Shown here: positions 1 to 64,000 of the stretch, piece after piece
Layout: each line of letters opens with the position of its first letter
How positions within the stretch are numbered: the stretch's first letter is position 1
Source: a bacterium
GTDB lineage: Bacteria; UBA8248; JACPRG01; G963555815
Length of the DNA: 64,000 nt
NCBI GenBank assembly: GCA_965218795.1
Contig: OZ244653.1
Span: 1,664,001-1,728,000 of the forward strand
Reading direction: 5' to 3'
Program-made: the position numbers and the translations under genes
The notes under the pieces: model-generated
The model's database searches: none
Told to the model about the DNA's origin: nothing
The model's input: the letters and a program-made list of their open reading frames with translations, nothing else

Positions 1-804
1 ATCCGCGTGCACCAAATTCCAGTGGAGGGCGGCGACGGACAATTCCTCGAAACGCTGAGCCGAAGGCTCAACAGGAAAACCCGGGTGGTCTGCATCAGCC
101 ATGTCGCGTGGCTCTCCGGGTACCGATATCCGCTGCAGGAGGTTTCCAAGCTGCTCGCGGGGCGGAACGTCTTCCTCGTGGTGGACGGCGCACAGGCCGC
201 CGGCGCGCTTCGGTTCAATGCCGGCCGGTCAGGGTGCGACTTTTACGCTTTCCCGGGTCAGAAGTGGCTGATGGGGCCCCAGGGTACCGGCGCCCTGTTT
301 GTCCGAAAAGACCTTCAAGAGAAGATTTCCCTGCCGAGCGGGGGGTACAATTCGGTCTCGGAATTCGACCTCGCCTCGGCGTCCTACGCGCCCTACCCGG
401 ACGGCCGCCGGTTTGAGGTATCCACGGAAAGCACCGCCCTGTTCGCCGGGTTGGCGAAAGGGGCAGAGCGGACCCTCGACCTTGGTCTCGCGGCCGTGGA
501 GCGGCGGATCCTGACACTCGCCGGCCGCCTCCTGGATCATCTTCGAGACGTCCCGAACCTTGAGTTGTTGAGCTGCCGCCGGCCGGGAAAGAACCCCGCC
601 CACTCGGGGCTGGTCTCGTTTCGAATCGGTGGGATGACGGCGGCGGAAGCGGCCGAAACGCTGAGGCGGCGAGAGGGCATCCTGGTTCGTGAGGTGCCGG
701 CCGGTCCGCCCGGCGTGCGCGTCTCGCTCCATTACGTCAACCTGGAGGAAGAGGTCGATCGATTGACCGAAGCTGTCATTCGGCTCGCCCGCCGCGCGTC
801 CTGA
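1..804 (+). CDS. Aminotransferase class V / cysteine desulfurase-like PLP enzyme (5' truncated by window edge)
   Basis: Motifs ISHV, VDGAQAAG, DFYAFPGQKWLMGPQGTG (PLP Lys), VRVSLHYVN. Confidence 0.85.
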   Translation: MRVHQIPVEGGDGQFLETLSRRLNRKTRVVCISHVAWLSGYRYPLQEVSKLLAGRNVFLVVDGAQAAGALRFNAGRSGCDFYAFPGQKWLMGPQGTGALFVRKDLQEKISLPSGGYNSVSEFDLASASYAPYPDGRRFEVSTESTALFAGLAKGAERTLDLGLAAVERRILTLAGRLLDHLRDVPNLELLSCRRPGKNPAHSGLVSFRIGGMTAAEAAETLRRREGILVREVPAGPPGVRVSLHYVNLEEEVDRLTEAVIRLARRAS

Positions 805-977
805 AGAGGGTCCCATCCTTCCGCGACACGGCGGACATCCGCTTCGCATGGATGAGGTGGCCGGGGATCCATTCTCACATGACCCTGCCCGGGTTATTCT
901 TGACCGAGACCCACGGGCGCACGAACGAGGGAAAGGTTTCGATCTTCATTCCACTCCCACCCCGCTGACGAACCGCA

Positions 978-1712
978 ATGCCTCACACGTGGCGCAAGAC
1001 CGAAATCGGCATCCTTCAGTTCTTCGAGCGCCTGGGTCTCGATACCAGACGCATCTTTCTCTTCTGGAGCGTTGCCATCGGTGCGGTATGCGGGCTGGTC
1101 GCCGTCAGCTTCCACCTCCTGATTCGCGCGGTCACTGAGTTTCTCTTCGGCGCGCCCGATTTCGCGGGTGTCATCCGCACGCCCATGACCTCGGTTCTCA
1201 TCATTTTCGAGATGACGCAGGATTACCACATCATTTTGCCGCTCATGGTGGCGAATCTCGTCAGCCTGAGGCTTTCCACATGGCTGCACCCGAAGGGGGA
1301 CGTACGAAAGCCTCTCTCTTCAGGAAGGGGTCCATCTGCCCACGCACCGTACGCGCTACATCCTCGAGAACATCCACGTGGAGGACGCCATGGTGAGGGA
1401 GGTCATCAAGCTCGAGGACCATCAGACCGCCGAGGAGGCCACCAGAAAACGCCGATCAGGGAGCTCGGCATCAGAACATACGTCGCGCACGCCCATCCGG
1501 ACCACACCCTGGACGTTGTTCTCCACAAGCTGGGTTCGCGCGACATCTCCCGCCTGCCGGTCGTCAACCGGGTGAACCCGAAGGTCATCGAAGGCATCAT
1601 TACGGCGGAGGATGTCATGCACACGTTCGGCGTGCATCGGGATATCCACGAGGAAGGGGACGTGGACGAGCCCGTCAAGTCGCCCTGGCAACCTCCGGTT
1701 GCATCGCGTTAG
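978..1712 (+). pseudogene. ClC chloride channel + CBS domain gene with a large internal deletion and frameshift
   Basis: AIGAVCGLVAVSF joined directly to AGVIRTPMTSVLIIFEMTQDYHIILPLM. First CBS segment (VEDAMVREV, from 1378) is in another frame; second CBS (ISRLPVV..GIITAEDV) follows. C-terminus runs into a repeat. Confidence 0.75.
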
Positions 1713-1949
1713 GCACTCGCCTGCGGCGAGATGCCATGTGAATCGCAGCGGCGGGTCACCGTCCCCGCTCGCCAGCGTCCCGTTGCATCGCATGAGCGGC
1801 CCTGCGGGCCGCGAAAAGGCTGGGGCCATCCAAGCGAAGCGCAAGGATGGCGAGACCGCAGGGGCACGTTGCCCCTGCCGCGCCTCGGATGTTCAGGCGC
1901 GGCTAATGCGGTCCAGGTCGGAGACCTGGCGATGCAACCGGAGGTTGCC
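1686..1949. repeat. Two-hairpin intergenic repeat locus 1 (end of virion operon)
   Basis: Bounded by inverted GGCAACCTCCGGTTGCATCGC ... GCGATGCAACCGGAGGTTGCC, with internal modules shared with the other loci. Confidence 0.9.
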
Positions 1950-2199
1950 GATGGAGCTCTTCGAGCCTGCGGATCAGCTCCTCGTTGTGCAGCTCGATGG
2001 CCTGATTCATCAGGGCGATGCTGGTCCGCATCTCCCTCACGGTTTCCATCAGATCATCGAGCGCGGCGCGGACCGCCGGGTCCTGCTGGACCTTGACGCC
2101 GCCGTTCCGGTTCGAAAAAAACCGCAGCACGATCAGGCCGATGACAATCGCCCCGCCAGTGCCCGCTGAGGACAAAAGAACCCTGATCAGATCGTCCAT
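1903..2199 (-). CDS. Small single-TM coiled-coil protein, holin-like position
   Basis: N-terminal TM (GTGGAIVIGLIVLRFF) then coiled coil; last gene of the operon; C-terminus QPPVASP... is repeat-derived. Confidence 0.5.
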   Translation of the reverse strand: MDDLIRVLLSSAGTGGAIVIGLIVLRFFSNRNGGVKVQQDPAVRAALDDLMETVREMRTSIALMNQAIELHNEELIRRLEELHRQPPVASPGLRPGPH

Positions 2200-2200
2200 G

Positions 2201-2773
2201 TCAGACCCCCGGGGTCGGCCAGGCAAGGCCGGATGCGGCCGTTGCCGCGCCTGCGGCGTCCGCGGCCGCGTGAATCGCATCGATGGCGTCGAATTTCAGG
2301 CGCTCGATTTTCACGGCCGCGGCCTGCCAAGCCTCGGCTTTCGACCGCCACTCCCCGGCGATCGCTGCATTCGTGGCCGCGGCATCGCCGGCCGCCTGCC
2401 GCCGCGCGGCCTCATCCTGCAGCAGCGGACCCACCGCGGACTCGTCGGCAAGAAAGGCCTCGGCCTCGGACTTCTTGAGCATGTAGACGAGGGCCTGGCC
2501 CGAGCCGTCCGAGATCCACTCCAGCCGCGCGGCCTCGGCCTGCTCCTTCACCCGTGAGATCATCTCTGCTTTCAGAGCCTCCAGCGGCGGACCCGGCGGA
2601 CGCGCGAACGTTCCGCCGCCGCGCTCGTCGTAGAGATCCCCCGCATCAACCCCTTCCGGCGCGTCCACCCAGCGCAGGCCCGGAGCGACCGGGAAGGGTT
2701 CCCCGCCACCGGGCGGGACCTCCTCGACCTGAACCACCCGTCCGCCGTCCACGTCAATCAAGGCTTTTTTCAT
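2201..2773 (-). CDS. Putative tail fibre assembly protein
   Basis: 190 aa, coupled to the tail fibre gene; FPVAPGLRWVDAP N-terminus and helical Ala-rich C-terminus. Confidence 0.6.
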   Translation of the reverse strand: MKKALIDVDGGRVVQVEEVPPGGGEPFPVAPGLRWVDAPEGVDAGDLYDERGGGTFARPPGPPLEALKAEMISRVKEQAEAARLEWISDGSGQALVYMLKKSEAEAFLADESAVGPLLQDEAARRQAAGDAAATNAAIAGEWRSKAEAWQAAAVKIERLKFDAIDAIHAAADAAGAATAASGLAWPTPGV

Positions 2774-3639
2774 CAGTAATACTCCTCCACGATGACGATT
2801 CCCGGAGCTCCATTCCCTCCAGGACTCGAGCTGCTTGACCAGCCAGCCGATCCCCCTCCTCCATAGTTCTTGCCATCGCCTCCCTCGCGACCACCTGACC
2901 CTTCCAGATCTATAAAGCCGGAACCGCCACTCAGCTGGCTTTCTCCGCCGCGACTGCTTTGACCTCTGCCCGATCCGTCCCCGCCTCCAATCTGAACGTC
3001 CCCGCCCACTCCATTACCGCCGACTCCGGCCCTTGCAGTCCCGCCTGTCTGTATACCGCCGCCGCCCCCGGTCGCTGAACAGTGAGAGCCGAAGGAGCTC
3101 GTAAGACCGGTCTGAGCGTCTGATACGTTGCCGCCCGTACCGCCCGCTCCAACTGTCACGACCTCGGTCGATGCGAGGACGGACCCGCCGAACCGTCCCT
3201 CCGCATATCCGCCTCCGCCGCCAGGCGTCCCATTTGAGCCCTTAGAGCCGCCGCCGCCGCCACCGACGAGCCGGATCACGACGTATCCGTCGTTCCCCAT
3301 CCCCGCGGGCTTGGTCCAGGCCCCGCTGGAAGTGAAGGTCCGGATCCTTTTCAGACCGCCCCCGCCGCCGACTCTGGCCTTCGCGCCGGAGCTGTCCTTT
3401 GCGATCAGGCCCCCGGAAGAATCGACGAACAGCCGGCGATGGTCCGCCTCCGGGCTGTCCGGGTCCGACGCCTGCTCCTTGAAGTCCCAGGCGTTCGCTG
3501 AGCCGTCGTTGTTCCGGGCCTTCGTCCCGTCCGCGGCATCGACCTCCGGTCCGATGAACAGCCGGTTGAGTGTGTCGTTCTTGGTGGGGTGTCCGGCGCC
3601 CACCATCTCCTCTGTCGCCTGAATTCTTTGATCCGCCAT
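2773..3639 (-). CDS. Glycine-rich tail fibre-like protein
   Basis: TFTSSGAWTKP..VGGGGGG..GGGGGYAE..VTVGAGG..GAPGIVIVEEY glycine-rich domain; SD GGGGAGG before ATG 3639. Confidence 0.75.
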   Translation of the reverse strand: MADQRIQATEEMVGAGHPTKNDTLNRLFIGPEVDAADGTKARNNDGSANAWDFKEQASDPDSPEADHRRLFVDSSGGLIAKDSSGAKARVGGGGGLKRIRTFTSSGAWTKPAGMGNDGYVVIRLVGGGGGGSKGSNGTPGGGGGYAEGRFGGSVLASTEVVTVGAGGTGGNVSDAQTGLTSSFGSHCSATGGGGGIQTGGTARAGVGGNGVGGDVQIGGGDGSGRGQSSRGGESQLSGGSGFIDLEGSGGREGGDGKNYGGGGSAGWSSSSSPGGNGAPGIVIVEEYY

Positions 3640-3650
3640 GGATTCCTCCC

Positions 3651-4030
3651 CGGCAGGCTTTCGCCTGCACCGCATGGGCCGCCCTTGCGCTTCGCTGGGG
3701 CGGCAAAAACAAGGCGACCCAAAGGGTCGCGAAAGCGATCAACCCGGAGGGTTGCCCGGCCATCCAAGCGAAGGGACACAGGCCCAAGCGCAAGAATGGC
3801 GAGACCGTACCGGCAACCTCCCGCCAGGTCTCCGACCTGGACCGCATGAGCCGCGCCTGAACATCCGAGGCGCGGCAAAGGCAAGGCAGCCTCCGGTTGC
3901 ATCGCATTGGGCGCGCTTCGCGCGGCGAAAAGGCCGGGCCAGTACGGAGCCTGGCCCCTACGAAAAACAGACGTCTTTGCCGCCCAAGCGAAGCGCCAGG
4001 GCGGCCAAAGCGATGCAACGGGACGTTGCC
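3651..4030. repeat. Two-hairpin intergenic repeat locus 2
   Basis: Five core motifs, including GCAGGC-GAAA-GCCTGC, CAACCC-GGA-GGGTTG, CCAGGTC-GGA-GACCTGG and GCAACG-GGA-CGTTGC. Confidence 0.9.
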
Positions 4031-4031
4031 C

Positions 4032-5279
4032 CTATCCCATCAGGGTTTGCAAACGATCGTTCCCCGCCGTTCTGGACCCGTCCGAAATGCAGCTCCCGTC
4101 CGCGATGCAGGAGTCGGTGACATACAACCCGGTGTCCAGCAGCCGGAACCTGACCTCGCTCCGCTCCGAGACGAATTCCTTCGACAGAACGCGGCAGATC
4201 TGGTTGGCCAAGGGCCGCCGGCCGTCTCTTTCAAAAACAAAATCCAAAGAGAGGGAGACGTGATCTCCCCGCTCGACGTGCAGCAGGGTTTCAGTCTTCT
4301 GTTCGATCTCGAAAACCCGGGGGCCGTTCTTGAACAGGCTGACGATGACGTGCTGAACGGTCCGCAGCGTGGTGAGGTCGCGGATCCAGGGCATCTCGAA
4401 CAGGCCGCCGGTCCTGCCGAGGGCGCCGTGGACGCCCACGCTTTTCAGGTCCTGCTCGGCCGCGCCGTCATCGAAACCGAAGAACCCGCGGTCGAAGAAA
4501 TTGTAGCGGTAGCGAGCCCCTGGACGGTTGATGATGTCTTCGCGAAGCCGGGGACCGACCCGGGCCGCGCCCCGCTGGCGGGCCGTGATGAACCCCTGCA
4601 TGGTCTCTCCGAAGGGCAGCGATCCTGCGCCGGACAACCCGCTTTCCATCTGGAGGTAGACCTTCCGGTCCTTTCGCAGGAACCAGCCGCCCATGAAGTC
4701 CTTCATGACCTCCTGGATCAACCCGCCCGGGGTGACGTCTGCCGCCAGGACGCTCGCGGCCCTGTACCCGGCCGCCGCGGCCCGCTCCCTGGCGCTTTCC
4801 AGGGCCGAGGCGTCGAATATCTCCGAGGTTTCCCCCAGGCCCGCGACGTTGGCCAGGAAGTCCTCGACCACGGCGACGGGGTTCTCGATCAGCGACGCGC
4901 CGGCCGCCCGGCCCTTGCCCCGGGCCCGGACCGCCCCGTTGGGTTCCACCGTGAACGAGACCGCGGCGATAGCCCCCCGGCCCTCGAAGTCGCTGGACGC
5001 GCTGAAGGCGTATCCCGCCGGCGGGATCTCGCCGTCCTCGTCATAGAGGGTGACGCTGTTGCCGTCCGCCTCGGACAGCACGGGGTGTCCCGCGAAGGCG
5101 TAGACCCCGCCCTCCGGGGAGGCGTCGATCCGGGGCAGTTCCCATATTCCCCGGTCCCCGTCGGTCAGATCGCCGTAGACGACGGGCAGCGCGGCGTCCT
5201 CGTTTTCCGGGTTGGCGTACCGGCCCGCCCGGGGCAGGAGGAACACATCGTTCAACAGACTCGTATCGATCGCCGTCAC
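4032..5279 (-). CDS. Phage tail tip / baseplate hub-like protein
   Basis: GTG start after a repeat-borne SD; LPVVYGD and LIENP motifs; follows the tape measure gene. Confidence 0.65.
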   Translation of the reverse strand: MTAIDTSLLNDVFLLPRAGRYANPENEDAALPVVYGDLTDGDRGIWELPRIDASPEGGVYAFAGHPVLSEADGNSVTLYDEDGEIPPAGYAFSASSDFEGRGAIAAVSFTVEPNGAVRARGKGRAAGASLIENPVAVVEDFLANVAGLGETSEIFDASALESARERAAAAGYRAASVLAADVTPGGLIQEVMKDFMGGWFLRKDRKVYLQMESGLSGAGSLPFGETMQGFITARQRGAARVGPRLREDIINRPGARYRYNFFDRGFFGFDDGAAEQDLKSVGVHGALGRTGGLFEMPWIRDLTTLRTVQHVIVSLFKNGPRVFEIEQKTETLLHVERGDHVSLSLDFVFERDGRRPLANQICRVLSKEFVSERSEVRFRLLDTGLYVTDSCIADGSCISDGSRTAGNDRLQTLMG

Positions 5280-5280
5280 G

Positions 5281-5900
5281 GCAACCTCCCGTTGCATCGC
5301 ATTGGCCGCGCCTGAACATCCGAGGCGCGGCAAAAGACAAACCGGCACGATGCCAAGCCATCCAAGCGAAGGAACACAGGCCCAAGCGCAAGAATGGCGA
5401 GATCGTACCGGCAACCTCCCGTTGCATCGCATGAGCCGCGCCTGAACATCCGAGGCGCGGCAAAAGACAAACCAACACGATGCCCGGCCATCCAAGCGAA
5501 GGAACACAGGCCCAAGCGCAAGAATGGCGAGATCGTACCGGCAACCTCCCGCCAGGTCTCCGACCTGCACCGCATGGGCCGCGCCTGAACATCCGAGGCG
5601 CGGCAAAAGACAAACCAACACGATGCCCGGCCATCCAAGCGAAGGAACACAGGCCCAAGCGCAAGGATGGCGAGTGCGCACCGGCAACCTCCCGCCAGGT
5701 CTCCGACCTGCACCGCATGGGCCGCGTTGAGGGCTTTGCCCTGACGCGGCAGAGACCTCAAGGCCACGCCTGGCGGTCGTCGAATCGGGGCAACGCCTTG
5801 CCGGCGCGGCAGAGACAAGGGCGACGCGAGCCATAGCGCGAGCGTCGCGAAAGCGGTCCAGGCGAAAGCCTGGCGATGCAACGGGACGTTGCCGGTCCAG
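5281..5900. repeat. Two-hairpin repeat locus 3a: tandem array of 130, 130 and 143 bp units plus a partial unit
   Basis: Units start at 5281, 5411, 5541 and 5684 with GCAACCTCCCG. Confidence 0.95.
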
Positions 5901-6105
5901 CGGGACGCTGGCGGGCCTGTCCCCCGGATGTCGCAGGCGAGGGTCTGACGCATGGATTCGGGCAACGCGGGAACGGCCTGCGCGTGGGTGCGCCCCGGAC
6001 GTCTTAGCGGGGGGCTGGCCGTATGGATTCCCGCTGCAGCCTGTCCCCGAAGGCTTCTATCGGGGACAGAAATGACGAAACGACAGTCACGCAACCCCCC
6101 AACCG

Positions 6106-6159
6106 GTCATTCCCGCGGCCTGCCCTCGAATGCTTTAATCGGGGGAAGCGGGAATCCAG
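6106..6159. repeat. CGTC-type palindromic (REP-like) repeat
   Basis: GTCATTCCCGCG...GCGGGAATCCAG; related copies near 28.9, 29.2, 40.8, 45.2-45.5 and 58.7 kb. Confidence 0.7.
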
Positions 6160-6179
6160 TGTCATGTATCCGGCAGGGG

Positions 6180-6308
6180 CCTGCCGCCCCAAGGGCGGCC
6201 AATTGCGGTCCAGGCGAAAGCCTGGCGCGATCATAGCGCCCGGAACGTTGCCAGCTGGCGGCATCTCGCCGCAGGCGAGCGCCTGACGCGATGCAACGGG
6301 ACGTTGCC
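6180..6308. repeat. Two-hairpin repeat locus 3b overlapping the tape measure 3' end
   Basis: GCGGT-CCAGGCGAAAGCCTGG and GCGAT-GCAACGGGACGTTGCC. Confidence 0.9.
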
Positions 6309-8723
6309 GTAGCGCCGGCGCTGGAGCTTGCGGATCTCCGCCTCGATCTTCCGCGCAAAGCGCTTCATCTCATGCTCGCTCGACAGGACCGACCGGCTCA
6401 TGTCCACGTTCACGTGGATGTGGTTGGTGATCGTGTCGCCCCGGGGAGTCTCCTCCTCCCGCAGGCCGCGGTTCCGGGGCCCCAGCGGCTCCACGCGGAC
6501 CCGCTCGGGCCCGGCCTCGCCCGCGACGAACCCCGTCGCGCGGTTCACGATCCCGTTGAAGCCCCGCGCCGCGAGCAGGAAGGGGATATGCGGCGCGTAT
6601 CGATCGGCGTAGTCGCGGCCTTTGTAAAGCAGGGCATTGTACGTCGCCTGTTGGAAGATCCGGGCCAGACCCTGCGCGTCCTTCTTGCTTTCGCGCGCGA
6701 TATAATCCGCCTGATTCCCCTCGCCCGCGTTGCCCACCGCGTTGTGGATCCGCCGCGCGTGCATTGCGGTCTCGCGTTCGTCGAAGGCGCCGATCGCCCG
6801 GAAGAAGGCGTCCGCCTTGTCGCGGGCCACGTCCTCCAGCCGGTCCGAAAGGAACGTCCCGCGCTTCCCCCCGCCGAGCAACCCGCCCAAAAACCCCGAG
6901 AGCGGGCCGCCCGCGCCGCCGCCAATCAGGCCCCCCAATACCGTCCCCACGCCGGGGATCAGCGATCCCGCGATCCCGCCGCCGATCGCGCCGACCCCGG
7001 AGCCGATGGTCGAGGCCGTCCCGCTCGTCCCCGTCAATCCCGACAGCAGCTGGCCCGCGCCGAACCCCAGACCCGCCCCGCCCGCCAGCTGACCGAAACT
7101 GGAGCCGGTCCCCAGGAATCCCCCCTGGCCGAAGAAGCCCGAGGATGCGGAGACGCCGGTCAGCGACGGCGGAGCGAAGATCGAGACGCCCGCCGCGGCT
7201 CCCGCGCCGCCGCCGAACAGGTTCCCGGTCCCGGGGATCGACGGGAGGCTGAAGCCTCCTCCCCCGCCTGAGCCGACGCCCCCGAACCCCAGGCCGGGGA
7301 TGCCCACCGGCGTGTTGAACAGCGTCGCCAGGCCCGAGGCCGCCCAGGAGGTCACCATCTGCGCCACCACGTCCGCCCAGACGTTCACCATCCGCAGGCC
7401 CATGTTCTCGAACGACGCCCCGATGTTGTCGAGCCTGCCCGTCAGGAAGTCGAAGAACTCTTCCTGCAAGCCGCCCCGGAGCGCCCCGAACGTGGCCGTG
7501 GTGGCCTGGGAGGCGTTCAGGCCGAAGCTGGACATGTCCAGGTAGGCCCGCTGCGCGCCCGCGGAGATCCCCCCGAACAGCGCCTGGGAGCTCACGCCCA
7601 GGTCTTGCAGGGCTGAGCGCTGTTCGGCTGCGGATTGACGGGCGATCTCCGGAATCGCCTCGCCCGCGGACCTTTCGTAGAACCGCTCCAGCGCGCCGTA
7701 GGCGTCCTCGCCGGCCGCTTGCTGTTCCTCGTAGCCGAGCAGGGCCGCGCCGAGGGTTTCTTCGGTCGCGTCGATGAAGGGCGCGGCGAAATCCCGCTGG
7801 TACGCCTCGGAGGAACGCCGGATGAGGTTGCCGACCGAGTCGGTGTAGCCCATCCAGGCCCGCAGGCCGTCTTCCTGCAAGGAAGCTAGGGGTTTCACTG
7901 GCCCCGGAAACGATACCAAAGTTGGAGAATGGGGAAGTCCAAGGCTGGAGATTGGACCATTGTGATCCATCTTCAGGCCATCTGTTGATGGTCCTCCATT
8001 CAACCTACCTCTACCCGACACCGGTACAGGTTCGGACGCTTCAATTTCTTTTTCGAAGCAGAAGCATCTAACAAGCTTATCGAGCGATACATCAATATAT
8101 TCAAGCCGGAGATTTCTCGTTTGATTGGATATTTCTTCCTTTTTCAGAAATTCCAGAATCTGACCGATTTGAACATTTAGCTGTTGATTTTGGCTTTGCT
8201 GCACAAATCCGGTTTTGCCTAGTTTCCTAGTCTCTTGTGCAATGTCAACCCCTTTTTCAGCTATACCAATCATATCTTCAATAGGAGTTCTCGGATCCTT
8301 CTTACTCCTTTTTGGATCCCTTGGAAATTTTGTCTTAAACCGTTTAATCTGGGATAAAAGTTCGATCGTTTTGATGATAGAAGCTATGTTCTTGGAAGAC
8401 CAAAGATTCAACTCAAGGTATTCAATGATGAGTTCGGGAGGAACTATCGTAAAAGGAAAAGAGGGCAGCGCATTATTCGAACGCTTCAATGAGGAAATGG
8501 ATTTCATGATCGATTGATTGACTCTCTCTAATACCCCCTTTATTCCGCTTGCATAAGATTCCATGTTGGAACGCGCACCCTCGGCGAAAGCTTTGTGGGC
8601 CGCCGATGCGTTCCGAAGCGTTTTCTCGATTTCATTGTCGAATTGATGGATCGCGGGTGTCGCGTGGTCGTCCACTTTTAGTAGAAATTCAATGCTATTC
8701 GCCGTTTGGGACTTTCTCCTCAA
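6231..8723 (-). CDS. Tape measure protein
   Basis: 830 aa, helical, with a Gly-rich hydrophobic segment and the ARGFNGIVNRATGFVAGEAGPERV motif near the C-terminus; downstream of the tail chaperones. Confidence 0.8.
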   Translation of the reverse strand: MRRKSQTANSIEFLLKVDDHATPAIHQFDNEIEKTLRNASAAHKAFAEGARSNMESYASGIKGVLERVNQSIMKSISSLKRSNNALPSFPFTIVPPELIIEYLELNLWSSKNIASIIKTIELLSQIKRFKTKFPRDPKRSKKDPRTPIEDMIGIAEKGVDIAQETRKLGKTGFVQQSQNQQLNVQIGQILEFLKKEEISNQTRNLRLEYIDVSLDKLVRCFCFEKEIEASEPVPVSGRGRLNGGPSTDGLKMDHNGPISSLGLPHSPTLVSFPGPVKPLASLQEDGLRAWMGYTDSVGNLIRRSSEAYQRDFAAPFIDATEETLGAALLGYEEQQAAGEDAYGALERFYERSAGEAIPEIARQSAAEQRSALQDLGVSSQALFGGISAGAQRAYLDMSSFGLNASQATTATFGALRGGLQEEFFDFLTGRLDNIGASFENMGLRMVNVWADVVAQMVTSWAASGLATLFNTPVGIPGLGFGGVGSGGGGGFSLPSIPGTGNLFGGGAGAAAGVSIFAPPSLTGVSASSGFFGQGGFLGTGSSFGQLAGGAGLGFGAGQLLSGLTGTSGTASTIGSGVGAIGGGIAGSLIPGVGTVLGGLIGGGAGGPLSGFLGGLLGGGKRGTFLSDRLEDVARDKADAFFRAIGAFDERETAMHARRIHNAVGNAGEGNQADYIARESKKDAQGLARIFQQATYNALLYKGRDYADRYAPHIPFLLAARGFNGIVNRATGFVAGEAGPERVRVEPLGPRNRGLREEETPRGDTITNHIHVNVDMSRSVLSSEHEMKRFARKIEAEIRKLQRRRYGNVPLHRVRRSPAARCRQLATFRAL

Positions 8724-8918
8724 ATCAAGTCAGACATGCCCATTGGCCCCCCCGACATTGGAGCCAACGAAGGGTAAATAAGATTACCATATACGATGCT
8801 CTTTGAGATGGGAGACCAGGGCTAAAATCAGGATAGAAAAAGAGAGCCCGATCGATTGACTGTACCTAGTGAAAACCTGATATATTTTATGCGATAGAAT
8901 AAATCGCTCATGATAATT

Positions 8919-9458
8919 TCATTCACATTTCATTATGCCTATACTCTTCGGAACAGTTAATTTTCCGGCCAAATTATTCGGCATTTTACAACCAAACCTT
9001 ATTGATAAGTGAGAATAAAGCAAAGGTGTCCAAATAATAGCCCGATCAGATCGACTCCCTATCGGCATTGTGTAAATTGAAACATAGGTTTTCTTTGCTT
9101 CTTCCGGTACAAAATAAATTGCAATAATTTCTTCAGGACTAACATCAAACCAGTTTCGCAGGTGTTCCGCGAGTATATAACCCTTATTTTCATCTTTCTC
9201 TCGAATGATGAGTCCATACTGGTTCAAGATCCTGATGGAAGATTCGAATAGTTCCTCATTATCAAATTGAAAAAGAACACTTCTCTCTCTCTTGTCCATT
9301 AATTCACTAAGTCCCTCTGGACGGAATGCGTTGAAATAACTTAGAGACTGACTTGATCTAAGTATAGTTCCCAACCATTCGGTATGTAGAAACAGCATCC
9401 ACGACAGGAAAAGCAGAACCCAAGGTATCGCATTGATGGCGGTTCTGTGTTTCGACAT
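8919..9458 (-). CDS. Low-GC membrane-anchored hypothetical protein (moron-like)
   Basis: N-terminal TM followed by a soluble domain; AT-rich DNA. Confidence 0.6.
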   Translation of the reverse strand: MSKHRTAINAIPWVLLFLSWMLFLHTEWLGTILRSSQSLSYFNAFRPEGLSELMDKRERSVLFQFDNEELFESSIRILNQYGLIIREKDENKGYILAEHLRNWFDVSPEEIIAIYFVPEEAKKTYVSIYTMPIGSRSDRAIIWTPLLYSHLSIRFGCKMPNNLAGKLTVPKSIGIMKCE

Positions 9459-9846
9459 CACTCCTTCCCCTCTCAACGGACCTACTCGGGTGCCTGGATT
9501 GTACCGAGCCAGATGGGTTTAGATACCCTTCGGACATTCCCGACATCCGGGTCCGCATCGTTCCCAGCTTCTGGTTTATCGTTCCCAGCTCCTGGTTCAA
9601 TGCCTGAATCGGCCGAAGCGTATCTTCCAGCGCAGCTCTCACGGGCATTAAAGCTCGCCTGAATGAATTCAGAGACTTCAGCAGCAGGGTCTCATTGGCC
9701 TTCAGGCTCGCCTTGGATTCTTCAGCGAACGTCTTGTGCGCCAATGAGACCTTCATGAGCGTCTGATCCACCGTTTTGGCCAATCGACGCAACTCTGGAG
9801 TCACCCTGTCTCGAGCCTCCAGCTCCAGAACTATCGAATTGTCCAT
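9358..9846 (-). CDS. Tape-measure N-terminus-like stub
   Basis: MDNSIVLELEARD...AHKTFAEES resembles tape measure ANSIEFLLKVDD...AHKAFAEG. Confidence 0.55.
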   Translation of the reverse strand: MDNSIVLELEARDRVTPELRRLAKTVDQTLMKVSLAHKTFAEESKASLKANETLLLKSLNSFRRALMPVRAALEDTLRPIQALNQELGTINQKLGTMRTRMSGMSEGYLNPSGSVQSRHPSRSVERGRSDVETQNRHQCDTLGSAFPVVDAVSTYRMVGNYT

Positions 9847-9847
9847 C

Positions 9848-10318
9848 TCAACCCTCTCCTCGAACGAGGCGATGAAAGCGTATCGTCCCTCTCAGCGCGC
9901 CAAAAGCGGCCAGGGTGCCTGCGGCACTGTGAGACCACGAGATGTATCGAATGATAACGACTATCTCATCATTCAACGCTTCAAGCTCTATAAACAACGA
10001 TAGAAAAGAATCATAAAACAACTGGAACGAGAAAAACAGGAAGAGGAAACCCGCGAGGACGCGGCTTTTCTTCCTGTCTATGAAGCAGGCCGAAATGACG
10101 AGAATGAAAAATTGAAACAACCCACTCCCAAACGACATGTCATACGCTGACAGTAGTTCACGATCTGTAAATTTCAGGAGCATAAGCGCGAACACCAAAA
10201 GCGGAAACATGAGGGCGGCCAGAACATATATCCCATTCGCGCTGCGCCCGATGATTTCCTCCGCCTGCGTCCCGGTCTCGATGGGGTTGAGCAAGACCTG
10301 CTCCAAATAATCTTTCAT
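9848..10318 (-). CDS. 4-TM membrane protein, paralog 3
   Basis: MKDYLEQVLLNPI...ALRGTIRFHRL, homologous to the two upstream paralogs. Confidence 0.7.
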   Translation of the reverse strand: MKDYLEQVLLNPIETGTQAEEIIGRSANGIYVLAALMFPLLVFALMLLKFTDRELLSAYDMSFGSGLFQFFILVISACFIDRKKSRVLAGFLFLFFSFQLFYDSFLSLFIELEALNDEIVVIIRYISWSHSAAGTLAAFGALRGTIRFHRLVRGEG

Positions 10319-10506
10319 CCGCCCGCCCTCTCGCCGGACCGCCGGTCCGCTTTCAATGGACTTTCGGCTGCTATGGATTCTTCAGCGAACGTCTTGTGCG
10401 CTTCCGTAGCCTTCCGCAGGCTGTTTTCCACACGGTCCCGGAACCTGCGAAGTCCGGCAGTGGAGGCGTCTTCGATTTTCAGATGGATGACGGTTTGATT
10501 CGTCAT
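10315..10506 (-). CDS. Short tape-measure N-terminus-like stub (63 aa)
   Basis: MTNQTVIHLKIED...AHKTFAEES; shares a 27-bp identical stretch with 9715-9741. Confidence 0.55.
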   Translation of the reverse strand: MTNQTVIHLKIEDASTAGLRRFRDRVENSLRKATEAHKTFAEESIAAESPLKADRRSGERAGG

Positions 10507-10510
10507 TCTT

Positions 10511-10969
10511 CTACTCCTCCTTCCTCAACTGATGAAACCGGACGGTTGAGCGAATCGCGCCTATCGCCAAAAGTATCGCTACGGCGTTAAGTAAAATTGA
10601 TAATGCCCAAAGATAACCAAGACCCCATCGGGCAACGAATTCAGGACCCAGTAACACTGTGGGAAATATGACAAAAAGCAGTTCGCAGATAAAATAGAGG
10701 GTAAACAATCCCGCCAGGAACCGGCTCGCCAAGCGATTCATCAAGAAGGCGCCAGTCATAATGAAAATCACAATAAGCATGATTCTCAGATTCTCATTCG
10801 GCGGAAGCTCCATATGGAAAAAAACCTCCTCGATTGTATTCAACAGACCCGAAACGAGTCCGACGCCCCCCATGACGTAGAACCCGAATGTTGCCCATTT
10901 CGTGATTCCCTTTGCCTGCTCGACGGTCGTGATGGGCTCGAACAGCAATCTCCTGAAAAACCGTTTCAT
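10511..10969 (-). CDS. 4-TM membrane protein, paralog 2
   Basis: MKRFFRRLLFEPI...AIRSTVRFHQL. Confidence 0.7.
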   Translation of the reverse strand: MKRFFRRLLFEPITTVEQAKGITKWATFGFYVMGGVGLVSGLLNTIEEVFFHMELPPNENLRIMLIVIFIMTGAFLMNRLASRFLAGLFTLYFICELLFVIFPTVLLGPEFVARWGLGYLWALSILLNAVAILLAIGAIRSTVRFHQLRKEE

Positions 10970-11426
10970 CTCCCCCCCGCATCAGTTCTCTGAACCGGCG
11001 TGTCGCCCTGATCCCGCTATAGCCGAAAACAACTCCGCAGGTATAATAAATCAGCTTATAACCCAACACTATCATTCGAAAATGATCACGGGTATCAATT
11101 TCATTCCCCAAAAAAAGCGTGGCGACCCCTATGGAATCAGGGGCAAAGATGATTAACATGACCCAGGCAAATATCGGTCTTTTTGTCAGACTTAAATAAT
11201 AAGCCAGTATAAAAATGAATAGCACAGAAAAAATCAGATTCATAGATGTCAATTCGGGGTATGAATCAATGATCTGGAATTTGAACAGAAAGGCGCGAAT
11301 GATTGTTTCTATCAAGGGTACGCAACCGATCGAATAAAAACCATAGGATGCGAACCTTATGGCTTTCGCCGCATCATCCGAGGTCTTGAGCGGGTCTATC
11401 AACAGACTCTTGAAATAGCCTTTCAT
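10794..11426 (-). CDS. 4-TM membrane protein, paralog 1 (reads through a G7 tract into the next gene)
   Basis: MKGYFKSLLIDPL...GIRATRRFREL; expected ATGA overlap at ~10969 is out of frame. Confidence 0.65.
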   Translation of the reverse strand: MKGYFKSLLIDPLKTSDDAAKAIRFASYGFYSIGCVPLIETIIRAFLFKFQIIDSYPELTSMNLIFSVLFIFILAYYLSLTKRPIFAWVMLIIFAPDSIGVATLFLGNEIDTRDHFRMIVLGYKLIYYTCGVVFGYSGIRATRRFRELMRGGDETVFQEIAVRAHHDRRAGKGNHEMGNIRVLRHGGRRTRFGSVEYNRGGFFPYGASAE

Positions 11427-11640
11427 CGCCCCGCCCTCTCGCCTGACTGTCGATTCACTTTCAATGGACTTTCGGCTACTATCTGTCATCTGTCCACCCC
11501 TGTCAAGAACCGGATTCAACAGGTCCTCCCCAGACCCCTCTATGCTGCCTGGATTCCTGCGTGCAACTCATCCCCGAAGGTCCCCGCTTAAGACTTGCGG
11601 GGACATGCTTCATCGGGGACGGGAAGGACGGACAAGGCGC

Positions 11641-11822
11641 GCCCCCCACCCTGCCCTCCCCTCAAGGGGGGAGGGGGAAGGGGTACAGCACCCCCGCCCC
11701 TGCTGTTAATCACTCCCCCCTTGAGGGGGAGTCGGCGCCCTGCGCCGGTGGGGGGATTTCAGGATTTCGGGTTACGCTTCGCTAACCCGACCTACGGGCT
11801 TCATCGGGGAGCGGGAATCCAG
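11641..11822. repeat. Cluster of BoxC-like and CGTC-like palindromic repeats
   Basis: CCCTCCCCTCAAGGGGGGAGGGG, CACTCCCCCCTTGAGGGGGAGT, GCGGGAATCCAG. Confidence 0.6.
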
Positions 11823-11967
11823 GATGCAGGGGCAGGACCCCGATACGCTGCCCAGGACCTCGGCCGCGGCCTGTCCGCCTCCTGCCGTACAGACAGGCCG
11901 CGGCGGCAACAGGCGGGCGGCCCGGGAGGCGTTCAGGCCGAAGCGGGACATGTCCAGGCAGGCCCGC

Positions 11968-12354
11968 TCAGTCCATACGACCCGCTGGCCTGCCCTGAAT
12001 GTATTCGTCGGGGGGCCTGCCCTGTCCGCGGACGAACTCATCGATCTGATCCAGCCGGTTCCACAGCCGCGCAGCTTGCCCCCGCGTCAGCTTGAGGTCC
12101 AAAAGGGCGGAGGCAACCTCCCGCGCGATCGGGAAATCCCGCGCGATGGGACGGGACATCAAGGCATAGACCTGAACGGCCTCTGCGTTTTCCGGCATCA
12201 GCTCGAAGTTTTCCCAGACGCACTCCCTGCAGGGGAGGTCGATTTCGTATTCGATCCCTTCCTGTCTGGCGGCTTGCTGTTCCTCCCGCGCCAATCGTTC
12301 GCAGGCACCGCAATCGAGCTTGGGAAAATCCCGCTTGCGCCGGAGGAACTCCAT
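11968..12354 (-). CDS. Tail assembly chaperone, frameshifted (gpT-like) part
   Basis: Lies in the -1 frame of the upstream chaperone after a slippery site; two CxxC motifs; LMPENAEAVQVY. Confidence 0.7.
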   Translation of the reverse strand: MEFLRRKRDFPKLDCGACERLAREEQQAARQEGIEYEIDLPCRECVWENFELMPENAEAVQVYALMSRPIARDFPIAREVASALLDLKLTRGQAARLWNRLDQIDEFVRGQGRPPDEYIQGRPAGRMD

Positions 12355-12707
12355 CAGTTTTTTTCCGATTCCTCTTCAGCCTCTTCCGCGCGCCGGTTCA
12401 TGGCAGTCACGAGCTCGTCCTGAACGTCCTCGGGAAGCCGCCGAATGTTTTCCGGGACGCATGGAATGGCCTCACCCGTTTTGGGATGCGTCACCCCCCG
12501 CCAATCCTGGATGCACCATTCCAAATAGCGAAGTTGGAATTCAAGGAAGTCGATCCCGCCATCCTTATGGGTCGCATTTGGATTCGGGATAATCTCCCGC
12601 ATCTTCTCGCGCTTCTTCTCAACCGACATCCTGCGGTACACAAAGACCGCATCCCTCACGGATACCTCAAAGGTTTCGTCGTCCGTTATGATCTGAATCG
12701 GGCTCAT
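12354..12707 (-). CDS. Tail assembly chaperone (gpG-like)
   Basis: 117 aa, IQDWRGV..GEAIPCVPEN, ends EEESEKN with an A AAA AAC heptamer. Confidence 0.75.
   Translation of the reverse strand: MSPIQIITDDETFEVSVRDAVFVYRRMSVEKKREKMREIIPNPNATHKDGGIDFLEFQLRYLEWCIQDWRGVTHPKTGEAIPCVPENIRRLPEDVQDELVTAMNRRAEEAEEESEKN
12357..12363 (-). other. Programmed -1 frameshift slippery heptamer A AAA AAC
   Basis: GAA AAA AAC TGA; the -1 frame continues AAA CTG ATG GAG into ORF 11968-12354. Confidence 0.75.
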
Positions 12708-12708
12708 T

Positions 12709-12955
12709 GGCTACCTCCCATTGCATCGCATGAGCGGCCCTGCGGGCCGAGAAAAGCCGGGCCGGTACGGAGCCCGGCCCCTACGAAAAAGCAACGTCCC
12801 GTTGCATCGCATTAGGCACTCGCCTGCGGCGAGATGCCGCCAGCGTCCCGCTGGACCGCTTTCGTTACGCCCGCGCTATTTGCTCACGTTGTCTTTGTCT
12901 TTGCCGCCCAAGGGAACCGCAAGGGCGGCGAATGCGGTCCAGGTCGGAGACCTGG
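12709..12955. repeat. Two-hairpin intergenic repeat locus 4
   Basis: Starts immediately after TAG (CCAGGTCTCCGACCTGG) and ends GCAATGGGAGGTAGCCA-ATG. Confidence 0.9.
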
Positions 12956-13465
12956 CTAGATTTCGAGGCATTCGAGGATCAGGGGCTCGCGGGTCAGCTC
13001 GTACTCGACGACCCGGTAATCCCCCAGGTCCAGGCGGTCGTTCCAATCCGTCGCGCCCGGCTGGATCAGGGTCAGACGCACCTGCCCGCTGAGGATGTTC
13101 TCCTCGGCCTCGATGGCCGAGCAGGCCAGGTCGTCGTTGGAGACGACCACGGAGACCTCCGCCGGCTCCGACTGGGCGAACCCTTCCTCCAGCGAGGCGT
13201 CCGGGCTGCCTTCCGCCAGCGAGCCGATCTCGATCACCCGCCCGCCCCGGTCCAGGATGCCGCCCAGGCCGCTTCCGGCCTTGATGGCGCCGTCGCCCTT
13301 CCATGCGCCGTCGGCCAGGTGCTCGTCACCCGCGGCGTCCGCCAGTCCGGGGGGATAGTGCGTGGACCACACCCGTACGCCGAACGCGTTGGAGAAGAAG
13401 ACGATCGGGATGGAGCGCTCGCCCCGCTTCATGGCGTTGTCGAAATTGAGGCTGGTTGGGAGCAA
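12956..13465 (-). CDS. Phage tail protein (tail tip component)
   Basis: TTG start with GGAGG SD; 169 aa, beta-rich; shares an ADG..DG..AG motif with ORF 4032-5279. Confidence 0.55.
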   Translation of the reverse strand: MLPTSLNFDNAMKRGERSIPIVFFSNAFGVRVWSTHYPPGLADAAGDEHLADGAWKGDGAIKAGSGLGGILDRGGRVIEIGSLAEGSPDASLEEGFAQSEPAEVSVVVSNDDLACSAIEAEENILSGQVRLTLIQPGATDWNDRLDLGDYRVVEYELTREPLILECLEI

Positions 13466-13485
13466 CGTGATCCTCCGATCTCGCT

Positions 13486-14154
13486 GCCAGGTCTTCGACC
13501 TGGCAACCTCCGGTTGCATCGCGTTAGGCACTCGCCTGCGGCGAGATGCCGCCGGCCGGCAATGTGCTGGTTTCTCTTTCGCCGCGCCTCGAATTCTCAG
13601 GCGCGGCCAATACGGTCCAGGTCCGAGACCTGGCAACCTCCGGTTGCATCGCGTTAGGCACTCGCCTGCGGCGAGATGCCGCCGGCCGGCAATGTGCTGG
13701 TTTCTCTTTCGCCGCGCCTCGAATTCTCAGGCGCGGCCAATACGGTCCAGGTCCGAGACCTGGCAACCTCCGGTTGCATCGCGTTAGGCACTCGCCTGCG
13801 GCGAGATGCCGCCGGCCGGCAATGTGCTGGTTTCTCTTTCGCCGCGCCTCGAATTCTCAGGCGCGGCCAATACGGTCCAGGTCCGAGACCTGGCAACCTC
13901 CGGTTGCATCGCGTTAGGCACTCGCCTGCGGCGAGATGCCGCCGGCCGGCAATGTGCCGGTTTCTCTTTCGCCGCGCCTCGAATTCTCAGGCGCGGCCAA
14001 TACGGTCCAGGTCCGAGACCTGGCAACCTCCGGTTGCATCGCGTTAGGCACTCGCCTGCGGCGAGATGCCGCCGGCCGGCAATGTGCCGGTTTCTCTTTC
14101 GCCGCGCCTCGAATTCTCAGGCGCGGCCAATGCGGTCCAGGTCCGAGACCTGGC
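13486..14154. repeat. Two-hairpin repeat locus 5: five near-identical 130-bp tandem units
   Basis: Units at 13501, 13631, 13761, 13891 and 14021; only 1-2 substitutions between copies. Confidence 0.97.
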
Positions 14155-15674
14155 TAGAAAGAGCTCATCGGGCGTTCCTCGAGCTCCACCTGAAGGTCGG
14201 CGAAGCTGGAGGACCGGTGGCGGAACCGGAGCGGCCCGACCCAGTGGACGAGGTACGTCTCGGACGGGAGGGCGGAATCCGGCATGAAGAAAAACGGGTT
14301 CGACTTCACGGCCGAACGGTCCTTGACGGCCTCGTAGAGCCTCCGGAATCCCGTCCGGTCCGAGGAGTCGAGCAGCCGGTACGGCAAATCGAAGATCCGG
14401 GCGCGGTTCCGCAGGATGGGCCGGGGCGCGCCCGCCGCGGTCCGCTGGTCATCCTCGTCGGCTTCCTGGCTCTCCTCGAAATCCAGGACGTAGTTTTTCG
14501 CTGGCTCGAAATGCGTGCCTAAAAAGACCTCGCCGATCTCCAGGCGCCCCTCCGCGCCCGACTTGTCCGCAACGCGGATCTGCCAGTAACGGCAGGACTG
14601 CCCTGAAATGAAGGCGCCGATGGTGTCCGCCGCGTGCGTCAGGTTCCGCGTGAACGCCGGGCTTCCCCACTCGTTGGACGAATTGCCGAGAAGCTGGATG
14701 ACCGTGGACGAGGCGCTGATGTTGTGGGCGTGGAGGACGAGGACCGTCGGGGAGATGGCCGTCCCGGCGTCGATGGTCAGCGTCTCGGGCAGATAGGCCG
14801 GCGCCAGCCGCTCGCAATCGGGGGCGGTCGTCGGACCGGCGGCCGGCTTCAGCCGGACGTAATACTTGTCCGCGTCCAGGGCGGCCTCGCCCTGCCTGGC
14901 CCAGTCGGAAGGGATCGTGAAGGTGACGTCGCCGTCCCGGGCAAAGGTGTTCCCGTCCGAAGCCGTGCCGTCGGTCAGTCCGTTCACCGCCGTCCAGGCC
15001 GTTCCGTTGTGGCGCTCGACTGTCAAGGCGCCCGCGCCGGCCGCGGCGGTGCGAACGTCCACGGCGATCCGGTCGAAGGGGACACGACAGCCCACGTAGA
15101 CGGTATCGCCTCCGGCCGCGTCCGCCCAGATGGGACCCGTGGTTGACCCGGCCTCGCTGAAGGCCTCAGGCGTCTTGTCCGTGAAGCCGGGCGCCGAGGC
15201 GTCGTAAACCTCCACGTTCACGTCGGCCAGGGCGGGCCGGTGGATGAACAAGGCGCTCCGCCAGGGGATGTCCGGGTCCCGGTCGATGGTCTTCGCCGGC
15301 GAGAAGAAACGTGTGGCCTTGAAGGTCCACTTGTCGCCCAGGTTGAAATCCGTCCCCGTGCCGGAGCCGAAACGCACCAGAACCCCGTCCTCCAGCGTAA
15401 CCGACGACGCGCGGGGGGCGACGGCCGCGGCCTCCCACCCGATGGAGGCGTTCTTCCGCCACTTGAAGGTGGCCGCGCCGATATCCCCGGCCCCGTCGAC
15501 CTCCACGGTGTAGAGACGGTCGTCCGTGCCGGCATAGGCGCCCGAGGGGGTCATCGTGCCCGCGCCGGTGCCCTCCTTGAGAGGAGAGCCGACGGTCCCC
15601 GCCCAGATGCTCGACGCGGTGAGCATGGAACCCGCGGTGATCAGGTTGTCGTACAGATACCTTCCCTTGCCCAT
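14154..15674 (-). CDS. Distal-tail-like protein with inserted beta-sandwich domains
   Basis: 506 aa; C-terminal RLEIGEVFLG...PFFFMPD...LQVELEE resembles Dit-type proteins. Confidence 0.55.
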   Translation of the reverse strand: MGKGRYLYDNLITAGSMLTASSIWAGTVGSPLKEGTGAGTMTPSGAYAGTDDRLYTVEVDGAGDIGAATFKWRKNASIGWEAAAVAPRASSVTLEDGVLVRFGSGTGTDFNLGDKWTFKATRFFSPAKTIDRDPDIPWRSALFIHRPALADVNVEVYDASAPGFTDKTPEAFSEAGSTTGPIWADAAGGDTVYVGCRVPFDRIAVDVRTAAAGAGALTVERHNGTAWTAVNGLTDGTASDGNTFARDGDVTFTIPSDWARQGEAALDADKYYVRLKPAAGPTTAPDCERLAPAYLPETLTIDAGTAISPTVLVLHAHNISASSTVIQLLGNSSNEWGSPAFTRNLTHAADTIGAFISGQSCRYWQIRVADKSGAEGRLEIGEVFLGTHFEPAKNYVLDFEESQEADEDDQRTAAGAPRPILRNRARIFDLPYRLLDSSDRTGFRRLYEAVKDRSAVKSNPFFFMPDSALPSETYLVHWVGPLRFRHRSSSFADLQVELEERPMSSF

Positions 15675-15676
15675 GA

Positions 15677-16181
15677 GGCAACCTCCGGCCAGGCTTTCGC
15701 CTGGACCGCATGGGCCGCGCCTGAACATCCGAGACGCGGCAAAGACAGGATGCCGTGTGAATCGCAGCGGCGGGGCGGCGTGCCGCCAGGTCTCCGACCT
15801 GGACCGCATTAGGCACTCGCCTACGGCGAGATGCCGTTGGCCGGCAACGTGCCGGGGGATTTCCGACCCTTGGGTCGCATGGAGAGACGGGGCTTGAGTC
15901 GGTGACTCTTCAGCCTGTGGCTGACCTGACCCTCCACAAAAAAAGCGCGTCCGATTGGACGCGCCACCAAGTCATCGACCTGGACCGGCCACCTCCCGTT
16001 GCATCGCGTTGGCCGCGTTGAGGGCTCACGCCCTGACGCGGCAACGTCCCGTTGCATCGCATTGGCCGCGTTGAGGGCTCCGCCCTGACGCGGCGAAAGC
16101 GCACCGGCGCGTCGCCGGTCGCTTGCGCGACAAGAACAAAGCGACCCAAAGGGTCGCGAAAGTGATCAACCCGGAGGGTTG
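15677..16181. repeat. Two-hairpin intergenic repeat locus 6
   Basis: About six core motifs; begins right after the TGA of the tail tube gene and ends CCGGAGGTTGCCTC-ATG. Confidence 0.9.
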
Positions 16182-17225
16182 TCACGCCAGCTCGCCCGTC
16201 GCGTGCCGATTCGTGACGGCGATCCGGAACGGTTTCGTGATGCCCGTCATGCCGGAGGGAGCGGTCTGCGCCTCCTCGCAGCGGCCCGAGACCGAATGTC
16301 CGATCTTGCCGGGGCCGGAAACCGCCGCGTCGCCCCCCGTCAGGATGAGCTGGGGCAGGGAGACGGTCGCCGTGTAGTTGTTGCCGCTCCCCGCGTCCAC
16401 ACCCGAGTCGAACGTCAGGTCGGCCTTGAGGGCGGTGTGGTTGACGACGCGGTCGATCTGCGCGGCGTCGGTGTACTCCGGCAGGGCGAACTCGAACGTG
16501 ACGGTGGGCATGCCGTCCTCGGTCGGTTCGACGATCCCTTGCCGGCCGGCCACGTGATCCGCGGAATGCGGGCGCGTCACGGAGAGCGTGAAGCTTGTGA
16601 TCTGCAAATCGTCCGCGGGGCTGGCGAGCGCGGACCCGCTCTGGGCGTTCAGCCGGAAGGTCAAGTGCCGCGAGAGGACGCGCAGCGCCTTGGAGCGGTA
16701 GGTGACGCCGGCGATGGTCGTGTTGTTGTTGGCGCCCGAGGCGGTGTTCCGGTTCAGGGCGTCGCACCGGGTCGTGACCTCGAAGGTGACCGGCTGACCC
16801 GCCTCGCCGCTGATCGAGAACCCGATGACCTTGGCGCCCGGGAACTCCCAGACCTCGGGGCCCTTGTCGATGGCGACCGTGCCGAAGAGGCCGTCGAGCG
16901 AATCGATGAAATCCAGCGTGTGGGTATAGGCCGTGGCCGCGGCGATCTGCCGGGCCGAGGCCGAGCCCATCCCAAGGGCGATCAACCGCCAGAGGGCGGA
17001 ATCGTACCGGAGAAAGCCGGAAAGGGTTCCCTCGATGTTGACGTCGCCCGCCTCGGAGGTCTGCTGAAAACCGACCCCCGCCTCCTCCGCGATCAGGTCC
17101 TCCGGCGCGCCCGCGCCCAGGCCCTCGCCCGTGAGAAGGAGCCCGTCGGCCGCTCCCGCCGCGACAGGCGTTCCCCAGACGACTCCCTTTTTCAGTCCAA
17201 CGATGACTTCGCGCCCTGTGCTCAC
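16182..17225 (-). CDS. Major tail tube protein
   Basis: 347 aa, beta-rich, WGTPV, AYTHT, WEFPGAKVIGFSISG; follows the tail completion genes. Confidence 0.75.
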   Translation of the reverse strand: MSTGREVIVGLKKGVVWGTPVAAGAADGLLLTGEGLGAGAPEDLIAEEAGVGFQQTSEAGDVNIEGTLSGFLRYDSALWRLIALGMGSASARQIAAATAYTHTLDFIDSLDGLFGTVAIDKGPEVWEFPGAKVIGFSISGEAGQPVTFEVTTRCDALNRNTASGANNNTTIAGVTYRSKALRVLSRHLTFRLNAQSGSALASPADDLQITSFTLSVTRPHSADHVAGRQGIVEPTEDGMPTVTFEFALPEYTDAAQIDRVVNHTALKADLTFDSGVDAGSGNNYTATVSLPQLILTGGDAAVSGPGKIGHSVSGRCEEAQTAPSGMTGITKPFRIAVTNRHATGELA

Positions 17226-17599
17226 TGCTGACCCCCTTCCCGGTTCATCGAGGTCTGAAAGACCTCGAGGCGGACCTTTTTTTCACAAGCCTCGAACGCG
17301 GCGACCATCTCGTCGATCAGTTCGGCCTTCTTCGTGTCCCGCGCGTTGAGGAACCCGCCGGCGCAGGCCTCGGCCAGGCGGTTGCGGATCCCGCGGATCC
17401 CGCTCATGGATTTCGCTTCCAGGAACGCTCGGAAAGCCGCGGGTTCCCCGTCGGCCTCGCCGCTCACGTCCGATTCGGCGGGCTGGAAGAACGCCAGGCC
17501 CGCCAAGGCGTCGGCGACCTGGTACTCCTCGCCCGGTTCCAGCTTCCCCAGCGCCGGGTGATACGTAATCCCCCGGCCGGCGTATCTGACCTTTTTCAC
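17222..17599 (-). CDS. Hypothetical phage protein with a Rho-N/HeH-like C-terminal motif
   Basis: GTG start with AAGGAGG SD; TKKAELID motif. Confidence 0.55.
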   Translation of the reverse strand: MKKVRYAGRGITYHPALGKLEPGEEYQVADALAGLAFFQPAESDVSGEADGEPAAFRAFLEAKSMSGIRGIRNRLAEACAGGFLNARDTKKAELIDEMVAAFEACEKKVRLEVFQTSMNREGGQQ

Positions 17600-17611
17600 T
17601 CCTGCCTCCTT

Positions 17612-17737
17612 GGGGCAACGTGCCCCTGCGATCTCGCCATCCTTGTGCTTCGCTTGGATGGCCCGGCATCGTGCCGGTTTGTTTTGCCGCGCCTCGGATT
17701 CTCAGGTGCGGCGAATGCGGTCCAGGCGAAAGCCTGG
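17612..17737. repeat. Two-hairpin intergenic repeat locus 7
   Basis: TGA followed directly by CCAGGCTTTCGCCTGGACCGCATT. Confidence 0.85.
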
Positions 17738-18178
17738 TCAGTAGGTCACGTCCTCGCGGACGTCCAGGGTGATCTCTCCGAAATGGCAGAGGGTGCCGGC
17801 GAAACGGGCGTGGCCGTCCCGCGTCACCTGGGGCGGGCCGGAGCTTTCCGCGGACCCGTTCAGGCTGTTGTTCCGCCGCAGGGCGTCGCAGACGGTCTCC
17901 ATCAGGTCGGAGAAGGTCTTCTCCGTGGCGTCGGAATCGTCCAGGGAGTACACCCCGGTGATGCGGACCCGGTGCGTCCGGACGTGCTGCTGCTGCGCCT
18001 CGGCCGCCTCGGTGGACTGCTCCCGCGTGACGGCCCAGACGTGGATCCGCCCCCCGCTGACGTAGAGGGTCTGGAAGCCTTCCGCCTCGACGTCCCACCG
18101 CTGGTAGTCGTGGACAATCCCGATGCCGGCAACGCCTTCCAGAATGGTCTTGATCTGTGTACGGATGTCGGCCCACAT
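17738..18178 (-). CDS. Tail terminator / completion protein
   Basis: IRTQIKTILEGVAGIGIVHDYQR..LCHFGEITL; position in the operon. Confidence 0.65.
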   Translation of the reverse strand: MWADIRTQIKTILEGVAGIGIVHDYQRWDVEAEGFQTLYVSGGRIHVWAVTREQSTEAAEAQQQHVRTHRVRITGVYSLDDSDATEKTFSDLMETVCDALRRNNSLNGSAESSGPPQVTRDGHARFAGTLCHFGEITLDVREDVTY

Positions 18179-18181
18179 TTT

Positions 18182-18233
18182 CCCTCACCCCTCACCCCTG
18201 ACCCTCACCCTGACCCTCTCCCACGGGGAGAGG
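18182..18233. repeat. BoxC-like repeat
   Basis: CCCTCACCCTGACCCTCTCCCACGGGGAGAGGG; similar copies at 19530-19572 and 25664-25728. Confidence 0.7.
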
Positions 18234-18242
18234 GAAACAGAG

Positions 18243-18728
18243 CTACCGGTTGAGATCGTCCGCGATGCGCCGGATGCGCCGCTCGAGCGTCCGGAGGGCG
18301 AACCGCCGGATCGGCTCGAGAGACCTCCCGAACATGCCCCGGGGCTTCGTGCCCCTCCGTCCGATGGCCCGGGCGACGACGAACGCCACGCCGCGCGACT
18401 TTTCCCTGGGAACGTTCAGGACCTCCTCGACCCAGGAGACCAGCGCTTCCGGCGGAGGCATCCTGCCCGGCCTCCGGCCTTCCTCGACCGCCGGCCCGTA
18501 GGCCGCCGGCGTTCCCCACAGGACGGCGGGTTGGGGGGAGACCCTGACCTCGCCGAGGATGCGGCTGTGAAGGTTCCCCGTCGCGCCTGCGGGCGTCCGC
18601 TTCCGGATCTCCCGCTCGCCGAAGGCCGCGACCTCCGTCAGAGCCTCTTCCAGGTGACGGCGGATGACGGTCTCGGGGTCCTCGAAGAGCTTCCCCTTCT
18701 TTCGGATGGTCATGCGGATGATCAGCAA
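18243..18728 (-). CDS. HK97 gp10-like tail component
   Basis: RTPAGATGNL, YGPAVEEGRRPG..PP..L..WV, IGRRGTKPRGMF. Confidence 0.75.
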   Translation of the reverse strand: MLIIRMTIRKKGKLFEDPETVIRRHLEEALTEVAAFGEREIRKRTPAGATGNLHSRILGEVRVSPQPAVLWGTPAAYGPAVEEGRRPGRMPPPEALVSWVEEVLNVPREKSRGVAFVVARAIGRRGTKPRGMFGRSLEPIRRFALRTLERRIRRIADDLNR

Positions 18729-18791
18729 AGTGGAGGCTCCCGAGATGACTGCCGCCGGGCCGGGCGGCCCTGCGACGTTTGACGGCTCCGG

Positions 18792-19523
18792 TTATCGATG
18801 CCTCGATCCGTGAAAGAGAAACGGGCGCCGCCACTGAAAGCCGAGACCGGTATCCACGACAGCCCCCTCGCCCGCCTGACCCGAGTCGTCGCCGACGCCC
18901 TGGTGGTCGAGGAACGCCCGGCGGAACTTTTCCGCCAGCCGGCGGGCTTCGTCCGCGCGGGATCGATAGTCGGTCACGTCGGCGGAGAGACCCGGGTCCT
19001 TGGTGGACAGGTAGCGGGCGGCGATGGCTTCCAGGCAGAAGGCCGCGGCCAGGTTCGCCACGGCCTCCTCGTCCGCCGCGGGGAGCGTGGACTGCGAGCC
19101 GTCCAGCGTATGCCGGGCGGCATAGAAGACGCGGAAGGTCTCCGTTGCCGCCGGCGTTGCGGAACGGAACCGCAGATAGTCTTCCGCGCCGCCCGAAACG
19201 ACCTTCGCGATCACGGCGAAGTCGTCTTCGTCTACGGCCGACTCCGATGGCGAGGCGTCATCCACCGGGTAAACGAGCCGGCGGATATCCGAGAACCCTT
19301 CCTCCCAGGCGGCCAGAACGGCCGAGTCCCCGGTCAGCGGGTAATCGAACCCGCCGTCGCCGGCCGCGTCCTCGATGACGATCCGGGGCCGGCGGCGGGA
19401 GTACTGCTTCACCGCCTCTTGCGTGAGGGCGTCCACGTCTCCGCCGGCCGCTGCCGAGAGGAACGATCCCTTGTCCTGGATCTTCCGGATGACCATGATT
19501 CGAATGTCTGAAATGTTCGCCAC
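18792..19523 (-). CDS. Head-tail connector / adaptor protein
   Basis: GTG start; EAVKQYSRRRP..EAVANLAAA; position after the capsid gene. Confidence 0.65.
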   Translation of the reverse strand: MANISDIRIMVIRKIQDKGSFLSAAAGGDVDALTQEAVKQYSRRRPRIVIEDAAGDGGFDYPLTGDSAVLAAWEEGFSDIRRLVYPVDDASPSESAVDEDDFAVIAKVVSGGAEDYLRFRSATPAATETFRVFYAARHTLDGSQSTLPAADEEAVANLAAAFCLEAIAARYLSTKDPGLSADVTDYRSRADEARRLAEKFRRAFLDHQGVGDDSGQAGEGAVVDTGLGFQWRRPFLFHGSRHR

Positions 19524-19589
19524 GTTCGCTCCCTCACCCGGCCTTCGGCCACCCTCTCCCAGGAGGAGAGGGAATTCTTGGTCGCCCGG

Positions 19590-19763
19590 AGGCAACGCGC
19601 CTCCGCGTCCTCGCCAGGTCTCCGACCTGGACCGCATTGGCAACCTCCGGTTGCATCGCGTTAGGCACTCGCCTGCGGCGAGATGCCACCAGCCGACAAC
19701 GTGCCGGGGCGATATGGCCGCGTCTGACAATCCGAGGCGCGGCAAAATCGCCATAGCGCGTCG
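19590..19763. repeat. Two-hairpin intergenic repeat locus 8
   Basis: CCAGGTCTCCGACCTGGACCGCATT and GCAACCTCCGGTTGCATCGCGTTAGGCACTCGCCTGCGGCGAG. Confidence 0.9.
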
Positions 19764-20045
19764 CTATTCGTACCAAACCACGTATTCATTGCCGCCTGAA
19801 TCGATCCCGGCGAACAGGCCGTCCGCGAAGGAGACGCCCGCGGGGAACGTGATATCCGAGAGAGCGCCGGCGGCCGCCGAGATCTCGGCGATTTTCTTGC
19901 CGGCCGCATCCGCGCCGTCATACAGGACGAGGGTGGCCGTATCGTCGCCCCCCTTGAGCTGGGCGCCCCAAAGGGCGCCCGAGGTCGATTTGATGGAAGC
20001 GTCCGCCGTTTTGGCGCCGCTGCTGGTGGCAAGGTTGTATGGCAT
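19764..20045 (-). CDS. Small virion protein (decoration-like)
   Basis: 93 aa, beta-rich, ATLVLYDG, GVSFADGLF; its SD comes from the repeat. Confidence 0.6.
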   Translation of the reverse strand: MPYNLATSSGAKTADASIKSTSGALWGAQLKGGDDTATLVLYDGADAAGKKIAEISAAAGALSDITFPAGVSFADGLFAGIDSGGNEYVVWYE

Positions 20046-20047
20046 AA

Positions 20048-20205
20048 GGCAACCTCCCGTTGCATCGCATTGGGCACTCGCCTGCGGCGAGATGCCATGT
20101 GAATCGTAGCGGCGGGTCACCGTCCCCGCCCGCCCCACAAAAAAGCCGGAGTATCTTGCCCCTGCCGCCCAACGGAACCGTCAGGGCGGCGAAATGCCCG
20201 TGGCG
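20048..20205. repeat. Two-hairpin intergenic repeat locus 9
   Basis: GCAACCTCCCGTTGCATCGCATTGGGCACTCGCCTGCGGCGAGATGCC; the first ~80 bp are nearly identical to locus 1. Confidence 0.9.
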
Positions 20206-20213
20206 GCTCACCA

Positions 20214-22307
20214 CTACGCGACGACGGATTTGTACATGCCGCGGTGGTCCAGAACGTCGCCGCCGTAGACGTGCCGGATCTTGTACGTGATGACGTCGGA
20301 GTCGAAGACGCTGCCGACGCTGGGCGCATCCTGAACGAACAACTCGGGATCTTCCCGCCCCTCGAAGAAGCCGATCTCGACGGTCGGGCAGAGGGCCGGG
20401 TCGCAGACGACCGTCCAGTCGCCCGCGTCCGTCCAGTAATCGACGACGATGACTTCCATGCTTTGATACAGGTTCGGCGTCGTCGCGTTCTCGCCTGTGT
20501 TGACGTACGCGGAGGAGGTCGCCAGCCGCCAGGCCAGGTGCTCGAGCTCGTTGGGGACGAGAAGAAACCTGGGCACGATGCCCAGGATTTCGGTCGCCGC
20601 CCCGAAGGCCGCCTGAGAGCGCATGGCCGTGCGGGCCGCGTCCAGTTCCGCGCTGGACAGCGCGCTCGACCCCAGATTGTTGTGGTTGGCGTGGAACAGC
20701 GCCGTGCTGTCGTAATCCAGGGTGGGGTTGTCCTCGATGAAATCAAAGGCGAACCGGTACAGCGTAATGGCGGCGGCCCGGCCCAGCCGCATCGGGATCC
20801 GGCGAATCGCCCCCACGTCGTCATTGGCGATCATCTCGATGGTGAGGTCGTCGGTTCCGCCGCGCTTGGTGGCCGCGTAGGTGACCTCCTCATCGCCCGG
20901 GGAGGTGAGGGCCTGGTACGTCCCGCGCTCCGCGACCGCCGGCAGTACGCCGTAGCCGCCCATCCGCATCCTGCGCTGGGTCCGGAAGTCCGACACCGAC
21001 GTGATATCGCTGACGATCTTTCGCCAGTCGGTCAGCCCGGGGAGGTTGTATTCCGCAATCATCCGGCGGGTGATGGAATCCCCCAGGATCTCCGCCCAGC
21101 CGGAGGTCGACAGCGATTCCCGTATCTTCCGCAGGGCCGCCTCCCTGAGACGGGGGCTGGAGCCGGTTCGCTCGCTCATGTGGTGGGGGTAGGTTTCCTG
21201 GAGGATCTGATAGGCATCGCCCCAGTCGCCCGTCACCTTGCGGTAGGCTTCACGGAAGGACCGGAACCGCGACACCCCGTCGATGTCCCGGCCCGCAAAG
21301 AATCCGTCCAGGGCGGAGCCGAGCTTGTCGCGCGGGTCGTCGCCCGCCTCGATGCCCAACCCGAGCCCCCGGACGTGGCCGCTCTGTTCCACGGCGGCCC
21401 AGACCTTGCGGTCCTCGGCGATTCGAGCGACGAGTTCCGGGGTCTCGAATACCCGGGAATCGAAATCGCGCCGGATGGCCGACTGGACGGGCTGGGGAAG
21501 TCCGCTCGCAGGGAGGCGGCTCTCCAGAACCGCCTGGCACCCGGCCAGACGGGCCTCATGAACGCGGGCTTCCGGGGAAGAACCTGGATCCCCCTGGGGC
21601 GAAGCATCGGCCCGGTCTTCCTCCGGCCATTTGACCGCGATCGCCTGCTCGATCTCTCCAAGCAGATGTTCTTCCGTCGCCTCCTCGGAAACGGAACGGT
21701 TCGGGTCCACCTTTTCAAGCAAAGCCAGCAATCTTTCCTTCATCGTCTCCTCCTCCTGATTCACCGCGGCCGGCCGGTCCGCCGCCACCAGCCGCAAGAC
21801 TGCGCCTCCCGCGGCCGGGTCGGTCACCATGTCCACGGAAAACACCTTGACAATCTCCTTCACCTCGATGACCTCACCTTCCGCCGTTCGGCGGGGCTCA
21901 CACTGCGCCAGGGCGTCGATGGAAAAGCCCACGATGTCGCGCTTGCCCCGCTCCCACGCGTCTATCAGGAGCTCGCGAAGGCGTCCCGCGGCCGGGGAAA
22001 GCTTGAACAGGGCGCGGATACCCCCGCCCTCGAACCTGGGGGCCTCGAACCACCCCACGATGTCCTCGACGCTTCGTTCGGGGCGCTCCTGTATCTCCAT
22101 TCGGGTCGCGTGGTCGGCGAAGGCCTTGACGCCCTCGAAGAGGGGGGCGGCACGGCGCAGGGCATCCTCGGGGTAGAGGTTTCCGTTGGCTGAAAGACCC
22201 GATTCGATGAGGACGACCTCCCACTCGAGACCCTCGCGCCCCTTGACCCGTTCCAGGAGCCTGGCCGTTTCCCGTATCCGTCTGCGGGGCGGGGCCGGTT
22301 GCTTCAT
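20214..22307 (-). CDS. Prohead protease - major capsid protein fusion (Mu gpT-like capsid)
   Basis: N-terminal GLSANGNLY..FADH..GFSI..SVDMVTDPAAGG protease; C-terminal capsid with DFRTQ, IANDD, PRFLLVP, YKIRHVYG. Confidence 0.85.
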   Translation of the reverse strand: MKQPAPPRRRIRETARLLERVKGREGLEWEVVLIESGLSANGNLYPEDALRRAAPLFEGVKAFADHATRMEIQERPERSVEDIVGWFEAPRFEGGGIRALFKLSPAAGRLRELLIDAWERGKRDIVGFSIDALAQCEPRRTAEGEVIEVKEIVKVFSVDMVTDPAAGGAVLRLVAADRPAAVNQEEETMKERLLALLEKVDPNRSVSEEATEEHLLGEIEQAIAVKWPEEDRADASPQGDPGSSPEARVHEARLAGCQAVLESRLPASGLPQPVQSAIRRDFDSRVFETPELVARIAEDRKVWAAVEQSGHVRGLGLGIEAGDDPRDKLGSALDGFFAGRDIDGVSRFRSFREAYRKVTGDWGDAYQILQETYPHHMSERTGSSPRLREAALRKIRESLSTSGWAEILGDSITRRMIAEYNLPGLTDWRKIVSDITSVSDFRTQRRMRMGGYGVLPAVAERGTYQALTSPGDEEVTYAATKRGGTDDLTIEMIANDDVGAIRRIPMRLGRAAAITLYRFAFDFIEDNPTLDYDSTALFHANHNNLGSSALSSAELDAARTAMRSQAAFGAATEILGIVPRFLLVPNELEHLAWRLATSSAYVNTGENATTPNLYQSMEVIVVDYWTDAGDWTVVCDPALCPTVEIGFFEGREDPELFVQDAPSVGSVFDSDVITYKIRHVYGGDVLDHRGMYKSVVA

Positions 22308-22735
22308 GGCGCCTCCTTTTCGGTTTGTCCGGCGTCCATTTCGATGACCACCCGGTCCCCGGATTCGGGGACGAGGACGATTCGTCCGCGACCGTGGTTG
22401 TAGTGCGTCAGGAGTTGCTCCGCCTTCATGCCGTTTTTGCGCAACGCCTCCGCGAGACCTTCATCATCCGGGCCCCCGATACGGGGCGTTGACGGATTGG
22501 GGGCCCGGCTTTCGGGCCGGACGCGCTTCAGCTCGGTTTCCAGCTCCCGGACCCGTGCGCTGAGCCGCTCGTTTTCGGCGAGGACGACTTTCAGGTCAGG
22601 CTGCGATTTTGAAAACTGGGATGTCGCGCGTTTTCTCGAGGAAGAAGAAAGATGTTTTTTCTGACTCCTCCCAAGCGTCTCTTTCTTCCCTGCTCGGGCC
22701 GCGGGGCTGGCCCGCTTCCGTTTCGGCTCCGGCAT
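22304..22735 (-). CDS. Hypothetical phage protein (basic N-terminus, coiled coil)
   Basis: AAAGGAG SD; ATGA overlap with the capsid gene. Confidence 0.55.
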   Translation of the reverse strand: MPEPKRKRASPAARAGKKETLGRSQKKHLSSSSRKRATSQFSKSQPDLKVVLAENERLSARVRELETELKRVRPESRAPNPSTPRIGGPDDEGLAEALRKNGMKAEQLLTHYNHGRGRIVLVPESGDRVVIEMDAGQTEKEAP

Positions 22736-22762
22736 TGCGGTCTCCTTTCGGCCTCCGGACAC

Positions 22763-22796
22763 AAAAAGACCCCGCCGGGTTTTCGCCCGACGGGGT
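22763..22796 (-). terminator. Intrinsic terminator inside the virion operon
   Basis: CCCCGTCGGG-CGAAAA-CCCGGCGGGG followed by TCTTTTTG. Confidence 0.65.
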
Positions 22797-22864
22797 TGTG
22801 AATTCCATCTAATTGATTTTCTTAGGGACCGTCTGATTTCACAAAATGATGCAAAGGTGTAGTT

Positions 22865-23854
22865 CTATTTTCTTCTCCGTTTTTTTGGATTCCGTCCCAT
22901 TTTCTTCGGACTGTTCTCAACGCCCATAGGTTCTATATGAGCGACGCTAAACTGTCCTCTTCCAACATGATTCTCAATGATCTTAAAGGTTGTAGATTGT
23001 TCAAAGGTTATTCGACCTGCATGAAAAACAGAAAGAATGGCTTCCTGCAAGTCTTGATCATCCTCAAAATGCGTGATTTTGAGGCCACATGCCTCAAATT
23101 TTCGTCTCGAAAGCATTCTTCCATGCGACAGGCTTTTGCTGTGATCCAAAAGGTCATCAACGATTTTTTTGGCTCTTTCCCGTGCGTCTGCTTCATCAGC
23201 TAAATGATATTTCTCAGCCCACTTTCTCACTAGCTCCTCAGCTAATGCTGTTGAGTTTGCGCAAGTTGTCAACAATGCCGGACCATATTGCGGAAGAATC
23301 GGTGCCCAGGATGTGTAATTTCTGCTGTCTTGGTGAAGCTCGCGCTTCGCAAGTTCAAATTGATCGAGGATGGCCTGGGCTGGCAACATCCTCCTTCCTA
23401 ATGGTGTATCCAACAAAACTTGAGGATCTATGGGTCCAAGGAATGAATGTTTACCCATCAGAATTTCATTCCCACTCAGTGCGAGCATGGTGCCAGCCGA
23501 CATCGCGGCGTGAGGAATAAAGAAACGAATATGATCAAATTTCTCTCTGAGGTAGGTCACTATAGATTCGGTCGCCTCTGGACTCCCGCCCGGAGTATGG
23601 AGAATTATGTCAAGTTCTGATCCTTTGAGACCGTGGATGGCCGCCATAAACCCCTGAATATCAGCTACGTCAATCATTAACGAGCTGCCTTCCGGCGACG
23701 GTAGAGGCCACCTGCTCAAGTACTGGATTGTGTTCCTGTTGGTGACCTCGAATAGCTGGTTTAGATACTTTCGGCGGACAATGTCTCGTCCTTGAGTCCC
23801 GTGCCTTGCGACAGCATCCTTTATTTCGTTTAGGATTTCGTTCCAAGAGCCCAT
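22865..23854 (-). CDS. SDH-family ClpP-fold (S49-like) serine protease, low-GC moron
   Basis: LDIILHTPGG, AMSAGTMLALSG, SFLGPIDPQ, SHGR. Confidence 0.85.
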   Translation of the reverse strand: MGSWNEILNEIKDAVARHGTQGRDIVRRKYLNQLFEVTNRNTIQYLSRWPLPSPEGSSLMIDVADIQGFMAAIHGLKGSELDIILHTPGGSPEATESIVTYLREKFDHIRFFIPHAAMSAGTMLALSGNEILMGKHSFLGPIDPQVLLDTPLGRRMLPAQAILDQFELAKRELHQDSRNYTSWAPILPQYGPALLTTCANSTALAEELVRKWAEKYHLADEADARERAKKIVDDLLDHSKSLSHGRMLSRRKFEACGLKITHFEDDQDLQEAILSVFHAGRITFEQSTTFKIIENHVGRGQFSVAHIEPMGVENSPKKMGRNPKKRRRK

Positions 23855-23863
23855 TCATTCACA

Positions 23864-24073
23864 CTAAAGCGCTGTTCCATTGGATAAAGAGAGCTTTGGT
23901 TCTACCCTGGTCATCGCTGTCAATTTAGCTGCCTCGCGGTTCTCAGCCTGACACATTTCGACCAATTCCATCACTTCGGCCACACCGGGCTCTTGAAGGG
24001 CTTTCTTGAGCAGTTTTTGCTGCTCCTTTTGAAGCTCCTCCGCCTGTCTCCTTTTTGAGGCTTTCTTTTCCAT
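23864..24073 (-). CDS. Small protein coupled to the SDH protease
   Basis: 69 aa, PGVAEVMELVE; GGAGG upstream. Confidence 0.55.
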   Translation of the reverse strand: MEKKASKRRQAEELQKEQQKLLKKALQEPGVAEVMELVEMCQAENREAAKLTAMTRVEPKLSLSNGTAL

Positions 24074-24218
24074 TGACGCACCCTCCGCACTGGATGTGCA
24101 AGACAGTCAATCAATACTTGCCTTTCGAGAGCATATTAGCTACTCGTCAGCTAACCTGCAACTTGCTTGCCAGAACATTTTACGGCTCAGACACGTTTAA
24201 GGCTATTTCATTCCTGTT

Positions 24219-25568
24219 TCACAGCCCGATCTCCCCCAGCAGCAGGGTCGCGCCTTGGGCGGCGGTCTCGCGGTCGATGTAGCCCATCTCTTCGGCCTTG
24301 GCGAGGGCGTGGACCCCTCGATCGAGGGATTCAGTGGCGCGGTTCAGATCCCGGCCGGCCGGCTCGGGGAGGGTGACGGAGAAGTCGTGCAGGACACGGT
24401 TGACCCGATCCGGGTCGCTTGCCGTCAGCTCCGGCGAGACCGAGGCCCGCATCTCCGGATTGAACGTCCACCATTGGTCCAGGACGAACCGGAAGACCCT
24501 CTCGATCATGTGCGCGACGAAACGCTGGCGGGACTTGATCCGCTTGATGATGGGATCCGCCATCTCCGCCGCCGTGGCGCGGTTCACGTCCTCGCCGCGG
24601 CCGAAGAAGTGCTCGGCGAACCCCGCGCCTCCGATGATGTGGCCGCGGAACTCCCGGGCCGCCCGGCTGTTGTCCTGATGGTCCAGGTTCGGCGTGACGG
24701 CCTGTAGATTCTCGTGGCGGTTGTGGGCGTAAACGGCGCCCGGCCTGAGATCCTTGAGCATGGCCGCCTTCTCGCGCAGCTTTTTGGCGTCCGCTCCATC
24801 CACCGTGAGATCGAAGATGAACCGCTTGGCCAGAACCGTCCGCTCCATGTCGTCGAAGAGGAACTGGTCGTAGGCGTCCAGAAAGTCGGCCAGGGCCATC
24901 AGATCGGGCGTCCCGCGCGCGGCGGTGCTCGTCTTGTTGACGGCGAAGTAAAAGCAATCGCCCACGAGCCGCCCAAACGAGGGGCTGACGGGCTTTTCAT
25001 CCGGCAGGATAACCGCCAGGGTTCTGGCTTCCATCCGCTCGCGGCCCTTTCGGACGACGGCCGCCGTGATGCGGGCGTTTCCGGGGTCCGTCTTCACCTG
25101 GGCGATCTTCTCCGCGTCCAGGACGCCCAGGCGCACATGCCCGTCCGCCCGGTTCACGAAGACGGGCAGGCAGAGCTCTCCGAAAAGCCCCAGGTCGCGG
25201 ACAAGGGCGTGCTGGTGGATGTCCCATGCGTTCACCCAATCGTTCCAGTGATTGTCGAGGACACGTTGCAGGAGGGGTTGAGCATGGGCGTACGTGATCC
25301 CCTTGCCGATCACCCAGTCTTTCAGGTCCTCCGTGAGACGGAAGGCCAAGGGGTTGGTCTTGTAGAGGATATAGGCCGTTCGAATGGCGCGGTCCTGCCG
25401 GTCGGGCGAGAGGTCGCGGTCGCCGCTTCCCGTCAACGAGCGAAAGAGATGATCATCCGCGTCCACGCCCTCTCCCAGGGGAAGCGCCTCGTTGACCCTC
25501 CGAAGAATTCCGGGACGGGTCAAAGCCCAGTTCACACTCTTCCGCTTCCAGCGATCGATCAAACTCAT
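24219..25568 (-). CDS. Phage portal protein
   Basis: LYKTNPLAFRL, LFGELCLPV, RGTPDL, NRATAAEM; follows terL. Confidence 0.8.
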   Translation of the reverse strand: MSLIDRWKRKSVNWALTRPGILRRVNEALPLGEGVDADDHLFRSLTGSGDRDLSPDRQDRAIRTAYILYKTNPLAFRLTEDLKDWVIGKGITYAHAQPLLQRVLDNHWNDWVNAWDIHQHALVRDLGLFGELCLPVFVNRADGHVRLGVLDAEKIAQVKTDPGNARITAAVVRKGRERMEARTLAVILPDEKPVSPSFGRLVGDCFYFAVNKTSTAARGTPDLMALADFLDAYDQFLFDDMERTVLAKRFIFDLTVDGADAKKLREKAAMLKDLRPGAVYAHNRHENLQAVTPNLDHQDNSRAAREFRGHIIGGAGFAEHFFGRGEDVNRATAAEMADPIIKRIKSRQRFVAHMIERVFRFVLDQWWTFNPEMRASVSPELTASDPDRVNRVLHDFSVTLPEPAGRDLNRATESLDRGVHALAKAEEMGYIDRETAAQGATLLLGEIGL

Positions 25569-25825
25569 TTCGATTCCTCTGTCGGCGCTGTGGCCGCCGT
25601 TTGGATGGTTCGGGCGCAGGCCCAGGTCGAAGGAACATCCCTCACCGGGTCGGCGAGACAAGCCCCCCACCGCATCAGCCTTCGCCTCACGGCTCGGCTT
25701 CTGCGACTCCCCCTCAAGGGGGGAGTGATTGGATCGGGGATTGGACAGTCGAAGATGCCCGGCCCATGCCCCGCCCGTGCACGCGCCTTGCATGGTGTCG
25801 TCGGCCCACAACCTGCCTGTCACCC

Positions 25826-25957
25826 CGGCAGGCTTTCGCCTGCACCGCATGAGCCACCCTGGCGCTTGGGACTGTGTCCCTTCGCTTGGATGGCTCGGCC
25901 TTTCGCGACGCCAGCGTCAGCGCCAGCGTCGCCAATGCGATGCAACGGGACGTTGCC
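25826..25957. repeat. Two-hairpin repeat locus 10 overlapping the terL 3' end
   Basis: GCAGGCTTTCGCCTGCACCGCAT ... AATGCGATGCAACGGGACGTTGCC. Confidence 0.9.
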
Positions 25958-27503
25958 GGTACAGGCTCCGGCGCGAATACTTCCGGCTCTCGGCTGATTC
26001 CCCGAGGAGGACCGCTTCCGAGGCCGGTATGCCGCAGGCCGCCCACCAGGCCAGCGCAAAGCTGTGGGCGTGGTCCGGGCTCCTCACCGGCCCCTGCCTC
26101 GCGCTTCCGGGGAAGCGCCGGGCCGCCTCGTCGGGGTCGACGATACGGATTCCGCCGGGCTTGATCTCGTACCGCATCGATGAAAGCTGGCTGACGAGGC
26201 CGTCCAGGTCGTTTTTTCGGAGCTCCGCCCTCGATGCCTCCAGGGCAATCCGGCCGGTTTCAAACGCCCGTCGGAGGCGCCAGAACATCTCCGATTTCAG
26301 GTTGAGAAACCGGTCGGCGTCGGAGGTCGCCGCGCCGAATTGAATCGGGAGAACCTCCAACCCCGCCTCCCACAGCAGGTCCGTGACGCCGCCCCCGACC
26401 CCCGTGTCATCCACCGCGACAACATCGATTTCCCAATCAGCCGCCAGGAGCGCCGCCTCCCCGAAGATCTCCACGATCCCTCTTTTTTCCCGGGCCCGAA
26501 TGAGCCGCAGCCTGCCGGGGAGAGAGCCGTTTCCGATCGGGATTGAGGGCGGCGGGGGCACCGCCTCGATGATCGTGAATACCGTGCGGTCGGAGCCATA
26601 GCGGGCAACATCGACCCCCAGGGCCAAACGGTTTTTGGCCATGCGAGGCTCGTCTGCTTCACGAGGGGCCCCTTCCCTCACCGAGACCTGAGGATCCAGC
26701 GGAACCTGGAAGCCTGCGAATCCCTGCATGGCCGACTCGATGTGCGAAAGCGGGATCAACGTATCCTCCCCTTCATCCGGAAATTCCCCGAGGACCCTGG
26801 CCTGATAGACGGGCAAGGACTCCCCCCATTCCGCTTTGCGGGCCGCAATCCAGTCCGGAGAAACCCGGGGGGTGATCGAAGATTGCGATGGGATGGAGCT
26901 TCCCCTCTCCCACCGGCCGAGGCAGGGGATATGAAACGTCTTCCAGGTCGCCCGCAGCTTGGTGAAGACCTGATGGAAGTATCCCAGCCGGGCGCCCGGC
27001 GTGCTGATCAGGAAAATCTTCGCGTCCGTGGTGAGGGCCCCCTGGATGCCGTCGAAGATGGAGTCGGAGACTCCTTTCGCCTCATCGACCACGTACAGGA
27101 GATGGGGCGCGTGGAACCCTTCCAGATTCTCCGGCCGCTCCGCCGACATCCCGACGGCGAACCATTCCTCCTCGAACCCCTTGACCGCCATACGGGTCTG
27201 ACTGAGCGACAGCTCCCTGGCCAGGACGGATTCCCGCACCCAGCGGTGGATCTCCGCCCAGAGGATATCGCGCACCTGCTTCTCGAACGTCGGGGCGGTC
27301 GTCGGAACCTTGGAAAGGGGACGGGTCACGAGGAACCAGGTCACCGCCCACGCGGCGACGGCTGTCTTGCCGACGCCGTGCCCGCTCCTTACGGCCACCC
27401 GCGGGGATTCGGCCAGGGCGTCCAGGACGTCCGCCTGGTACGGTTCGGGTTCGGCCCCCAGAATGTTCTGAATGAAGTGGACAGGATGATCCCAGAAGGT
27501 CAT
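25917..27503 (-). CDS. terL: Terminase large subunit (alternative start at 27554)
   Basis: Walker A SGHGVGKT, Walker B YVVDEA, ISTP, nuclease motifs LGVDVARYGSD and SPDHA. Confidence 0.9.
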   Translation of the reverse strand: MTFWDHPVHFIQNILGAEPEPYQADVLDALAESPRVAVRSGHGVGKTAVAAWAVTWFLVTRPLSKVPTTAPTFEKQVRDILWAEIHRWVRESVLARELSLSQTRMAVKGFEEEWFAVGMSAERPENLEGFHAPHLLYVVDEAKGVSDSIFDGIQGALTTDAKIFLISTPGARLGYFHQVFTKLRATWKTFHIPCLGRWERGSSIPSQSSITPRVSPDWIAARKAEWGESLPVYQARVLGEFPDEGEDTLIPLSHIESAMQGFAGFQVPLDPQVSVREGAPREADEPRMAKNRLALGVDVARYGSDRTVFTIIEAVPPPPSIPIGNGSLPGRLRLIRAREKRGIVEIFGEAALLAADWEIDVVAVDDTGVGGGVTDLLWEAGLEVLPIQFGAATSDADRFLNLKSEMFWRLRRAFETGRIALEASRAELRKNDLDGLVSQLSSMRYEIKPGGIRIVDPDEAARRFPGSARQGPVRSPDHAHSFALAWWAACGIPASEAVLLGESAESRKYSRRSLYRQRPVASHWRRWR

Positions 27504-27510
27504 CCATCCT

Positions 27511-27870
27511 TCAGCCGCCTTGTCCAGATTTCCGTTGCCTGTATTTTTTTTCATATTCTTCGGCGGCCCTGCGGGCGATGTCGGCGAACGTGGCGTCAAA
27601 ATCCGAGGCCGACTCCAGTTTCTTTCGGGCGTCCTTGGCCCAGAGGTCGGCCAGATAGAGCAGGCACCGTACCTTCAGTTCCTCCTTCAAGCCGGACTCC
27701 ATGGCCAGACGGGCGATTTCCTCGAGCGCCTCCTTCCCCTTCGTTCGGATGAGGTCCTCGACGTCTTCATCGGACGGGGCGCTTCCGGTGTTTCCGGTCT
27801 TGGGTTCGGCGGGGGCCTCGGCCGGGGAACCGATTGTCTTCTGCTTCTGCTTTTTCTTTCTCCGCGACAT
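27511..27870 (-). CDS. Putative terminase small subunit
   Basis: 119 aa helical protein immediately upstream of terL. Confidence 0.5.
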   Translation of the reverse strand: MSRRKKKQKQKTIGSPAEAPAEPKTGNTGSAPSDEDVEDLIRTKGKEALEEIARLAMESGLKEELKVRCLLYLADLWAKDARKKLESASDFDATFADIARRAAEEYEKKYRQRKSGQGG

Positions 27871-27891
27871 GCGCCATTTTCCGTTCACCGC

Positions 27892-27987
27892 AAAAAGGAG
27901 ACCCGGCGGATTCTTCCGCCGGGCCTTCGATGCTTTCTCCAAAAACAAAAAGGAGAGGACAGGCCACCCTGGGCCCGGCTCCTCTCC
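27892..27987 (-). terminator. Two tandem intrinsic terminators in the leader of the virion operon
   Basis: GGAGAGGA..TCCTCTCC-TTTTTGTTTTT and CCCGGCGGA-AGAA-TCCGCCGGG-TCTCCTTTTT. Confidence 0.6.
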
Positions 27988-28013
27988 CAATGACTTTCGT
28001 TCAGCTTACGATA

Positions 28014-28042
28014 AACTTATGCCCGGATATTGAATCCGTCAA
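28014..28042 (-). promoter_or_regulatory. Candidate sigma70 promoter of the virion operon
   Basis: TTGACG-N17-TAAGTT. Confidence 0.45.
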
Positions 28043-28249
28043 GGGCTTTTTTCGGAAATCCTTGTTTCACCTGCTTTCAGAGGATTTCAGGTTTCTTCTC
28101 AGGCTGTACCAATCCGCCTCCTGTGCCTTCATCCCCAGTGCAGGATGTCATGATTCGCCTGCAAATGCAGCCGCCACGGGAACCGTCATTTCTCTTGGCA
28201 TGTCATTCATGTTGAAGGCGCTTGCAGGTTTGAAGGGGTGAAGCAGGGT

Positions 28250-28592
28250 AGGGAATGATATACCTTTTACCTGAAACGGTTGGCAAGTCTGCCCATATTG
28301 GGTAAAATTTTCTATTTGCGAGAGCTTGCTGAACCATGAGGCGGTCAAGCATGGGGCAGACGAGCATGTCCGCGAGCAAGCCCATATCAACGGCACGGAG
28401 TCGTTCTGGACATCCATGAAGAGGGGATATCACGGCGTGTATCACCGCATGAGTCCGAAGCGCCTTGACCGCTACGTGACCGAGTTTGCCGGTCGCCACA
28501 ATGCCCGCAATTCCGATACCCACGCTCAAATGAGCCGCGTTGCCAAAGGGCTGGTTGGTAAGCGCCTCAAGTACAAGGAACTGATCGCATGA
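28250..28592 (+). mobile_element. IS1595-family transposase remnant
   Basis: HINGTESFWTSMKRGYHGVYHRMSPKRLDRYVTEFAGRHN; possible IR GGGAATGATATACC at 28250. Confidence 0.8.
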
Positions 28593-28870
28593 GCGAAGGG
28601 GCTCTCGTCTCAGAACATGACAGTGACACCTTTCAACGCGGCAACACGACGATCTACTTTCAGCACGCCGAACGGCTATACGATGAGTGGCCGTCACCGA
28701 CCTGCATTATTGCTGATGGCCCTTATGGCCTAAGTGGCTTCCCCGGCGATCTGCCGACAGTTGAGCGTCTAGCGGAATGGTACCGCCCCCATGTTCATGC
28801 ATGGGCGGAACGATCAACGCCTCAAACGACGCTGTGGTTTTGGAACTCCGAACTGGGATGGGCGACGTGG
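28589..28870 (+). pseudogene. Truncated amino-DNA methyltransferase N-terminus
   Basis: IIADGPYG, TLWFWNSELGWA; reading frame degenerates into CGTC repeats. Confidence 0.6.
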
Positions 28871-29039
28871 CGTTCGAGGGCAGGCCCTCAGATCATCATT
28901 CCCGCGGAAGCGGGAATGGCGATCAAAAGGGTTGGGCAGAGGGAGTTCGACGGTGGTGTGGGAATTCCGCGCTGTCTGAGTCGTTCGTCATTCCTGCGCA
29001 TGCAGGAATCCAGGCGGCATAGAGCGGGTTGCGAGGGAA

Positions 29040-29180
29040 GGACCTGAACGCGTACCTGAAGACGCCTCGTCAAGTTCTACAACACCGAGCGTCCTCATCA
29101 GGGCTGTCGCAACATGGGCAGCCGGCCCATCGGCACGGTCAGGAAGCTTATCCAACCAGTGAGGAATGAAGCCTGGTCAT
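29040..29180 (+). mobile_element. IS481-like transposase C-terminal remnant
   Basis: FYNTERPHQGCRNMGSRP. Confidence 0.55.
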
Positions 29181-29210
29181 GCACATGAATAAAATCAGCC
29201 TTCCCCCTGT

Positions 29211-29291
29211 CGTCACCCCCGCGAAAGCGGGGGTCCAGGGCCGCAAAACGAGTGTCAGACTGCCCTGGATTCCCGCTTTCGCGGGAATGAC
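29211..29291. repeat. Inverted pair of CGTC-type repeats
   Basis: CGTCACCCCCGCGAAAGCGGGGGTCCAG ... CTGGATTCCCGCTTTCGCGGGAATGAC. Confidence 0.75.
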
Positions 29292-29492
29292 AAGGAGGGT
29301 GGCGGGACGCTCCGGCCCTCGTGAAGGCGCCGATATATTTTGGTACTTATCTCTGAGACGGCATACCAGGGCTTGCTCTTCGAATTTGGATTGTCAAGCA
29401 GAAAATTGCAGGATGGTTTTCCGTTGATGCTTTTTTCGTCTATTTTGTGGCATAGTGTTATGAGGACCGCTAAATGTGGGAGCGAAAATAAA

Positions 29493-30206
29493 ATGAAGTC
29501 GAAGCCTGCGAGCAGCCGATCGGGCAAGAGAAAGTCCCCGGCCGGGATTGCCACAAATGACCTTGTATTTTCGGCATACCAAGGAGTCAATAGCGATATC
29601 TTCCCATTGGTTCTGGACCTCTACGTTCCGACCGGGAGCGTCGTTGCTGATGTGACCTACGGCAAGGGGGCATTTTGGAAGAATGTGCCGAAAGGAGATT
29701 ACAAACTCCTGAAGTCGGACTTGGCTCAAGGTGTAGACTGCCGTGATCTTCCCTATCAGCGAAACTCGATAGACTGCGTCGTCCTGGACCCACCGTACAT
29801 GCACACGCCCGGAGGCACAGCGCATGACGGACACCAGAATTTTGAGCACTACTATCGGAACAACGGAACGGGCAACAACGGGAATAAGAAATACCATGAA
29901 GCGGTCTTGGATCTCTATTTTCAAGCGGCGCAAGAGGCAAGTCGAGTCCTCCGGGACGGGGGCATTCTGATTGTGAAGTGTCAGGATGAGGTCTGCGCCG
30001 GGAAGCAGCGGCTGACCCACGTCGAGATTATCAACGAATTTGCGCGGTACGGTTATATGGCGGAGGATTGCTTCGTCCTGATGCGGAAAAACCGTCCAGG
30101 GGTCAGCCGGATTCTAAAGCAACTTCATGCCCGGAAGAACCACTCTTTCTTTCTCGTGTTCTGCTTGAAAAAGTCTCATAGAGCATCCGCCTCGAAAAAG
30201 AAATGA
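29493..30206 (+). CDS. Amino-DNA methyltransferase
   Basis: VADVTYGKG (SAM), [22 protein letters not shown]. Confidence 0.8.
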
Positions 30207-31039
30207 CCGAGTGACTTCACTTCAATCTTTGGGTATTCGGTAGTGAGAGCGGCGTACTTCTCCGGGATGTCGAGGTAGTAAATTCGGGTCAATTGCGCGA
30301 TGAACCTTTGGTACACGCGCCATTGGTCGGGCAGGCATATTTCAACGACCTCATGGGTTCTCGTATCCAACTTGGTCTCGGCCATCACGACAGGGATGCC
30401 CTTGAATTGCCCTTGCCCGTAGATCCCGTTCACGATGCGTTGATGCGCCCATACCTGGATCACGCGCTCCCGAGTAGACAACTTGATCGGGACGTGGAAT
30501 TTGTCTTTATCGGGTCCAAGGTCGAAAATGTAGTCCGTTGGAAGGCTTCCTCCCTTCAAACCTTTCGCGAGAACCTTGATGGCCTTTGTCGGGAGCACTC
30601 CGAGATAAACAGCGAGTACGTGGCCGATGAGGAACTCAAAGTACGTGGCAGGGGTTTTCTTGTCTCCGGTCTTTGTCGTGTCGTTGGCAGCACAGAAGAT
30701 CATTGCCAGGGTGTAGAGGGTTCTTGTAGCTTCGTGGCTCCCAAGATGCGCCCACTCAGCCTTGGCGAAGACGGCGAGGTGGTCCTCAAGTTCTTTCGGG
30801 TCGAATAGGAATAAGTCCTGGTTGATTGGCCGGGAGAGCCGGCCACCATATCGATAGGAGATATACCGCTTCTCTGGAACTCGTGATTCGAGTGCAACGG
30901 TTTCACCTTCTGACAGAAGGAAATCATGGCCTTTCTTGGAGATAAGGACCAGAAGATCGGTCACGGCCTCGCTGGCAAGGTCCTCCTTCGCCAGTGCCTT
31001 CAATCGACCATACAATTCAGGAAGTCCCGACTCAGCCAT
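30176..31039 (-). CDS. Putative type II restriction endonuclease
   Basis: [14 protein letters not shown], a PD..K-x-S/T-RER-type active site; convergent with the MTase. Confidence 0.6.
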
Positions 31040-31342
31040 ATTAGGGCGGGATGGTAGCAGAGATCGGGGACAAGCGCAAAAGAAATCGGAAAGTTCAAAC
31101 GAGACCACTACTTTTTTGATTTTGCTTGACAGGGATTTCTTTCTTAAGAAAAATTGATTGGGTCAAATCCTTTTTTGAGACGGTCTTTTTCATATGAGCA
31201 AGACGGCACCGGGGGGAGTGGCGGTCTCCCGTTCCATCAGGGGCGTGCGGGGAGCGCCCTTGGGTTTCCGATGCAGCGCTGAGTTTCTCCGACGCGCATT
31301 GGAGGTCACAAAGGCCCAGCCGAAGCCGCCAGGCATCAGTCC

Positions 31343-31664
31343 GTGATTCTCTTTCCCCCTCCTGACTTCAACGCGCATCCGGAACAAATGGACGCTCTGG
31401 AAAAAGCGCTGGCAAACCCAGGCCGACCCCTGCACGGGTACGTTAATTCCACCTGCGCCTGCACCGAGCATGACGCCCTCGACAGGCTTGAGCGGATCCA
31501 ATGTCCGACCGCTCGATTGCGCCAGGGACATCGCCGAGCGCGTACCCGGCGCAGAACTGAAAATCCATACCGGAGCCAGCCACTTCCTCCTGGTCCAGCG
31601 CTATGAGGAAGTCATGGCGGATATTCAGCGGTTTCTGGCCGACAACTCACCGGATACGAAATAA
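31343..31664 (+). pseudogene. Frameshifted alpha/beta hydrolase C-terminal fragment
   Basis: HDALDRLERIQCPT and IAERVPGAELKIHTGASH lie in different frames. Confidence 0.55.
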
Positions 31665-31801
31665 ATACGAAATACAACAAATAATTTTCACTTTCAGTGG
31701 CGGCGGCTGAATTTTTGGGATATATTTGTTGACAATATCGATGTTCCCCACGACAGGCGTGTGTGACCGATATTGGAACAAATTTCAGTGGAGAAGTGCA
31801 A

Positions 31802-32008
31802 GTGGCGCAAGGAACAGTCAAGTGGTTTAACGACTCAAAGGGTTATGGTTTCATCTCACGCGAGGAGGGCGAAGACGTTTTCGTTCACCACACAGCCATT
31901 CAGGGGGAAGGCTTCAAGTCTCTTTCCGAGGACGATACCGTGTCCTTCGATGTTGCCGAAGGCCCAAAGGGTCTGCAGGCGGTGAATGTCCAGAAGGTCG
32001 CGGGTTAA
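31802..32008 (+). CDS. cspA: Cold-shock protein
   Basis: [31 protein letters not shown]. Confidence 0.95.
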
Positions 32009-32031
32009 GCAAACACCCAATCAATGAGTCG

Positions 32032-32064
32032 AAACGGCGGCCGTTTCCGGCCGCCGTTTTTTTT
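32032..32064 (+). terminator. Intrinsic terminator
   Basis: AAACGGCGGCCG-TTTC-CGGCCGCCGTTTTTTTT. Confidence 0.85.
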
Positions 32065-32235
32065 GTGTCATCCCGAGGCGGCAACCCCCGCCTGTGCTGC
32101 GCCAACCTGGACCCGAGGACGAGGGAATGAAGGAAAACACGCCACCTTCGAATATTCGATAGAGCACTCAGGCCGCGCATCGATCACGCCACCCTCCAGG
32201 TTTGTCAAGAACACGCACCGTTGACGTTTCTACGC

Positions 32236-32799
32236 TCAAAGGTTCTTCATATGCTCCCAAAATTGAACCTTGATTTCAAACGGGAAATAGGGGAAAGGCG
32301 GCGCCTTCTCTGGCATCAGTTCCAACTGGGCCCAAAGGAAAGAAAATTGCCCCGCGTCCAACGCGTTCCGGAATGCTTCCGATAATTCCGCCGGGGTAGA
32401 GGTTTCATCGGTTTCTGCAATCCCGAAGCCCTCCGCGATCTTCACAAAATTCGACTTGCCCTGATTCACCATGGGCTGCTGGCCCGTGAGCTCGTAGCTC
32501 TGGTTGTCCATAATGACCACCGTCAAGTTGGATGGCTGGTGCTGGGCCAATGCGGCCAGGACGCTTAGGTTCATCAGGAGGCCGCCGTCCCCTTCAATGG
32601 CGATTACCTTCTCCTTGGGCCTGGCCAAAGCCAGGCCCAGTCCGAAAGTCAAAGCGTGCCCCATCGGGCCACCCAAGTAAAAGTTTCCGGGCCGGTGGAG
32701 GACCGAGTGCCAGAGCTGAGTCTGGGTCCCGATCGCTGTCACCACCAACTCATCCCCGACATGCTCGGCCAAGGTCTCAAAGGCCTCCCGTTGATTCAT
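32236..32799 (-). CDS. comE: Sulfopyruvate/phosphonopyruvate decarboxylase beta-like subunit
   Basis: TPP motif EGDGGLLMNL..MDNQSY. Confidence 0.75.
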   Translation of the reverse strand: MNQREAFETLAEHVGDELVVTAIGTQTQLWHSVLHRPGNFYLGGPMGHALTFGLGLALARPKEKVIAIEGDGGLLMNLSVLAALAQHQPSNLTVVIMDNQSYELTGQQPMVNQGKSNFVKIAEGFGIAETDETSTPAELSEAFRNALDAGQFSFLWAQLELMPEKAPPFPYFPFEIKVQFWEHMKNL

Positions 32800-33299
32800 C
32801 GCGCCTCTCCGAAGGTGCCCTTGGTGATGAGAAGCGCGACGGGCGCCTGGCCGGCCTCAGCGAGGGTGTAGGCGTCGGCCACACAGCCTCTTGCGACAAA
32901 ATCGGGCGGAAGCGGAAAGCACTGAACCCCGATCTGATCGAGGATCTTCTCGGCGCTCCTCCCCTTTTCGACATCATAGAAGGCCCAATCCCCGAGACGG
33001 CCTCGATGCGAGATAACCATCAGGAAGGGGATGCCATAGGTAATGGGCAGCGTGGCGAGTGCGCCCGTACAGTTCATGGCGCCCACATTCTGAATGATCA
33101 TCGCCGAGCGCAGGCCGCCGGCAACCGCACCACAGCAGATCCCGACGGCGTCCTCCTCCCGGGCGACGGGGACATGAATCATCTCCGGGTCCTCTTGCGC
33201 CCGTATGATGAGATTGTGGATCCAGGAGTCAGGCAGCGTCGTGCAGAGTCGGACGCCGCACGCCTTGATTTCCTCATATAGCCGGTCCGACCAGTTCAT
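32796..33299 (-). CDS. comD: Sulfopyruvate/phosphonopyruvate decarboxylase alpha-like subunit
   Basis: TLPDSW, VAREEDAVGICCG, IQNVG, ISHRG. Confidence 0.75.
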   Translation of the reverse strand: MNWSDRLYEEIKACGVRLCTTLPDSWIHNLIIRAQEDPEMIHVPVAREEDAVGICCGAVAGGLRSAMIIQNVGAMNCTGALATLPITYGIPFLMVISHRGRLGDWAFYDVEKGRSAEKILDQIGVQCFPLPPDFVARGCVADAYTLAEAGQAPVALLITKGTFGEAR

Positions 33300-33373
33300 G
33301 ACTTCCTCCGCGTACGAGTCCTAAGCCCCCTTTATCCACCGAGATAATTTCCCATGATGTTCCAAACTTAATC

Positions 33374-33760
33374 TTAATCGTCCAGCACGGCAATCGCCTC
33401 GATTTCCACCAGCATCTGCGGGCGGGCCAGGGCCGCCTGGACCGTTGTGCGGCCGGGCTTGTCGTGGGGAAAGAATTTCTTGTACACCTCGTTCATGGCC
33501 TTGCCATTGCTGATGTCCGAGAGAAAAATCGTGCATTTGACCACATCGACCAGGGTGGCGCCGGCTTCGGCCAGCACGGCCTGCATGTTCATCAGACACT
33601 GCTCGGTTTGGGCGGCGATGTCGTCCTCTCCCACCAAGTTTCCCTGTTCGTCCTGAGGAATCATGCCGGCCGTGAACACGAGGTTCCCTTTTCGGATGCC
33701 GGGCGAGTAGGCGGGCTTGGGGACGGGGAGCGACTTAGGCTGAAGAACCTGCTTCGGCAT
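33374..33760 (-). CDS. RidA/YjgF family protein
   Basis: PAYSPG, VFTAG, KPGRTTV, LVEIEAIA. Confidence 0.9.
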   Translation of the reverse strand: MPKQVLQPKSLPVPKPAYSPGIRKGNLVFTAGMIPQDEQGNLVGEDDIAAQTEQCLMNMQAVLAEAGATLVDVVKCTIFLSDISNGKAMNEVYKKFFPHDKPGRTTVQAALARPQMLVEIEAIAVLDD

Positions 33761-34031
33761 GGACATTCCTCCTTCGGGTTCGGGGGTACTGGAAATCCGC
33801 ACTCCTTTTCGGTTGATCCGTATCGGCTCTTGTCGCGAAAAAAGCCCTTGAGGACAGGGGCCAAGTCGAGCGGAGAGTATCCGGCATGGCCAGACTGTGC
33901 CAAGCGTACAGAAACGGACGGGAAGAGAATAGGACCGACTTTACCTTTTTACAGAGCGGTCTGGACGGGGGGTGTCCGGACTTCGCACCTTGCTCGTACG
34001 AATCCGATAAAACCCATAGGCCGCAAGGGGT

Positions 34032-34997
34032 TCAGGCTTCGATACCGATTTCTCTCATCATTCTCCGGTAGGCCAGGGCAGGCGCGTCCGGTCCCTTCAT
34101 ATGAAGTTCTTCGGTCAAGTCCAGAGGGAGTTCCTCCGGGCGTTGGTTCTCGACGATCTTCTGATCCTGTTCGATAATGAGTTCCCCCATGTCTTCGACC
34201 TTTGTCTCATCTGAGAAAACCTCGTAGTTCCGGGCGAGCATGAAGATTCGGGTGCACTCGGTCGCCGTATGAGGCGTACACGCGAAAAACATCACTTCGG
34301 TCTTTCCGTCGGATTCCACTTTGGACAGATTGATCGTAAAGGGCCTGTAAATCCGGAAGACGCGCTCATAGGAACCTGCCTCGCGGGTCCGGTCTTTGAT
34401 GCCTTCGACGCCGAACCGGATTTCCTCGCCGACCCTCTCCACGTTGACTGTCGGAGTCAGCGGCTGGTCCCGCGCACCCAGGATCCCATCGTGAATCCAA
34501 GGAAGATGGCCGAGATCGATGAAGTTTTCGATGGCCCGGGCAGCGCTGCATTTCCAGGGCCTGCCGTCGCGGTGATCGAAGTGGAAACTCGGATCTTCCA
34601 GCGTTGGAATCTCCGGGATGGGCGCCCGCGGCTCGTCCGCCAGGCAAACCCAAATGAGTCCGTATTGCTCCTTGGCGTGGTAGGCCGTTAGACAGGCCTT
34701 TTTCGGAATGGGGTGCTCCGGGGGAATGGAAGGAATCCGAACGCATTTGCCGTCGGCGTTGTAGCTCCAGCCGTGATAGGCACACACGAGATTCTCCCCC
34801 TCCACCCATCCAAGAGAAAGCGGTGTTCCCCGGTGGACGCAGAGATCGTAATAGGCGACCACACGTCCTGCCAATCGGCAAAGGACAATCTGTTCATCCA
34901 GGAGTTTGACGGCGTGCGGCTTGTCGCCTACGTCTTCTGCAATGGCGACCGGGTGCCAGTATTCTCTTAGCGGAGGCCAGAGATCGCTTTCGCGCAT
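34032..34997 (-). CDS. Rieske non-heme iron oxygenase alpha subunit (VanA/demethylase-like)
   Basis: CVHRG..CAYHGW Rieske motif; ENFIDLGHLPWIH. Confidence 0.9.
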   Translation of the reverse strand: MRESDLWPPLREYWHPVAIAEDVGDKPHAVKLLDEQIVLCRLAGRVVAYYDLCVHRGTPLSLGWVEGENLVCAYHGWSYNADGKCVRIPSIPPEHPIPKKACLTAYHAKEQYGLIWVCLADEPRAPIPEIPTLEDPSFHFDHRDGRPWKCSAARAIENFIDLGHLPWIHDGILGARDQPLTPTVNVERVGEEIRFGVEGIKDRTREAGSYERVFRIYRPFTINLSKVESDGKTEVMFFACTPHTATECTRIFMLARNYEVFSDETKVEDMGELIIEQDQKIVENQRPEELPLDLTEELHMKGPDAPALAYRRMMREIGIEA

Positions 34998-35073
34998 TTC
35001 TCATCTCCTGACGGCAGTCTTGCGAGAGAAGCCAGCAACGTCGATTCGGAATCCCCGCCCCCAGGGGATAGCC

Positions 35074-36075
35074 CTAGTTCTTCTCGGGCGGCATGATCCC
35101 GGGAAGGAACTCATTGGTGTAAATTTCGTCCAGCGATGGAGTCTGTTTCAGTTTACGGTACTGAACCGCCAAGTCACGGGTGGAGCGGACCTTGTCGGCC
35201 ATCATGTAACCCAGGCCATGCTTCCTGGATTCCTCGGTCAAAATCTCCTTGAGCGTAACCTGCCAGCTTTTTTTCGCCGATACGGGGTTTAACGCCTGAT
35301 TATGCTTCGACAGGATAGTGATCGCCTCATCCTGGTTTTGCATGGCCCATCGAATTCCCTTGTAGGCGGCGGCCAGGAACCGCCGAACCTGTTGAGGATT
35401 CTTGGCCACGGTGTCGTCTCTTGTCAGCAAACCGTTCGAATAGATCTTGAAGCCCCAGTCCCTGTGATAAAGCGGAACGGCCTTCTTTCCCTGTTTAGCC
35501 GCCGCGGCCTCGATGATGGGGCCGCTTCCCGTATAATGCGCGGTCACATCGACTGCTCCCGACAAGAGACTCGGAATCAGCGATCCCGTGTTCATGTTGA
35601 CCCATTTTACCTTACTTGCATCAATGTTATTGATCTTGGCATAGGCGGGAAACAGTACATTGACAGCGCTCCAGCTTGTGGATCCGATACTTTTTCCTTC
35701 CAGATCCTTCGGCTTTCGGATACCAGTCTGATCGAGGGAATACAGGACATACGGGGCTTTTCCGATGATCATCCCGACCATTCGATTCCTGCTCCCCTTC
35801 GTACGTCCGACAATCATTGCCCCCAAATCGGCATAGCCGAAATCGCTTTTCCCAAGGCCCACGACCTTGACGGCTTTTCCTGAGCCCCGGCCCGGGATGA
35901 TGGTCATATCAAATCCCTGATCCTTAAAGAACCCCTTGTCAAGCGCGGCGAAGTATCCCGCGTGGCTTCCAATGATTATCCAGTCAAGAATCAAGGTGGC
36001 CTTCTCCTGCGCCACCGCGCCGGTTGCAAGGCTCAGTGCCATGAGAACGCCCATCAGGTTGCCTAACATCTTCAT
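35074..36075 (-). CDS. ABC transporter substrate-binding protein, NMT1/THI5 family
   Basis: Signal peptide; LILDW..HAGYFAALDKGFF, PKDLEGKSIG. Confidence 0.85.
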   Translation of the reverse strand: MKMLGNLMGVLMALSLATGAVAQEKATLILDWIIIGSHAGYFAALDKGFFKDQGFDMTIIPGRGSGKAVKVVGLGKSDFGYADLGAMIVGRTKGSRNRMVGMIIGKAPYVLYSLDQTGIRKPKDLEGKSIGSTSWSAVNVLFPAYAKINNIDASKVKWVNMNTGSLIPSLLSGAVDVTAHYTGSGPIIEAAAAKQGKKAVPLYHRDWGFKIYSNGLLTRDDTVAKNPQQVRRFLAAAYKGIRWAMQNQDEAITILSKHNQALNPVSAKKSWQVTLKEILTEESRKHGLGYMMADKVRSTRDLAVQYRKLKQTPSLDEIYTNEFLPGIMPPEKN

Positions 36076-36267
36076 TGATTTGCCCCCCCCTTTTACTGAG
36101 AATGGACTTGGTTGGGCCTGGGGATGACCGGACACACGTGTCAGCCTGGGGAACCCCGGATGCCCTTCCGCCCCTCACTAAGATTCGGACGCGAATCGCC
36201 GATTATACCTGACTAGAACAAGTTGTGGAAGAGATTAGAAGAGGACCCTGATTTTTGGACAGTCCTA

Positions 36268-36635
36268 TCAGTGTACTCTGCCCCCTGTGGAACACGTGTT
36301 TCGTGCCGCGTCGGGCCCACGATCGCTCGCCGGCATACACCGCGTTGGGCGTGCGGCGGTTGAGGCGTTGATGGCGCCTCTGGGCATTGTAGAACCGGAA
36401 GTAGCGAGCCAGAGCGGCGCGCGCGGGGCGGCGGGTATCGTCTCGTAGTAGGCGTGCAGATACACCTCCTCGTATTTCACGCTGCGCCACAGCCGCTCGA
36501 TGAACACATTATCGACCCAGCGCCTTTGCCGTCCATGCTGATGGCCACCTCATGGGCCTTGAGCACCTCGGTAAACGCCGAAGGGGTGAACTGGGCGCCC
36601 TGATCGGTGTTGAAGAACTCCGGGCGCCCGTGACC
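36268..36635 (-). mobile_element. IS3-family transposase remnant (frameshifted)
   Basis: PEFFNTDQGAQFT, ISMDGKG, FIERLWRSVKYEEVYL, YFRFYN..RHQ. Confidence 0.85.
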
Positions 36636-36720
36636 TGCCCCCCCAACGAGCCCATCCCCCAAGTTAGACTCGGGACCATCTGAAGTCCACTCCAGGGGAG
36701 CAGACTCAAGGAATACCGCA

Positions 36721-36830
36721 ATGGACGGAAAACTGATAGTGGCTGGGATCGACATCGGAAAGAGTGAACTGCATACGCATGTTCTGCCGGCCGACAAGGC
36801 GAAGACCGTCGCGCTTCCGCCGGGGCCCTG
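36721..36830 (+). mobile_element. IS110-family transposase N-terminal remnant
   Basis: IVAGIDIGKSELH. Confidence 0.45.
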
Positions 36831-36853
36831 CGCGGCCTGCTCGTCCTCGGCGG

Positions 36854-37141
36854 TCAGGCGGTCACGAACCTGCGAACCGCGATCTTGTCCCGGTTCGTCT
36901 GCGTCTGCCATAGATCGTACTGCATCTGCTGCTGCAACCAGCTTTCAGGACTCCCGCCGAAAGCCTGAGAGAGCCGGATGGCCATCTCAGGGGAAATGCC
37001 GAGGCGGCCGTTGAGCAGCATGGAAAGCGTGTTGCGCGACACGGCGAGACCCTTCGCAGCCTCGGTCACCGTCAATCCGAGGGGCTCCAGGCATTGCCGC
37101 CTGATGAACGCGCCGGGATGGGGCGGATCGTGCATGAGCAT
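36854..37141 (-). CDS. higA: HigA antitoxin
   Basis: [36 protein letters not shown]. Confidence 0.9.
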
Positions 37142-37153
37142 GGTCCGGCCTTT

Positions 37154-37250
37154 CTAGTGGTAGTCCAGATAGTCGACATCCACGGCATGGCTGTCCTCGA
37201 AACGGAAAATCACGCGCCAGTTGGCGCGCACCGTGACGGCCCAGAAGCGT
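37154..37250 (-). pseudogene. higB: HigB toxin C-terminal fragment
   Basis: FWAVTVRANWRVIFRFED..VDYLDYH; N-terminus missing. Confidence 0.7.
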
Positions 37251-37254
37251 CCTA

Positions 37255-38085
37255 TTCCGCCATTCACGCCGGGAAGTACGCTGCAGCGGAGGCCTCGGCC
37301 TTCATCACGGAGCGGGCCTTGAAGGTTGTGGGCGGACCGGGCCTCCTTCGCGAGCACCGCTGGAGCGATTCCACCGGGATGCGCGGGCCGGCCTCGTCAT
37401 GCCCCCCAACTCAGAGACCTGTCTGGAAAACATTGCTCGAAGCGTCCTCCCGGTTGAAGCCGGAGGCATGAAAACGGAATAACCCGGCCGATATAACGGG
37501 CATTTCGCTGAAACGGATGATCCGCTTGATGAGCCGACCTTCACCGGGTCTCGACCAGGACAACGAATGGCGAGTACCGGCGGAAGACGGGGGCGTCGAC
37601 GTCCTGGGCACGGCGGAAATTGAAAACTTCCTGGTTCGCCGGGCCTGCTGCATGAGGAGCATGGCGGCGGAAATCTTCGTTCCAAAACGTATGCCTTCCA
37701 CTCCCCGCCGGACCAGGCCCGCTGGGGCGACCCCCACAAGCTCTCCCCGAGCGTTGATCACGGGACCTCCGCTGCTTCCTTCGTTGATCGGCGCGGTCAT
37801 CCGGAACCGCGCAATGTGATCTTCCATCCCCGTCGCGGCGCTGACCTGGCCTGACACGATGCTCGGCTGACGGCTGAACCGGCCGCCCAGGGGATGGCCC
37901 AAGGCGTGAACCCGCTCCCCGGGCTCGACGATGGTGCCAAAGTCTGGAACAAAGCCACCCCGCTTCGGCGGGGTCTGGGATTCGGTCTTGCTCGCGAGCG
38001 ACGGGGATCCACTCACTGCGGACGAAGTTGCGGACCACCTGCCGGATGGCCTGGTGGCTCTCGGGGAGGTGAAACCCTATGATCG
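37255..38085. pseudogene. Mosaic debris: acyl-CoA dehydrogenase fragments and a trypsin-like peptidase fragment
   Basis: + strand AGKYAAAEASAFITERALKVVGG; - strand ALGHPLG..INEGSSGGPV and GFHLPESHQAIRQVVRNF. Confidence 0.55.
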
Positions 38086-38364
38086 TCCTCCTTGATCCCC
38101 CGACCGATGGAGTTAACGGCAAACAATAGATGGCATTGGTGAATTGGAACGACAGCCGGGAAAATAAAACTGGCATGTGGAGTCAATGTACGATTCGGGA
38201 TACCTTCAATGTCCACTTTCCTGCCCTTCCCCTCTCTTCAATGGTTTTACAAACTCTTGACAGCATTTTTCGTATTCCCGCAATGAAATTCTGCAAAAAT
38301 GGAATGTCTCGATGACATTGCGGCGAATTTGATCTTCCACCATTCGTAACGAGGAGCGAAGTCC

Positions 38365-38844
38365 ATGAAGCCAGAACTCCCCCACGTCGTTCTGCGACGA
38401 ACTTTGATGCCGATTCTCATGGCAGCCGTCTTGTTGATGACAACCGGCGCGGCCTTCGCCGCCAAGCCCGTTTTTTCGACCCTCTTCGGCGGGGCCATCC
38501 GGGGCTATGACCCGGTGGCCTATTTTACGGAGGCAAAACCCAGCAAGGGGAAAAGCGCTTACCAGTTCAAGTGGAAGGAAGCCACATGGTCATTCGCCAG
38601 TTCGGAAAACCGCGACCTCTTTGCCAAGAACCCCGAGAAGTACGCGCCCCGATACGGCGGGTATTGCGCATGGGCGGTCAGCGAAGGCTACACGGCCAGC
38701 ATAGACCCCAACGCCTGGCGGATCGTCAAAGGGAAGCTCTATCTCAACTACAGTGAAGGCGTCCAGCAACAGTGGGAGCAGGACATCCCGGGCAACATCG
38801 CCAAGGCCGACGTGAACTGGCCGAAGATCCTGAAGGGAAAGTAG
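38365..38844 (+). CDS. Secreted YHS-domain protein
   Basis: AIRGYDPVAYF, F.KNPEKYAPRYGGYCAWA, GKLYLNY. Confidence 0.9.
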   Translation: MKPELPHVVLRRTLMPILMAAVLLMTTGAAFAAKPVFSTLFGGAIRGYDPVAYFTEAKPSKGKSAYQFKWKEATWSFASSENRDLFAKNPEKYAPRYGGYCAWAVSEGYTASIDPNAWRIVKGKLYLNYSEGVQQQWEQDIPGNIAKADVNWPKILKGK

Positions 38845-39273
38845 CGGCCAACGGGTGGACGGGGTGAAGGGTTACGCCCTCGTCGTCAGGCCGCCCGGTG
38901 TACTCAGACAATCTACAGCGGTACTTGCGTTATCTCCGTCGCTATATGATGGGCAATGACCTCAGGGGCCGGGAGTTTTCCGTTGCCGTTGTCCATGACA
39001 CGTCATCCGCTATGGCAACGATATCTTTGGGAATTATAACGAATAGTCACAATCGATAGGGGGGGCAAGGTGTCGTGATCTTGCAGCAGTCATCCGGTTT
39101 GGCGCTAAACCTGTACCGGACCTGAGTCTGCGGTGCAGGCCCTTTCGCCTTGCCCCCCCATTGAGAATGGGGAGGCGAGGGTTGGAGTAATCGTGAAAAA
39201 CCCGTAAAGGCAATAGATTTCCAGGTGGGAGTTGGTTATATTTGAATTTGCCACCACAAGGAGGAATCGGACA

Positions 39274-39459
39274 ATGGATGAAGATCGGATAATCAAGGAA
39301 ATCAAGGAAGCCCTAGATGTGAGGGTCCGCGCTTTCAAGGAATACTTCGATGAAAGACTCAACAGAATCGATGAAAACCGCAAAGAAGACCGGGGGGTTA
39401 TCCTGGAAGCAATCAGCAAACTCAACGACACAATCATCCGCGAAAGGACGGCGTCATGA
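39274..39459 (+). CDS. Small coiled-coil hypothetical protein
   Basis: AAGGAGG SD; 61 aa. Confidence 0.5.
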   Translation: MDEDRIIKEIKEALDVRVRAFKEYFDERLNRIDENRKEDRGVILEAISKLNDTIIRERTAS

Positions 39460-39660
39460 GCGTTCTTCCTTTTTCTTGGTTTGCCCCAAAATAGGCCGGA
39501 AGAATGCTCGCCGCACGGTTTCCCTGCTTGCCCCCGGCATATCGATCTCGGCTTCCTGTTCCGCCTTGGGCGGTTGATAGTCGGGCGGCGTCATGGAGAT
39601 CGTGCGCGGTTCCGGGGGCGGTTCTTTCTTCTGTTTTGGGCGATTGATCTTCAATCCCAT
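39454..39660 (-). CDS. Small hypothetical protein
   Basis: 68 aa, YQPPKAEQEAEIDMPG; AAGGA upstream. Confidence 0.4.
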   Translation of the reverse strand: MGLKINRPKQKKEPPPEPRTISMTPPDYQPPKAEQEAEIDMPGASRETVRRAFFRPILGQTKKKEERS

Positions 39661-39878
39661 GATCCATCCTTATATAGAATATATTTTGTTTGACTACAAT
39701 GGCCTTCCGATAATATCGGCAGTTTACGCAGCATTCGATCCCGGCCAACGCAACCAAGCCCTCTGATGAAAGAATTCCTGGCTCGCAAGATACAGATGCA
39801 GTCGTCAACACACCGGGTCGCCGAGAGTGGTTCTCCAGCTATCTCGCTCGACAGCTTCGCAACGATGTCCTCGCGCGT

Positions 39879-40586
39879 ATGCTTTCGAACGGTGTCGCAG
39901 AAGTGATGACGGGTCCATTCGCGGGTCTCAAGGTCCCGCCGGGGCTGAAGACGGACAATTTAGCCGCCGCGTATATTCTCGGCACTTACGAACAGCCAGT
40001 CGTTCACCGGATTATGAAGATGCTGTCGCCGCACCGCCCGCGCTTTCTCAACATCGGTTGCGGCTCAGGGTATTTCACCAACGGGGTCGCCTTTGCAGCG
40101 AATGTTGAAACGATCGGCTTCGACACCGATCCTGAGCGGGTGATAAGCGCGGACCTGATACGTGATCTCAATGACCTTGAAACAGCCCGTCATGTTCGAA
40201 CAACCGCACATGAGATCGACTACGCGGACTATATCCGTGAGGGAGATCTTGTCTTGGTCGATATCGAAGGAGCGGAATACGCACTGCTCCAGCCCGAGAA
40301 AACGCCAGCGCTGGTTGGTGCCGACTACATCGTCGAATTGCACAGCAAATATGGCTATGACCAGGACACGGGTCGTCAAGAGATCATACGCCGGTTCGCT
40401 GACACGCATGAGGCCGAGGTGCTGCGACAAAGGCTGGAGTTGGACTACAGCCCGCGTCTTTTTGCTACCTACCCCTGGCTCACCAACTACATGCTGCATG
40501 TTGCCGCCTTTGAATACAGATCCAATCTCCAGAACTGGTTAGTGCTGCGCCGCAAAAAACCCGCCGGCGTTCAGCAAACTTCCTGA
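39879..40586 (+). CDS. SAM-dependent methyltransferase (FkbM-like)
   Basis: LGTYE, LNIGCGSGYF, VDIEGAEY, IVELH. Confidence 0.75.
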   Translation: MLSNGVAEVMTGPFAGLKVPPGLKTDNLAAAYILGTYEQPVVHRIMKMLSPHRPRFLNIGCGSGYFTNGVAFAANVETIGFDTDPERVISADLIRDLNDLETARHVRTTAHEIDYADYIREGDLVLVDIEGAEYALLQPEKTPALVGADYIVELHSKYGYDQDTGRQEIIRRFADTHEAEVLRQRLELDYSPRLFATYPWLTNYMLHVAAFEYRSNLQNWLVLRRKKPAGVQQTS

Positions 40587-41111
40587 ACCGTACCGTATCT
40601 CCTTGAGCGAATCTCAATCGTCTCGACCATCATGGTTCCCTGAACCGGCCCGGTTGAGAACTGATCCGGGTTCATTTTGTACAGAGATGGTAATGTCCTG
40701 ACAGTGCCGCCTCGTTTCCGCGCACAGGCGGGGGGGAAGGTTCGGCGGACAGGATGGGTTGTGAGCGGAATGTGGATTCCCGCCGGAGCCTGCCCCGGAT
40801 GTATCCAGCGGGGGCGGGAATGACGGATTGGGGGGGCCTGTCCCTCATGGCGTGAGCTGGGAAGCGGGACATCCCGGGCAACATCGCCAGGGCCGACGTG
40901 AACCGGCCGAAGAACCTGAAGGGGAAGCAGACGCCCCCGCTTCCGAATCCCAATCCATTTCATCATCGATGGGGACAGGCGCGAGGCGACTCCGGTCACT
41001 GCCGCCAATCTCGATGCAGCCGGACGATCCCTGGAACAGGGCCGCCACCCAGGCGGGGAGTTCAGGCTCGTGTGCATCCGGGTCCCGCAGCCCTGGAAAG
41101 CCGCCGAGCAT

Positions 41112-42302
41112 TTACTCCCTGGCGAACAGGCAAAGGAGAAACCCGCATACGACAATCGCGCCTCCCAGGTAGAAGCCTCCTTCCAGCGACCCCGTGGTAT
41201 CCCGGATCCAGCCGGTCAGCACGGGCGCGACAATTCCCGACAACTGCCCGATACAATTCACGACCCCCATCGTGCTCCCCATGGCCTCGGGCTTGATGCG
41301 GCTCACCCGGTCGCCGATCCAGGCCACCATCACCGGCTCGACCGCCGGCTTGCCCAAAGCGCCGAAGGCTACGAGGGAAACCGCCAGCCACATCCTCGAA
41401 TGGGCGACGGACATCAGGAGGATGGCGGCAACAGCCAGGGGGAAGAGAATCACGCACAGCTTCCTGCGCCCGACCCTGTCGGAGATCCGTCCGACCCAGA
41501 CACTCGCGGGGATGGCCGCCGCGGCGTACAGAGCGGTATAGACGCCGGAATTCGTGAGATTCATGTTCCGTTCCGCCTGGAGGAACGACGGCCCCCAGCT
41601 CACGGCCAGCCAGAACCCGTACAAGGAGCAGAAGTTGGCCAGCATCACGAAGATGACGCTCTTGTCGAAGAAAACGGCGGTGATCTTCGCTTCGGATTTC
41701 TGTCGGGGAATATCCCGGAGGCGGAATCCGTAATAGACAGCGAGGGCCAGAGTCGGGGCCGTGAGGATGATGAACGGAAGCCTCCAGCTCTTCAGCGCGC
41801 CGTACAGCGGCCCGGCCAGGAGCAAGCCGAACCCCAGCCCTACGAACAGCCCGGTGAAAATCACCGCGCCGTTGAACGCGCGGCGCTCGGGGACGGACCG
41901 GGTCAGCATGTATCCGAAAGAACAGGGGAAATAGGCTCCGGCGCCCACGCCGTGAAGGGCCACGAACACGAGAAGAAGCCCGTACGTCACGCCGCCGAAT
42001 GCGATCCCCAACAGGGCGATACCCGCCAGGGCGTAAAATACCGTCAGGGTCTTCCGGTGCCCGAAGCGATCCGCCAGGACGCCGGCTGGAACCTGCATGA
42101 ACGCATAGGTGACGAAGAAGCTGCTCGTGATGGAGCCGATCTGAACTCCGGTCAGAGAGAACTCTTTTCCGATAATGGGCAGGAGGGGATAGAGAGCCGT
42201 CCGGTCGGCGTAAAGGACGGCCCAGCCGAGGAAGAAGACGAGAAGGTATCCGCCGGGTCGAACGCCTTCCGCGGCGGTGGACGGTCCGGCAGGAGATGTC
42301 AT
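41112..42302 (-). CDS. MFS transporter
   Basis: About 12 TM; GVLADRFGHR and GRISDRVGRR motif A. Confidence 0.9.
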   Translation of the reverse strand: MTSPAGPSTAAEGVRPGGYLLVFFLGWAVLYADRTALYPLLPIIGKEFSLTGVQIGSITSSFFVTYAFMQVPAGVLADRFGHRKTLTVFYALAGIALLGIAFGGVTYGLLLVFVALHGVGAGAYFPCSFGYMLTRSVPERRAFNGAVIFTGLFVGLGFGLLLAGPLYGALKSWRLPFIILTAPTLALAVYYGFRLRDIPRQKSEAKITAVFFDKSVIFVMLANFCSLYGFWLAVSWGPSFLQAERNMNLTNSGVYTALYAAAAIPASVWVGRISDRVGRRKLCVILFPLAVAAILLMSVAHSRMWLAVSLVAFGALGKPAVEPVMVAWIGDRVSRIKPEAMGSTMGVVNCIGQLSGIVAPVLTGWIRDTTGSLEGGFYLGGAIVVCGFLLCLFARE

Positions 42303-42413
42303 GCCAGGGTTTCCGGATCGCTGAAGCCAGAATCGCAACATGCTTTTCGAGAAACCATAGCACACACGTACCTTCAAGGATTGTCCCTCGCCGCCGGCCG
42401 GGGGATTCGGGCA

Positions 42414-42812
42414 TCAGGGTTCATTGGGGGATGACGCTTCAGTCTCCACCACCTCCTCCCTCGGCCTGGGCCTCAGCCTCCTGAGGCGAAACTCGCCGTC
42501 CAGCCGGCGGGCGGCGCGGCGGTAGAGCCGCTGCGGAATGGGGTGGGACAAACCCAGATCACGGCCCATCCGACGCCATGCCATAGGTTCGTTTCCCGGC
42601 GGGGGATGACGCCACCATACGATCTGTCGTTCTCGCTCCTCGAGAAGTTCGACCAGTTGCTCGACCTCGATGCAGAAGAGCCGCTTGTAATCCTCAGCCT
42701 GGCTCCTCCTCGCCTCCTGAATCTCCCTTGCGGTCAGACTCTTGAGCAAAGGCGAGGCCGCCGCGGCCTTCTCCTCCCAGTATCTCTCGAAGATTCCATC
42801 CACGTAGCTCAC
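42414..42812 (-). CDS. Sigma70 region 4-like HTH regulator (phage late-regulator-like)
   Basis: LLEERERQIVWWRH..AWRRMGRDLGLSH..YRRAARRL. Confidence 0.55.
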   Translation of the reverse strand: MSYVDGIFERYWEEKAAAASPLLKSLTAREIQEARRSQAEDYKRLFCIEVEQLVELLEERERQIVWWRHPPPGNEPMAWRRMGRDLGLSHPIPQRLYRRAARRLDGEFRLRRLRPRPREEVVETEASSPNEP

Positions 42813-42995
42813 TGGCCCGCTCCATTTCCTCCTGGCAGGATTGACCCTCCTCCGGTCCCAACCGCGTTTCGTCCCAAAAAGGCTGAGAATGGCCGTTCAG
42901 ACAAAACGCCTCCTCGACTGCGCCCTCCAAAGCGAATGCCCGATATATCTGGACGGGAGCGTTGCAATGGGGAAATCCGGGATGGATGCAGCGCT

Positions 42996-44009
42996 TCATG
43001 GGCGCACCCTCTCCGTCCCCTTTTCCCTGCCGGATAACGGAGGCGGATGCGCGCGGGGTTCCCCCGATGGCGTTGCAACGGACCCGATCGACTTCGCCAC
43101 CCGATTGTGGAAGGGCTCGTACATTCGGAACTCATCGAACGCCCCGTCGAACTCTCCCGATCGGTTTCGTTGGATATCCAGAAATTGCGGGATGTAATAG
43201 CGGCCTTCCGAGCCCTCAGCGACCGACGCGGTCAACCTGGCGCGAACATCCGAAATCCGGGCCACCCTCATTCGAATCACCGAGACCACGAATCTCCGGA
43301 ACGGCTTGACGGCCGTCCCTTGAAAACCAATCAGGTATGGCAGGCGATCATCCGGATCGAGAAACAGGAGCTCGTAATATTCACGACACTCCGGGGGGGC
43401 CTCTTGCGACCAGCGCGCGAAGGGGCAGGCGGCCCGCCAGCGGCCGTCGATCATCCGCCCGCAAACACGGCTCGGGGGTTCGCCCCGCCGATCCATCCAG
43501 AAGACAGGATCGGGAACGGAATTATCGGCCGAACGGCAACAGGGGCCGCCTTGGTGATTTTCGGTCCACAGAACCCGCCCCTTCCAGACTCTGAGCGGGA
43601 CAACCTTCAATGCCTGGCGGATACCGCGACCATCGCTCGCATCCGCCGCTCCAGCCAGTTGCAGTTGGAAGAGCCCCGGGACTTCCTCTTCCGAACAAGT
43701 GTTGGGCTGCGTCAACTTGTACCTGGGGATGAAGAAGTCGGTTTCATCCAGGGCTTCACAGCCGGCCGGCCGATCCAGGTATGAAAGAAGGCCTGGCTCT
43801 GTCCTCCGGTTCCATTGATTCGTCGGCCCTTCCGCTGTGGGAGCGGAAGGACGACGGTGGAATTGCGAATTCCCGCGTTCGGCGGACCCAAAGGACTGGG
43901 GCTGACCCGTGCTCACACCGTCTCCTCCGACTCTCATAGCGCCTGCCCTCCTGAATCGAGACTGCCTGTTGCGTTCAAGAACAAGGTCATCCGGAACAGC
44001 AAGTGACAC
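42996..44009 (-). CDS. Phage-type putative ssDNA-binding/recombination protein (start uncertain)
   Basis: FFIPRYKLTQP, RVLW, CCRSAD, ACPFARW, PPECRE, YYIPQF. Confidence 0.5.
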   Translation of the reverse strand: MSLAVPDDLVLERNRQSRFRRAGAMRVGGDGVSTGQPQSFGSAERGNSQFHRRPSAPTAEGPTNQWNRRTEPGLLSYLDRPAGCEALDETDFFIPRYKLTQPNTCSEEEVPGLFQLQLAGAADASDGRGIRQALKVVPLRVWKGRVLWTENHQGGPCCRSADNSVPDPVFWMDRRGEPPSRVCGRMIDGRWRAACPFARWSQEAPPECREYYELLFLDPDDRLPYLIGFQGTAVKPFRRFVVSVIRMRVARISDVRARLTASVAEGSEGRYYIPQFLDIQRNRSGEFDGAFDEFRMYEPFHNRVAKSIGSVATPSGEPRAHPPPLSGREKGTERVRP

Positions 44010-44330
44010 GGGTCAGTTCCTTCCATGCTCGCCCACGGCAAACTGTATGGCAGCCAGGGCCAGCACGGCCTGGATCATCCCAAAGGTTTCCAGCCCGTCT
44101 CTTGCGGCGAGCGCGCAGCATGCAGGACAGAAACACCTGGGAATGAGGACATGGACAGGCTCCATATTTCGCTCCCTTTCCGTTGAGTGTTCAATCGCCA
44201 TAACGGGCCGAAGAATGCCGGACGACCCTCCGCGCCTCGATGCCATGACCGGATGACGAACAAAATACGAATATCATCTTCAAAAAAAATCGGTACATCA
44301 GTCAAAAACGGAGATGGACAAATAACGCAA

Positions 44331-44405
44331 TGTCAAATATGTCATCTTATGACAAAAATGTCAATTGATTTTTTCGAGAAAAAGGGCAATTTTGTCATTA
44401 TGACA
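44331..44405. promoter_or_regulatory. Probable repressor operators
   Basis: TGTCATCTTATGACA (44340-44354) and TGTCATTATGACA (44393-44405), plus extra TGTCA half-sites. Confidence 0.55.
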
Positions 44406-45104
44406 ATCGGGTCTGAAATCAAGAGGTTGCGTCATGCCCGCGGGATGACCCAGCAAATGCTGGCGAAAAAGGCGTCCGTTCAGATCCGCCACATCTCGCG
44501 CCTTGAGAATGACAAACACTCCCCCACAACCGAATTGCTGGAGCGAATCGCCGGGGCCTTGGGCGTATCCCCCCGCGATTTCTGGCCGAAGCCGGTGGCG
44601 GACGGTTCTTACAAGGCTGCCGGCCGACTCAAAGCCGACGGAGATAAACCGACGTCCCCGCCCTGGACGGTCGCCGAAGAGCCGGACACGGCCGAAATCG
44701 GGAGCGGCCGGACTCTCATTCCCGTGGTCGGCCATGTGTCGGGGGGTGAATCGGAAAACCTTTGGGGCGACGGTGACTTTCCGGTTGGCGCGGGATTCGA
44801 TCACATGGCAGGTCCGACCGACCTGACCGAAGCGAACGCCTTCGCGTTGGAAATCCGGGGGGACTCCATGGCGCCGGTGTTCCGGGACGGCGCCATCGTC
44901 ATCGTCTCACCCAACCAGGCCGCCAACTCCGGCGACTTTGCCGTTGTCCGGACGAAGGGGGGCCAGAGTTACTTCAAGATGGTCTGGATTGAATCCGATC
45001 AGGTCCGACTGACGTCCATCAACACCGCCGAGCCGCCCATGGTGTTCGGCAAGGGGGACGTCCGGTGGATCTATCCGGTCGTTTGGGCCAGGCTCCGGCG
45101 GTAG
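44400..45104 (+). CDS. CI/LexA-like repressor (HTH_3 + S24 peptidase)
   Basis: IKRLRHARGMTQQMLA..ISRLEND HTH; IPVVGHVSGG, GDSMAP, YFK. Confidence 0.9.
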   Translation: MTIGSEIKRLRHARGMTQQMLAKKASVQIRHISRLENDKHSPTTELLERIAGALGVSPRDFWPKPVADGSYKAAGRLKADGDKPTSPPWTVAEEPDTAEIGSGRTLIPVVGHVSGGESENLWGDGDFPVGAGFDHMAGPTDLTEANAFALEIRGDSMAPVFRDGAIVIVSPNQAANSGDFAVVRTKGGQSYFKMVWIESDQVRLTSINTAEPPMVFGKGDVRWIYPVVWARLRR

Positions 45105-45238
45105 GCCGGCCCATGAGGGATTCATGACCTGCGGGTTTCAGGAAGCCCCGTTGATGCGGTCCGCGTGATTCTCGTTTTGTCCTTCCCGCCCCCAAACGCT
45201 TCTGTCGGGGAGGGGAAGGACAAACGAACCGGCCAGTG

Positions 45239-45531
45239 CTGGATTCCTGCTTGCGCAGGAATGACAAGCCGGCTTGCCCCGCGGTTTCATGCGGGGGTCA
45301 GCTACCAGCCGGACCGCAGAAATAACGGGTTGGGGGCCTTGTAGCGGGTGCGGAGACCCCACCCCTACATTCTCATTCCTGCCGCTACCCGCCCTCAACC
45401 TGTCGTCGGGAGCAGGGATGTCGCGCGGGAGGTCCGCGTGGCTCGATTCCGTCATTCCTGCGCAAGCTCAACACATGCAGGGGAGGCTCGCAGGAATCCA
45501 TGCAGCACAACGGAGGCTCCACGGAAATGAC
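45239..45531. repeat. CGTC-type palindromic repeats
   Basis: GGATTCCTGCTTGCGCAGGAATGAC; GTCATTCCTGCGCAAGC..GCAGGAATCC. Confidence 0.65.
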
Positions 45532-45796
45532 AAGCCGGGGAGGGCCAAAGGGAAGGCGGCCGGCGACGCATCGCGGCGCGTCGGTGACGGCGCTGTTCCG
45601 AATCACCTGTTCCCTGAGCGCATCGGACCATCACGCATACGTTGACAAAGCAACCTGAAAAAGCTTATCTTTCGGCTCCGGTTCGGGAGGCGGATCGAGT
45701 TCCGTCTCTGGCCAGGCTTCAGGCCGAATGCGATGGATCCACCCGAACCGGAGCCTCGAATCTCCCGGTCCATCCAGCCTGCCTATGGTCCTGCCC

Positions 45797-45962
45797 ATGA
45801 GCGATTCCACGCCAACGGGGGGGGCGCGCGGCCCCGCAATCCGGCGAAAAGTTCGACCGGCTGAAGGTCCTGCTGCGGGAGATGTTCCAACTCGACCGGG
45901 GCGACCTGGACTTCGGCCTCTAGCCGATGTCTACAACCATCTCGCCAATCTCTTCGCACGCC
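45797..45962 (+). pseudogene. Degenerate copy of the mod gene 5' end
   Basis: Matches ~47547-47639, then jumps to ~47878-47915 (NHLAN). Confidence 0.8.
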
Positions 45963-46052
45963 GTCACCTCTCTTGATGCCGGGATTCCGTTTGCTTTGCA
46001 CTCGAATACCGATAAAATGTTACCTATCAGGTAATTGAAATTAGACGATCTC

Positions 46053-46388
46053 GTGGAAATTGCCTTTCGGAACCGAAAGCTCGCTAAAACGTTCAACTCT
46101 GCCGGCGCTCTCCGGGAGGCATACGGCGACCCCATGGCGGGGACGATAATGAATCGCCTCGCGGTTCTCAAGAACGCCAAAACGTTGTCCCTGGTGCCGA
46201 CAACCAAGCCGGAGCGGCGACACCAGCTGAAAGGCAAACGGAAAGAACAGTACGCCGTCGATCTCGTACACCCCCACCGGCTGGTTTTCAAACCAAACCA
46301 TGAACCGCTTCCGCGTAAAGCGGACGGAGGGATCGACACGGATCAGGTAACTGCAATCACCATCATCGAAGTCGTCGATTATCACTGA
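46053..46388 (+). CDS. higB: HigB/RelE-like toxin
   Basis: IAFRNRKL, RRHQLKGKRKEQYAVDL..RLVF, EVVDYH. Confidence 0.85.
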   Translation: MEIAFRNRKLAKTFNSAGALREAYGDPMAGTIMNRLAVLKNAKTLSLVPTTKPERRHQLKGKRKEQYAVDLVHPHRLVFKPNHEPLPRKADGGIDTDQVTAITIIEVVDYH

Positions 46389-46402
46389 AGGAGGGTAACG
46401 AC

Positions 46403-47503
46403 ATGGCGGCGGAGACCCATCAATACCGGCCCGACTACGCCGTCTCGCCGGGAGCTGTTCTGGGGGAGCGCCTTGAGGCGCACGGCATCTCGCACGCCGA
46501 GTTCGCCCGGCGGTGCGGCCGTTCCGCAAAGCTCATCAGCGAGATCATTTCGGGGAAGGCGCCGGTTGAGCCGTGTACTGCGCTGCAATTCGAGAAAGTC
46601 CTGGGAGTCGATGCGGGCATCTGGCTGGGCATTGAAACGGATTATCAGCTCCATCGGGCGCGCGAGGCTGAAACGAAAGAGGCGGAAGCATCCGTTTCCT
46701 GGGCAAAGACGGTTCCTTTTAAGGAATTGGTGAAGCGGGGGCTGATAGAGAAGCCTTCCTCTGATTCGGACGCAGTGTCAAAGCTGCTGGCCTTCTTCGG
46801 GGTCGGATCGGTCGAGGCGTGGCGGATGAAGTACAAACCAATGAACGTCGCGTATCGGCATTCGTCCAGCTTTGCGAGCGATGGAACGGCGCTGGCAGCG
46901 TGGCTCCGGCTTGGCGAACTGGAGGCGGAACAGCAGGAGTGCGCCGATTACGATAAGGCTCGGTTCAAGCGGGCGTTGAGGGAGATCCGCGGACTTACGC
47001 GAACGCCGGTAGTGCGCGCCCTGAGACAGGCGCAGCAACTCTGCAACGCCGCCGGCGTTGTACTGGCGCTGATCAAACCTTTCCCGAGGACCGTTCTCAG
47101 CGGCGCCGCTTGGTGGCTGACCCCTCGGAAGGCCGTGATTGCCCTCAGCGCACGCCATAAGACGGACGATCACTTGTGGTTCAGCCTGTTCCACGAGGCG
47201 GCCCACGTCCGCCTGCACAGCAAAAAGAACATCTTTATCGACGGGACGGAAGCGAATGAGGAGACCGCTGACATCGAGTCGAAAGCCGATCAATGGGCCT
47301 CGAATTTTCTCATCCCGCATGGCGACTGGAAGCAGTTTGTTACGTCACGCCCTCTTGGCGAGACGGCTGTTCGCCGGTTCGCCGATGAGCAGGAAATAGC
47401 CCCGGGCATCATTGTCGGAAGGCTCCAGCATGAAGGCCGCCGGTCCTGGCAGACCCCTTTGAACAAATTGAAAGCGCGGCTGAGGTGGAAGGCGGCATCA
47501 TGA
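46403..47503 (+). CDS. higA: HigA-type HTH antitoxin fused to an ImmA/IrrE metallopeptidase
   Basis: AVSPGAVL HTH; WFSLFHEAAH; ESKAD. Confidence 0.85.
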   Translation: MAAETHQYRPDYAVSPGAVLGERLEAHGISHAEFARRCGRSAKLISEIISGKAPVEPCTALQFEKVLGVDAGIWLGIETDYQLHRAREAETKEAEASVSWAKTVPFKELVKRGLIEKPSSDSDAVSKLLAFFGVGSVEAWRMKYKPMNVAYRHSSSFASDGTALAAWLRLGELEAEQQECADYDKARFKRALREIRGLTRTPVVRALRQAQQLCNAAGVVLALIKPFPRTVLSGAAWWLTPRKAVIALSARHKTDDHLWFSLFHEAAHVRLHSKKNIFIDGTEANEETADIESKADQWASNFLIPHGDWKQFVTSRPLGETAVRRFADEQEIAPGIIVGRLQHEGRRSWQTPLNKLKARLRWKAAS

Positions 47504-50500
47504 GCGGCCCAACGGCGTCAAGAGCGGGGAGGGAGGGGATACAGCAGGCCCCGCAATCCGGGGAAAAGTTCGACCGGCTGAAGGCCCTGCTGCGGGAGAT
47601 GTTCCAACTCGACCGGGGCGACCTCGATTTCGGCCTGTACCGGATCATGAGCCTGAAGGCCGGCGAGATCGCGGCGTTCCTCGACGACGCCCTGCTGCCG
47701 CAGGTGAAGACGACGCTGGCGGGGATCGCAGACGACGATCGGGCCGCACTGGAAAAGGAGCTCGAAGCCGCGCTCGCGGCGGCCCGGGACCTGGGAGGCA
47801 TCGATCCGGAAAAGACCGAGAAGGTCAAGGGCTTGCGCGCGCAACTGGCCGAAGCGCGGGCGGACGCGGAAGCCGAGGCGGACGTCTGCAACCACCTCGC
47901 CAACTTCTTCGCCCGCTACTACGACGGAGGCGATTTCATGTCGCTACGCCGCTATTCGGGCGGCGGGGGATCGGCCTATCTGATCCCCTACGACGGCGAG
48001 GAAGTGAAGCTGCACTGGGCCAACGCGGACCAGTACTACGTCAAGACCACGGAGAACTACGCCTCCTACGCCTTCACGGTCGAAGAAGGCCGGCGCGTCC
48101 GGTTCGAGATCGCGGCGGCGGACAACGAGAAGGACAACGTCAAGGAAGCCGACGGCAAACAGCGCCGCTTCGCGCTCGCCGGCGGCAAGGGCGTCGTCGA
48201 AGGCGACGATCTGGTCGTCCGATTCGAGCACCGGCCCCTGACGGAGAGCGAGAAGAAGAACTGGCCCGGCAACAGGCAGCAGGGCCGGATGAACGAGGCG
48301 GCAGTCGAGCGGATTCTGAACGCGGTGGACCCGGACTGGCGGGCTCTGCTGGCCGCGCCGGCCCCGACGGAGGCCGACCCCGAGCGCACGGCGCTGGCCA
48401 AGCACGTCGAACGCTACACGGCCAAGAACAGCTTCGACTATTTCATCCACAAGGACCTGGGCGGGTTCCTGCGCCGCGAACTGGACCTCTACCTGAAAAC
48501 CGAAGTCCTGAACCTGGACGACCTGGCGCTTGGCGACGCCGCCCGGCTGCGCCGGGCGCTGGCGCGCGTGCGCACCGTCCGCCGCGTGGCCGAAAAGATC
48601 ATCGCTTTCCTGGCGCAGTTGGAAGACTTCCAGAAGCGGCTCTGGCTCAAGAAGAAGTTCGCGCTGGAAACGCAGTATTGCGTCACGCTCGACCGGGCGC
48701 CGGAAACGCTCTATCCCGAGATAGCCGCCAACGCGGCGCAGCGCGAGGAATGGGTCGAGCTGTTCGCCATCGACGAGATCGCTGGCGACCTCGGCAACGG
48801 CAACGCGGGCTACGGCGAGCCGCTGAGCGTCGGGTTTCTCAAGGCCAACCCCTTCCTGGTCCTGGACACGCGGCATTTCGACGCGGATTTCACGGACCGG
48901 CTTCTGGCGGCCCTGTCCGACGCCGGACCGCTGGACGAACAGATGGACGGATTGCTCGTTCACGGCGAGAACTTCCAGGTGCTGAACCTGTTGCAGGCGC
49001 GTTACGCGGAGCAGATTCAGTGTGTGTACATCGACCCGCCGTACAACACGGGTAGCGACGGTTTCATTTATCGCGACCAGTATCAGCACTCCACTTGGCT
49101 TACAATGTTGAATAACAGACTGCCGATAACTCGAAGACTTCTTTCTACAAACGGTATATTCTTTTCTCGCATTGACGAAATTGAACAACCACTTCTGAGA
49201 TTGCTTCTGGATAACAACTTTGGTGGGACTAATCGCATCGCAAACATGGTATGGAAGGGAGCGACCGACAATAACCCAACGCGCATTGCGACGGAACACG
49301 AGTATCTGGTTTGGTACGCCAAAGAACTCTCGAATGTCTCATCGGTATGGAAGAGCTCCGTTGTCGATGCAAAGAACCTATTGCTGGAGGAGTGGGAACG
49401 CCTCCGTAGATCGTACAATAAGTTATCCGAAATTCAGACTCAGTATCGAAGGTTCATTAGGCACAATAGAGAAATATTGTCTCCACTCACCCACTATGAT
49501 CGTATCGACGAAGAAGGACCATACACTGGTGGACGGAAAGTTCATAACCCAGGCAAGGAAGGATATCGCTATGATGTGACACACCCGAAGACGGGTAACC
49601 CATGCGTACAGCCAGCGAGAGGCTATCGGTTTCCGCCCGACACCATGAAAAGGCTACTTGACCAAGACAAGATTATCTTTGGTGACGACGAGAATCAGAT
49701 CATCCAGATCAAGGAATACTTGCGGGATTATGACGGTGGATTGAAGGGCCTGATCGAACTAGACGGAAGAGTCGGTGCGAATGTGTTGGAATCGTTGTTT
49801 GGCTCACGAGAGGTGTTCAAGAATCCCAAGCCCGTCGAACTGCTCGTCAATCTACTTGGTTTCGCTGCGTTCCCAGGTCAGCACGTCTTGGATTTCTTGG
49901 CCGGTTCGGGGACCACTGGCCACGCGGTCATCGACCTGAATCGTCAAAATGGTGGAAGGCGCAAATACATCCTGGTCGAGATGGGAGAGCATTTCGACGC
50001 GGTGATGTTGCCTCGCCTCAAGAAGGTCGTCCATTCGCCGGACTGGAGGGCCGGCAAGCCGGTATCGCGTGACGGTTCCACGCAATTCTTCAAATATGTC
50101 CGCCTGGAATCCTACGAGGACACGCTGGACGGCCTGGAGCTGACGCCGCCGGTCTCCGCGCAACAGGATTTGCCAGCGCGGAATCCCGCGCTGGCCGAGG
50201 ATTACCGCCTGCGTTACGCCCTCGGCGTGGAAACGGTCGGCAGTCCCTGTCTGCTGGGCAAGGATTTCGTTGATCCCCTCGCCTACACGCTCTCCGTCGT
50301 GCGCGACGGCGCGCGCCGCGAAGTCCCGGTGGACCTGCCCGAGACCTTCAACTGGCTGATCGGCCTGCGCGTCGAGTCCCGCCGAAGAATCGACGGCGTG
50401 CTCGCCATCGCGGGCGCGGACCCCGAGGGGCGCAAGTGCCTGATCCTCTGGCGCAGCCTTGAGGAGACCGACAACGCCGCGCTGGAAGCATGGTTCGCCC

Positions 50501-50649
50501 GCCACCGGGCGCGCTTCCCCGAGGCCCCCGATCTCGTCTACGCCAACGGCGACCACACCCTGAACGCAGTCAGACCGCCGGACGAGACCTGGACCGCCGA
50601 GACCATCGAGCCGGTATTTCGGGAATTGATGTTCGGGGGAGGGGAATGA
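47500..50649 (+). CDS. mod: Type III restriction-modification methyltransferase
   Basis: DLDFGLYRIM, DYFIHKDLGGFL, YIDPPYNTG, KNPKP, LDFLAGSGTT. Confidence 0.9.
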   Translation: MSGPTASRAGREGIQQAPQSGEKFDRLKALLREMFQLDRGDLDFGLYRIMSLKAGEIAAFLDDALLPQVKTTLAGIADDDRAALEKELEAALAAARDLGGIDPEKTEKVKGLRAQLAEARADAEAEADVCNHLANFFARYYDGGDFMSLRRYSGGGGSAYLIPYDGEEVKLHWANADQYYVKTTENYASYAFTVEEGRRVRFEIAAADNEKDNVKEADGKQRRFALAGGKGVVEGDDLVVRFEHRPLTESEKKNWPGNRQQGRMNEAAVERILNAVDPDWRALLAAPAPTEADPERTALAKHVERYTAKNSFDYFIHKDLGGFLRRELDLYLKTEVLNLDDLALGDAARLRRALARVRTVRRVAEKIIAFLAQLEDFQKRLWLKKKFALETQYCVTLDRAPETLYPEIAANAAQREEWVELFAIDEIAGDLGNGNAGYGEPLSVGFLKANPFLVLDTRHFDADFTDRLLAALSDAGPLDEQMDGLLVHGENFQVLNLLQARYAEQIQCVYIDPPYNTGSDGFIYRDQYQHSTWLTMLNNRLPITRRLLSTNGIFFSRIDEIEQPLLRLLLDNNFGGTNRIANMVWKGATDNNPTRIATEHEYLVWYAKELSNVSSVWKSSVVDAKNLLLEEWERLRRSYNKLSEIQTQYRRFIRHNREILSPLTHYDRIDEEGPYTGGRKVHNPGKEGYRYDVTHPKTGNPCVQPARGYRFPPDTMKRLLDQDKIIFGDDENQIIQIKEYLRDYDGGLKGLIELDGRVGANVLESLFGSREVFKNPKPVELLVNLLGFAAFPGQHVLDFLAGSGTTGHAVIDLNRQNGGRRKYILVEMGEHFDAVMLPRLKKVVHSPDWRAGKPVSRDGSTQFFKYVRLESYEDTLDGLELTPPVSAQQDLPARNPALAEDYRLRYALGVETVGSPCLLGKDFVDPLAYTLSVVRDGARREVPVDLPETFNWLIGLRVESRRRIDGVLAIAGADPEGRKCLILWRSLEETDNAALEAWFARHRARFPEAPDLVYANGDHTLNAVRPPDETWTAETIEPVFRELMFGGGE

Positions 50650-50725
50650 CGGCCATAGGCGCTCCCAATCCTGGAATATCGTCATGGGGCGTTCTTCCCA
50701 GGCCTGCCCGAGCGGACAGACGTTC

Positions 50726-50753
50726 TTGACACTGTAACATAACGTGTTACTAT
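50726..50753 (+). promoter_or_regulatory. higBA promoter with overlapping operator palindrome
   Basis: TTGACA-N16-TACTAT; GTAACA-TAACG-TGTTAC. Confidence 0.6.
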
Positions 50754-50758
50754 TCGAC

Positions 50759-51034
50759 ATGATCCAGAGCTTCCGGCACAAAGGTCTCGCCGAGTTGTTC
50801 GAACGGGGCCGCAGTCGTCATGTTCAGCCGAGTTTCCATGCGCGTTGCTTGCGTCGGCTGGAAGTTCTGGACCAGGCCGAATCGTTGGCTGACTTGCACG
50901 TCCCGGGATTTAATTTTCATGGTCTCCGCGGAGTGCCTCAACGCTACAGCATCCACGTCAACGGCCCGTTGTGCATCACGTTTGCATGGCAGGAGGGCGA
51001 GGCGCTGCTGGTCGATCTTGAACAATATCATTGA
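50759..51034 (+). CDS. higB: HigB toxin
   Basis: MIQSFRHKGL..FHGLRG..YSIHVNG..LEQYH. Confidence 0.9.
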   Translation: MIQSFRHKGLAELFERGRSRHVQPSFHARCLRRLEVLDQAESLADLHVPGFNFHGLRGVPQRYSIHVNGPLCITFAWQEGEALLVDLEQYH

Positions 51035-51046
51035 GGAGAAGAAGGA

Positions 51047-51391
51047 ATGACGGAACATCGCGTCAAACGCCCGTTCAAGCGTCCCGCGATTCATCCGGGA
51101 GAGGTCCTGCGCGAGGATGTTCTGCCGGCGCTGGACCTGTCGGCCAGCGAGGCGGCGAGACGGCTCGGGGTTTCGCGCCAGCACCTTCATCGGGTTCTGG
51201 CCTGCACGCATCCTGTCACGGTGGAAATGGCGCTGCGAGTCGGCAGGCTCGTTGGCAATGGTCCGGGGCTCTGGCTGAGGATGCAGCAGAATCACGATCT
51301 ATGGCATGCGGAACGGGGGTTGAAAAATGAACTCAAGAAGATAACGCCGGTCAAGACGCCCCCGTCTGCGTCAACAGCGACCACACCCTGA
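51047..51391 (+). CDS. higA: HigA antitoxin
   Basis: IHPGEVLREDVLP..VTVEMALR..WLRMQ. Confidence 0.9.
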   Translation: MTEHRVKRPFKRPAIHPGEVLREDVLPALDLSASEAARRLGVSRQHLHRVLACTHPVTVEMALRVGRLVGNGPGLWLRMQQNHDLWHAERGLKNELKKITPVKTPPSASTATTP

Positions 51392-51475
51392 ACGCGATCA
51401 GACCGCCGGACGAAACCTGGACTGCCGAGACCATCAAGCCGGTTTTCCGGGAGACGATGTTCGGGGGAGGAGGAT
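51372..51475 (+). pseudogene. Degenerate copy of the mod gene 3' end
   Basis: Closely matches 50543-50647 (DHTLNA..WTAETI..MFGG). Confidence 0.8.
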
Positions 51476-51476
51476 C

Positions 51477-52385
51477 ATGGCGCACGAAAAGGACGATGAT
51501 TTCTACAAGCTGACCTTCTCGCAGCGAGAAGGCAAAACCCCGCTCCCCGAGCCTATGCGATTGGAGCATATTCCATAGAAATTCAGACAGGCAGTATGGT
51601 TGTTGATAGGGAATAAAATTGCTGCCGAATCGGACATGTCTTACGGTCGTTTCTGGAATGGACCTTATAATAATATGGATGTTATTATTCATTCATACGA
51701 ATTTCAAATCCTTGATAAGTGTCATGATGACAGAGGATATTGCGGACCAGAAGAATCCGCCGAATTTTTTAAGAAATGGATACGTGATGGGGATTACCAC
51801 GAAGTCCTGACATTGATTGAATTCATCCTGCGGCATGAATGCTGTTCGGAAAACCTGCGCCGGGGCTTGGTTGACGACTTTGATAGTGCTCCAATCGCTT
51901 ATTTCGTGGACGACAAAAACGGACGTCCCACTATTATGCCGCGGTTCAGCCGTGAAGCCGGTGAGGCGACGCAACAGGCAATCGAGACGCTCCGCGAAAG
52001 CAACATGGACCCAGCGGCGACGCATCTGCGCCAAGCGGCGGAGCATATCAATGCGCAGCAATATGCGGATTCGATTACTGACAGCATCGGCGCTGTTGAA
52101 TCTGTTGCTCGTCGAATCGCTCCAAACTCGAACACGCTCGGCGACGCGCTGAAAGCCCTTGAGAGAAAAGGGCTACTCTCCAATCAGCAGCTTAAAGCCG
52201 GGTTCGAGAAAATTTACGCCTATACCAACAGCGAAGAAGGTGTCCGTCATGCACAAGTGTTCAAAGACTCGCTGGATGTCGGCCTGAACGAGGCCGTGTT
52301 CATGTTCGGGGCGTGCGCGTCCTTCGCGGCCTACCTTGCCGACAAGCACCGGCAGGCCGAAGGGCGGGAGGCCGACGCTGAATGA
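51477..52385 (+). pseudogene. AbiJ-like abortive infection protein with an in-frame amber stop at codon 34
   Basis: LTFSQREG..PLP N-terminus, TAG at 51576-51578; C-terminal SIGAVES..TLGDAL..YAYTNSEEGVRHA (HEPN-like). Confidence 0.65.
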
Positions 52386-55300
52386 CGGCACTTACGAACC
52401 GCCTCGTCCTGCACCGCTTCATGTGCCGTGAGTTCGGTTATCGCGATCTGCCGGATATGCTCGACCGACTCCGCGATCTGGCGCCAAGCCGCGAAGGGGC
52501 GAACGAGAGCGCGTACGTCCAGGCCCTTGCCCTCTACATGAACCTCGCCCACGCCAAGGTCACCCCGGAACAGCTTGCCGAATACGACGCCAACGTCGCC
52601 GCGCACAGCCGCCGGCTGCGCATGACGGGAGAGCGCGGCCGGACCTGGAAGCCCCATCAATACCTCGCTTTGCTCTTCACCGAGCATTACTTCAACCGTT
52701 ATTTCGACGACGCCGAAAAGCTGCGCATCGACCTGAACGAGGCGAAGCGCCAGGACCCGCTGACCCGCGCTATGCCGGACTACGCGCCGGACGACCTGCG
52801 CACCGTCGCCTTCCAGAGCGCGACGGGTTCCGGCAAGACGCTCATCATGCACGCCCACGTTCTCCAATTCCAACACTACGTGAACCGGGCCGGCGGGCGG
52901 CTCAACAACGTCGTCCTGCTGACGCCGAACGAGCAGATGTCGGGACAGCACGAGCGCGAGTTGCGGGAAAGCGGGCTGCACGCGCGGCTGTTCTCCAGCG
53001 AGGCCGGGGCGGACCTGCTCGCGCCCATAGAGATCATCGACCTGAACAAGCTGGCCGAGAAGAAGGGCGTGAAGCGCGTCGCGGTGAGCGATTTCGGCGA
53101 GAACAACCTGGTGCTGGTGGACGAGGGGCACCTGGGCGCATCGGGCAAGGTGTGGCGCGAGCGCCGCAAGGAATTGTCACGCGGCGGCTTCACATTCGAG
53201 TATTCCGCGACCTTCAACCAGGTGGTAGAGAAGGACCGCGGCCTGCTGGACGCCTACGGCAAATGCCTGCTGTTCGATTACGCCTATGGCCGGTTTCACA
53301 AAGACGGCTACGGCAAGGACTACGCCATCTCGAACCTGCCGGGTGGAATGGAGGACGCGAACAGCAACATGTACCTGCTCGGCTGCCTGCTGACTTTCTA
53401 CCAGCAATGCCGCATCTGGCGGGGACAAGGCGCGGGCTGGCTGGAATTCAACGTCACCAGGCCGCTGTGGGTGTTTCTGGGCAAGACCGTCACCGGCTCC
53501 GGCAAGGCGGACACGGCGACAAAATCCGACGTCGTCCTCATCCTGGACTTCCTCGGCTGGGCGCTGGCGCATGGCAACGCGGCGCGGTCCATGATTGACA
53601 GCCTGCTGGCCGGCCGGTCCGGCCTGCCCGACGAGGCGGGCAGGGACTACTTCGCCGGCCGGTTCGACTATCTCAATCGAATCCCGCAGGGCGACCTCTA
53701 CGCCGATATGTGCGAAGCCCTGTTCCACGGACAGGGAAAGCTGCACGTCGTCTACCTGACCGCCGGAGAAGGCGAACTGCACCTGCGCAGCGCGGACAAT
53801 CCCGTGTTCGGCGTGGTCAATATCGGCGATTCGGCGGCGCTCTACAATATGCTCACCGAGAACGCCAATCCCGATCTCGCGGTCGAACGGGAAGCGGGCT
53901 TCGCCGAACGGCTGTTCGCCGGCGTGGACCGGACGGATTCGACCGTGAACGTCGTGATCGGCGCGCGGCGCTTCATCGCCGGCTGGAACTCCTGGCGCGT
54001 GAGCACGATGGGGCTGATGCACGTCGGCGTCGGCGAAGGACCGGAGATCATCCAGATGTTCGGGCGCGGCGTGCGTCTGAAGGGCTGGAAAACGAGCCTG
54101 AAGCGCCACCGGAAAAGTGGGGCGGAACCCCCGAAAGACAGCGCCGACCTCGCAGAACTGGAAACCCTGCACATCTTCGGGCTGCGCGCCAACTACATGC
54201 AGACCTTCCGCGACTTGCTGGAAAAGGAAGGAGTACGCATAGAGCAGGAAACGATTGCATTGCCCGTTACCTGGAACTTCGGAAAGAAAACGGACCTGAA
54301 ACTGATCCGTCTCATGGGTGATCTGAGGTATGAACGCTCCGAGGCGCGCGTGACGCTCCCGGACCCCGGCGATACGGATAGCCCCTTCATAACGCTCGAT
54401 TTGTACTCGCAGCTTCAATCCGCGGCATCCGGCGAAGTAGCTTCCGCCGCCTCCCCGCATAAGACGCCGGTGAGACTTGAGCCGCGCCACACCGCTTTTT
54501 TCAACCCAACCCATATGTATGACAAGCTGCTGAGGCGGAAACGGCAGAACGGTTGGCACAATCTGAACATCGAACCGGAGACTGTCGAGCGCCTTTTGCG
54601 AAATACGGACTGGTATGACCTGTACATGCCGCCGGAACGGCTGCCCGTGACCGATTTTCGGAACATGAAGGATCTGGAGGATATCGCCGTCGATCTCATC
54701 GCCGAATACGCCGACCGGTTCTGGCGCAAGAAGCGCAGGCAATGGGAGCACGGCAGGCTCGATGTGGCGGCGCTGGACGAGAACGACCCGAACAATATCG
54801 GGGAGTATCGGCTGTCGGTGGACGCGCGGGAGACGCAGTTGGTCGATGACGTTCGCGAACTCGCGTCGCACCTCCGGGAGGGCCGCATCCATCACCTGGA
54901 ACTCGCCGTCATCAAGACCGACGCCCACGCCTACAAGCCGCTCCTGCACGCGGACAAGGATTGCAAGGTCACCATCCAGCCTGTCGCTCTGGACGAAAAC
55001 GAAAAGACCGTTGTCGAGAAACTGGCCGAACTGGCCGAGAGCGGCGACCTCTGCCTGCGCGGCCGGGAACTGTTCCTGATCCGCAATCTGCCGCGCGGCC
55101 GGGGCTTGTCGTTCTTCGACGATTTCGCCTACTACCCCGACTTCATCGTCTGGCTGAAGGACGGCGGCCGCCAGGATGTCGTCTTCCTCGATCCCAAGGG
55201 CCTGGCGCGGTACGGCCCGCGAGAACGCGACAAGGTGCAGCTGCATGACGAGATCAAGGAAATCGAGGCTCAGGTGCGCAACACCGACCCGAACCTGCGC

Positions 55301-55459
55301 CTGCACGCCTACGTCCTGTCCGTCACGCCGCCCGACCAGATCGGCGGCGAGTCCCGTCCGAAATCCGAATGGGAGCAGGCCGGCGTTTACTTCCTGCAAG
55401 ACCCGGACTGCCTGAACAATCTTATCGGGGATGTCCTTGAGGCGCCGCCGGCCGATTGA
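52382..55459 (+). CDS. res: Type III restriction endonuclease (Res) helicase/nuclease
   Basis: ATGSGKT, VDEGH, YSAT, QMFGRGVRL, YPDFIVW..LDPKG. Confidence 0.9.
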   Translation: MTALTNRLVLHRFMCREFGYRDLPDMLDRLRDLAPSREGANESAYVQALALYMNLAHAKVTPEQLAEYDANVAAHSRRLRMTGERGRTWKPHQYLALLFTEHYFNRYFDDAEKLRIDLNEAKRQDPLTRAMPDYAPDDLRTVAFQSATGSGKTLIMHAHVLQFQHYVNRAGGRLNNVVLLTPNEQMSGQHERELRESGLHARLFSSEAGADLLAPIEIIDLNKLAEKKGVKRVAVSDFGENNLVLVDEGHLGASGKVWRERRKELSRGGFTFEYSATFNQVVEKDRGLLDAYGKCLLFDYAYGRFHKDGYGKDYAISNLPGGMEDANSNMYLLGCLLTFYQQCRIWRGQGAGWLEFNVTRPLWVFLGKTVTGSGKADTATKSDVVLILDFLGWALAHGNAARSMIDSLLAGRSGLPDEAGRDYFAGRFDYLNRIPQGDLYADMCEALFHGQGKLHVVYLTAGEGELHLRSADNPVFGVVNIGDSAALYNMLTENANPDLAVEREAGFAERLFAGVDRTDSTVNVVIGARRFIAGWNSWRVSTMGLMHVGVGEGPEIIQMFGRGVRLKGWKTSLKRHRKSGAEPPKDSADLAELETLHIFGLRANYMQTFRDLLEKEGVRIEQETIALPVTWNFGKKTDLKLIRLMGDLRYERSEARVTLPDPGDTDSPFITLDLYSQLQSAASGEVASAASPHKTPVRLEPRHTAFFNPTHMYDKLLRRKRQNGWHNLNIEPETVERLLRNTDWYDLYMPPERLPVTDFRNMKDLEDIAVDLIAEYADRFWRKKRRQWEHGRLDVAALDENDPNNIGEYRLSVDARETQLVDDVRELASHLREGRIHHLELAVIKTDAHAYKPLLHADKDCKVTIQPVALDENEKTVVEKLAELAESGDLCLRGRELFLIRNLPRGRGLSFFDDFAYYPDFIVWLKDGGRQDVVFLDPKGLARYGPRERDKVQLHDEIKEIEAQVRNTDPNLRLHAYVLSVTPPDQIGGESRPKSEWEQAGVYFLQDPDCLNNLIGDVLEAPPAD

Positions 55460-55587
55460 CCTTGCCCCGGATGGTCACTCGTCCAGCACGGACCGGCAGA
55501 AGTTCCATCGCGCCGCCGTATCATGACGGCGCCAGCCAGTCACAAATCCCATCATTCCCGAAACGAAAGGGGTTGCCCTCTTCGACT

Positions 55588-56430
55588 TCACCGCTCGATG
55601 GGCATGCCCACCATGCTGCCCCACTCGGTCCAGGAACCATCGTAGCTTTTCACGCTCGGGTAACCCAACAGGCACTTCAAGACGAACCAGACCAGAGAGG
55701 CCCGGTGGCTCATGCGGCAATAGACGATAATGTCCCTGCCCGGCGCGGCCCCGATGGATTCCAGCCGCGCCCGGAGCTCGTCGATGGGAAGAAACGTATC
55801 ATCCTCCCGGACCAGTTCCGCCCAATGCAGATGAACGGCCCCCGGAATGCGTCCGGCGCGTTCAGCCCCATGGTCCGGCATCCCCGGAGGCGCCACCCGC
55901 TCTCCCCTGTACTCCTCGATGGCCCGGACGTCCAACAGAAAATGACTGGAATCCGGCAAACCGGCCAGGATCTCCTCCCGCGTCGCGCGGATGCCTTCAT
56001 CGGCCGGGCCGGGTTGATAATCCACGGGCGAGGGCGAGGGAACCTCATCGGTCAAGGGACGGCCCTCCGCGGTCCACTTCGTCCGTCCACCATGCAGGAG
56101 CCGGACATCCGGATGCCCCCGCAGCTTCAAGACAAAAAGGGCATAGGTCGCAAACCGGCTGGAATCGCCATAGAGAATCACCGTCGTGTCATTCGAGATC
56201 CCCGTCCTGCCCATGAGGTCGGAAAAGGCTTCGCCCTCGATGAACTCCCGGTTCGCGGGGTGCCACAGGTCCTCTTTCCACCGCCAGCTGAGCGCTCCCG
56301 GGATATGGCCCTGTTCGTACCCGTCCGCCGGGTCCCAATCGACTTCGATGACTCGGAGGTTCGGGTCTTCCAGACGCCCGGCCAGCCGGTCGGTCTCAAT
56401 CAAACGGGAATTCTCTGCCTCTTTCATCAT
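55588..56430 (-). CDS. Two-domain rhodanese sulfurtransferase
   Basis: GHIPGA, LLDVR..EY.GE, IVYCR, YDGSWTEW. Confidence 0.9.
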   Translation of the reverse strand: MMKEAENSRLIETDRLAGRLEDPNLRVIEVDWDPADGYEQGHIPGALSWRWKEDLWHPANREFIEGEAFSDLMGRTGISNDTTVILYGDSSRFATYALFVLKLRGHPDVRLLHGGRTKWTAEGRPLTDEVPSPSPVDYQPGPADEGIRATREEILAGLPDSSHFLLDVRAIEEYRGERVAPPGMPDHGAERAGRIPGAVHLHWAELVREDDTFLPIDELRARLESIGAAPGRDIIVYCRMSHRASLVWFVLKCLLGYPSVKSYDGSWTEWGSMVGMPIER

Positions 56431-56464
56431 CGACTGCTCATCTTCCTCATGCCTCTATCGCGCG

Positions 56465-56938
56465 CTACACCATGTTCAGCCCCAGCGAATAGGCGTAACC
56501 GGAAAGCAGGAGATTCACAATGGTTCCGGTATGCAGTCTTCGAAGGGTCTTGAGCTGGTCCTCCATCGGCATCTCGAATTGCCGAAGCTCGAGGGGCGCG
56601 TTGGCCCGCGTCACCTTCAACCCGACACCGAAGAACATATGGGCGCTGTACAAGGCGATCAGGAAGAAGATCAGCAGCTTCTGGCCCAGGCTGTGGAACA
56701 TGACCTCGAAGAACTGGACCCCGATCCGGACCTTCAGCTCGGTGATCAGCATCGCGCCGGTCATCAGGATGATGCCGAGGAGGACAAGGATGACCGGGTG
56801 GTAAATCACCAATACCCTGGAGAACCTTCCCATGCATTCCTCCGGGGGCAATCGCTTCAGAAAGGGTACCCCAATGGCCATGAGGAGCAGACACAATCCG
56901 TAAACCGTTGCGGACCAGTAGTGAATTTGCAGAAGCAT
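56465..56938 (-). CDS. 4-TM membrane protein (CopD-like)
   Basis: Hydrophobic segments, IILMTG, LGQKL. Confidence 0.55.
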   Translation of the reverse strand: MLLQIHYWSATVYGLCLLLMAIGVPFLKRLPPEECMGRFSRVLVIYHPVILVLLGIILMTGAMLITELKVRIGVQFFEVMFHSLGQKLLIFFLIALYSAHMFFGVGLKVTRANAPLELRQFEMPMEDQLKTLRRLHTGTIVNLLLSGYAYSLGLNMV

Positions 56939-57151
56939 CCCATTTCCTTCGAGATTGACTGATCCGCTTGCGACGCAATCCGGATCAGAGTTTAGCCGAG
57001 ATGAATCCGGAGGGGAAAGCAACAGGGCCCGATTCGTCCTGGGTTCATCCATCGAACGATATTCAAAGCGGTCCTCGCCGCGCTCTCCATTGGACAGGGT
57101 TGACACGGGGAAGAATGGCAAGGCGGGACTCTGCCCTGTCACCCCCGGGAT

Positions 57152-57958
57152 TCAGCGGGCCGGTTCTTCCCTGGACCGTTCCGCCATCTCCACCATTTCC
57201 CGGCGGGCATCCCCGGGCGTCTCAATCGGATTGGAGAACGCAAGGCGAATCGGCCGCCAGCCTTTTTCCGTTTCAGCCGACATCTCGAAACCGTAGCGAT
57301 CGACCCCCGTCATCACCGCGGCCTTTGCATCGACGGCCTTTGAAAAGGCCCGGCAATATCCGACCATCGCATCGGCGTGATCGGCATTCATGTGATCGAT
57401 GATCGCCTTGGCGTGCGCACCAATGGGATCCGCGCGGCTGCCGAACCAGTCTTCCTTCGTCACCCAGGACATCCGCCCATACCCTCCGATGTAGCGGACG
57501 GATTCCACGCGAAGCTTCCAAAAGGAGAAATCCTTATAATCCACATAGAATTTCGCACTGGGGTGGATCTCCAGGAAGGCGCCCCGGGCGGACTCCCGTT
57601 CCACATCGGCGGACATCGGGGAACAATCCCCGATCAGCGTGACGCGCCCATTGGCCAGCGGGTCCTCTTGTTCATTTTCGGCCACCAAAAGAGAACTGCG
57701 CACATCAGCCCTGAGGTTCCGGGTGTGCTCCGCCAAGTCGCTGATCAGGAACACGGCGTGACCCTCGTCCAGCGCAAAGGTCACGAACGAGCCGTAGGGA
57801 TAGCCCTCGGGTTCTCTCGCCATCGTGCAGAGGGTTCCGGTTTTCTGAGAAGCCGTCAGGGTGCTCGCCCGCTCACCGTGCGTCGGCGCGGGCACGTCCG
57901 GGTCGTATAACAGCCCTTCCGGTTCGCCGCCGGGTCTGGCGTGCGCCCCTTCCGTCAT
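57152..57958 (-). CDS. HugZ-like PNPOx-family protein with DUF2470
   Basis: GYPYGS, ISDLAEHTRNL, RYIGGYG, IIDHMNADH, GVDRYG. Confidence 0.85.
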   Translation of the reverse strand: MTEGAHARPGGEPEGLLYDPDVPAPTHGERASTLTASQKTGTLCTMAREPEGYPYGSFVTFALDEGHAVFLISDLAEHTRNLRADVRSSLLVAENEQEDPLANGRVTLIGDCSPMSADVERESARGAFLEIHPSAKFYVDYKDFSFWKLRVESVRYIGGYGRMSWVTKEDWFGSRADPIGAHAKAIIDHMNADHADAMVGYCRAFSKAVDAKAAVMTGVDRYGFEMSAETEKGWRPIRLAFSNPIETPGDARREMVEMAERSREEPAR

Positions 57959-58100
57959 GACGACAACCCCATTCTCAAAGGAGGACCTGCTTCATGCCTT
58001 CCTTGAACCAACCCAATCCATCTCCGCTGACATGGTTCATATGGTACACTCAAAACCAGTCCGCAAGTCACAAGATGCTGTCTCAAAGAGGAGAATTCCA

Positions 58101-58439
58101 TTGAATGTGGAAGCGCTGATCACCCGGTTTCCGGAGATCAAGGAAGACCTGTTGGGGGAGCCGCTCCTCGCGCGATTCGCGGAAACCTTCGGGGATCAAC
58201 TGGCGGTTGCCGTGCCGCCCGCCCCCTGCTCCACGGATTATGAAGCCGCCAATCACTACTACCTCAAGCTGATGAACCCGATTGCCTTCTATCGCCTGGG
58301 TCTCAGCACGCGGGAGAAAGTCCTACAACATATTCAGTCCCTGCTGGACAAGTACGACGCGGACCCCGAAGGGTTGATCGCCTCCCTGACGCCCGAAAAC
58401 GCCGCCGCCCGCGAAGCGCGGGGGCCGGGCTGCGAATAG
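58101..58439 (+). CDS. Hypothetical protein
   Basis: TTG start after GAGGAG; protein-like composition. Confidence 0.55.
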   Translation: MNVEALITRFPEIKEDLLGEPLLARFAETFGDQLAVAVPPAPCSTDYEAANHYYLKLMNPIAFYRLGLSTREKVLQHIQSLLDKYDADPEGLIASLTPENAAAREARGPGCE

Positions 58440-58789
58440 CGGCTCATTCAATCGCCATTTCCAATCGCCGTTCCGATGATCCTGAACCATGTATTTTTAT
58501 TTTCACATGATTAACTTTTCACTCGAAAACACTCAACGGAATCACGTGATGGGTCACCATCCATCTCAGGCAGGGGCCTCATCGATTCCCTCCCGTGGAT
58601 TCCCGGTTCAAACCTTCGGGAATGCCCCCGCCTGGGACACGCCGGGGGCAGGCTCGTCGAGGCTCGGCGGGGACCTGCCCGTCATTCCCGCGCAGCCCGC
58701 CGCTTGTCATCCCTGGGCAAGCAGGAATCCCCCCTCCCCACTCATGGGATTCCAACAAGCGGCTAACCGCCTCGATGGGCCGTCTTCGA

Positions 58790-59557
58790 CTATCCGACCC
58801 GGCCGATGACAGGGAGCTTCAGGGCGGGAGGGTTCAGATCCAAACCCAGGGTCAGGCCCAGAACATTCAGCTCGAACCCCTCCTCGATCCCCACGGTGAA
58901 CCCGAGCAAACCCCCGAGGGAGACCTGGAAGCCCCAGCCGTTCGGGGTTCGGGCCCACCAGGATTCGTTCAGCAGATAATCCTTGCCCACGGCAGTCGGG
59001 GGAAGCTCCGCTTTGAGCTCGGGAACCTCCCGGACGACAAAGGCCATAAACGTGTTGCTGTTCGGACCCGGCCAAACTTGATACAGATGCGGGTAGCGCT
59101 TGACCGCGTCCTGGACCTTCGGAATGGCCTCCTCCGCCGCCTTGCCCCTTAATTCGTAAACCATATCTGGGTCCGCGCCATGCCACTGCCGATCCGGATG
59201 GATGACTTCTCGCACCCGCATGGGATGTTCCTCGGGGTAGGGCCACCAGCCCATCACCTGCAAGATCGTATACATCGGAGCGCCTTTCGTCTTGAAGGCG
59301 ATCCAGGTGTGAACCGCAAAGACGGCCCTCCACCGGTAGGCTCGTGCGGCATAAATCTGAACCAGCGCATCTTCCGTTGTCCGAGGGTCGGGCGCGACCC
59401 CGATGCTCTTATCGCAGCCGAAGCAGCGGGCGCTTCCCAGGCGCGCTTGCCGGCACCCTTCAATCGAGCAAACGGCCATGAACAAGAAGACCAGCAGGAC
59501 GGCAACCCGCCCTCCCCGATTCGAAATTCGTCTCGCGGATCGGCTCTTTTCCTTCAA
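58790..59557 (-). CDS. DUF3750-like protein
   Basis: QIYAARA..FAVHTWI, WPGPNSNTF, LPPTAVGKDY, EEGFELNVLGL. Confidence 0.8.
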   Translation of the reverse strand: MKEKSRSARRISNRGGRVAVLLVFLFMAVCSIEGCRQARLGSARCFGCDKSIGVAPDPRTTEDALVQIYAARAYRWRAVFAVHTWIAFKTKGAPMYTILQVMGWWPYPEEHPMRVREVIHPDRQWHGADPDMVYELRGKAAEEAIPKVQDAVKRYPHLYQVWPGPNSNTFMAFVVREVPELKAELPPTAVGKDYLLNESWWARTPNGWGFQVSLGGLLGFTVGIEEGFELNVLGLTLGLDLNPPALKLPVIGRVG

Positions 59558-59601
59558 GGTTTCCGCGCCTCTTCCTGGTTAGACGGTCCAACCCGGAGAA
59601 A

Positions 59602-60924
59602 TCATGGTTTCGTGCCGACCGCGCAATGATGAGGCAGAGAAAAGAAGAAAGCGCCTTCGGCCACAGAATCCGAAACGGCCTTGCCCCAGCTCTTCGCCTC
59701 GGCCCCGCCAAGGTGCGGCAGGATCCGCTGACGCAGAATCTCGACCCAGTAGTCGCCCTGAAATTCGGCCAGCTGCGGGTACAGCTTCAACTGCTTGAGG
59801 CCGGATTCCCGAAATCTCCTGTAGAGTCCGGCATCCGCGCAGCCGTTTTCTTCGGCCGGCCCCCGGATCGATTCAATTTTCGCCTTGAGATCCCGCGGCA
59901 TGTCCACATTTCCCCACCAGGGCATATCATTGGCCCTGACGATGACGGCAACTCTCCCTCCGGGTTTCGTCACCCGGATCAACTCTGCCAGCATCCGGTC
60001 GGCATCCAGCTCCTCCATGACCGTGCACGAGTAGGTGACGTCAAAATCTCCATCGGGAAAACCCAAATCGCTCGCATTGCCGTGACGAAAACCGATGACC
60101 TCATCAAGACGCTCTTTTCGGACGATGGATTCCGCCTCCCGAAGCAGGTATCCGTTGATATCCACGGCCGTGATGGGGTTCCTTCCCTCCGTCCTTCGGG
60201 CCGCCCAGCGATCGAGCACTCCGGAGCCGCACCCGACATCGAGAATCCTCTCTCCCGGCCGCAGGCTGATTTCATCGAACAGATTTCGGACCATTCCGAT
60301 GAATCCCGGCGCGGAACCTCTCGCCTCGAGGAGAGCGACGAACCCCAGGTGGGGGCCGCCGAGCGTGATGGTGCAAAAGTCCCGGGAGAGCATCGGGATC
60401 AGCGGCTCCCACTGGGAAGGCGCGAGGGTCAACGGCATGAGCAGGAGAGGCGGACCTGACCCCTGAACCCTGTAAGAGATCCCCGCGTGTTCACCCTCTC
60501 CGTTCGGATGAGAGGCCGCGGCGGTCTCGTCGCCGGATTCGAGTCCCGCGAGAAACCCGGGCATCTCGTTCTGAATTGAAGCGAGCTGATCGCGAACGAC
60601 GTCCGCCCAGGCCGGGCCGAAGTAACCCTCGTGGACGGCGAGCCTGGCATCCGGCATCGCGGCCGCTTCCCGCAGGACCTTTTCCTCGAAGGCTCCCTGG
60701 TCGCCCGTCAATATGAGGAGGCGCGAGCCGAACGGTTTCAAGACCTCGACGTCGACGCTTGGCGGGGAAACCAACGTCAATGATGCGACCCGCTCCGGAT
60801 ACGCCCTCGCCAGACCTCCCCAATCCTGAGCCGATCGAGCCGCAAGGTGCGCCCGATTCACTCCAAGATGGTCGAGAAGCTGGACGAGGCGCCCGGCCAA
60901 GGCGCCGCTGGTTTCCGCGGCCAT
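59602..60924 (-). CDS. Class I SAM methyltransferase with alpha/beta-hydrolase-like N-terminal segments
   Basis: ILDVGCGSG, FPDGDFD, RVTKPGG; N-terminal LDHLGVNRAH and GSGPPLLL. Confidence 0.75.
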   Translation of the reverse strand: MAAETSGALAGRLVQLLDHLGVNRAHLAARSAQDWGGLARAYPERVASLTLVSPPSVDVEVLKPFGSRLLILTGDQGAFEEKVLREAAAMPDARLAVHEGYFGPAWADVVRDQLASIQNEMPGFLAGLESGDETAAASHPNGEGEHAGISYRVQGSGPPLLLMPLTLAPSQWEPLIPMLSRDFCTITLGGPHLGFVALLEARGSAPGFIGMVRNLFDEISLRPGERILDVGCGSGVLDRWAARRTEGRNPITAVDINGYLLREAESIVRKERLDEVIGFRHGNASDLGFPDGDFDVTYSCTVMEELDADRMLAELIRVTKPGGRVAVIVRANDMPWWGNVDMPRDLKAKIESIRGPAEENGCADAGLYRRFRESGLKQLKLYPQLAEFQGDYWVEILRQRILPHLGGAEAKSWGKAVSDSVAEGAFFFSLPHHCAVGTKP

Positions 60925-61214
60925 TGAATTCTCCCGCGATCAACAAACGGAACGCCCGCCATTCCCGCATGAAGACATCTGAACGCGATGGACTGAACCG
61001 CGAGAGCGGACGCGAAGAGGCTCGCACACCATTTCCGGGAGACCGACGGGACGATTCCAACCCGTCTCAGTCTAGCACGGCCGAGCCGGCTCACCGTTCT
61101 GCCATGCCCTGCTTCCGCCGGCGGTCTTTGCTGTTGTTCAACCATCAAGTCGCTGTCATAATTTCACACGCGCGGAACTTTTCGTTCTTCAATCAGTCCA
61201 CCCGAACCGAGAGC

Positions 61215-63602
61215 ATGGCCATGGCAGCGGAATTTCAACTCAATCCCCGGTGGTTTGGGGCCAAGGTCCCAAGAGTGGAAGATGATCGGCTCCTCAAAGG
61301 GAGAGGCCGATACGTGGATGACCTTCCCTCCGAGGGGGCGCTTCACGCAGCCTTTCTCCGTTCCCCCTACGCGCATGCAGGGATCCTGTCCATTGATGTC
61401 TCGGGCGCCGTCCAGGCCGGGGCTGCCGCGGCTTATACAGCGGAAGACCTGGGCGCTGCCTGCAAAGAGTTTCCCCAGCCCGTTCCCATCCCCGCACTCC
61501 GGGCGCACAGCATCCTTCCGCTGGCGAAGGGCGTCGCCCGTTACGTCGGTGAGCCGGTGGCCGTCGTTCTGGCTGAGAGCCGCGCTTTGGCCGAAGATGC
61601 GTTGGAGGGGATCCGGGTCGATTTCGAGATCCTCGAGGCCTTGGCTCACCCCGTAGACGCGCTCGAGGACGGCGCGCCTCGGGTCCACGAGGATGTCGAG
61701 AACAATATCGCCATCACCGTCAAGTCAGGGTTTGGAAACGTCGAAGAAGCGCTTGCGAATTCACCCCGCCGCGAGACTCTTCGCCTGACGGTTCAACGGG
61801 CGGGCGGCGAGGCCATGGAGACGCGCGGGTATCTCGTCTCGTACAACGAAGCATTTGACGAGCTGAAGATTTATTCCTCCACCCAGGTGCCCCATCAGGT
61901 TCGCCGGAACATCGGATACGTGCTCGACCGCCCGGAGGCGTCCATCGACATCATTGCGCCGGACGTGGGGGGCGGTTTCGGACCCAAGGCCTTCTCCTAC
62001 TCGGAAGACTTCGTCCTGCCGTGGGCTGCGATGCGGTCGGGGCGTCCGATCAAGTGGATCGAGGATCGCATCGAGCACATCCAGACCACCTATCAGGAAC
62101 GGGAACAAGTCCACACCGTGGACGTCGGTTTCGATGAGGAGGGTCGAATTCTCGCGTTGCGCGATCGCGGTATCTGTGACACGGGCGCGTACCTTCCCTT
62201 CAGCGCCATCGTGCCGCTCCTGTCCATCACGAATATCCCCGGTCCCTACAAGATTGGCAGCTTCGAATCCAGGATGGACGTCGTCTATACCCACCGCGTC
62301 CCCATTACGCCCGTGCGGGGCGCGGGGCGGCCCCAGTCATGCTTCATTATGGAGCGGGTGATCGAGAGGGTGGCGACACGTCTGGGGATGGATTCCGTCG
62401 AGGTTCGGCGGCAAAATCTCATCCAGCCGGACGAGTTTCCATACGAGGTCGGCATCCGGGCGCGTGACGGGACCATGATGACCTACGACAGCGGTGACTA
62501 TCCCGGCCTCATGGGCATGGCCCTGGAAGGCGCCGGGTATGAAGCATTCAGACGGGGGGACCGCCCTCCCCATGAGCGCAATGACCCGGAAACAGGGCGA
62601 TACGTCGGGATGGGGGTGAGCTTCAACATCGAAGGAACCGGCTTCGGACCCTATGAAGGGGCCGTGGTCCGGGTCGATCACTCGGGTCAGGTCTTCCTCT
62701 ATACAGGAGCGACACCGACGGGACAGGGACACGAAACCATCCTCGGCCAGGTGCTGGCCGCAACCCTGAACGTCGATCTCGATAAGATCAAGGTCGTCGC
62801 CGGTGACACCCGTCATATTCCTTATGGATTCGGAACGTTCGCCAGCCGAATCGCAGTGATGGCCTCGAATTCCGTGGCCGCGGCCGGAGACAAAATGCGG
62901 AAAAAGATCGCCGAGGTCGCCGCCGCCAAACTGGAGTGTTCTCCCGAAGATCTGAAAGTGGACGGAGGGAAGGCTTTTGTGAAGGGAAGCCCGGATCAAT
63001 CGCTGACGTTCGCTGAAGTGGCCAGGATTTCGGCGGGCACGCCGGGGATCATGATGGCCGGGCAGTCCCCCGGCCTGGAGGTCAGAGAGTACAATACCCC
63101 CAGCCACCCGGCGACTGCGGCGGGGTGTCATATTTGCGTCGCTGAGGTTGATACCCACACGGGTTTCGTCAAGGTCCTGCGTTATGTCGTCGCCCACGAC
63201 TGCGGCGTCGTCCTGAATCCCACGATCCTGACCGGTCAGGTTCACGGCGCCGTTGCCCATGGAATCGGAGAGGTCATCATCGAAGAGGTGGTCTTTGACG
63301 AGAACGCGACGCCGCAGGCCTCGACCTTCCTGGATTATCTGCTTCCGCTCTCAACGGATATCCCCGACCTCGAGATCCTTCACTTGGAGACGCCCTCTCC
63401 TTTCAATCGGCTGGGCGTCAAAGGAGCCGGCGAGAGCGGAACCATTGCGGCCCCGGCCGCCGTGGTCGCCGCCATCGAGGACGCCCTGAAACCGCTCGGC
63501 ATCGAGATCAATGAAACACCATTGACGCCTTATCGGCTCTGGCAAATCCTCCGGACCCGGAAGAGTCCGCTGGACGACCGCGGGGTGAACGGAGGGTCTT
63601 GA
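61215..63602 (+). CDS. Xanthine dehydrogenase family molybdopterin-binding subunit (CoxL/CutL-like)
   Basis: RVEDDRLLKGRGRYVDD, DVGGGFG, PVRGAGRP, GQGHET, GVKGAGE. Confidence 0.9.
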   Translation: MAMAAEFQLNPRWFGAKVPRVEDDRLLKGRGRYVDDLPSEGALHAAFLRSPYAHAGILSIDVSGAVQAGAAAAYTAEDLGAACKEFPQPVPIPALRAHSILPLAKGVARYVGEPVAVVLAESRALAEDALEGIRVDFEILEALAHPVDALEDGAPRVHEDVENNIAITVKSGFGNVEEALANSPRRETLRLTVQRAGGEAMETRGYLVSYNEAFDELKIYSSTQVPHQVRRNIGYVLDRPEASIDIIAPDVGGGFGPKAFSYSEDFVLPWAAMRSGRPIKWIEDRIEHIQTTYQEREQVHTVDVGFDEEGRILALRDRGICDTGAYLPFSAIVPLLSITNIPGPYKIGSFESRMDVVYTHRVPITPVRGAGRPQSCFIMERVIERVATRLGMDSVEVRRQNLIQPDEFPYEVGIRARDGTMMTYDSGDYPGLMGMALEGAGYEAFRRGDRPPHERNDPETGRYVGMGVSFNIEGTGFGPYEGAVVRVDHSGQVFLYTGATPTGQGHETILGQVLAATLNVDLDKIKVVAGDTRHIPYGFGTFASRIAVMASNSVAAAGDKMRKKIAEVAAAKLECSPEDLKVDGGKAFVKGSPDQSLTFAEVARISAGTPGIMMAGQSPGLEVREYNTPSHPATAAGCHICVAEVDTHTGFVKVLRYVVAHDCGVVLNPTILTGQVHGAVAHGIGEVIIEEVVFDENATPQASTFLDYLLPLSTDIPDLEILHLETPSPFNRLGVKGAGESGTIAAPAAVVAAIEDALKPLGIEINETPLTPYRLWQILRTRKSPLDDRGVNGGS

Positions 63603-63751
63603 GGCCCGGCATGGATCCGGTCCATTTCCGGTCCGGCCGAGGTCTGTCATGATTTGATCGTTCAATCCCGGCAGAGCCGGTCGAGTCCGGGCAAAAGGTC
63701 CTTCACGCCGATCCCCACCGGCAATCCCCCCGAGCAAGAACGGGAGAAAGG

Positions 63752-64000
63752 ATGACGCACGTTTCCAAGGCCGCAGCCTCTCCTGGGTCGATGAAGCCAT
63801 CGAGGCCCGCTCCGCCGAGCTCGCCGAGCTCACCTCGAAGCTGGTTCAAATTCCGAGTGAAAATCCCCCCGGGGACACGCGGGAGGTCTGCGATTTTTGC
63901 GAGGACTGGCTGAAGGAGCGCGGGATCACAGTCCGCCGGACGGCTGTCGATCCGCATATGCCCAACCTGATCGCCGTTATCCCGGGAAAAAGGAAGGGGG
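63752..64000 (+). CDS. M20 (ArgE/DapE) peptidase, partial; possible frameshift just after the ATG
   Basis: LTSKLVQIPSENPPG..PNLIA in the frame starting ~63778; the SD-preceded ATG at 63752 is out of that frame. Confidence 0.65.

What the first reader, a model, noticed from the sequence alone, without database searches (positions are those of the whole stretch)
1686..25957. Covarying two-hairpin element family confined to the junctions of a virion operon
Seen: about 40 copies (by eye) of a core unit at 10 loci. The unit is hairpin A, a 9-nt linker NNAWGCGRT, then hairpin B. Hairpin B keeps its pairing while its sequence changes: GCAACG-GGA-CGTTGC, GCAACC-GGA-GGTTGC, CAACCC-GGA-GGGTTG, CCAGGTC-GGA-GACCTGG, CCAGGC-GAAA-GCCTGG, GCAGGC-GAAA-GCCTGC. 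Hairpin A is also interchangeable (GCCGCGCCT..AGGCGCGGC, CTCGCC-GCA-GGCGAG, GCCGCCC..GGGCGGC, GCCGCGTCAGGG..CCCTCAACGCGGC). Most loci are bracketed by two outward-facing copies. I saw none between 26 and 64 kb, whereas ordinary CGTC-type repeats occur throughout the window. Inference: a structure-selected ssDNA/RNA element tied to this particle locus (recombination/cassette site, processing or antitermination signal, or REPIN-like unit with a trans-acting nuclease). It does not resemble the REP, attC or ribozyme classes I know.
Basis: partly seen in the sequence, partly recalled or inferred. Interest (0 to 1): 0.92.

Follow-up and report, generated by a model that had tools for sequence, protein, structure and literature searches.

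The report
Palindromic repeats filling a prophage operon
About forty copies of a small two-hairpin DNA repeat, built like the selfish REP repeats of bacteria, sit almost only in the gaps between the genes of one phage-derived particle operon; the location is unusual, but the element is probably not a new kind.

Summary
Window 1688-25956 carries 38 complete two-hairpin units (29 distinct) plus partial ones, in 10 gene junctions of a minus-strand tailed-phage head-tail operon. Both hairpins keep pairing while their sequences change: 94.7% of cells are paired against 74.4% in shuffles, and 10 of 13 pairs change on both sides.

The family is not spread over the genome. A covariance model puts 35 of 39 hits in this 24-kb span, which is 0.47% of 5.17 Mb. 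It finds one marginal hit in 50 relatives.

My reading is a lineage-specific REP/BIME-like family amplified locally by insertion at gene ends, exchange between junctions and tandem duplication. Grounds:
- outward-facing pairs with unlike partners;
- nearly identical 130-nt tandem arrays;
- both orientations relative to transcription;
- interleaving with modules that also flank a RAYT gene;
- a few copies beside ordinary chromosomal genes;
- no such element in the homologous operon of a sister genus.

The units now supply stop codons and ribosome-binding sites, and probably act as mRNA stabiliser/attenuator hairpins. A dedicated regulatory or recombination role is not excluded. No RNA data were available. 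I rate it a new variant of a known kind, of moderate interest.

The parts
1686..1949 (.). J1: junction between the chromosomal CLC/CBS gene (978-1712, +) and the last operon gene g98 (1903-2199, -). Units at 1688-1735(-), 1772-1811(-) and 1877-1929(+), plus a chained hairpin B at 1930-1948(+). Both flanking genes end inside a unit.
3640..4031 (.). J2: fiber288 start | g415 stop. Units at 3653-3704(-), 3714-3754(+), 3824-3876(-), 3886-3924(-) and 3979-4029(+). Also holds a REP-type module with a four-letter tag, about 3932-3962.
5280..6310 (.). J3: g415 start | 3' end of TMP830. Units at 5281-5331(-), 5411-5461(-), 5552-5604(-), 5695-5750(-), 5821-5873(+) and 6260-6307(+). Chained B at 5873-5892 and a partial unit at 6183-6225. 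Tandem 130/143-nt copies at 5293-5708. A genome-wide repeat family lies at 6022-6179. The TMP830 ORF runs 77 nt past the end of the outer unit at 6260-6307, so that unit lies inside it.
12708..12955 (.). J5: g117 start | g169 stop. Units at 12710-12749(-), 12791-12838(-) and 12903-12955(+), and a unit without hairpin A at 12840-12874(-). REP-type module at about 12757-12785.
13466..14153 (.). J6: g169 start | g506 stop. Five tandem 130-nt copies at 98-100% identity (13487-14154), each an inverted pair of unlike units: minus-strand units at 13503, 13633, 13763, 13893 and 14023, plus-strand units at 13581, 13711, 13841, 13971 and 14101.
15675..16181 (.). J7: g506 start | tube347 stop. Units at 15689-15740(-), 15786-15835(-), 15988-16042(-), 16041-16094(-) and 16141-16181(+).
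15944..15965 (-). Intrinsic-terminator-like hairpin (9 pairs) followed by a T run on the mRNA strand, inside J7 after the tube-like gene. Not one of the units.
17600..17737 (.). J8: g125 start | g146 stop. One unit at 17686-17737(+), ending 0 nt from the stop codon. Present with a 2-nt insertion in strains X5 and X6.
19524..19763 (.). J9a: g243 start | g93 stop. Overlapping units at 19614-19654(-) and 19640-19687(-), and a hairpin-A-like palindrome at 19717-19747 without linker or hairpin B.
20046..20213 (.). J9b: g93 start | capsid stop. Unit at 20049-20096(-), 3 nt from the start codon. Hairpin-A-like palindrome at 20164-20190. An 87-nt block is 94% identical to J1 (1687-1773).
25569..25957 (.). 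J10: portal start | 3' end of the terminase gene. Units at 25828-25896(-) and 25905-25956(+). The terminase stop codon lies inside the second unit. A genome-wide repeat lies at 25702-25732.
1903..27554 (-). Host operon: tailed-phage head-tail module. Terminase 25917-27554, portal 24219-25568, SDH-type protease 22865-23854, protease-capsid fusion 20214-22307, neck 18243-18728, tube-like 16182-17225, tape-measure-like 6231-8723, Gly-rich fibre 2773-3639, and unnamed genes.

Best explanation
The units are a lineage-specific family of REP/BIME-like palindromic repeats. Each has a conserved 7-nt tag flanked by two interchangeable GC-rich hairpins.

The family exists at very low copy number elsewhere in the chromosome. 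It has been amplified inside the non-overlapping gene junctions of a resident phage-derived head-tail operon, which is either a cryptic prophage or a GTA-like locus.

The inferred steps of growth, none observed directly, are:
- insertion at or just after stop codons;
- copying of multi-module blocks between junctions by recombination or gene conversion;
- tandem duplication.

Only hairpin-forming, non-disruptive inserts survive inside an operon. This explains why they sit exactly between a stop codon and the next ribosome-binding site.

As by-products they now encode the last residues and stop codons of four genes and carry the Shine-Dalgarno sequence of at least three. In the polycistronic mRNA they most likely behave as REPs do in E. 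coli operons: hairpins that protect the upstream cistron and attenuate read-through. That last point is inferred, not shown.
For: 1. REP-like design.
- Hairpin B has a 5-7 bp stem and a 3-5 nt loop, and lies beside a conserved tag.
- Outward-facing inverted pairs of unlike partners bracket 7 of 10 junctions.
- There are five 130-nt tandem copies at 98-100% identity and three to four 130/143-nt copies.
- Papers describe the same for REP dimers and clusters (PMC3733652, passages) and for tandem REPIN arrays of over 700 bp (PMC3116915, passages).

2. Both orientations occur relative to a one-strand operon: 24 units on minus, 14 on plus.

3. The junctions are mosaics with other repeats. Two modules in them (about 3932-3962 and 12757-12785; 15905-15925) also lie beside a RAYT-like gene at genome 3378733-3379194 (likeness judged by eye). 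Two genome-wide families with 24-42 copies elsewhere sit in J3 and J10.

4. Related units lie outside phage DNA. Two are at genome 803130-803208, at the 3' end of a metallo-beta-lactamase-fold gene. Five variant copies lie in repeat-rich intergenic regions.

5. The amplification is recent and lineage-specific.
- 50 relatives gave 0 hits except one marginal.
- The homologous operon in G002 has junctions of 5-31 nt for five gene pairs and no repeats. G021 and G011 have none either.
- In G003 three homologous junctions carry a different repeat that also lies beside ordinary genes.

6. Blocks of 70-90 nt are shared between distant junctions at 84-94% identity (J1/J9b, J2/J7, J2/J5). Gene order differs from G002 and G003 by a swap of two blocks whose breakpoints lie in J7, J5 and J3.

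7. Placement. The outer unit ends 0-2 nt from the upstream stop codon in 5 junctions. Four genes end inside a unit. The start codon lies 1-14 nt from hairpin B in 5 junctions.

8. REP clusters inside operons act as stabiliser plus partial terminator (bioRxiv 10.64898/2026.03.23.713779, abstract only).
Against: - The family is confined to 0.47% of the genome, whereas REP families are dispersed. No cis-limited amplification mechanism is demonstrated.
- The conserved tag is neither of the two four-letter tags that define the described REP super-families.
- The RAYT flanks hold no unit.
- A zero-nucleotide gap to the stop codon in four junctions is more precise than random insertion into a short spacer would give. 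It could mean target choice or selection for function.
- In strains X5 and X6 the listed indels in J7 and J8 fall in loops, runs and spacers rather than stems. This was judged by eye, which fits constraint on the hairpins.
- No RNA or transposition data exist for this organism here.
Confidence: 0.55

Rival explanations
1. The units are a dedicated cis-regulatory signal of the particle operon, read as RNA or DNA and recognised by a host or locus-encoded factor. It would set the relative expression of the cistrons through processing, stabilisation, antitermination or translation initiation, much like the start-associated sequences or stoperators of mycobacteriophages.
For: - Near-exclusive confinement to the operon.
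- Placement exactly at gene boundaries, 0-2 nt after stops and 1-14 nt before starts, with the Shine-Dalgarno sequence in the loop and 3' arm of hairpin B at three genes.
- Pairing kept through changes on both sides.
- Phage-specific repeats at gene starts that are absent from the host genome are on record: PMC3203893 (passages) and PMC4351075 (passages).
Against: - Units lie in both orientations.
- None were found in 50 relatives, nor in homologous operons of G002, G021 and G011.
- Nearly identical tandem arrays look like recent amplification.
- Copies lie beside ordinary genes.
- Single mismatches show no bias towards wobble pairs on the mRNA strand: 1 against 4 on the other strand among 15 distinct cases. 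The number is too small to decide.
- No RNA-binding or regulator candidate was found in the locus.
Confidence: 0.2
2. The units are non-autonomous mobile elements (MITE or REPIN type) moved in trans by a transposase encoded elsewhere, for example one of the two RAYT-like HUH enzymes. The outward-facing units would be the terminal inverted repeats.
For: - Inverted terminal units are present.
- Insertion into the 3' ends of four genes.
- Two Y1-transposase-family genes in the genome.
- Junctions share modules with one RAYT flank.
- A few dispersed copies exist.
Against: - A trans-acting enzyme should spread copies over the genome, yet 35 of 39 model hits lie in 24 kb.
- No unit lies in either RAYT flank.
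- No target-site duplication was seen by eye at the junction ends.
- Partners of a pair are mostly unlike, so no single long hairpin forms.
Confidence: 0.15
3. The units are recombination sites that let tail and head genes be shuffled or exchanged as cassettes.
For: - Two gene blocks are swapped relative to G002 and G003, with breakpoints in J7, J5 and J3.
- Contigs of strains X5 and X6 join 19738 to 20186. This points to a different module make-up or a deletion at J9.
- Units bracket single genes or small blocks.
Against: - None of the 38 integrase-family matches in the genome lies in the window, and no recombinase was found in the locus.
- The gene-content differences actually seen are not bounded by units: the protease region 22796-24225, absent in X5 and X6, and the low-GC insert at 8.7-12.3 kb.
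- Ordinary homologous recombination between repeats explains the swap.
Confidence: 0.05

Closest known systems
REP elements and their dimers and clusters (BIME-like mosaics), as described in PMC3733652 (passages read). The name BIME is recalled.
   Same: - Short GC-rich palindromes beside a conserved short tag.
- Inverted pairs, often of unlike partners, 20-100 bp apart.
- Clusters in which dimers are repeated in tandem with flanking DNA.
- Interleaving with other repeat families.
- Some copies overlap ORF ends.
   Different: - The tag is a 7-nt word, not either of the two four-letter tags.
- The tag is flanked by a palindrome on both sides.
- Copies are not dispersed; they are piled into one 24-kb phage-derived operon.
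- There is no link to a RAYT gene.
REPINs and tandem REPIN clusters (PMC3116915, passages read)
   Same: Inverted doublets act as the repeated entity. Ordered tandem arrays of nearly identical doublets, flanks included, reach about 700 bp. J6 here is 5 x 130 nt.
   Different: The partners of a doublet are unlike, so one long hairpin is not formed. There is no cluster beside a RAYT and no genome-wide population.
Phage-specific short repeats: start-associated and extended start-associated sequences of Cluster K (PMC3203893) and the 17-bp palindrome of Cluster O mycobacteriophages (PMC4351075)
   Same: Tens of copies are confined to phage DNA and (nearly) absent from the host chromosome. They sit at gene junctions, some contain the ribosome-binding site, and their function is unknown.
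   Different: Those motifs have a conserved sequence, mostly one orientation (Cluster K), are shared by related phages, and show no compensatory pairing. Here the sequence varies while pairing is kept, both orientations occur, and relatives lack it.
RNase III processing hairpins between genes of phage T7, and the two-hairpin put antiterminator RNA of HK022 (both recalled, not tested)
   Same: They are structured elements placed between cistrons of a phage transcript.
   Different: Those are strand-specific, few in number and conserved among relatives. No processing or antitermination data exist here.

Membership tests
REP (tagged palindromic repeats, PMC3733652) | Short GC-rich palindrome with a 5-13 bp stem and a 2-20 nt loop | tested here: met
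   Hairpin B has 5-7 pairs and a 3-5 nt loop, and 32 of 38 copies are perfect. Hairpin A has 5-13 pairs.
REP (tagged palindromic repeats, PMC3733652) | One end carries the tag GTAG or CGTC | tested here: not met
   The conserved flank is the 7-nt linker of the finding (alignments). Only a different module of the junctions (about 3932-3962 and 12757-12785) has a GTAG-type end (by eye).
REP (tagged palindromic repeats, PMC3733652) | Many copies dispersed through extragenic space | tested here: not met
   35 of 39 model hits lie in 0.47% of the genome. Type scans agree.
REP (tagged palindromic repeats, PMC3733652) | Inverted dimers and tandemly reiterated clusters | tested here: met
REPIN/RAYT system (PMC3116915) | Two inverted like REPs that fold into one long hairpin | tested here: inconclusive
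   Outward-facing pairs occur in 7 of 10 junctions, but the partners mostly differ in both hairpins. Predicted folds are dominated by local hairpins.
REPIN/RAYT system (PMC3116915) | The family flanks a RAYT (Y1 transposase) gene | tested here: not met
   Two Y1_Tnp matches exist. Their flanks hold other modules, and no model hit lies there.
MITE | Terminal inverted repeats with a target-site duplication | tested here: inconclusive
   Inverted terminal units are present. No consistent direct duplication was seen at the junction ends by eye. No formal search was made.
Integron attC / gene cassettes | Integron-type tyrosine recombinase next to the array | tested here: not met
   None of the 38 Phage_integrase-family matches in the genome lies in the window.
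Integron attC / gene cassettes | Conserved core sites at both ends of each site | not tested
   The consensus is only recalled, so it was not typed or searched.
Any Rfam family | Match at the family's gathering score | tested here: not met
   0 matches in the 64-kb window on both strands.
Start-associated sequences of Cluster K phages (PMC3203893) | Asymmetric conserved motif 3-7 bp before start codons, in one orientation, shared by related phages | tested here: not met
   Units occur in both orientations. They were not found in relatives. Only 5 of 10 junctions have hairpin B within 14 nt of a start.

The most novel reading that the evidence does not exclude
The two-hairpin unit is a rapidly evolving, operon-specific structured signal read on its own sense strand. 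A still unnamed protein of the locus or host would recognise it and either coordinate processing and translation of the particle genes or direct exchange of head and tail gene blocks. The parallel presence of a different repeat in the same junctions of a sister genus would then reflect co-evolving signal-reader pairs rather than passive colonisation.
Probability: 0.15. Interest if true: 0.75.

Novelty: new variant of a known kind. Interest (0 to 1): 0.4.

Why it matters
REP-type repeats are usually described as dispersed residents of the core chromosome. Here a REP-like family has its whole expansion inside one phage-derived operon. It fills every non-overlapping junction and has become part of the genes' stop codons and ribosome-binding sites.

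If the amplification is passive, the locus gives a compact natural record of three things:
- how such repeats grow locally;
- how they reshape gene order;
- how they are co-opted into coding and translation signals.

If it is functional, it would be a new way of tuning the expression of a particle operon. In either case the locus offers 38 natural variants of one structure for testing what REP-like hairpins do inside an operon.

Tried and rejected
- **Rfam** at gathering thresholds on the whole window gave nothing.
- **Exact degenerate patterns** of two unit types gave 0 stretches in viral contigs. In metagenome contigs one pattern gave 5 stretches, all single chance matches in coding or low-GC DNA, with no other module.
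- **A loose gapped pattern** in 10 relatives gave counts at the level of its reversed control.
- **The search for related loci** with the capsid returned only distant prophages in other phyla and gave no help on the repeats.
- **RNA evidence:** no RNA holder was listed, so RNA ends could not be mapped.
- **Logan contigs** of four DNA runs break at the repeats. Most of the listed joints have short sides (20-52 nt) and look like repeat-induced joins. I use only the presence of J7 and J8 in X5 and X6, the small indels, the 19738-20186 joint and the contig that bridges 22796-24225.
- **Wobble-pair bias** as a test of which strand folds is inconclusive. Among 15 distinct one-mismatch hairpins, 4 are wobble on plus and 1 on minus.
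- **RNAalifold on the MAFFT alignment** recovered only 4 pairs, because hairpins of unequal length were misaligned. The model-fitted alignment replaced it.
- **Flank synteny with G002:** none found.
- **Candidate partner proteins:** Pfam and PHROGs gave no nuclease, recombinase or RNA-binding hit for any of the locus ORFs tested.
Supplementary files were not asked for. The supplementary figures of PMC3116915 and PMC3733652 on cluster structure may bear on the comparison.
- **Limits of the model searches:** The genome search scored only 150 (own genome) or 119 (per relative) first-look candidates and used stricter filters above 40 genomes. Absence therefore means 'not found with this search'.

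Full report
**The locus.** The window is G000:C1:1664001-1728000 of a single-contig genome of 5.17 Mb and 60.5% G+C. From about 1.9 to 27.6 kb all genes lie on the minus strand and form a tailed-phage head-tail module:
- large terminase 25917-27554
- portal 24219-25568
- SDH/ClpP-type protease 22865-23854
- a 697-aa protease-capsid fusion 20214-22307
- neck protein 18243-18728
- tube-like protein 16182-17225
- tape-measure-like protein 6231-8723
- glycine-rich fibre 2773-3639
- small unnamed genes

The left flank is a chromosomal CLC/CBS gene. Further right, at 34-36 kb, lie ordinary metabolic genes, and at 44-56 kb a repressor and restriction-modification island. None of the 38 integrase-family matches of the genome lies in the window, and no paralogue of the structural genes exists elsewhere in the genome. 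The locus is therefore a stand-alone structural module, either a cryptic prophage remnant or a GTA-like element. A homologue of the capsid fusion is present in 29 of 41 genomes searched, this one included.

**The observation.** A curated scan finds 38 complete units, 29 of them distinct, between 1688 and 25956. Each unit is a hairpin A, 0-4 nt, the 7-nt linker named in the finding, and a hairpin B. Partial copies add a handful more. They occupy 10 junctions. Where neighbouring genes overlap or lie 63-64 nt apart there are none, and there are none in the two junctions around the extra protease gene.

Hairpin B occurs as 13 strings in five stem types. 32 of 38 copies are perfectly paired, and re-dealing the 3' arms reached the observed pairing in 1 of 10000 trials. 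I built a covariance model from 15 units and aligned its 35 best window hits. On that alignment 94.7% of cells pair, against 74.4% in shuffles (0 of 500) and 29-38% with slid partners, and 10 of 13 pairs show changes on both sides. That alignment is fitted to the structure, which favours it. The independent count agrees. Some variants are single-step intermediates or hybrids between types and carry mismatches.

**Distribution.**
- Type-specific scans put 17 of 18, 12 of 12 and 6 of 6 hairpin-B copies, and all copies of three hairpin-A types, inside the window.
- The model finds 39 genome hits at E<=1. 35 lie in the 24.3-kb span, one strong hit lies at 803156-803208, and three are weak.
- With filters off, the 51 best window hits all lie in 1688-25956.
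- A few variant units with another hairpin A and other loops lie at genome 100.8, 1576.2, 1576.4, 2399.4 and 5139.3 kb, in repeat-rich intergenic DNA.

**Anatomy relative to genes**.
- In every junction that has both orientations, the outermost units face outward with hairpin B outermost.
- The unit next to the upstream gene ends 0 nt (four junctions) or 2 nt (one) from its stop codon.
- Four genes (CLC/CBS, g98, the tape-measure-like gene and the terminase) run into a unit and take their last residues and stop codon from it.
- At five junctions the start codon lies 1-14 nt beyond hairpin B. At three of these the Shine-Dalgarno purine run lies in the loop and 3' arm of a hairpin-B variant with one stem pair opened.
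- J6 is five 130-nt copies at 98-100% identity, each an inverted pair of unlike units. J3 holds three to four 130/143-nt copies.
- Blocks of 70-90 nt are shared at 84-94% identity between junctions up to 18 kb apart.
- J7 also holds a good intrinsic terminator on the mRNA strand after the tube-like gene. Several other modules are hairpins followed by T-rich tails.

**Company they keep.** The junctions are mosaics. Two genome-wide repeat families with 24-42 copies elsewhere lie in J3, J10 and the low-GC insert. Two further modules of J2, J5 and J7 also lie beside a RAYT-like gene at 3378733-3379194 (the likeness was judged by eye). The second RAYT-like gene, at 795090-795656, has its own tagged palindromes. 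No two-hairpin unit lies beside either. The strong outside copy sits at the 3' end of a metallo-beta-lactamase-fold gene, next to a short-chain dehydrogenase gene. This is ordinary chromosomal DNA.

**Relatives.**
- The model found nothing in 50 genomes of the same class except one marginal hit at E 0.006.
- In G002 the homologous operon is intact. Five gene pairs are 5-31 nt apart by alignment bounds, and no repeat family is present.
- G021 and G011 have none either.
- In G003 the assembly breaks around the operon, and three homologous junctions (after the capsid gene, tape measure|g506, g415|fibre) hold a different repeat. That repeat also lies beside an isochorismatase, an aminotransferase and a peptidase gene, so it is a host repeat.
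- Gene order in G002 and G003 is tube, chaperone-like gene and tape measure, then g506 and g169. Here the two blocks are swapped, with breakpoints in J7, J5 and J3.

**Other strains.** No RNA run was listed. Contigs of DNA runs from three studies hold the locus.
- Strains X5 and X6 keep J7 and J8 with small indels. By eye these fall in loops, homopolymer runs and spacers.
- One contig in each of X5 and X6 joins 19738 to 20186.
- One 4.2-kb contig bridges 22796-24225. The extra protease gene is therefore absent in X6, and X5 shows next to no depth there.

**Interpretation.** Several features match what is described for REP dimers, clusters and tandem REPIN arrays:
- the design;
- the unlike inverted pairs;
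- the tandem arrays;
- the mixing with RAYT-linked modules;
- the two orientations;
- the few copies beside ordinary genes;
- the absence of the family from relatives.

I therefore read the family as a REP/BIME-like repeat that has been amplified locally in a long-resident phage-derived operon. The operon's junctions also collect host repeats in a sister genus.

It fails three membership tests for REP/REPIN proper: the tag, dispersal, and a RAYT flank. So I file it as working like a REP cluster, not as a member of a described family. The likely present effect is hairpins that protect upstream cistrons and damp read-through, as shown for a REP cluster in an E. coli operon (abstract only). This is inference.

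Three things remain unexplained:
- why amplification stayed inside 24 kb;
- why the outer hairpin so often touches the stop codon;
- whether the strand that reads hairpin A, linker, hairpin B is the active one. Two hairpin-A variants have wobble pairs on that strand, which is too few to decide.

A dedicated regulatory or recombination role keeps about one chance in five to one in four.

**Literature.** Phage-confined short repeats at gene junctions are in print for Cluster K and Cluster O mycobacteriophages (passages). Searches for intergenic palindromic repeats in prophage structural operons and for REP sequences in phage genomes returned nothing that describes a REP-like family confined to a prophage operon. 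Those searches were read as listings only, so this is not proof that none exists.

Noticed in passing
window 8700-12350: Low-GC insert (45-53% G+C against about 66% around it) between g117 and the tape-measure-like gene. It holds four to five ORFs without Pfam or PHROG hits and all seven sigma-70-like promoter matches of the region. The 5' part of the tape-measure-like gene shares the low G+C.
   Followed up: partly
window 22796-24225: The SDH/ClpP-type protease gene and its low-GC flanks are absent in strain X6, where a 4.2-kb contig bridges the gap. Strain X5 has next to no depth there. G002 has no homologue. The capsid fusion has its own N-terminal protease-like part.
   Followed up: partly
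window 6022-6179, 11543-11833, 25702-25732: Two or more genome-wide repeat families, with 14-mers present 16-42 times elsewhere in the genome, lie in J3, in the low-GC insert and in J10.
   Followed up: partly
genome 100940-101060 and ten other places (802.8, 1065.7, 1156.4, 1576.6, 1958.4, 3680.8, 3976.5, 4157.2, 4339.6, 5139.7 kb): A low-GC repeat of about 90 nt that looks like a long hairpin followed by a T run. Five of the eleven copies lie 150-400 nt from an outside copy of the two-hairpin unit.
   Followed up: partly
genome 3378733-3379194(-) and 795090-795656(-): Two RAYT-like (Y1 transposase family) genes, each flanked by its own palindromic repeats.
   Followed up: partly
window 20214-22307 and loci L002-L010: The 697-aa protease-capsid fusion has one homologue in 28 of 40 relatives (17 of 18 species of one genus) at 40-78% identity. 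This raises the question whether the module is a vertically kept GTA-like element.
   Followed up: no
window 4032-17225 against L011/L012 (G002) and L022 (G003): Two adjacent gene blocks (chaperone-like gene plus tape measure, and g506 plus g169) are in swapped order relative to two sister genera. The tape-measure-like protein has no match in G002 and only 29% identity over 126 residues in G003.
   Followed up: partly
L002 2570-2621, L022 1185-1320, L049 198-289 (G003): In a sister genus three junctions of the homologous operon carry a different repeat, plus a tagged palindrome right after a stop codon. The assembly breaks there.
   Followed up: partly
window 44187-55459: Defence-type island: an S24/HTH repressor, an M78/HTH protein, a 1054-aa N6/N4 methylase protein and a 1025-aa ResIII helicase protein. 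It also holds duplicated 76-119-nt segments (38774/40860, 45830/47547, 50535/51363).
   Followed up: no

Follow-up and report, generated by a model that had tools for sequence, protein, structure and literature searches.

Lineage-private mosaic palindromes at the gene junctions of a prophage head-tail operon, probably co-opted in part as translation-initiation regions

Why are the late genes of a prophage separated by hairpin-rich repeats that carry Shine-Dalgarno (SD) sequences, and do these repeats form a translation switch? The question is raised by a 26-kb minus-strand head-tail cluster in the window (the whole stretch of DNA analysed, 64 000 nucleotides). The first-pass annotation had proposed that SDs sequestered in identical GGA-loop hairpins are controlled together by one factor or, alternatively, that the element targets stop/RBS junctions. 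The head-tail operon hosting the repeats is part of a defective prophage, and eleven arrays (∼3.15 kb) make up roughly 12 % of the cluster. They are listed below; G000 is this genome, G002 and its counterpart G003 (the sister cluster) are related clusters.

Array 11, 25823..25965, minus strand: TerL 3′ end; reversed B hairpin, linker, long hairpin, linker and GAAA-loop hairpin; the TerL frame runs 15 codons into the repeat and stops at 25917 (C terminus compared with G002 and G003).
Array 10, 20046..20193, minus strand: capsid gene to g19764; 3′ end of D hairpin, AATGCGAT linker and B hairpin; GGAGG at 20057-20053, 7 nt upstream of ATG 20045 (start confirmed by the G002 homologue).
Array 9, 19611..19747, minus strand: 3′ of g19764; C, D, B and A hairpins; the downstream gene g18792 (GTG 19523) has its own SD.
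Array 8, 17612..17737, minus strand: 0 nt from the g17738 stop; reversed A hairpin, linker, reversed C hairpin.
Array 7, 15677..16181, minus strand: tube gene to g14154, 0 nt from TGA 16182; 3′ end of C hairpin, linker, A hairpin and half-B; GGAGG at 15686-15682, 7 nt upstream of ATG 15674 (start confirmed by the G002 homologue).
Array 6, 13487..14158, minus strand: 0 nt from TAG 14154; five tandem 130-nt units, each of reversed A, linker, reversed C, E, D, linker and B; the downstream gene g12956 (TTG 13465) has a non-repeat SD.
Array 5, 12709..12960, minus strand: g12956 to g12354, 0 nt from TAG 12956; decayed B copy at the 3′ end; GGAGG at 12718-12714, 6 nt upstream of ATG 12707 (start supported by the G002 homologue).
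Array 4, 6190..6310, minus strand: tape-measure gene 3′ end; reversed B, reversed D; the final 25 tape-measure codons and stop (6231-6308) are repeat.
Array 3, 5278..5914, minus strand: 5′ of g4032; begins with reversed B and A, followed by three to four forward units repeating every 130–143 nt; 3′ end of C hairpin, linker and B hairpin; GGAGG at 5289-5285, 5 nt upstream of GTG 5279 (start supported by the G002 homologue).
Array 2, 3648..4030, minus strand: g4032 to the tail fibre gene, 1–2 nt from TAG 4032; 3′ end of C-like hairpin, linker, GAAA-loop hairpin and half-B-like tail; GGAGG at 3649-3645, 5 nt upstream of ATG 3639 (start confirmed by G002 and G003).
Array 1, 1680..1953, minus strand: cluster end; the final phage ORF stops inside (tail 1903-1950), as does a truncated ClC gene on the opposite, plus strand (1686-1712).

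A single mosaic family builds all eleven arrays, each of which extends from the upstream stop codon to the downstream start codon. The half-element consists of an inner hairpin (24–30 nt), a linker (A/C)ATGCG(A/G)T (ATGCGRT) and an outer hairpin (15–17 nt) with a GGA or GAAA loop. One reversed and one forward half-element form the full unit, so that an array opens with a reversed hairpin after the stop and closes with a forward hairpin before the start. The forward outer hairpin B has the sequence GCAAC(C/G)GGAGGTTGCC, with a perfect GGAGG at the outer end; GGAGGTTGCC with at most one mismatch was found 32 times, compared with 6.8 ± 2.6 times in 100 shuffles, none of which reached 32. Module order differs between arrays, both orientations are present, and units are repeated in tandem with periods of 130 and 143 nt. 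No promoter-like sites were matched inside the arrays, and comparison of the repeats with Rfam gave no matches at E values up to 0.1. A terminator-like hairpin lies within array 7 (15965-15944) and a host-type REP between array 9 and g18792 (19552-19572).

That the arrays are collapsed or chimeric repeats produced by assembly is extremely improbable. Short-read contigs of four runs do break at most arrays, but arrays 7 and/or 8 are bridged, at most with a few differences, by contigs from runs of three studies (X1, 14102-18229, which may be the source sample; X5, 16065-19121; X7, 16065-19522). Moreover, the array grammar is consistent, the flanking genes are intact, and a related family is present in the independent assembly G003.

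The repeat family is private to this cluster and lineage. Its signature, linker plus perfect hairpin, occurs 27 times in 24.5 kb of the cluster and, in the other 5.15 Mb of the genome, 123 times by a loose or three times by a strict definition (one to three signature copies outside the cluster). Modules A–J lie almost entirely within the cluster, as do 19 of the 20 matches to the linker-plus-B pattern in this genome; the same pattern had no match in 60 other genomes, and the family was found in none of 59 relatives. A search of 596 Gb of genomes returned seven single matches, which by a rough estimate is the level of chance, and the viral contigs searched gave none.

Sister cluster G003 has a diverged version of the repeat with compensatory stem changes, including an orthologous array at the same junction as array 8, 3′ of g17738. 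When the C hairpins of G000 and G003 were compared, and thus across two genera, 97 % of 72 cells paired and four of nine pairs had changed on both sides; the covariation score was reached by none of 500 shuffles, and the 9-nt loop is conserved. These data bear on the suggestion that a phage repressor binds the 15–17 bp palindromes as double-stranded operators dispersed through the late operon, much as in mycobacteriophage L5 with its stoperators or in phiC31 with its conserved inverted repeats. In favour of operators, the palindromes are perfect, confined to the phage cluster and number about one per kilobase. However, the several stems are unrelated (GCAAC, CCAGGTC, CCAGGC, CAACCC) and have only the loop and flanking linker in common, no repressor gene was found in the cluster, and the compensating C-stem pairs with their retained loop indicate a folded single strand rather than a half-site for a protein dimer. 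Operators are therefore a quite improbable explanation.

Five starts have a repeat-borne SD, as had been noticed at first reading: GGAGG stands 5–7 nt upstream of 20045, 15674, 12707, 5279 and 3639. The contexts are GCAACGGGAGGTTGCC followed by GTG (5279), and ..GGGAGGTTGCCTT (20045), ..CCGGAGGTTGCCTC (15674), GCAATGGGAGGTAGCCA (12707) and ..GCCTGCCGGGGAGGAATCC (3639), each followed by ATG. The 16S rRNA of this genome ends in ..GGATCACCTCCTTTCT at its 3′ end, with the anti-SD CCUCC. Homology confirms that these starts are the true ones; the N termini of the G002 proteins align from exactly the five repeat-preceded codons, and 3639, the start of the fibre gene, is also confirmed by G003. Inner hairpin, linker, outer hairpin and SD form the common leader of all five.

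The further claim that hairpin B contains or directly precedes these SDs held in part. The SDs of 5279 and 20045 lie in a complete B hairpin; for 15674 and 3639 the SD belongs to a half copy located 3′ of another hairpin, and for 12707 to a decayed copy. In both intact cases GGAG is placed inside the 5-nt loop of a weak 5-bp stem, not in the stem. Of 20 sense-oriented half-elements, only four adjoin a start (five of 21 if the decayed copy is counted), ∼16 of 20 lying elsewhere. At least four late genes of the same operon (portal, g18792, g17222 and g12956) have independent SDs, and the outer-hairpin loops differ in G003. Control of sequestered SDs in identical GGA-loop hairpins by one factor was thus not borne out.

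At the upstream side, repeats abut stops as first described (TAG|CCAGG at 12956 and 14154, TGA|CCAGG at 17738, TGA|CAACCC at 16182), and a fifth case, TAG|GG|GCAACG, was found at 4032, so that arrays begin 0–2 nt 3′ of five stops. The four repeat-encoded tails described earlier are likewise present, in TerL (..YRQRPVASHWRRWR and stop), the tape measure (..GNVPLHRVRR.. and stop), the last gene (..RQPPVASPGLRPGPH and stop) and the ClC remnant (..WQPPVASR and stop); together they use two of the three reading frames. For TerL and the tape measure, the two ORFs assessed by homologue comparison, homology to G003 ceases 1–3 codons short of the native stop of the relative and the repeat follows. Both have lost their own stop codons to an array.

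G002, in which the same genes in the same local order are found without arrays, supplies the empty sites. Its gaps at five comparable junctions measure −28 to 8 nt, against 348, 240, 63, 64 and 688 nt in the window. The proposal of a targeted element therefore stands only in its description: the arrays fill the stop-to-start gaps and replace two stops, but an insert that spares the genes must abut both codons when ancestral gaps are this small, and no targeting is required.

Taken together, we consider it likely (probability about 0.6) that lineage-private mosaic palindromes, REP/BIME- or MITE-like, colonised the junctions of a once compact head-tail operon and were partly co-opted as translation-initiation regions. 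Given the ancestral gap size, inserts had to land within a few bases of a stop, sometimes in the last codons, from which the repeat-encoded tails on TerL and the tape measure follow. Insertion would have displaced the native SD, sited in the end of the upstream gene, beyond reach of the downstream start. The GGAGG of the forward hairpin B, by its position and spacing, would then serve ribosomes as the SD of five late genes, and inserts without a GGAGG end would persist only where a native SD remained, as for the portal gene, g18792, g17222 and g12956. In the late mRNA the hairpins probably have generic effects only, as barriers to 3′ exonucleases and breakers of translational coupling. Spread would have been local, and recombination between arrays is likely because of the mosaic module order, the tandem units and the changed gene order. 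The repeat looks like a tolerated selfish element rather than a purpose-built translation switch, and the arrays may have some effect on translation.

A selected role is the doubtful but possible alternative: the arrays would be RNA punctuation cassettes of the late mRNA, in which the stop-proximal hairpin protects or tunes the upstream cistron, the start-proximal hairpin presents or masks the SD, and several genes are set together by one factor of phage or host, or by pairing of reversed B (CCUCC) with forward B (GGAGG). It would account for arrays that start 0–2 nt past five stops and end 5–7 nt ahead of five starts with the same two-hairpin leader at each, and for covarying stems, a conserved C loop and an orthologous array across two genera. 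The 130-nt unit folds better than 200 of 200 shuffles (z=−3.6), and arrays 1 and 3 are predicted to fold with their 5′ reversed B paired to the 3′ SD-bearing B. Such end-to-end complementarity is limited to two or three arrays, however, and for the five leader pieces the gain in folding over shuffles is only modest (z from −0.8 to −3.0). Because one transcript contains both orientations, recognition of a specific RNA sequence would suit only some of the copies. The 16 of 20 sense copies away from starts, the GGAG in the loop of both intact hairpins and the different outer loops of G003 also count against cassettes, and G002 works, or worked, without any arrays.

Rearrangement offers another, improbable reading, in which the repeats are mainly recombination linkers at gene boundaries that let tail-region modules swap or reorder. 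In G002 and G003 the tape-measure gene is followed by the homologues of g14154, g12956 and g4032; in the window g14154 and g12956 stand between the tube gene and the chaperones, and arrays occupy all three novel joints. Shuffled module order, small strain indels within arrays (3988, 12881, 13485-13488 and 15866) and two low-GC foreign blocks in the cluster point the same way. Nevertheless, a single rearrangement is no proof of selection, any dispersed repeat can recombine, and neither block has arrays on both flanks. The proposed boundary sequences in lambdoid genomes and T4-type promoter/stem-loop cassettes are short repeats at phage gene boundaries that are linked with module reshuffling. 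The arrays would resemble these in being repeated short sequences at such boundaries, but are multi-hairpin mosaics without promoter-like sites rather than single conserved motifs or promoter cassettes.

Among known repeats, REP/BIME elements of Enterobacteria and Pseudomonas, with their RAYT transposases, resemble the arrays in consisting of short imperfect palindromes that are rich in GC, flanked by a conserved motif and covarying in their stems; both form mosaic clusters in alternating orientations with short linkers, some in tandem, within operons near stops. REPs stabilise upstream mRNA, and E. coli REPs at most about 15 nt from a stop lower expression of the upstream gene. Unlike REP/BIME, the present repeats are not genome-wide, with 27 copies in one 26-kb cluster versus one to three elsewhere, a restriction that also sets them apart from classical MITEs; their flank is ATGCGRT, not GTAG or CGTC, and the outer hairpin bears a functional-looking SD. 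The cluster was found to contain no gene for a transposase, a nuclease or any other mobilising function, and the two Y1 transposase genes of the genome are flanked by other hairpins.

The SAS/ESAS motifs of Cluster K mycobacteriophages (Pope et al. 2011, PMC3203893) are also phage-private repeats with an SD core that are absent from the host, lie 3–7 nt before several starts (a spacing shared by the arrays) and are sometimes preceded by inverted repeats. SAS, however, is an asymmetric 13-bp motif that almost always adjoins a start, in a single orientation, and is restricted to non-structural genes; the authors saw no support for RNA hairpins. Here, unlike in SAS, the SD forms the end of a mosaic palindromic element with covarying stems that lies among structural genes, occurs in both orientations and has most copies away from starts. 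Correia MITEs of Neisseria, and the promoter-, RBS- and ATG-bearing repeats Neisseria REP2 and Borrelia IR, are small non-coding elements with inverted ends (PMC3184786) that are co-transcribed with adjacent genes, can donate expression signals and alter ORF 3′ ends, as the arrays do. Unlike those MITEs, the arrays are nested and repeated in tandem rather than inserted singly; a target-site duplication could not be defined for them, and no parent IS was identified. One MITE survey gives MITEs in only 0.01 % of viral sequences (PMC11602168), which makes eleven arrays in one phage operon unusual.

The orthologous array in G003, together with covarying stems and a conserved loop, means long retention, which is at least as compatible with a selected function as with a selfish repeat. 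The 29 strain differences displayed in eight genes (13 synonymous, 16 not) hint at relaxed constraint, so selection for a substitute SD may be only historical. A parallel case in favour of the REP/BIME- or MITE-like reading is found in G003, where a different palindromic family ends directly before two start codons.

The genome that holds the window (G000) consists of one contig of 5.17 Mb, in which the window was found at 1664001-1728000. A phage-type head-tail gene cluster occupies 1.7-27.6 kb of the window on the minus strand. Its genes are listed below; names such as g18792 are taken from coordinates, and G002 is a relative with a related cluster.

Genes of the head-tail cluster
25917..27599, minus strand, large terminase (TerL)
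stop at 24219, true start near 25568, minus strand, portal
within the low-GC block at 22300-24200, minus strand, ClpP/SDH-type protease (phrog_11747), without counterpart in G002
20214..22307, minus strand, protease-capsid fusion
minus strand, neck proteins
16182..17225, minus strand, tail tube
minus strand, distal tail proteins
6231..8723, minus strand, tape-measure-like gene
2773..3639, minus strand, tail fibre

Integrase, replication and lysis genes were not found among the neighbouring genes examined, so the cluster is a defective prophage or has been domesticated; it may belong to a widespread prophage family or be a domesticated (gene-transfer-agent-like) cluster. Elsewhere in the class, 21 of 23 genomes from another genus contain capsid homologues (~40% identity), as a single copy in all but one. 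Strain differences in eight genes, among the best-supported 40 of 352 differences, were synonymous in 13 of 29 cases and non-synonymous in 16, from which the cluster may be under relaxed constraint. Two blocks of low GC content (45-54% versus ~66%) lie in the cluster, at 22300-24200 and at 8000-12000; the latter contains small ORFs, including a weak match to a tape-measure N terminus (9358..9846). A ClC chloride-channel gene remnant (978-1712, plus strand), comprising the end of the channel domain and one CBS domain, ends within the terminal repeat array, so that a host gene is truncated by the cluster border. Genes of mobile or defence type form a group of their own at 44187-56553 and encode an S24 peptidase/HTH repressor, an M78 peptidase/HTH pair, a large DNA methylase and a ResIII helicase.

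Self-comparison of the window revealed eleven repeat arrays, all between genes or at gene ends, with a total length of ~3.15 kb (~12% of the cluster).

Repeat arrays, numbered by rising coordinate
1680-1953, array 1
3648-4030, array 2
5278-5914, array 3, two blocks
6190-6310, array 4
12709-12960, array 5
13487-14158, array 6
15677-16181, array 7, three blocks
17612-17737, array 8
19611-19747, array 9
20046-20193, array 10, two blocks
25823-25965, array 11, two blocks

The arrays are built from a few hairpin modules, and the recurring piece is a half-element of three parts: an inner hairpin (C, GCCGCGCCT-9 nt-AGGCGCGGC; D, GGCATCTCGCC-GCA-GGCGAGTGCC; or a further type), a linker, (A/C)ATGCG(A/G)T, and an outer hairpin, either B, GCAAC(C/G)-GGA-(G/C)GTTGC, or A, CCAGGTC-GGA-GACCTGG or CCAGGC-GAAA-GCCTGG. 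Scanning for the linker followed by a perfect hairpin gave 27 half-elements in the cluster (20 in mRNA sense, 7 reversed), a count that leaves out 4 reversed copies with degenerate linkers in the tandem array. A full unit consists of a reversed and then a forward half-element, and arrays therefore open with a reversed hairpin and close with a forward one. The clearest is a 130-nt unit repeated five times at 13487-14158, whose ends are a reversed and a forward linker-plus-hairpin with differing stems (A versus B); complementary B ends occur in arrays 1 and 3. The motif GGAGGTTGCC, with at most one mismatch, occurred 32 times versus 6.8 ± 2.6 in shuffled sequence.

On the sequences searched, the repeat family is private to the cluster. 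The linker-plus-B pattern matched 20 times in G000, 19 times within the cluster and once at ~803188-803189, and was absent from 60 other genomes (from the family, the class and beyond). The strict half-element signature occurred 27 times in 24.5 kb of cluster and 3 times in the other 5.15 Mb, one of these three being a true copy (803188). Nearly all instances of modules A to J in G000 were inside the cluster, and BLAST searches with the array sequences placed 22 of 386 matches outside it, chiefly in a 100-nt mini-array at 803120-803223. This sole multi-module copy outside the cluster (~1430-1535 of locus L016) consists of an A-like hairpin, an H hairpin, the linker and a B hairpin, and adjoins a metallo-beta-lactamase-fold gene. 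A 596-Gb genome collection yielded 7 single matches, by rough estimate the chance level, and a viral contig collection yielded none; in locus L044, which carries the nearest metagenome relative of the capsid gene (69% identity), the repeats are missing next to that gene. A match to the C-loop pattern with one mismatch in another genome (G025) was discarded, being apparently coding sequence in a locus matched by no cluster protein.

The arrays resemble REP/BIME elements in that they are extragenic, short imperfect palindromes in alternating orientation with linker motifs. REP/BIME elements are spread genome-wide in tens to hundreds of copies, whereas the present family is almost confined to the cluster, and RAYT palindromes carry a GTAG/CGTC head where ATGCGRT is found here. 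A link to RAYT was rejected, as the two PF01797 (Y1 transposase) matches in G000 are flanked by GTAGGTCGGGTTAGCG-type or other hairpins. Assignment to a host REP family was also rejected, since hardly any modules occur outside the cluster and the host's own REPs differ, being CCCTCTCC..GGAGAGGG hairpins (18 copies in the genome) and RAYT-type GTAGGTCGGGTTAGCG. Single host-REP copies also occur in the cluster (18214-18234, 19552-19572 and 11767-11798), with very high depth in metagenome contigs; the RAYT-type copy (GTAGGTCGGGTTAGCG...) is of the same kind as the hairpins that flank the Y1 transposase gene at 795231-795593 of G000.

MITEs are non-coding units of 50-500 nt between terminal inverted repeats, with target-site duplications and a related autonomous IS that encodes a transposase. 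The 130-nt unit has oppositely oriented linker-plus-hairpin ends with different stems, and in arrays 1 and 3 the B ends are complementary. Target-site duplications were not evident at five junctions compared with G002, and neither a transposase nor another mobilising enzyme was found in the cluster; a gene-bearing parent element was discarded, with no ORF-bearing copy and no nuclease in the cluster. In integrons, every cassette ORF is followed by an attC site, an imperfect palindrome (R''/L''...L'/R'), and an IntI integrase gene is close by; Pfam scans of the neighbouring ORFs gave no integrase domain, save a weak rve fragment at 36477-36911. Intrinsic terminators are GC-rich hairpins with a U tract behind them in the transcript, and the main modules are not of this kind: the A, C and D hairpins lack a T run on either strand, and 12810-12791 is the sole exception among B hairpins. 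Terminator-like structures are formed by a few other hairpins in the arrays, at 15965-15944 (after the tube gene), 16157-16141, 3730-3714 and 12780-12759. Promoter cassettes were rejected: all 7 promoter-like matches fall at 8.9-11.5 kb, within a low-GC block, and the arrays contain none. Rfam 15 gave no match at E values up to 0.1 for window positions 1-30000 on both strands.

Repeats that donate ribosome-binding sites are known from Neisseria (REP2) and Borrelia (PMC3184786). Cluster K mycobacteriophages carry SAS/ESAS sequences, which are described (PMC3203893) as a 13-bp asymmetric motif, GGGATAGGAGCCC, nearly always 3-7 nt before a start, in one orientation and at non-structural genes. 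SAS is the closest phage precedent for a private SD-containing repeat, though its motif is of a different kind: here another motif is present, a start adjoins 4 of 20 sense copies, 7 further copies are reversed, and the genes are structural. In a survey (PMC11602168), MITEs are reported in 0.01% of viral sequences.

The first-pass annotation had placed SDs inside the repeats, and this was borne out: the repeat carries GGAGG at a distance of 5-7 nt upstream of starts 20045, 15674, 12707, 5279 and 3639, and the 3' end of the 16S rRNA is CCUCCUUUCU. The starts as called are the true ones; in the homologues from G002, a genome of the same family with 58-62% capsid identity, the N termini line up with these very codons, and the fibre start is also confirmed by G003, a relative from a different genus of that family with 78% capsid identity. 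Inverted copies at stops were likewise confirmed, with reversed hairpins that follow directly (0 nt) on stops 12956, 14154, 17738 and 16182, and 1-2 nt past that at 4032. Repeat-encoded tails are present as noted earlier in TerL (QRPVASH), the tape measure (GNVPLHR), and the last gene and the ClC remnant (both QPPVAS). Comparison with homologues covered TerL and the tape measure, two of the four tailed ORFs, and both have lost their native stops: homology to G003 ends 1-3 codons before the G003 stop, and the repeat starts there. The four tails represent two different reading frames of one hairpin, which fits accidental read-through.

Repeat-free homologues were examined for empty sites. G002 carries the same genes with compact junctions, and the B and C patterns have no copy in this genome.

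Junctions between homologous genes in G002 and in the window
TerL / portal: overlap of 28 nt in G002, 348 nt in the window
g19764 / g18792: 8 nt apart in G002, 240 nt in the window
g18792 / g18243: overlap of 1 nt in G002, 63 nt in the window
g18243 / g17738: overlap of 4 nt in G002, 64 nt in the window
g14154 / g12956: 7-8 nt apart in G002, 688 nt in the window

The gap 3' of the capsid gene in 27 related loci was mostly 2-124 nt, a rough measure, the junction being often non-compact. No shared chromosomal site emerged, as the sequences on either side of the G002 cluster match other places in G000. With ancestral gaps of a few bases or less than zero, an insert that spared the genes had to abut both stop and start. 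The adjacency of the element to stop/RBS junctions thus stands, and its targeting to them does not follow: adjacency is to be expected from such small gaps and is evidence of neither targeting nor function.

In a compact operon, the SD of each gene would lie in the last codons of the preceding gene, and an insert would part SD from start. Forward B ends in GGAGGTTGCC, and an array that ends in B, or in a half copy after A, would restore the spacing; at five genes the array end places an SD at the right distance. Where arrays end further upstream, an SD outside the repeat is present, as at the portal, g18792, g17222 and g12956. Inserts that landed a few bases early would replace the stop and give repeat tails. 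The best reading of these sequence comparisons is a phage-private, REP/BIME- or MITE-like mosaic repeat that would have been partly co-opted to supply ribosome-binding sites and stops.

Coordinated translational control by sequestration of SDs in identical hairpins, as had been suggested, was mostly not supported. A complete B hairpin is present only at the starts 5279 and 20045, where a 5-bp stem with GGGAG in the loop is predicted; the SDs of 15674 and 3639 follow an A hairpin on its 3' side, and the stem at 12707 is decayed. Folds of the initiation regions with a 60-nt leader varied with context, and folds of the leader pieces were relied on instead; these pieces folded only modestly better than shuffled sequence (z -0.8 to -3.0). 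Sense-oriented half-elements lie away from any start in 16 of 20 cases and at a start in 4, and the outer-loop sequences of the G003 repeats differ from those of the window. For arrays 1 and 3, the predictions include a long-range pairing between reversed B, with its CCUCC, and the forward B that bears the SD. Such pairing could, speculatively, couple translation to the upstream gene; complementary ends are present in only 2-3 arrays.

G003 has a diverged version of the repeat family, in which all 4 matches to the C pattern are on the phage contig (C336); after the g17738 homologue, a hairpin, the linker and a C hairpin follow in the same order as in the window. The query for the tube protein gave no match in G003. 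Across G000 and G003 (9 C hairpins, 8 of them distinct), the bases pair in 97% of 72 cells, both sides have changed in 4 of 9 pairs, the covariation score was reached by none of 500 shuffles, and 6 of 9 loop positions are invariant. In a small sample of related sequences, this covariation indicates that the hairpin is kept and does not speak to function. The mismatches in mRNA sense (one G-U, two A-C) have no strand preference, so an RNA hairpin and a DNA hairpin are indistinguishable. That the arrays are double-stranded operator sites is unlikely, given that unrelated stems share loop and flank and that stems change by compensating pairs. An assembly artefact is also unlikely: runs from three studies yielded contigs that cross arrays 7 and/or 8, and G003 was assembled independently. 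Contig joints such as 19738->20186 and 1859->5273 were not taken as evidence of polymorphism, being indistinguishable from repeat-mapping effects.

G003 contains a second, unrelated palindromic family of GTTGCGG/GTTACGG-like heptamers, which ends directly upstream of the fibre start and of one other start; its sites are at 200-290 of L092 (contig C73), at 500-620 of L090 (contig C336) and at the 3' end of L007. This family probably breaks the G003 assembly.

Phage genomes are tightly packed, and small repeats of the MITE or REP type are rare in them. Here ~12% of a structural operon is repeat DNA not shared with the host genome, and the operon's reading frames are intact nonetheless, since the repeat end would supply a ribosome-binding site and the repeat body stop codons. 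The operon would thus be a clean natural example of an intergenic parasite tolerated under translational coupling, and would show that expression signals can spread by repeat. A wider reading, unlikely as a whole, is that the phage lineage has its own BIME-like system of self-propagating two-hairpin half-elements that insert at cistron boundaries. Each insert would bring all that such a boundary requires, namely a hairpin near the stop, stops in frame and an SD that faces outward. It would convert a translationally coupled late operon into cassettes that are each initiated and stabilised on their own and can be moved by recombination. A putative phage enzyme or RNA-binding protein, encoded in an early region lost from this defective copy, would recognise the conserved loop and linker. 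A dedicated factor that binds the hairpins would make this a new phage-specific regulatory or mobile system.

A role of the arrays in recombination, as a by-product, is suggested by gene order. In G002 (L026/L027) and G003 (L037) the tape measure is followed by the homologues of g14154, g12956 and g4032, whereas in the window (4032-16182) the tube gene and the chaperones have g14154 and g12956 between them. The tail gene order has thus changed relative to both relatives, and all three new joints carry arrays. The arrays mark breakpoints of tail-gene rearrangement, which bears on the shuffling of phage modules.

In three cases (19637, 3675 and 25850) the linker ATG shares the reading frame of the downstream gene. 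The first lies 6 nt past the GGAGG of a B hairpin and would extend g18792 by 38 residues.
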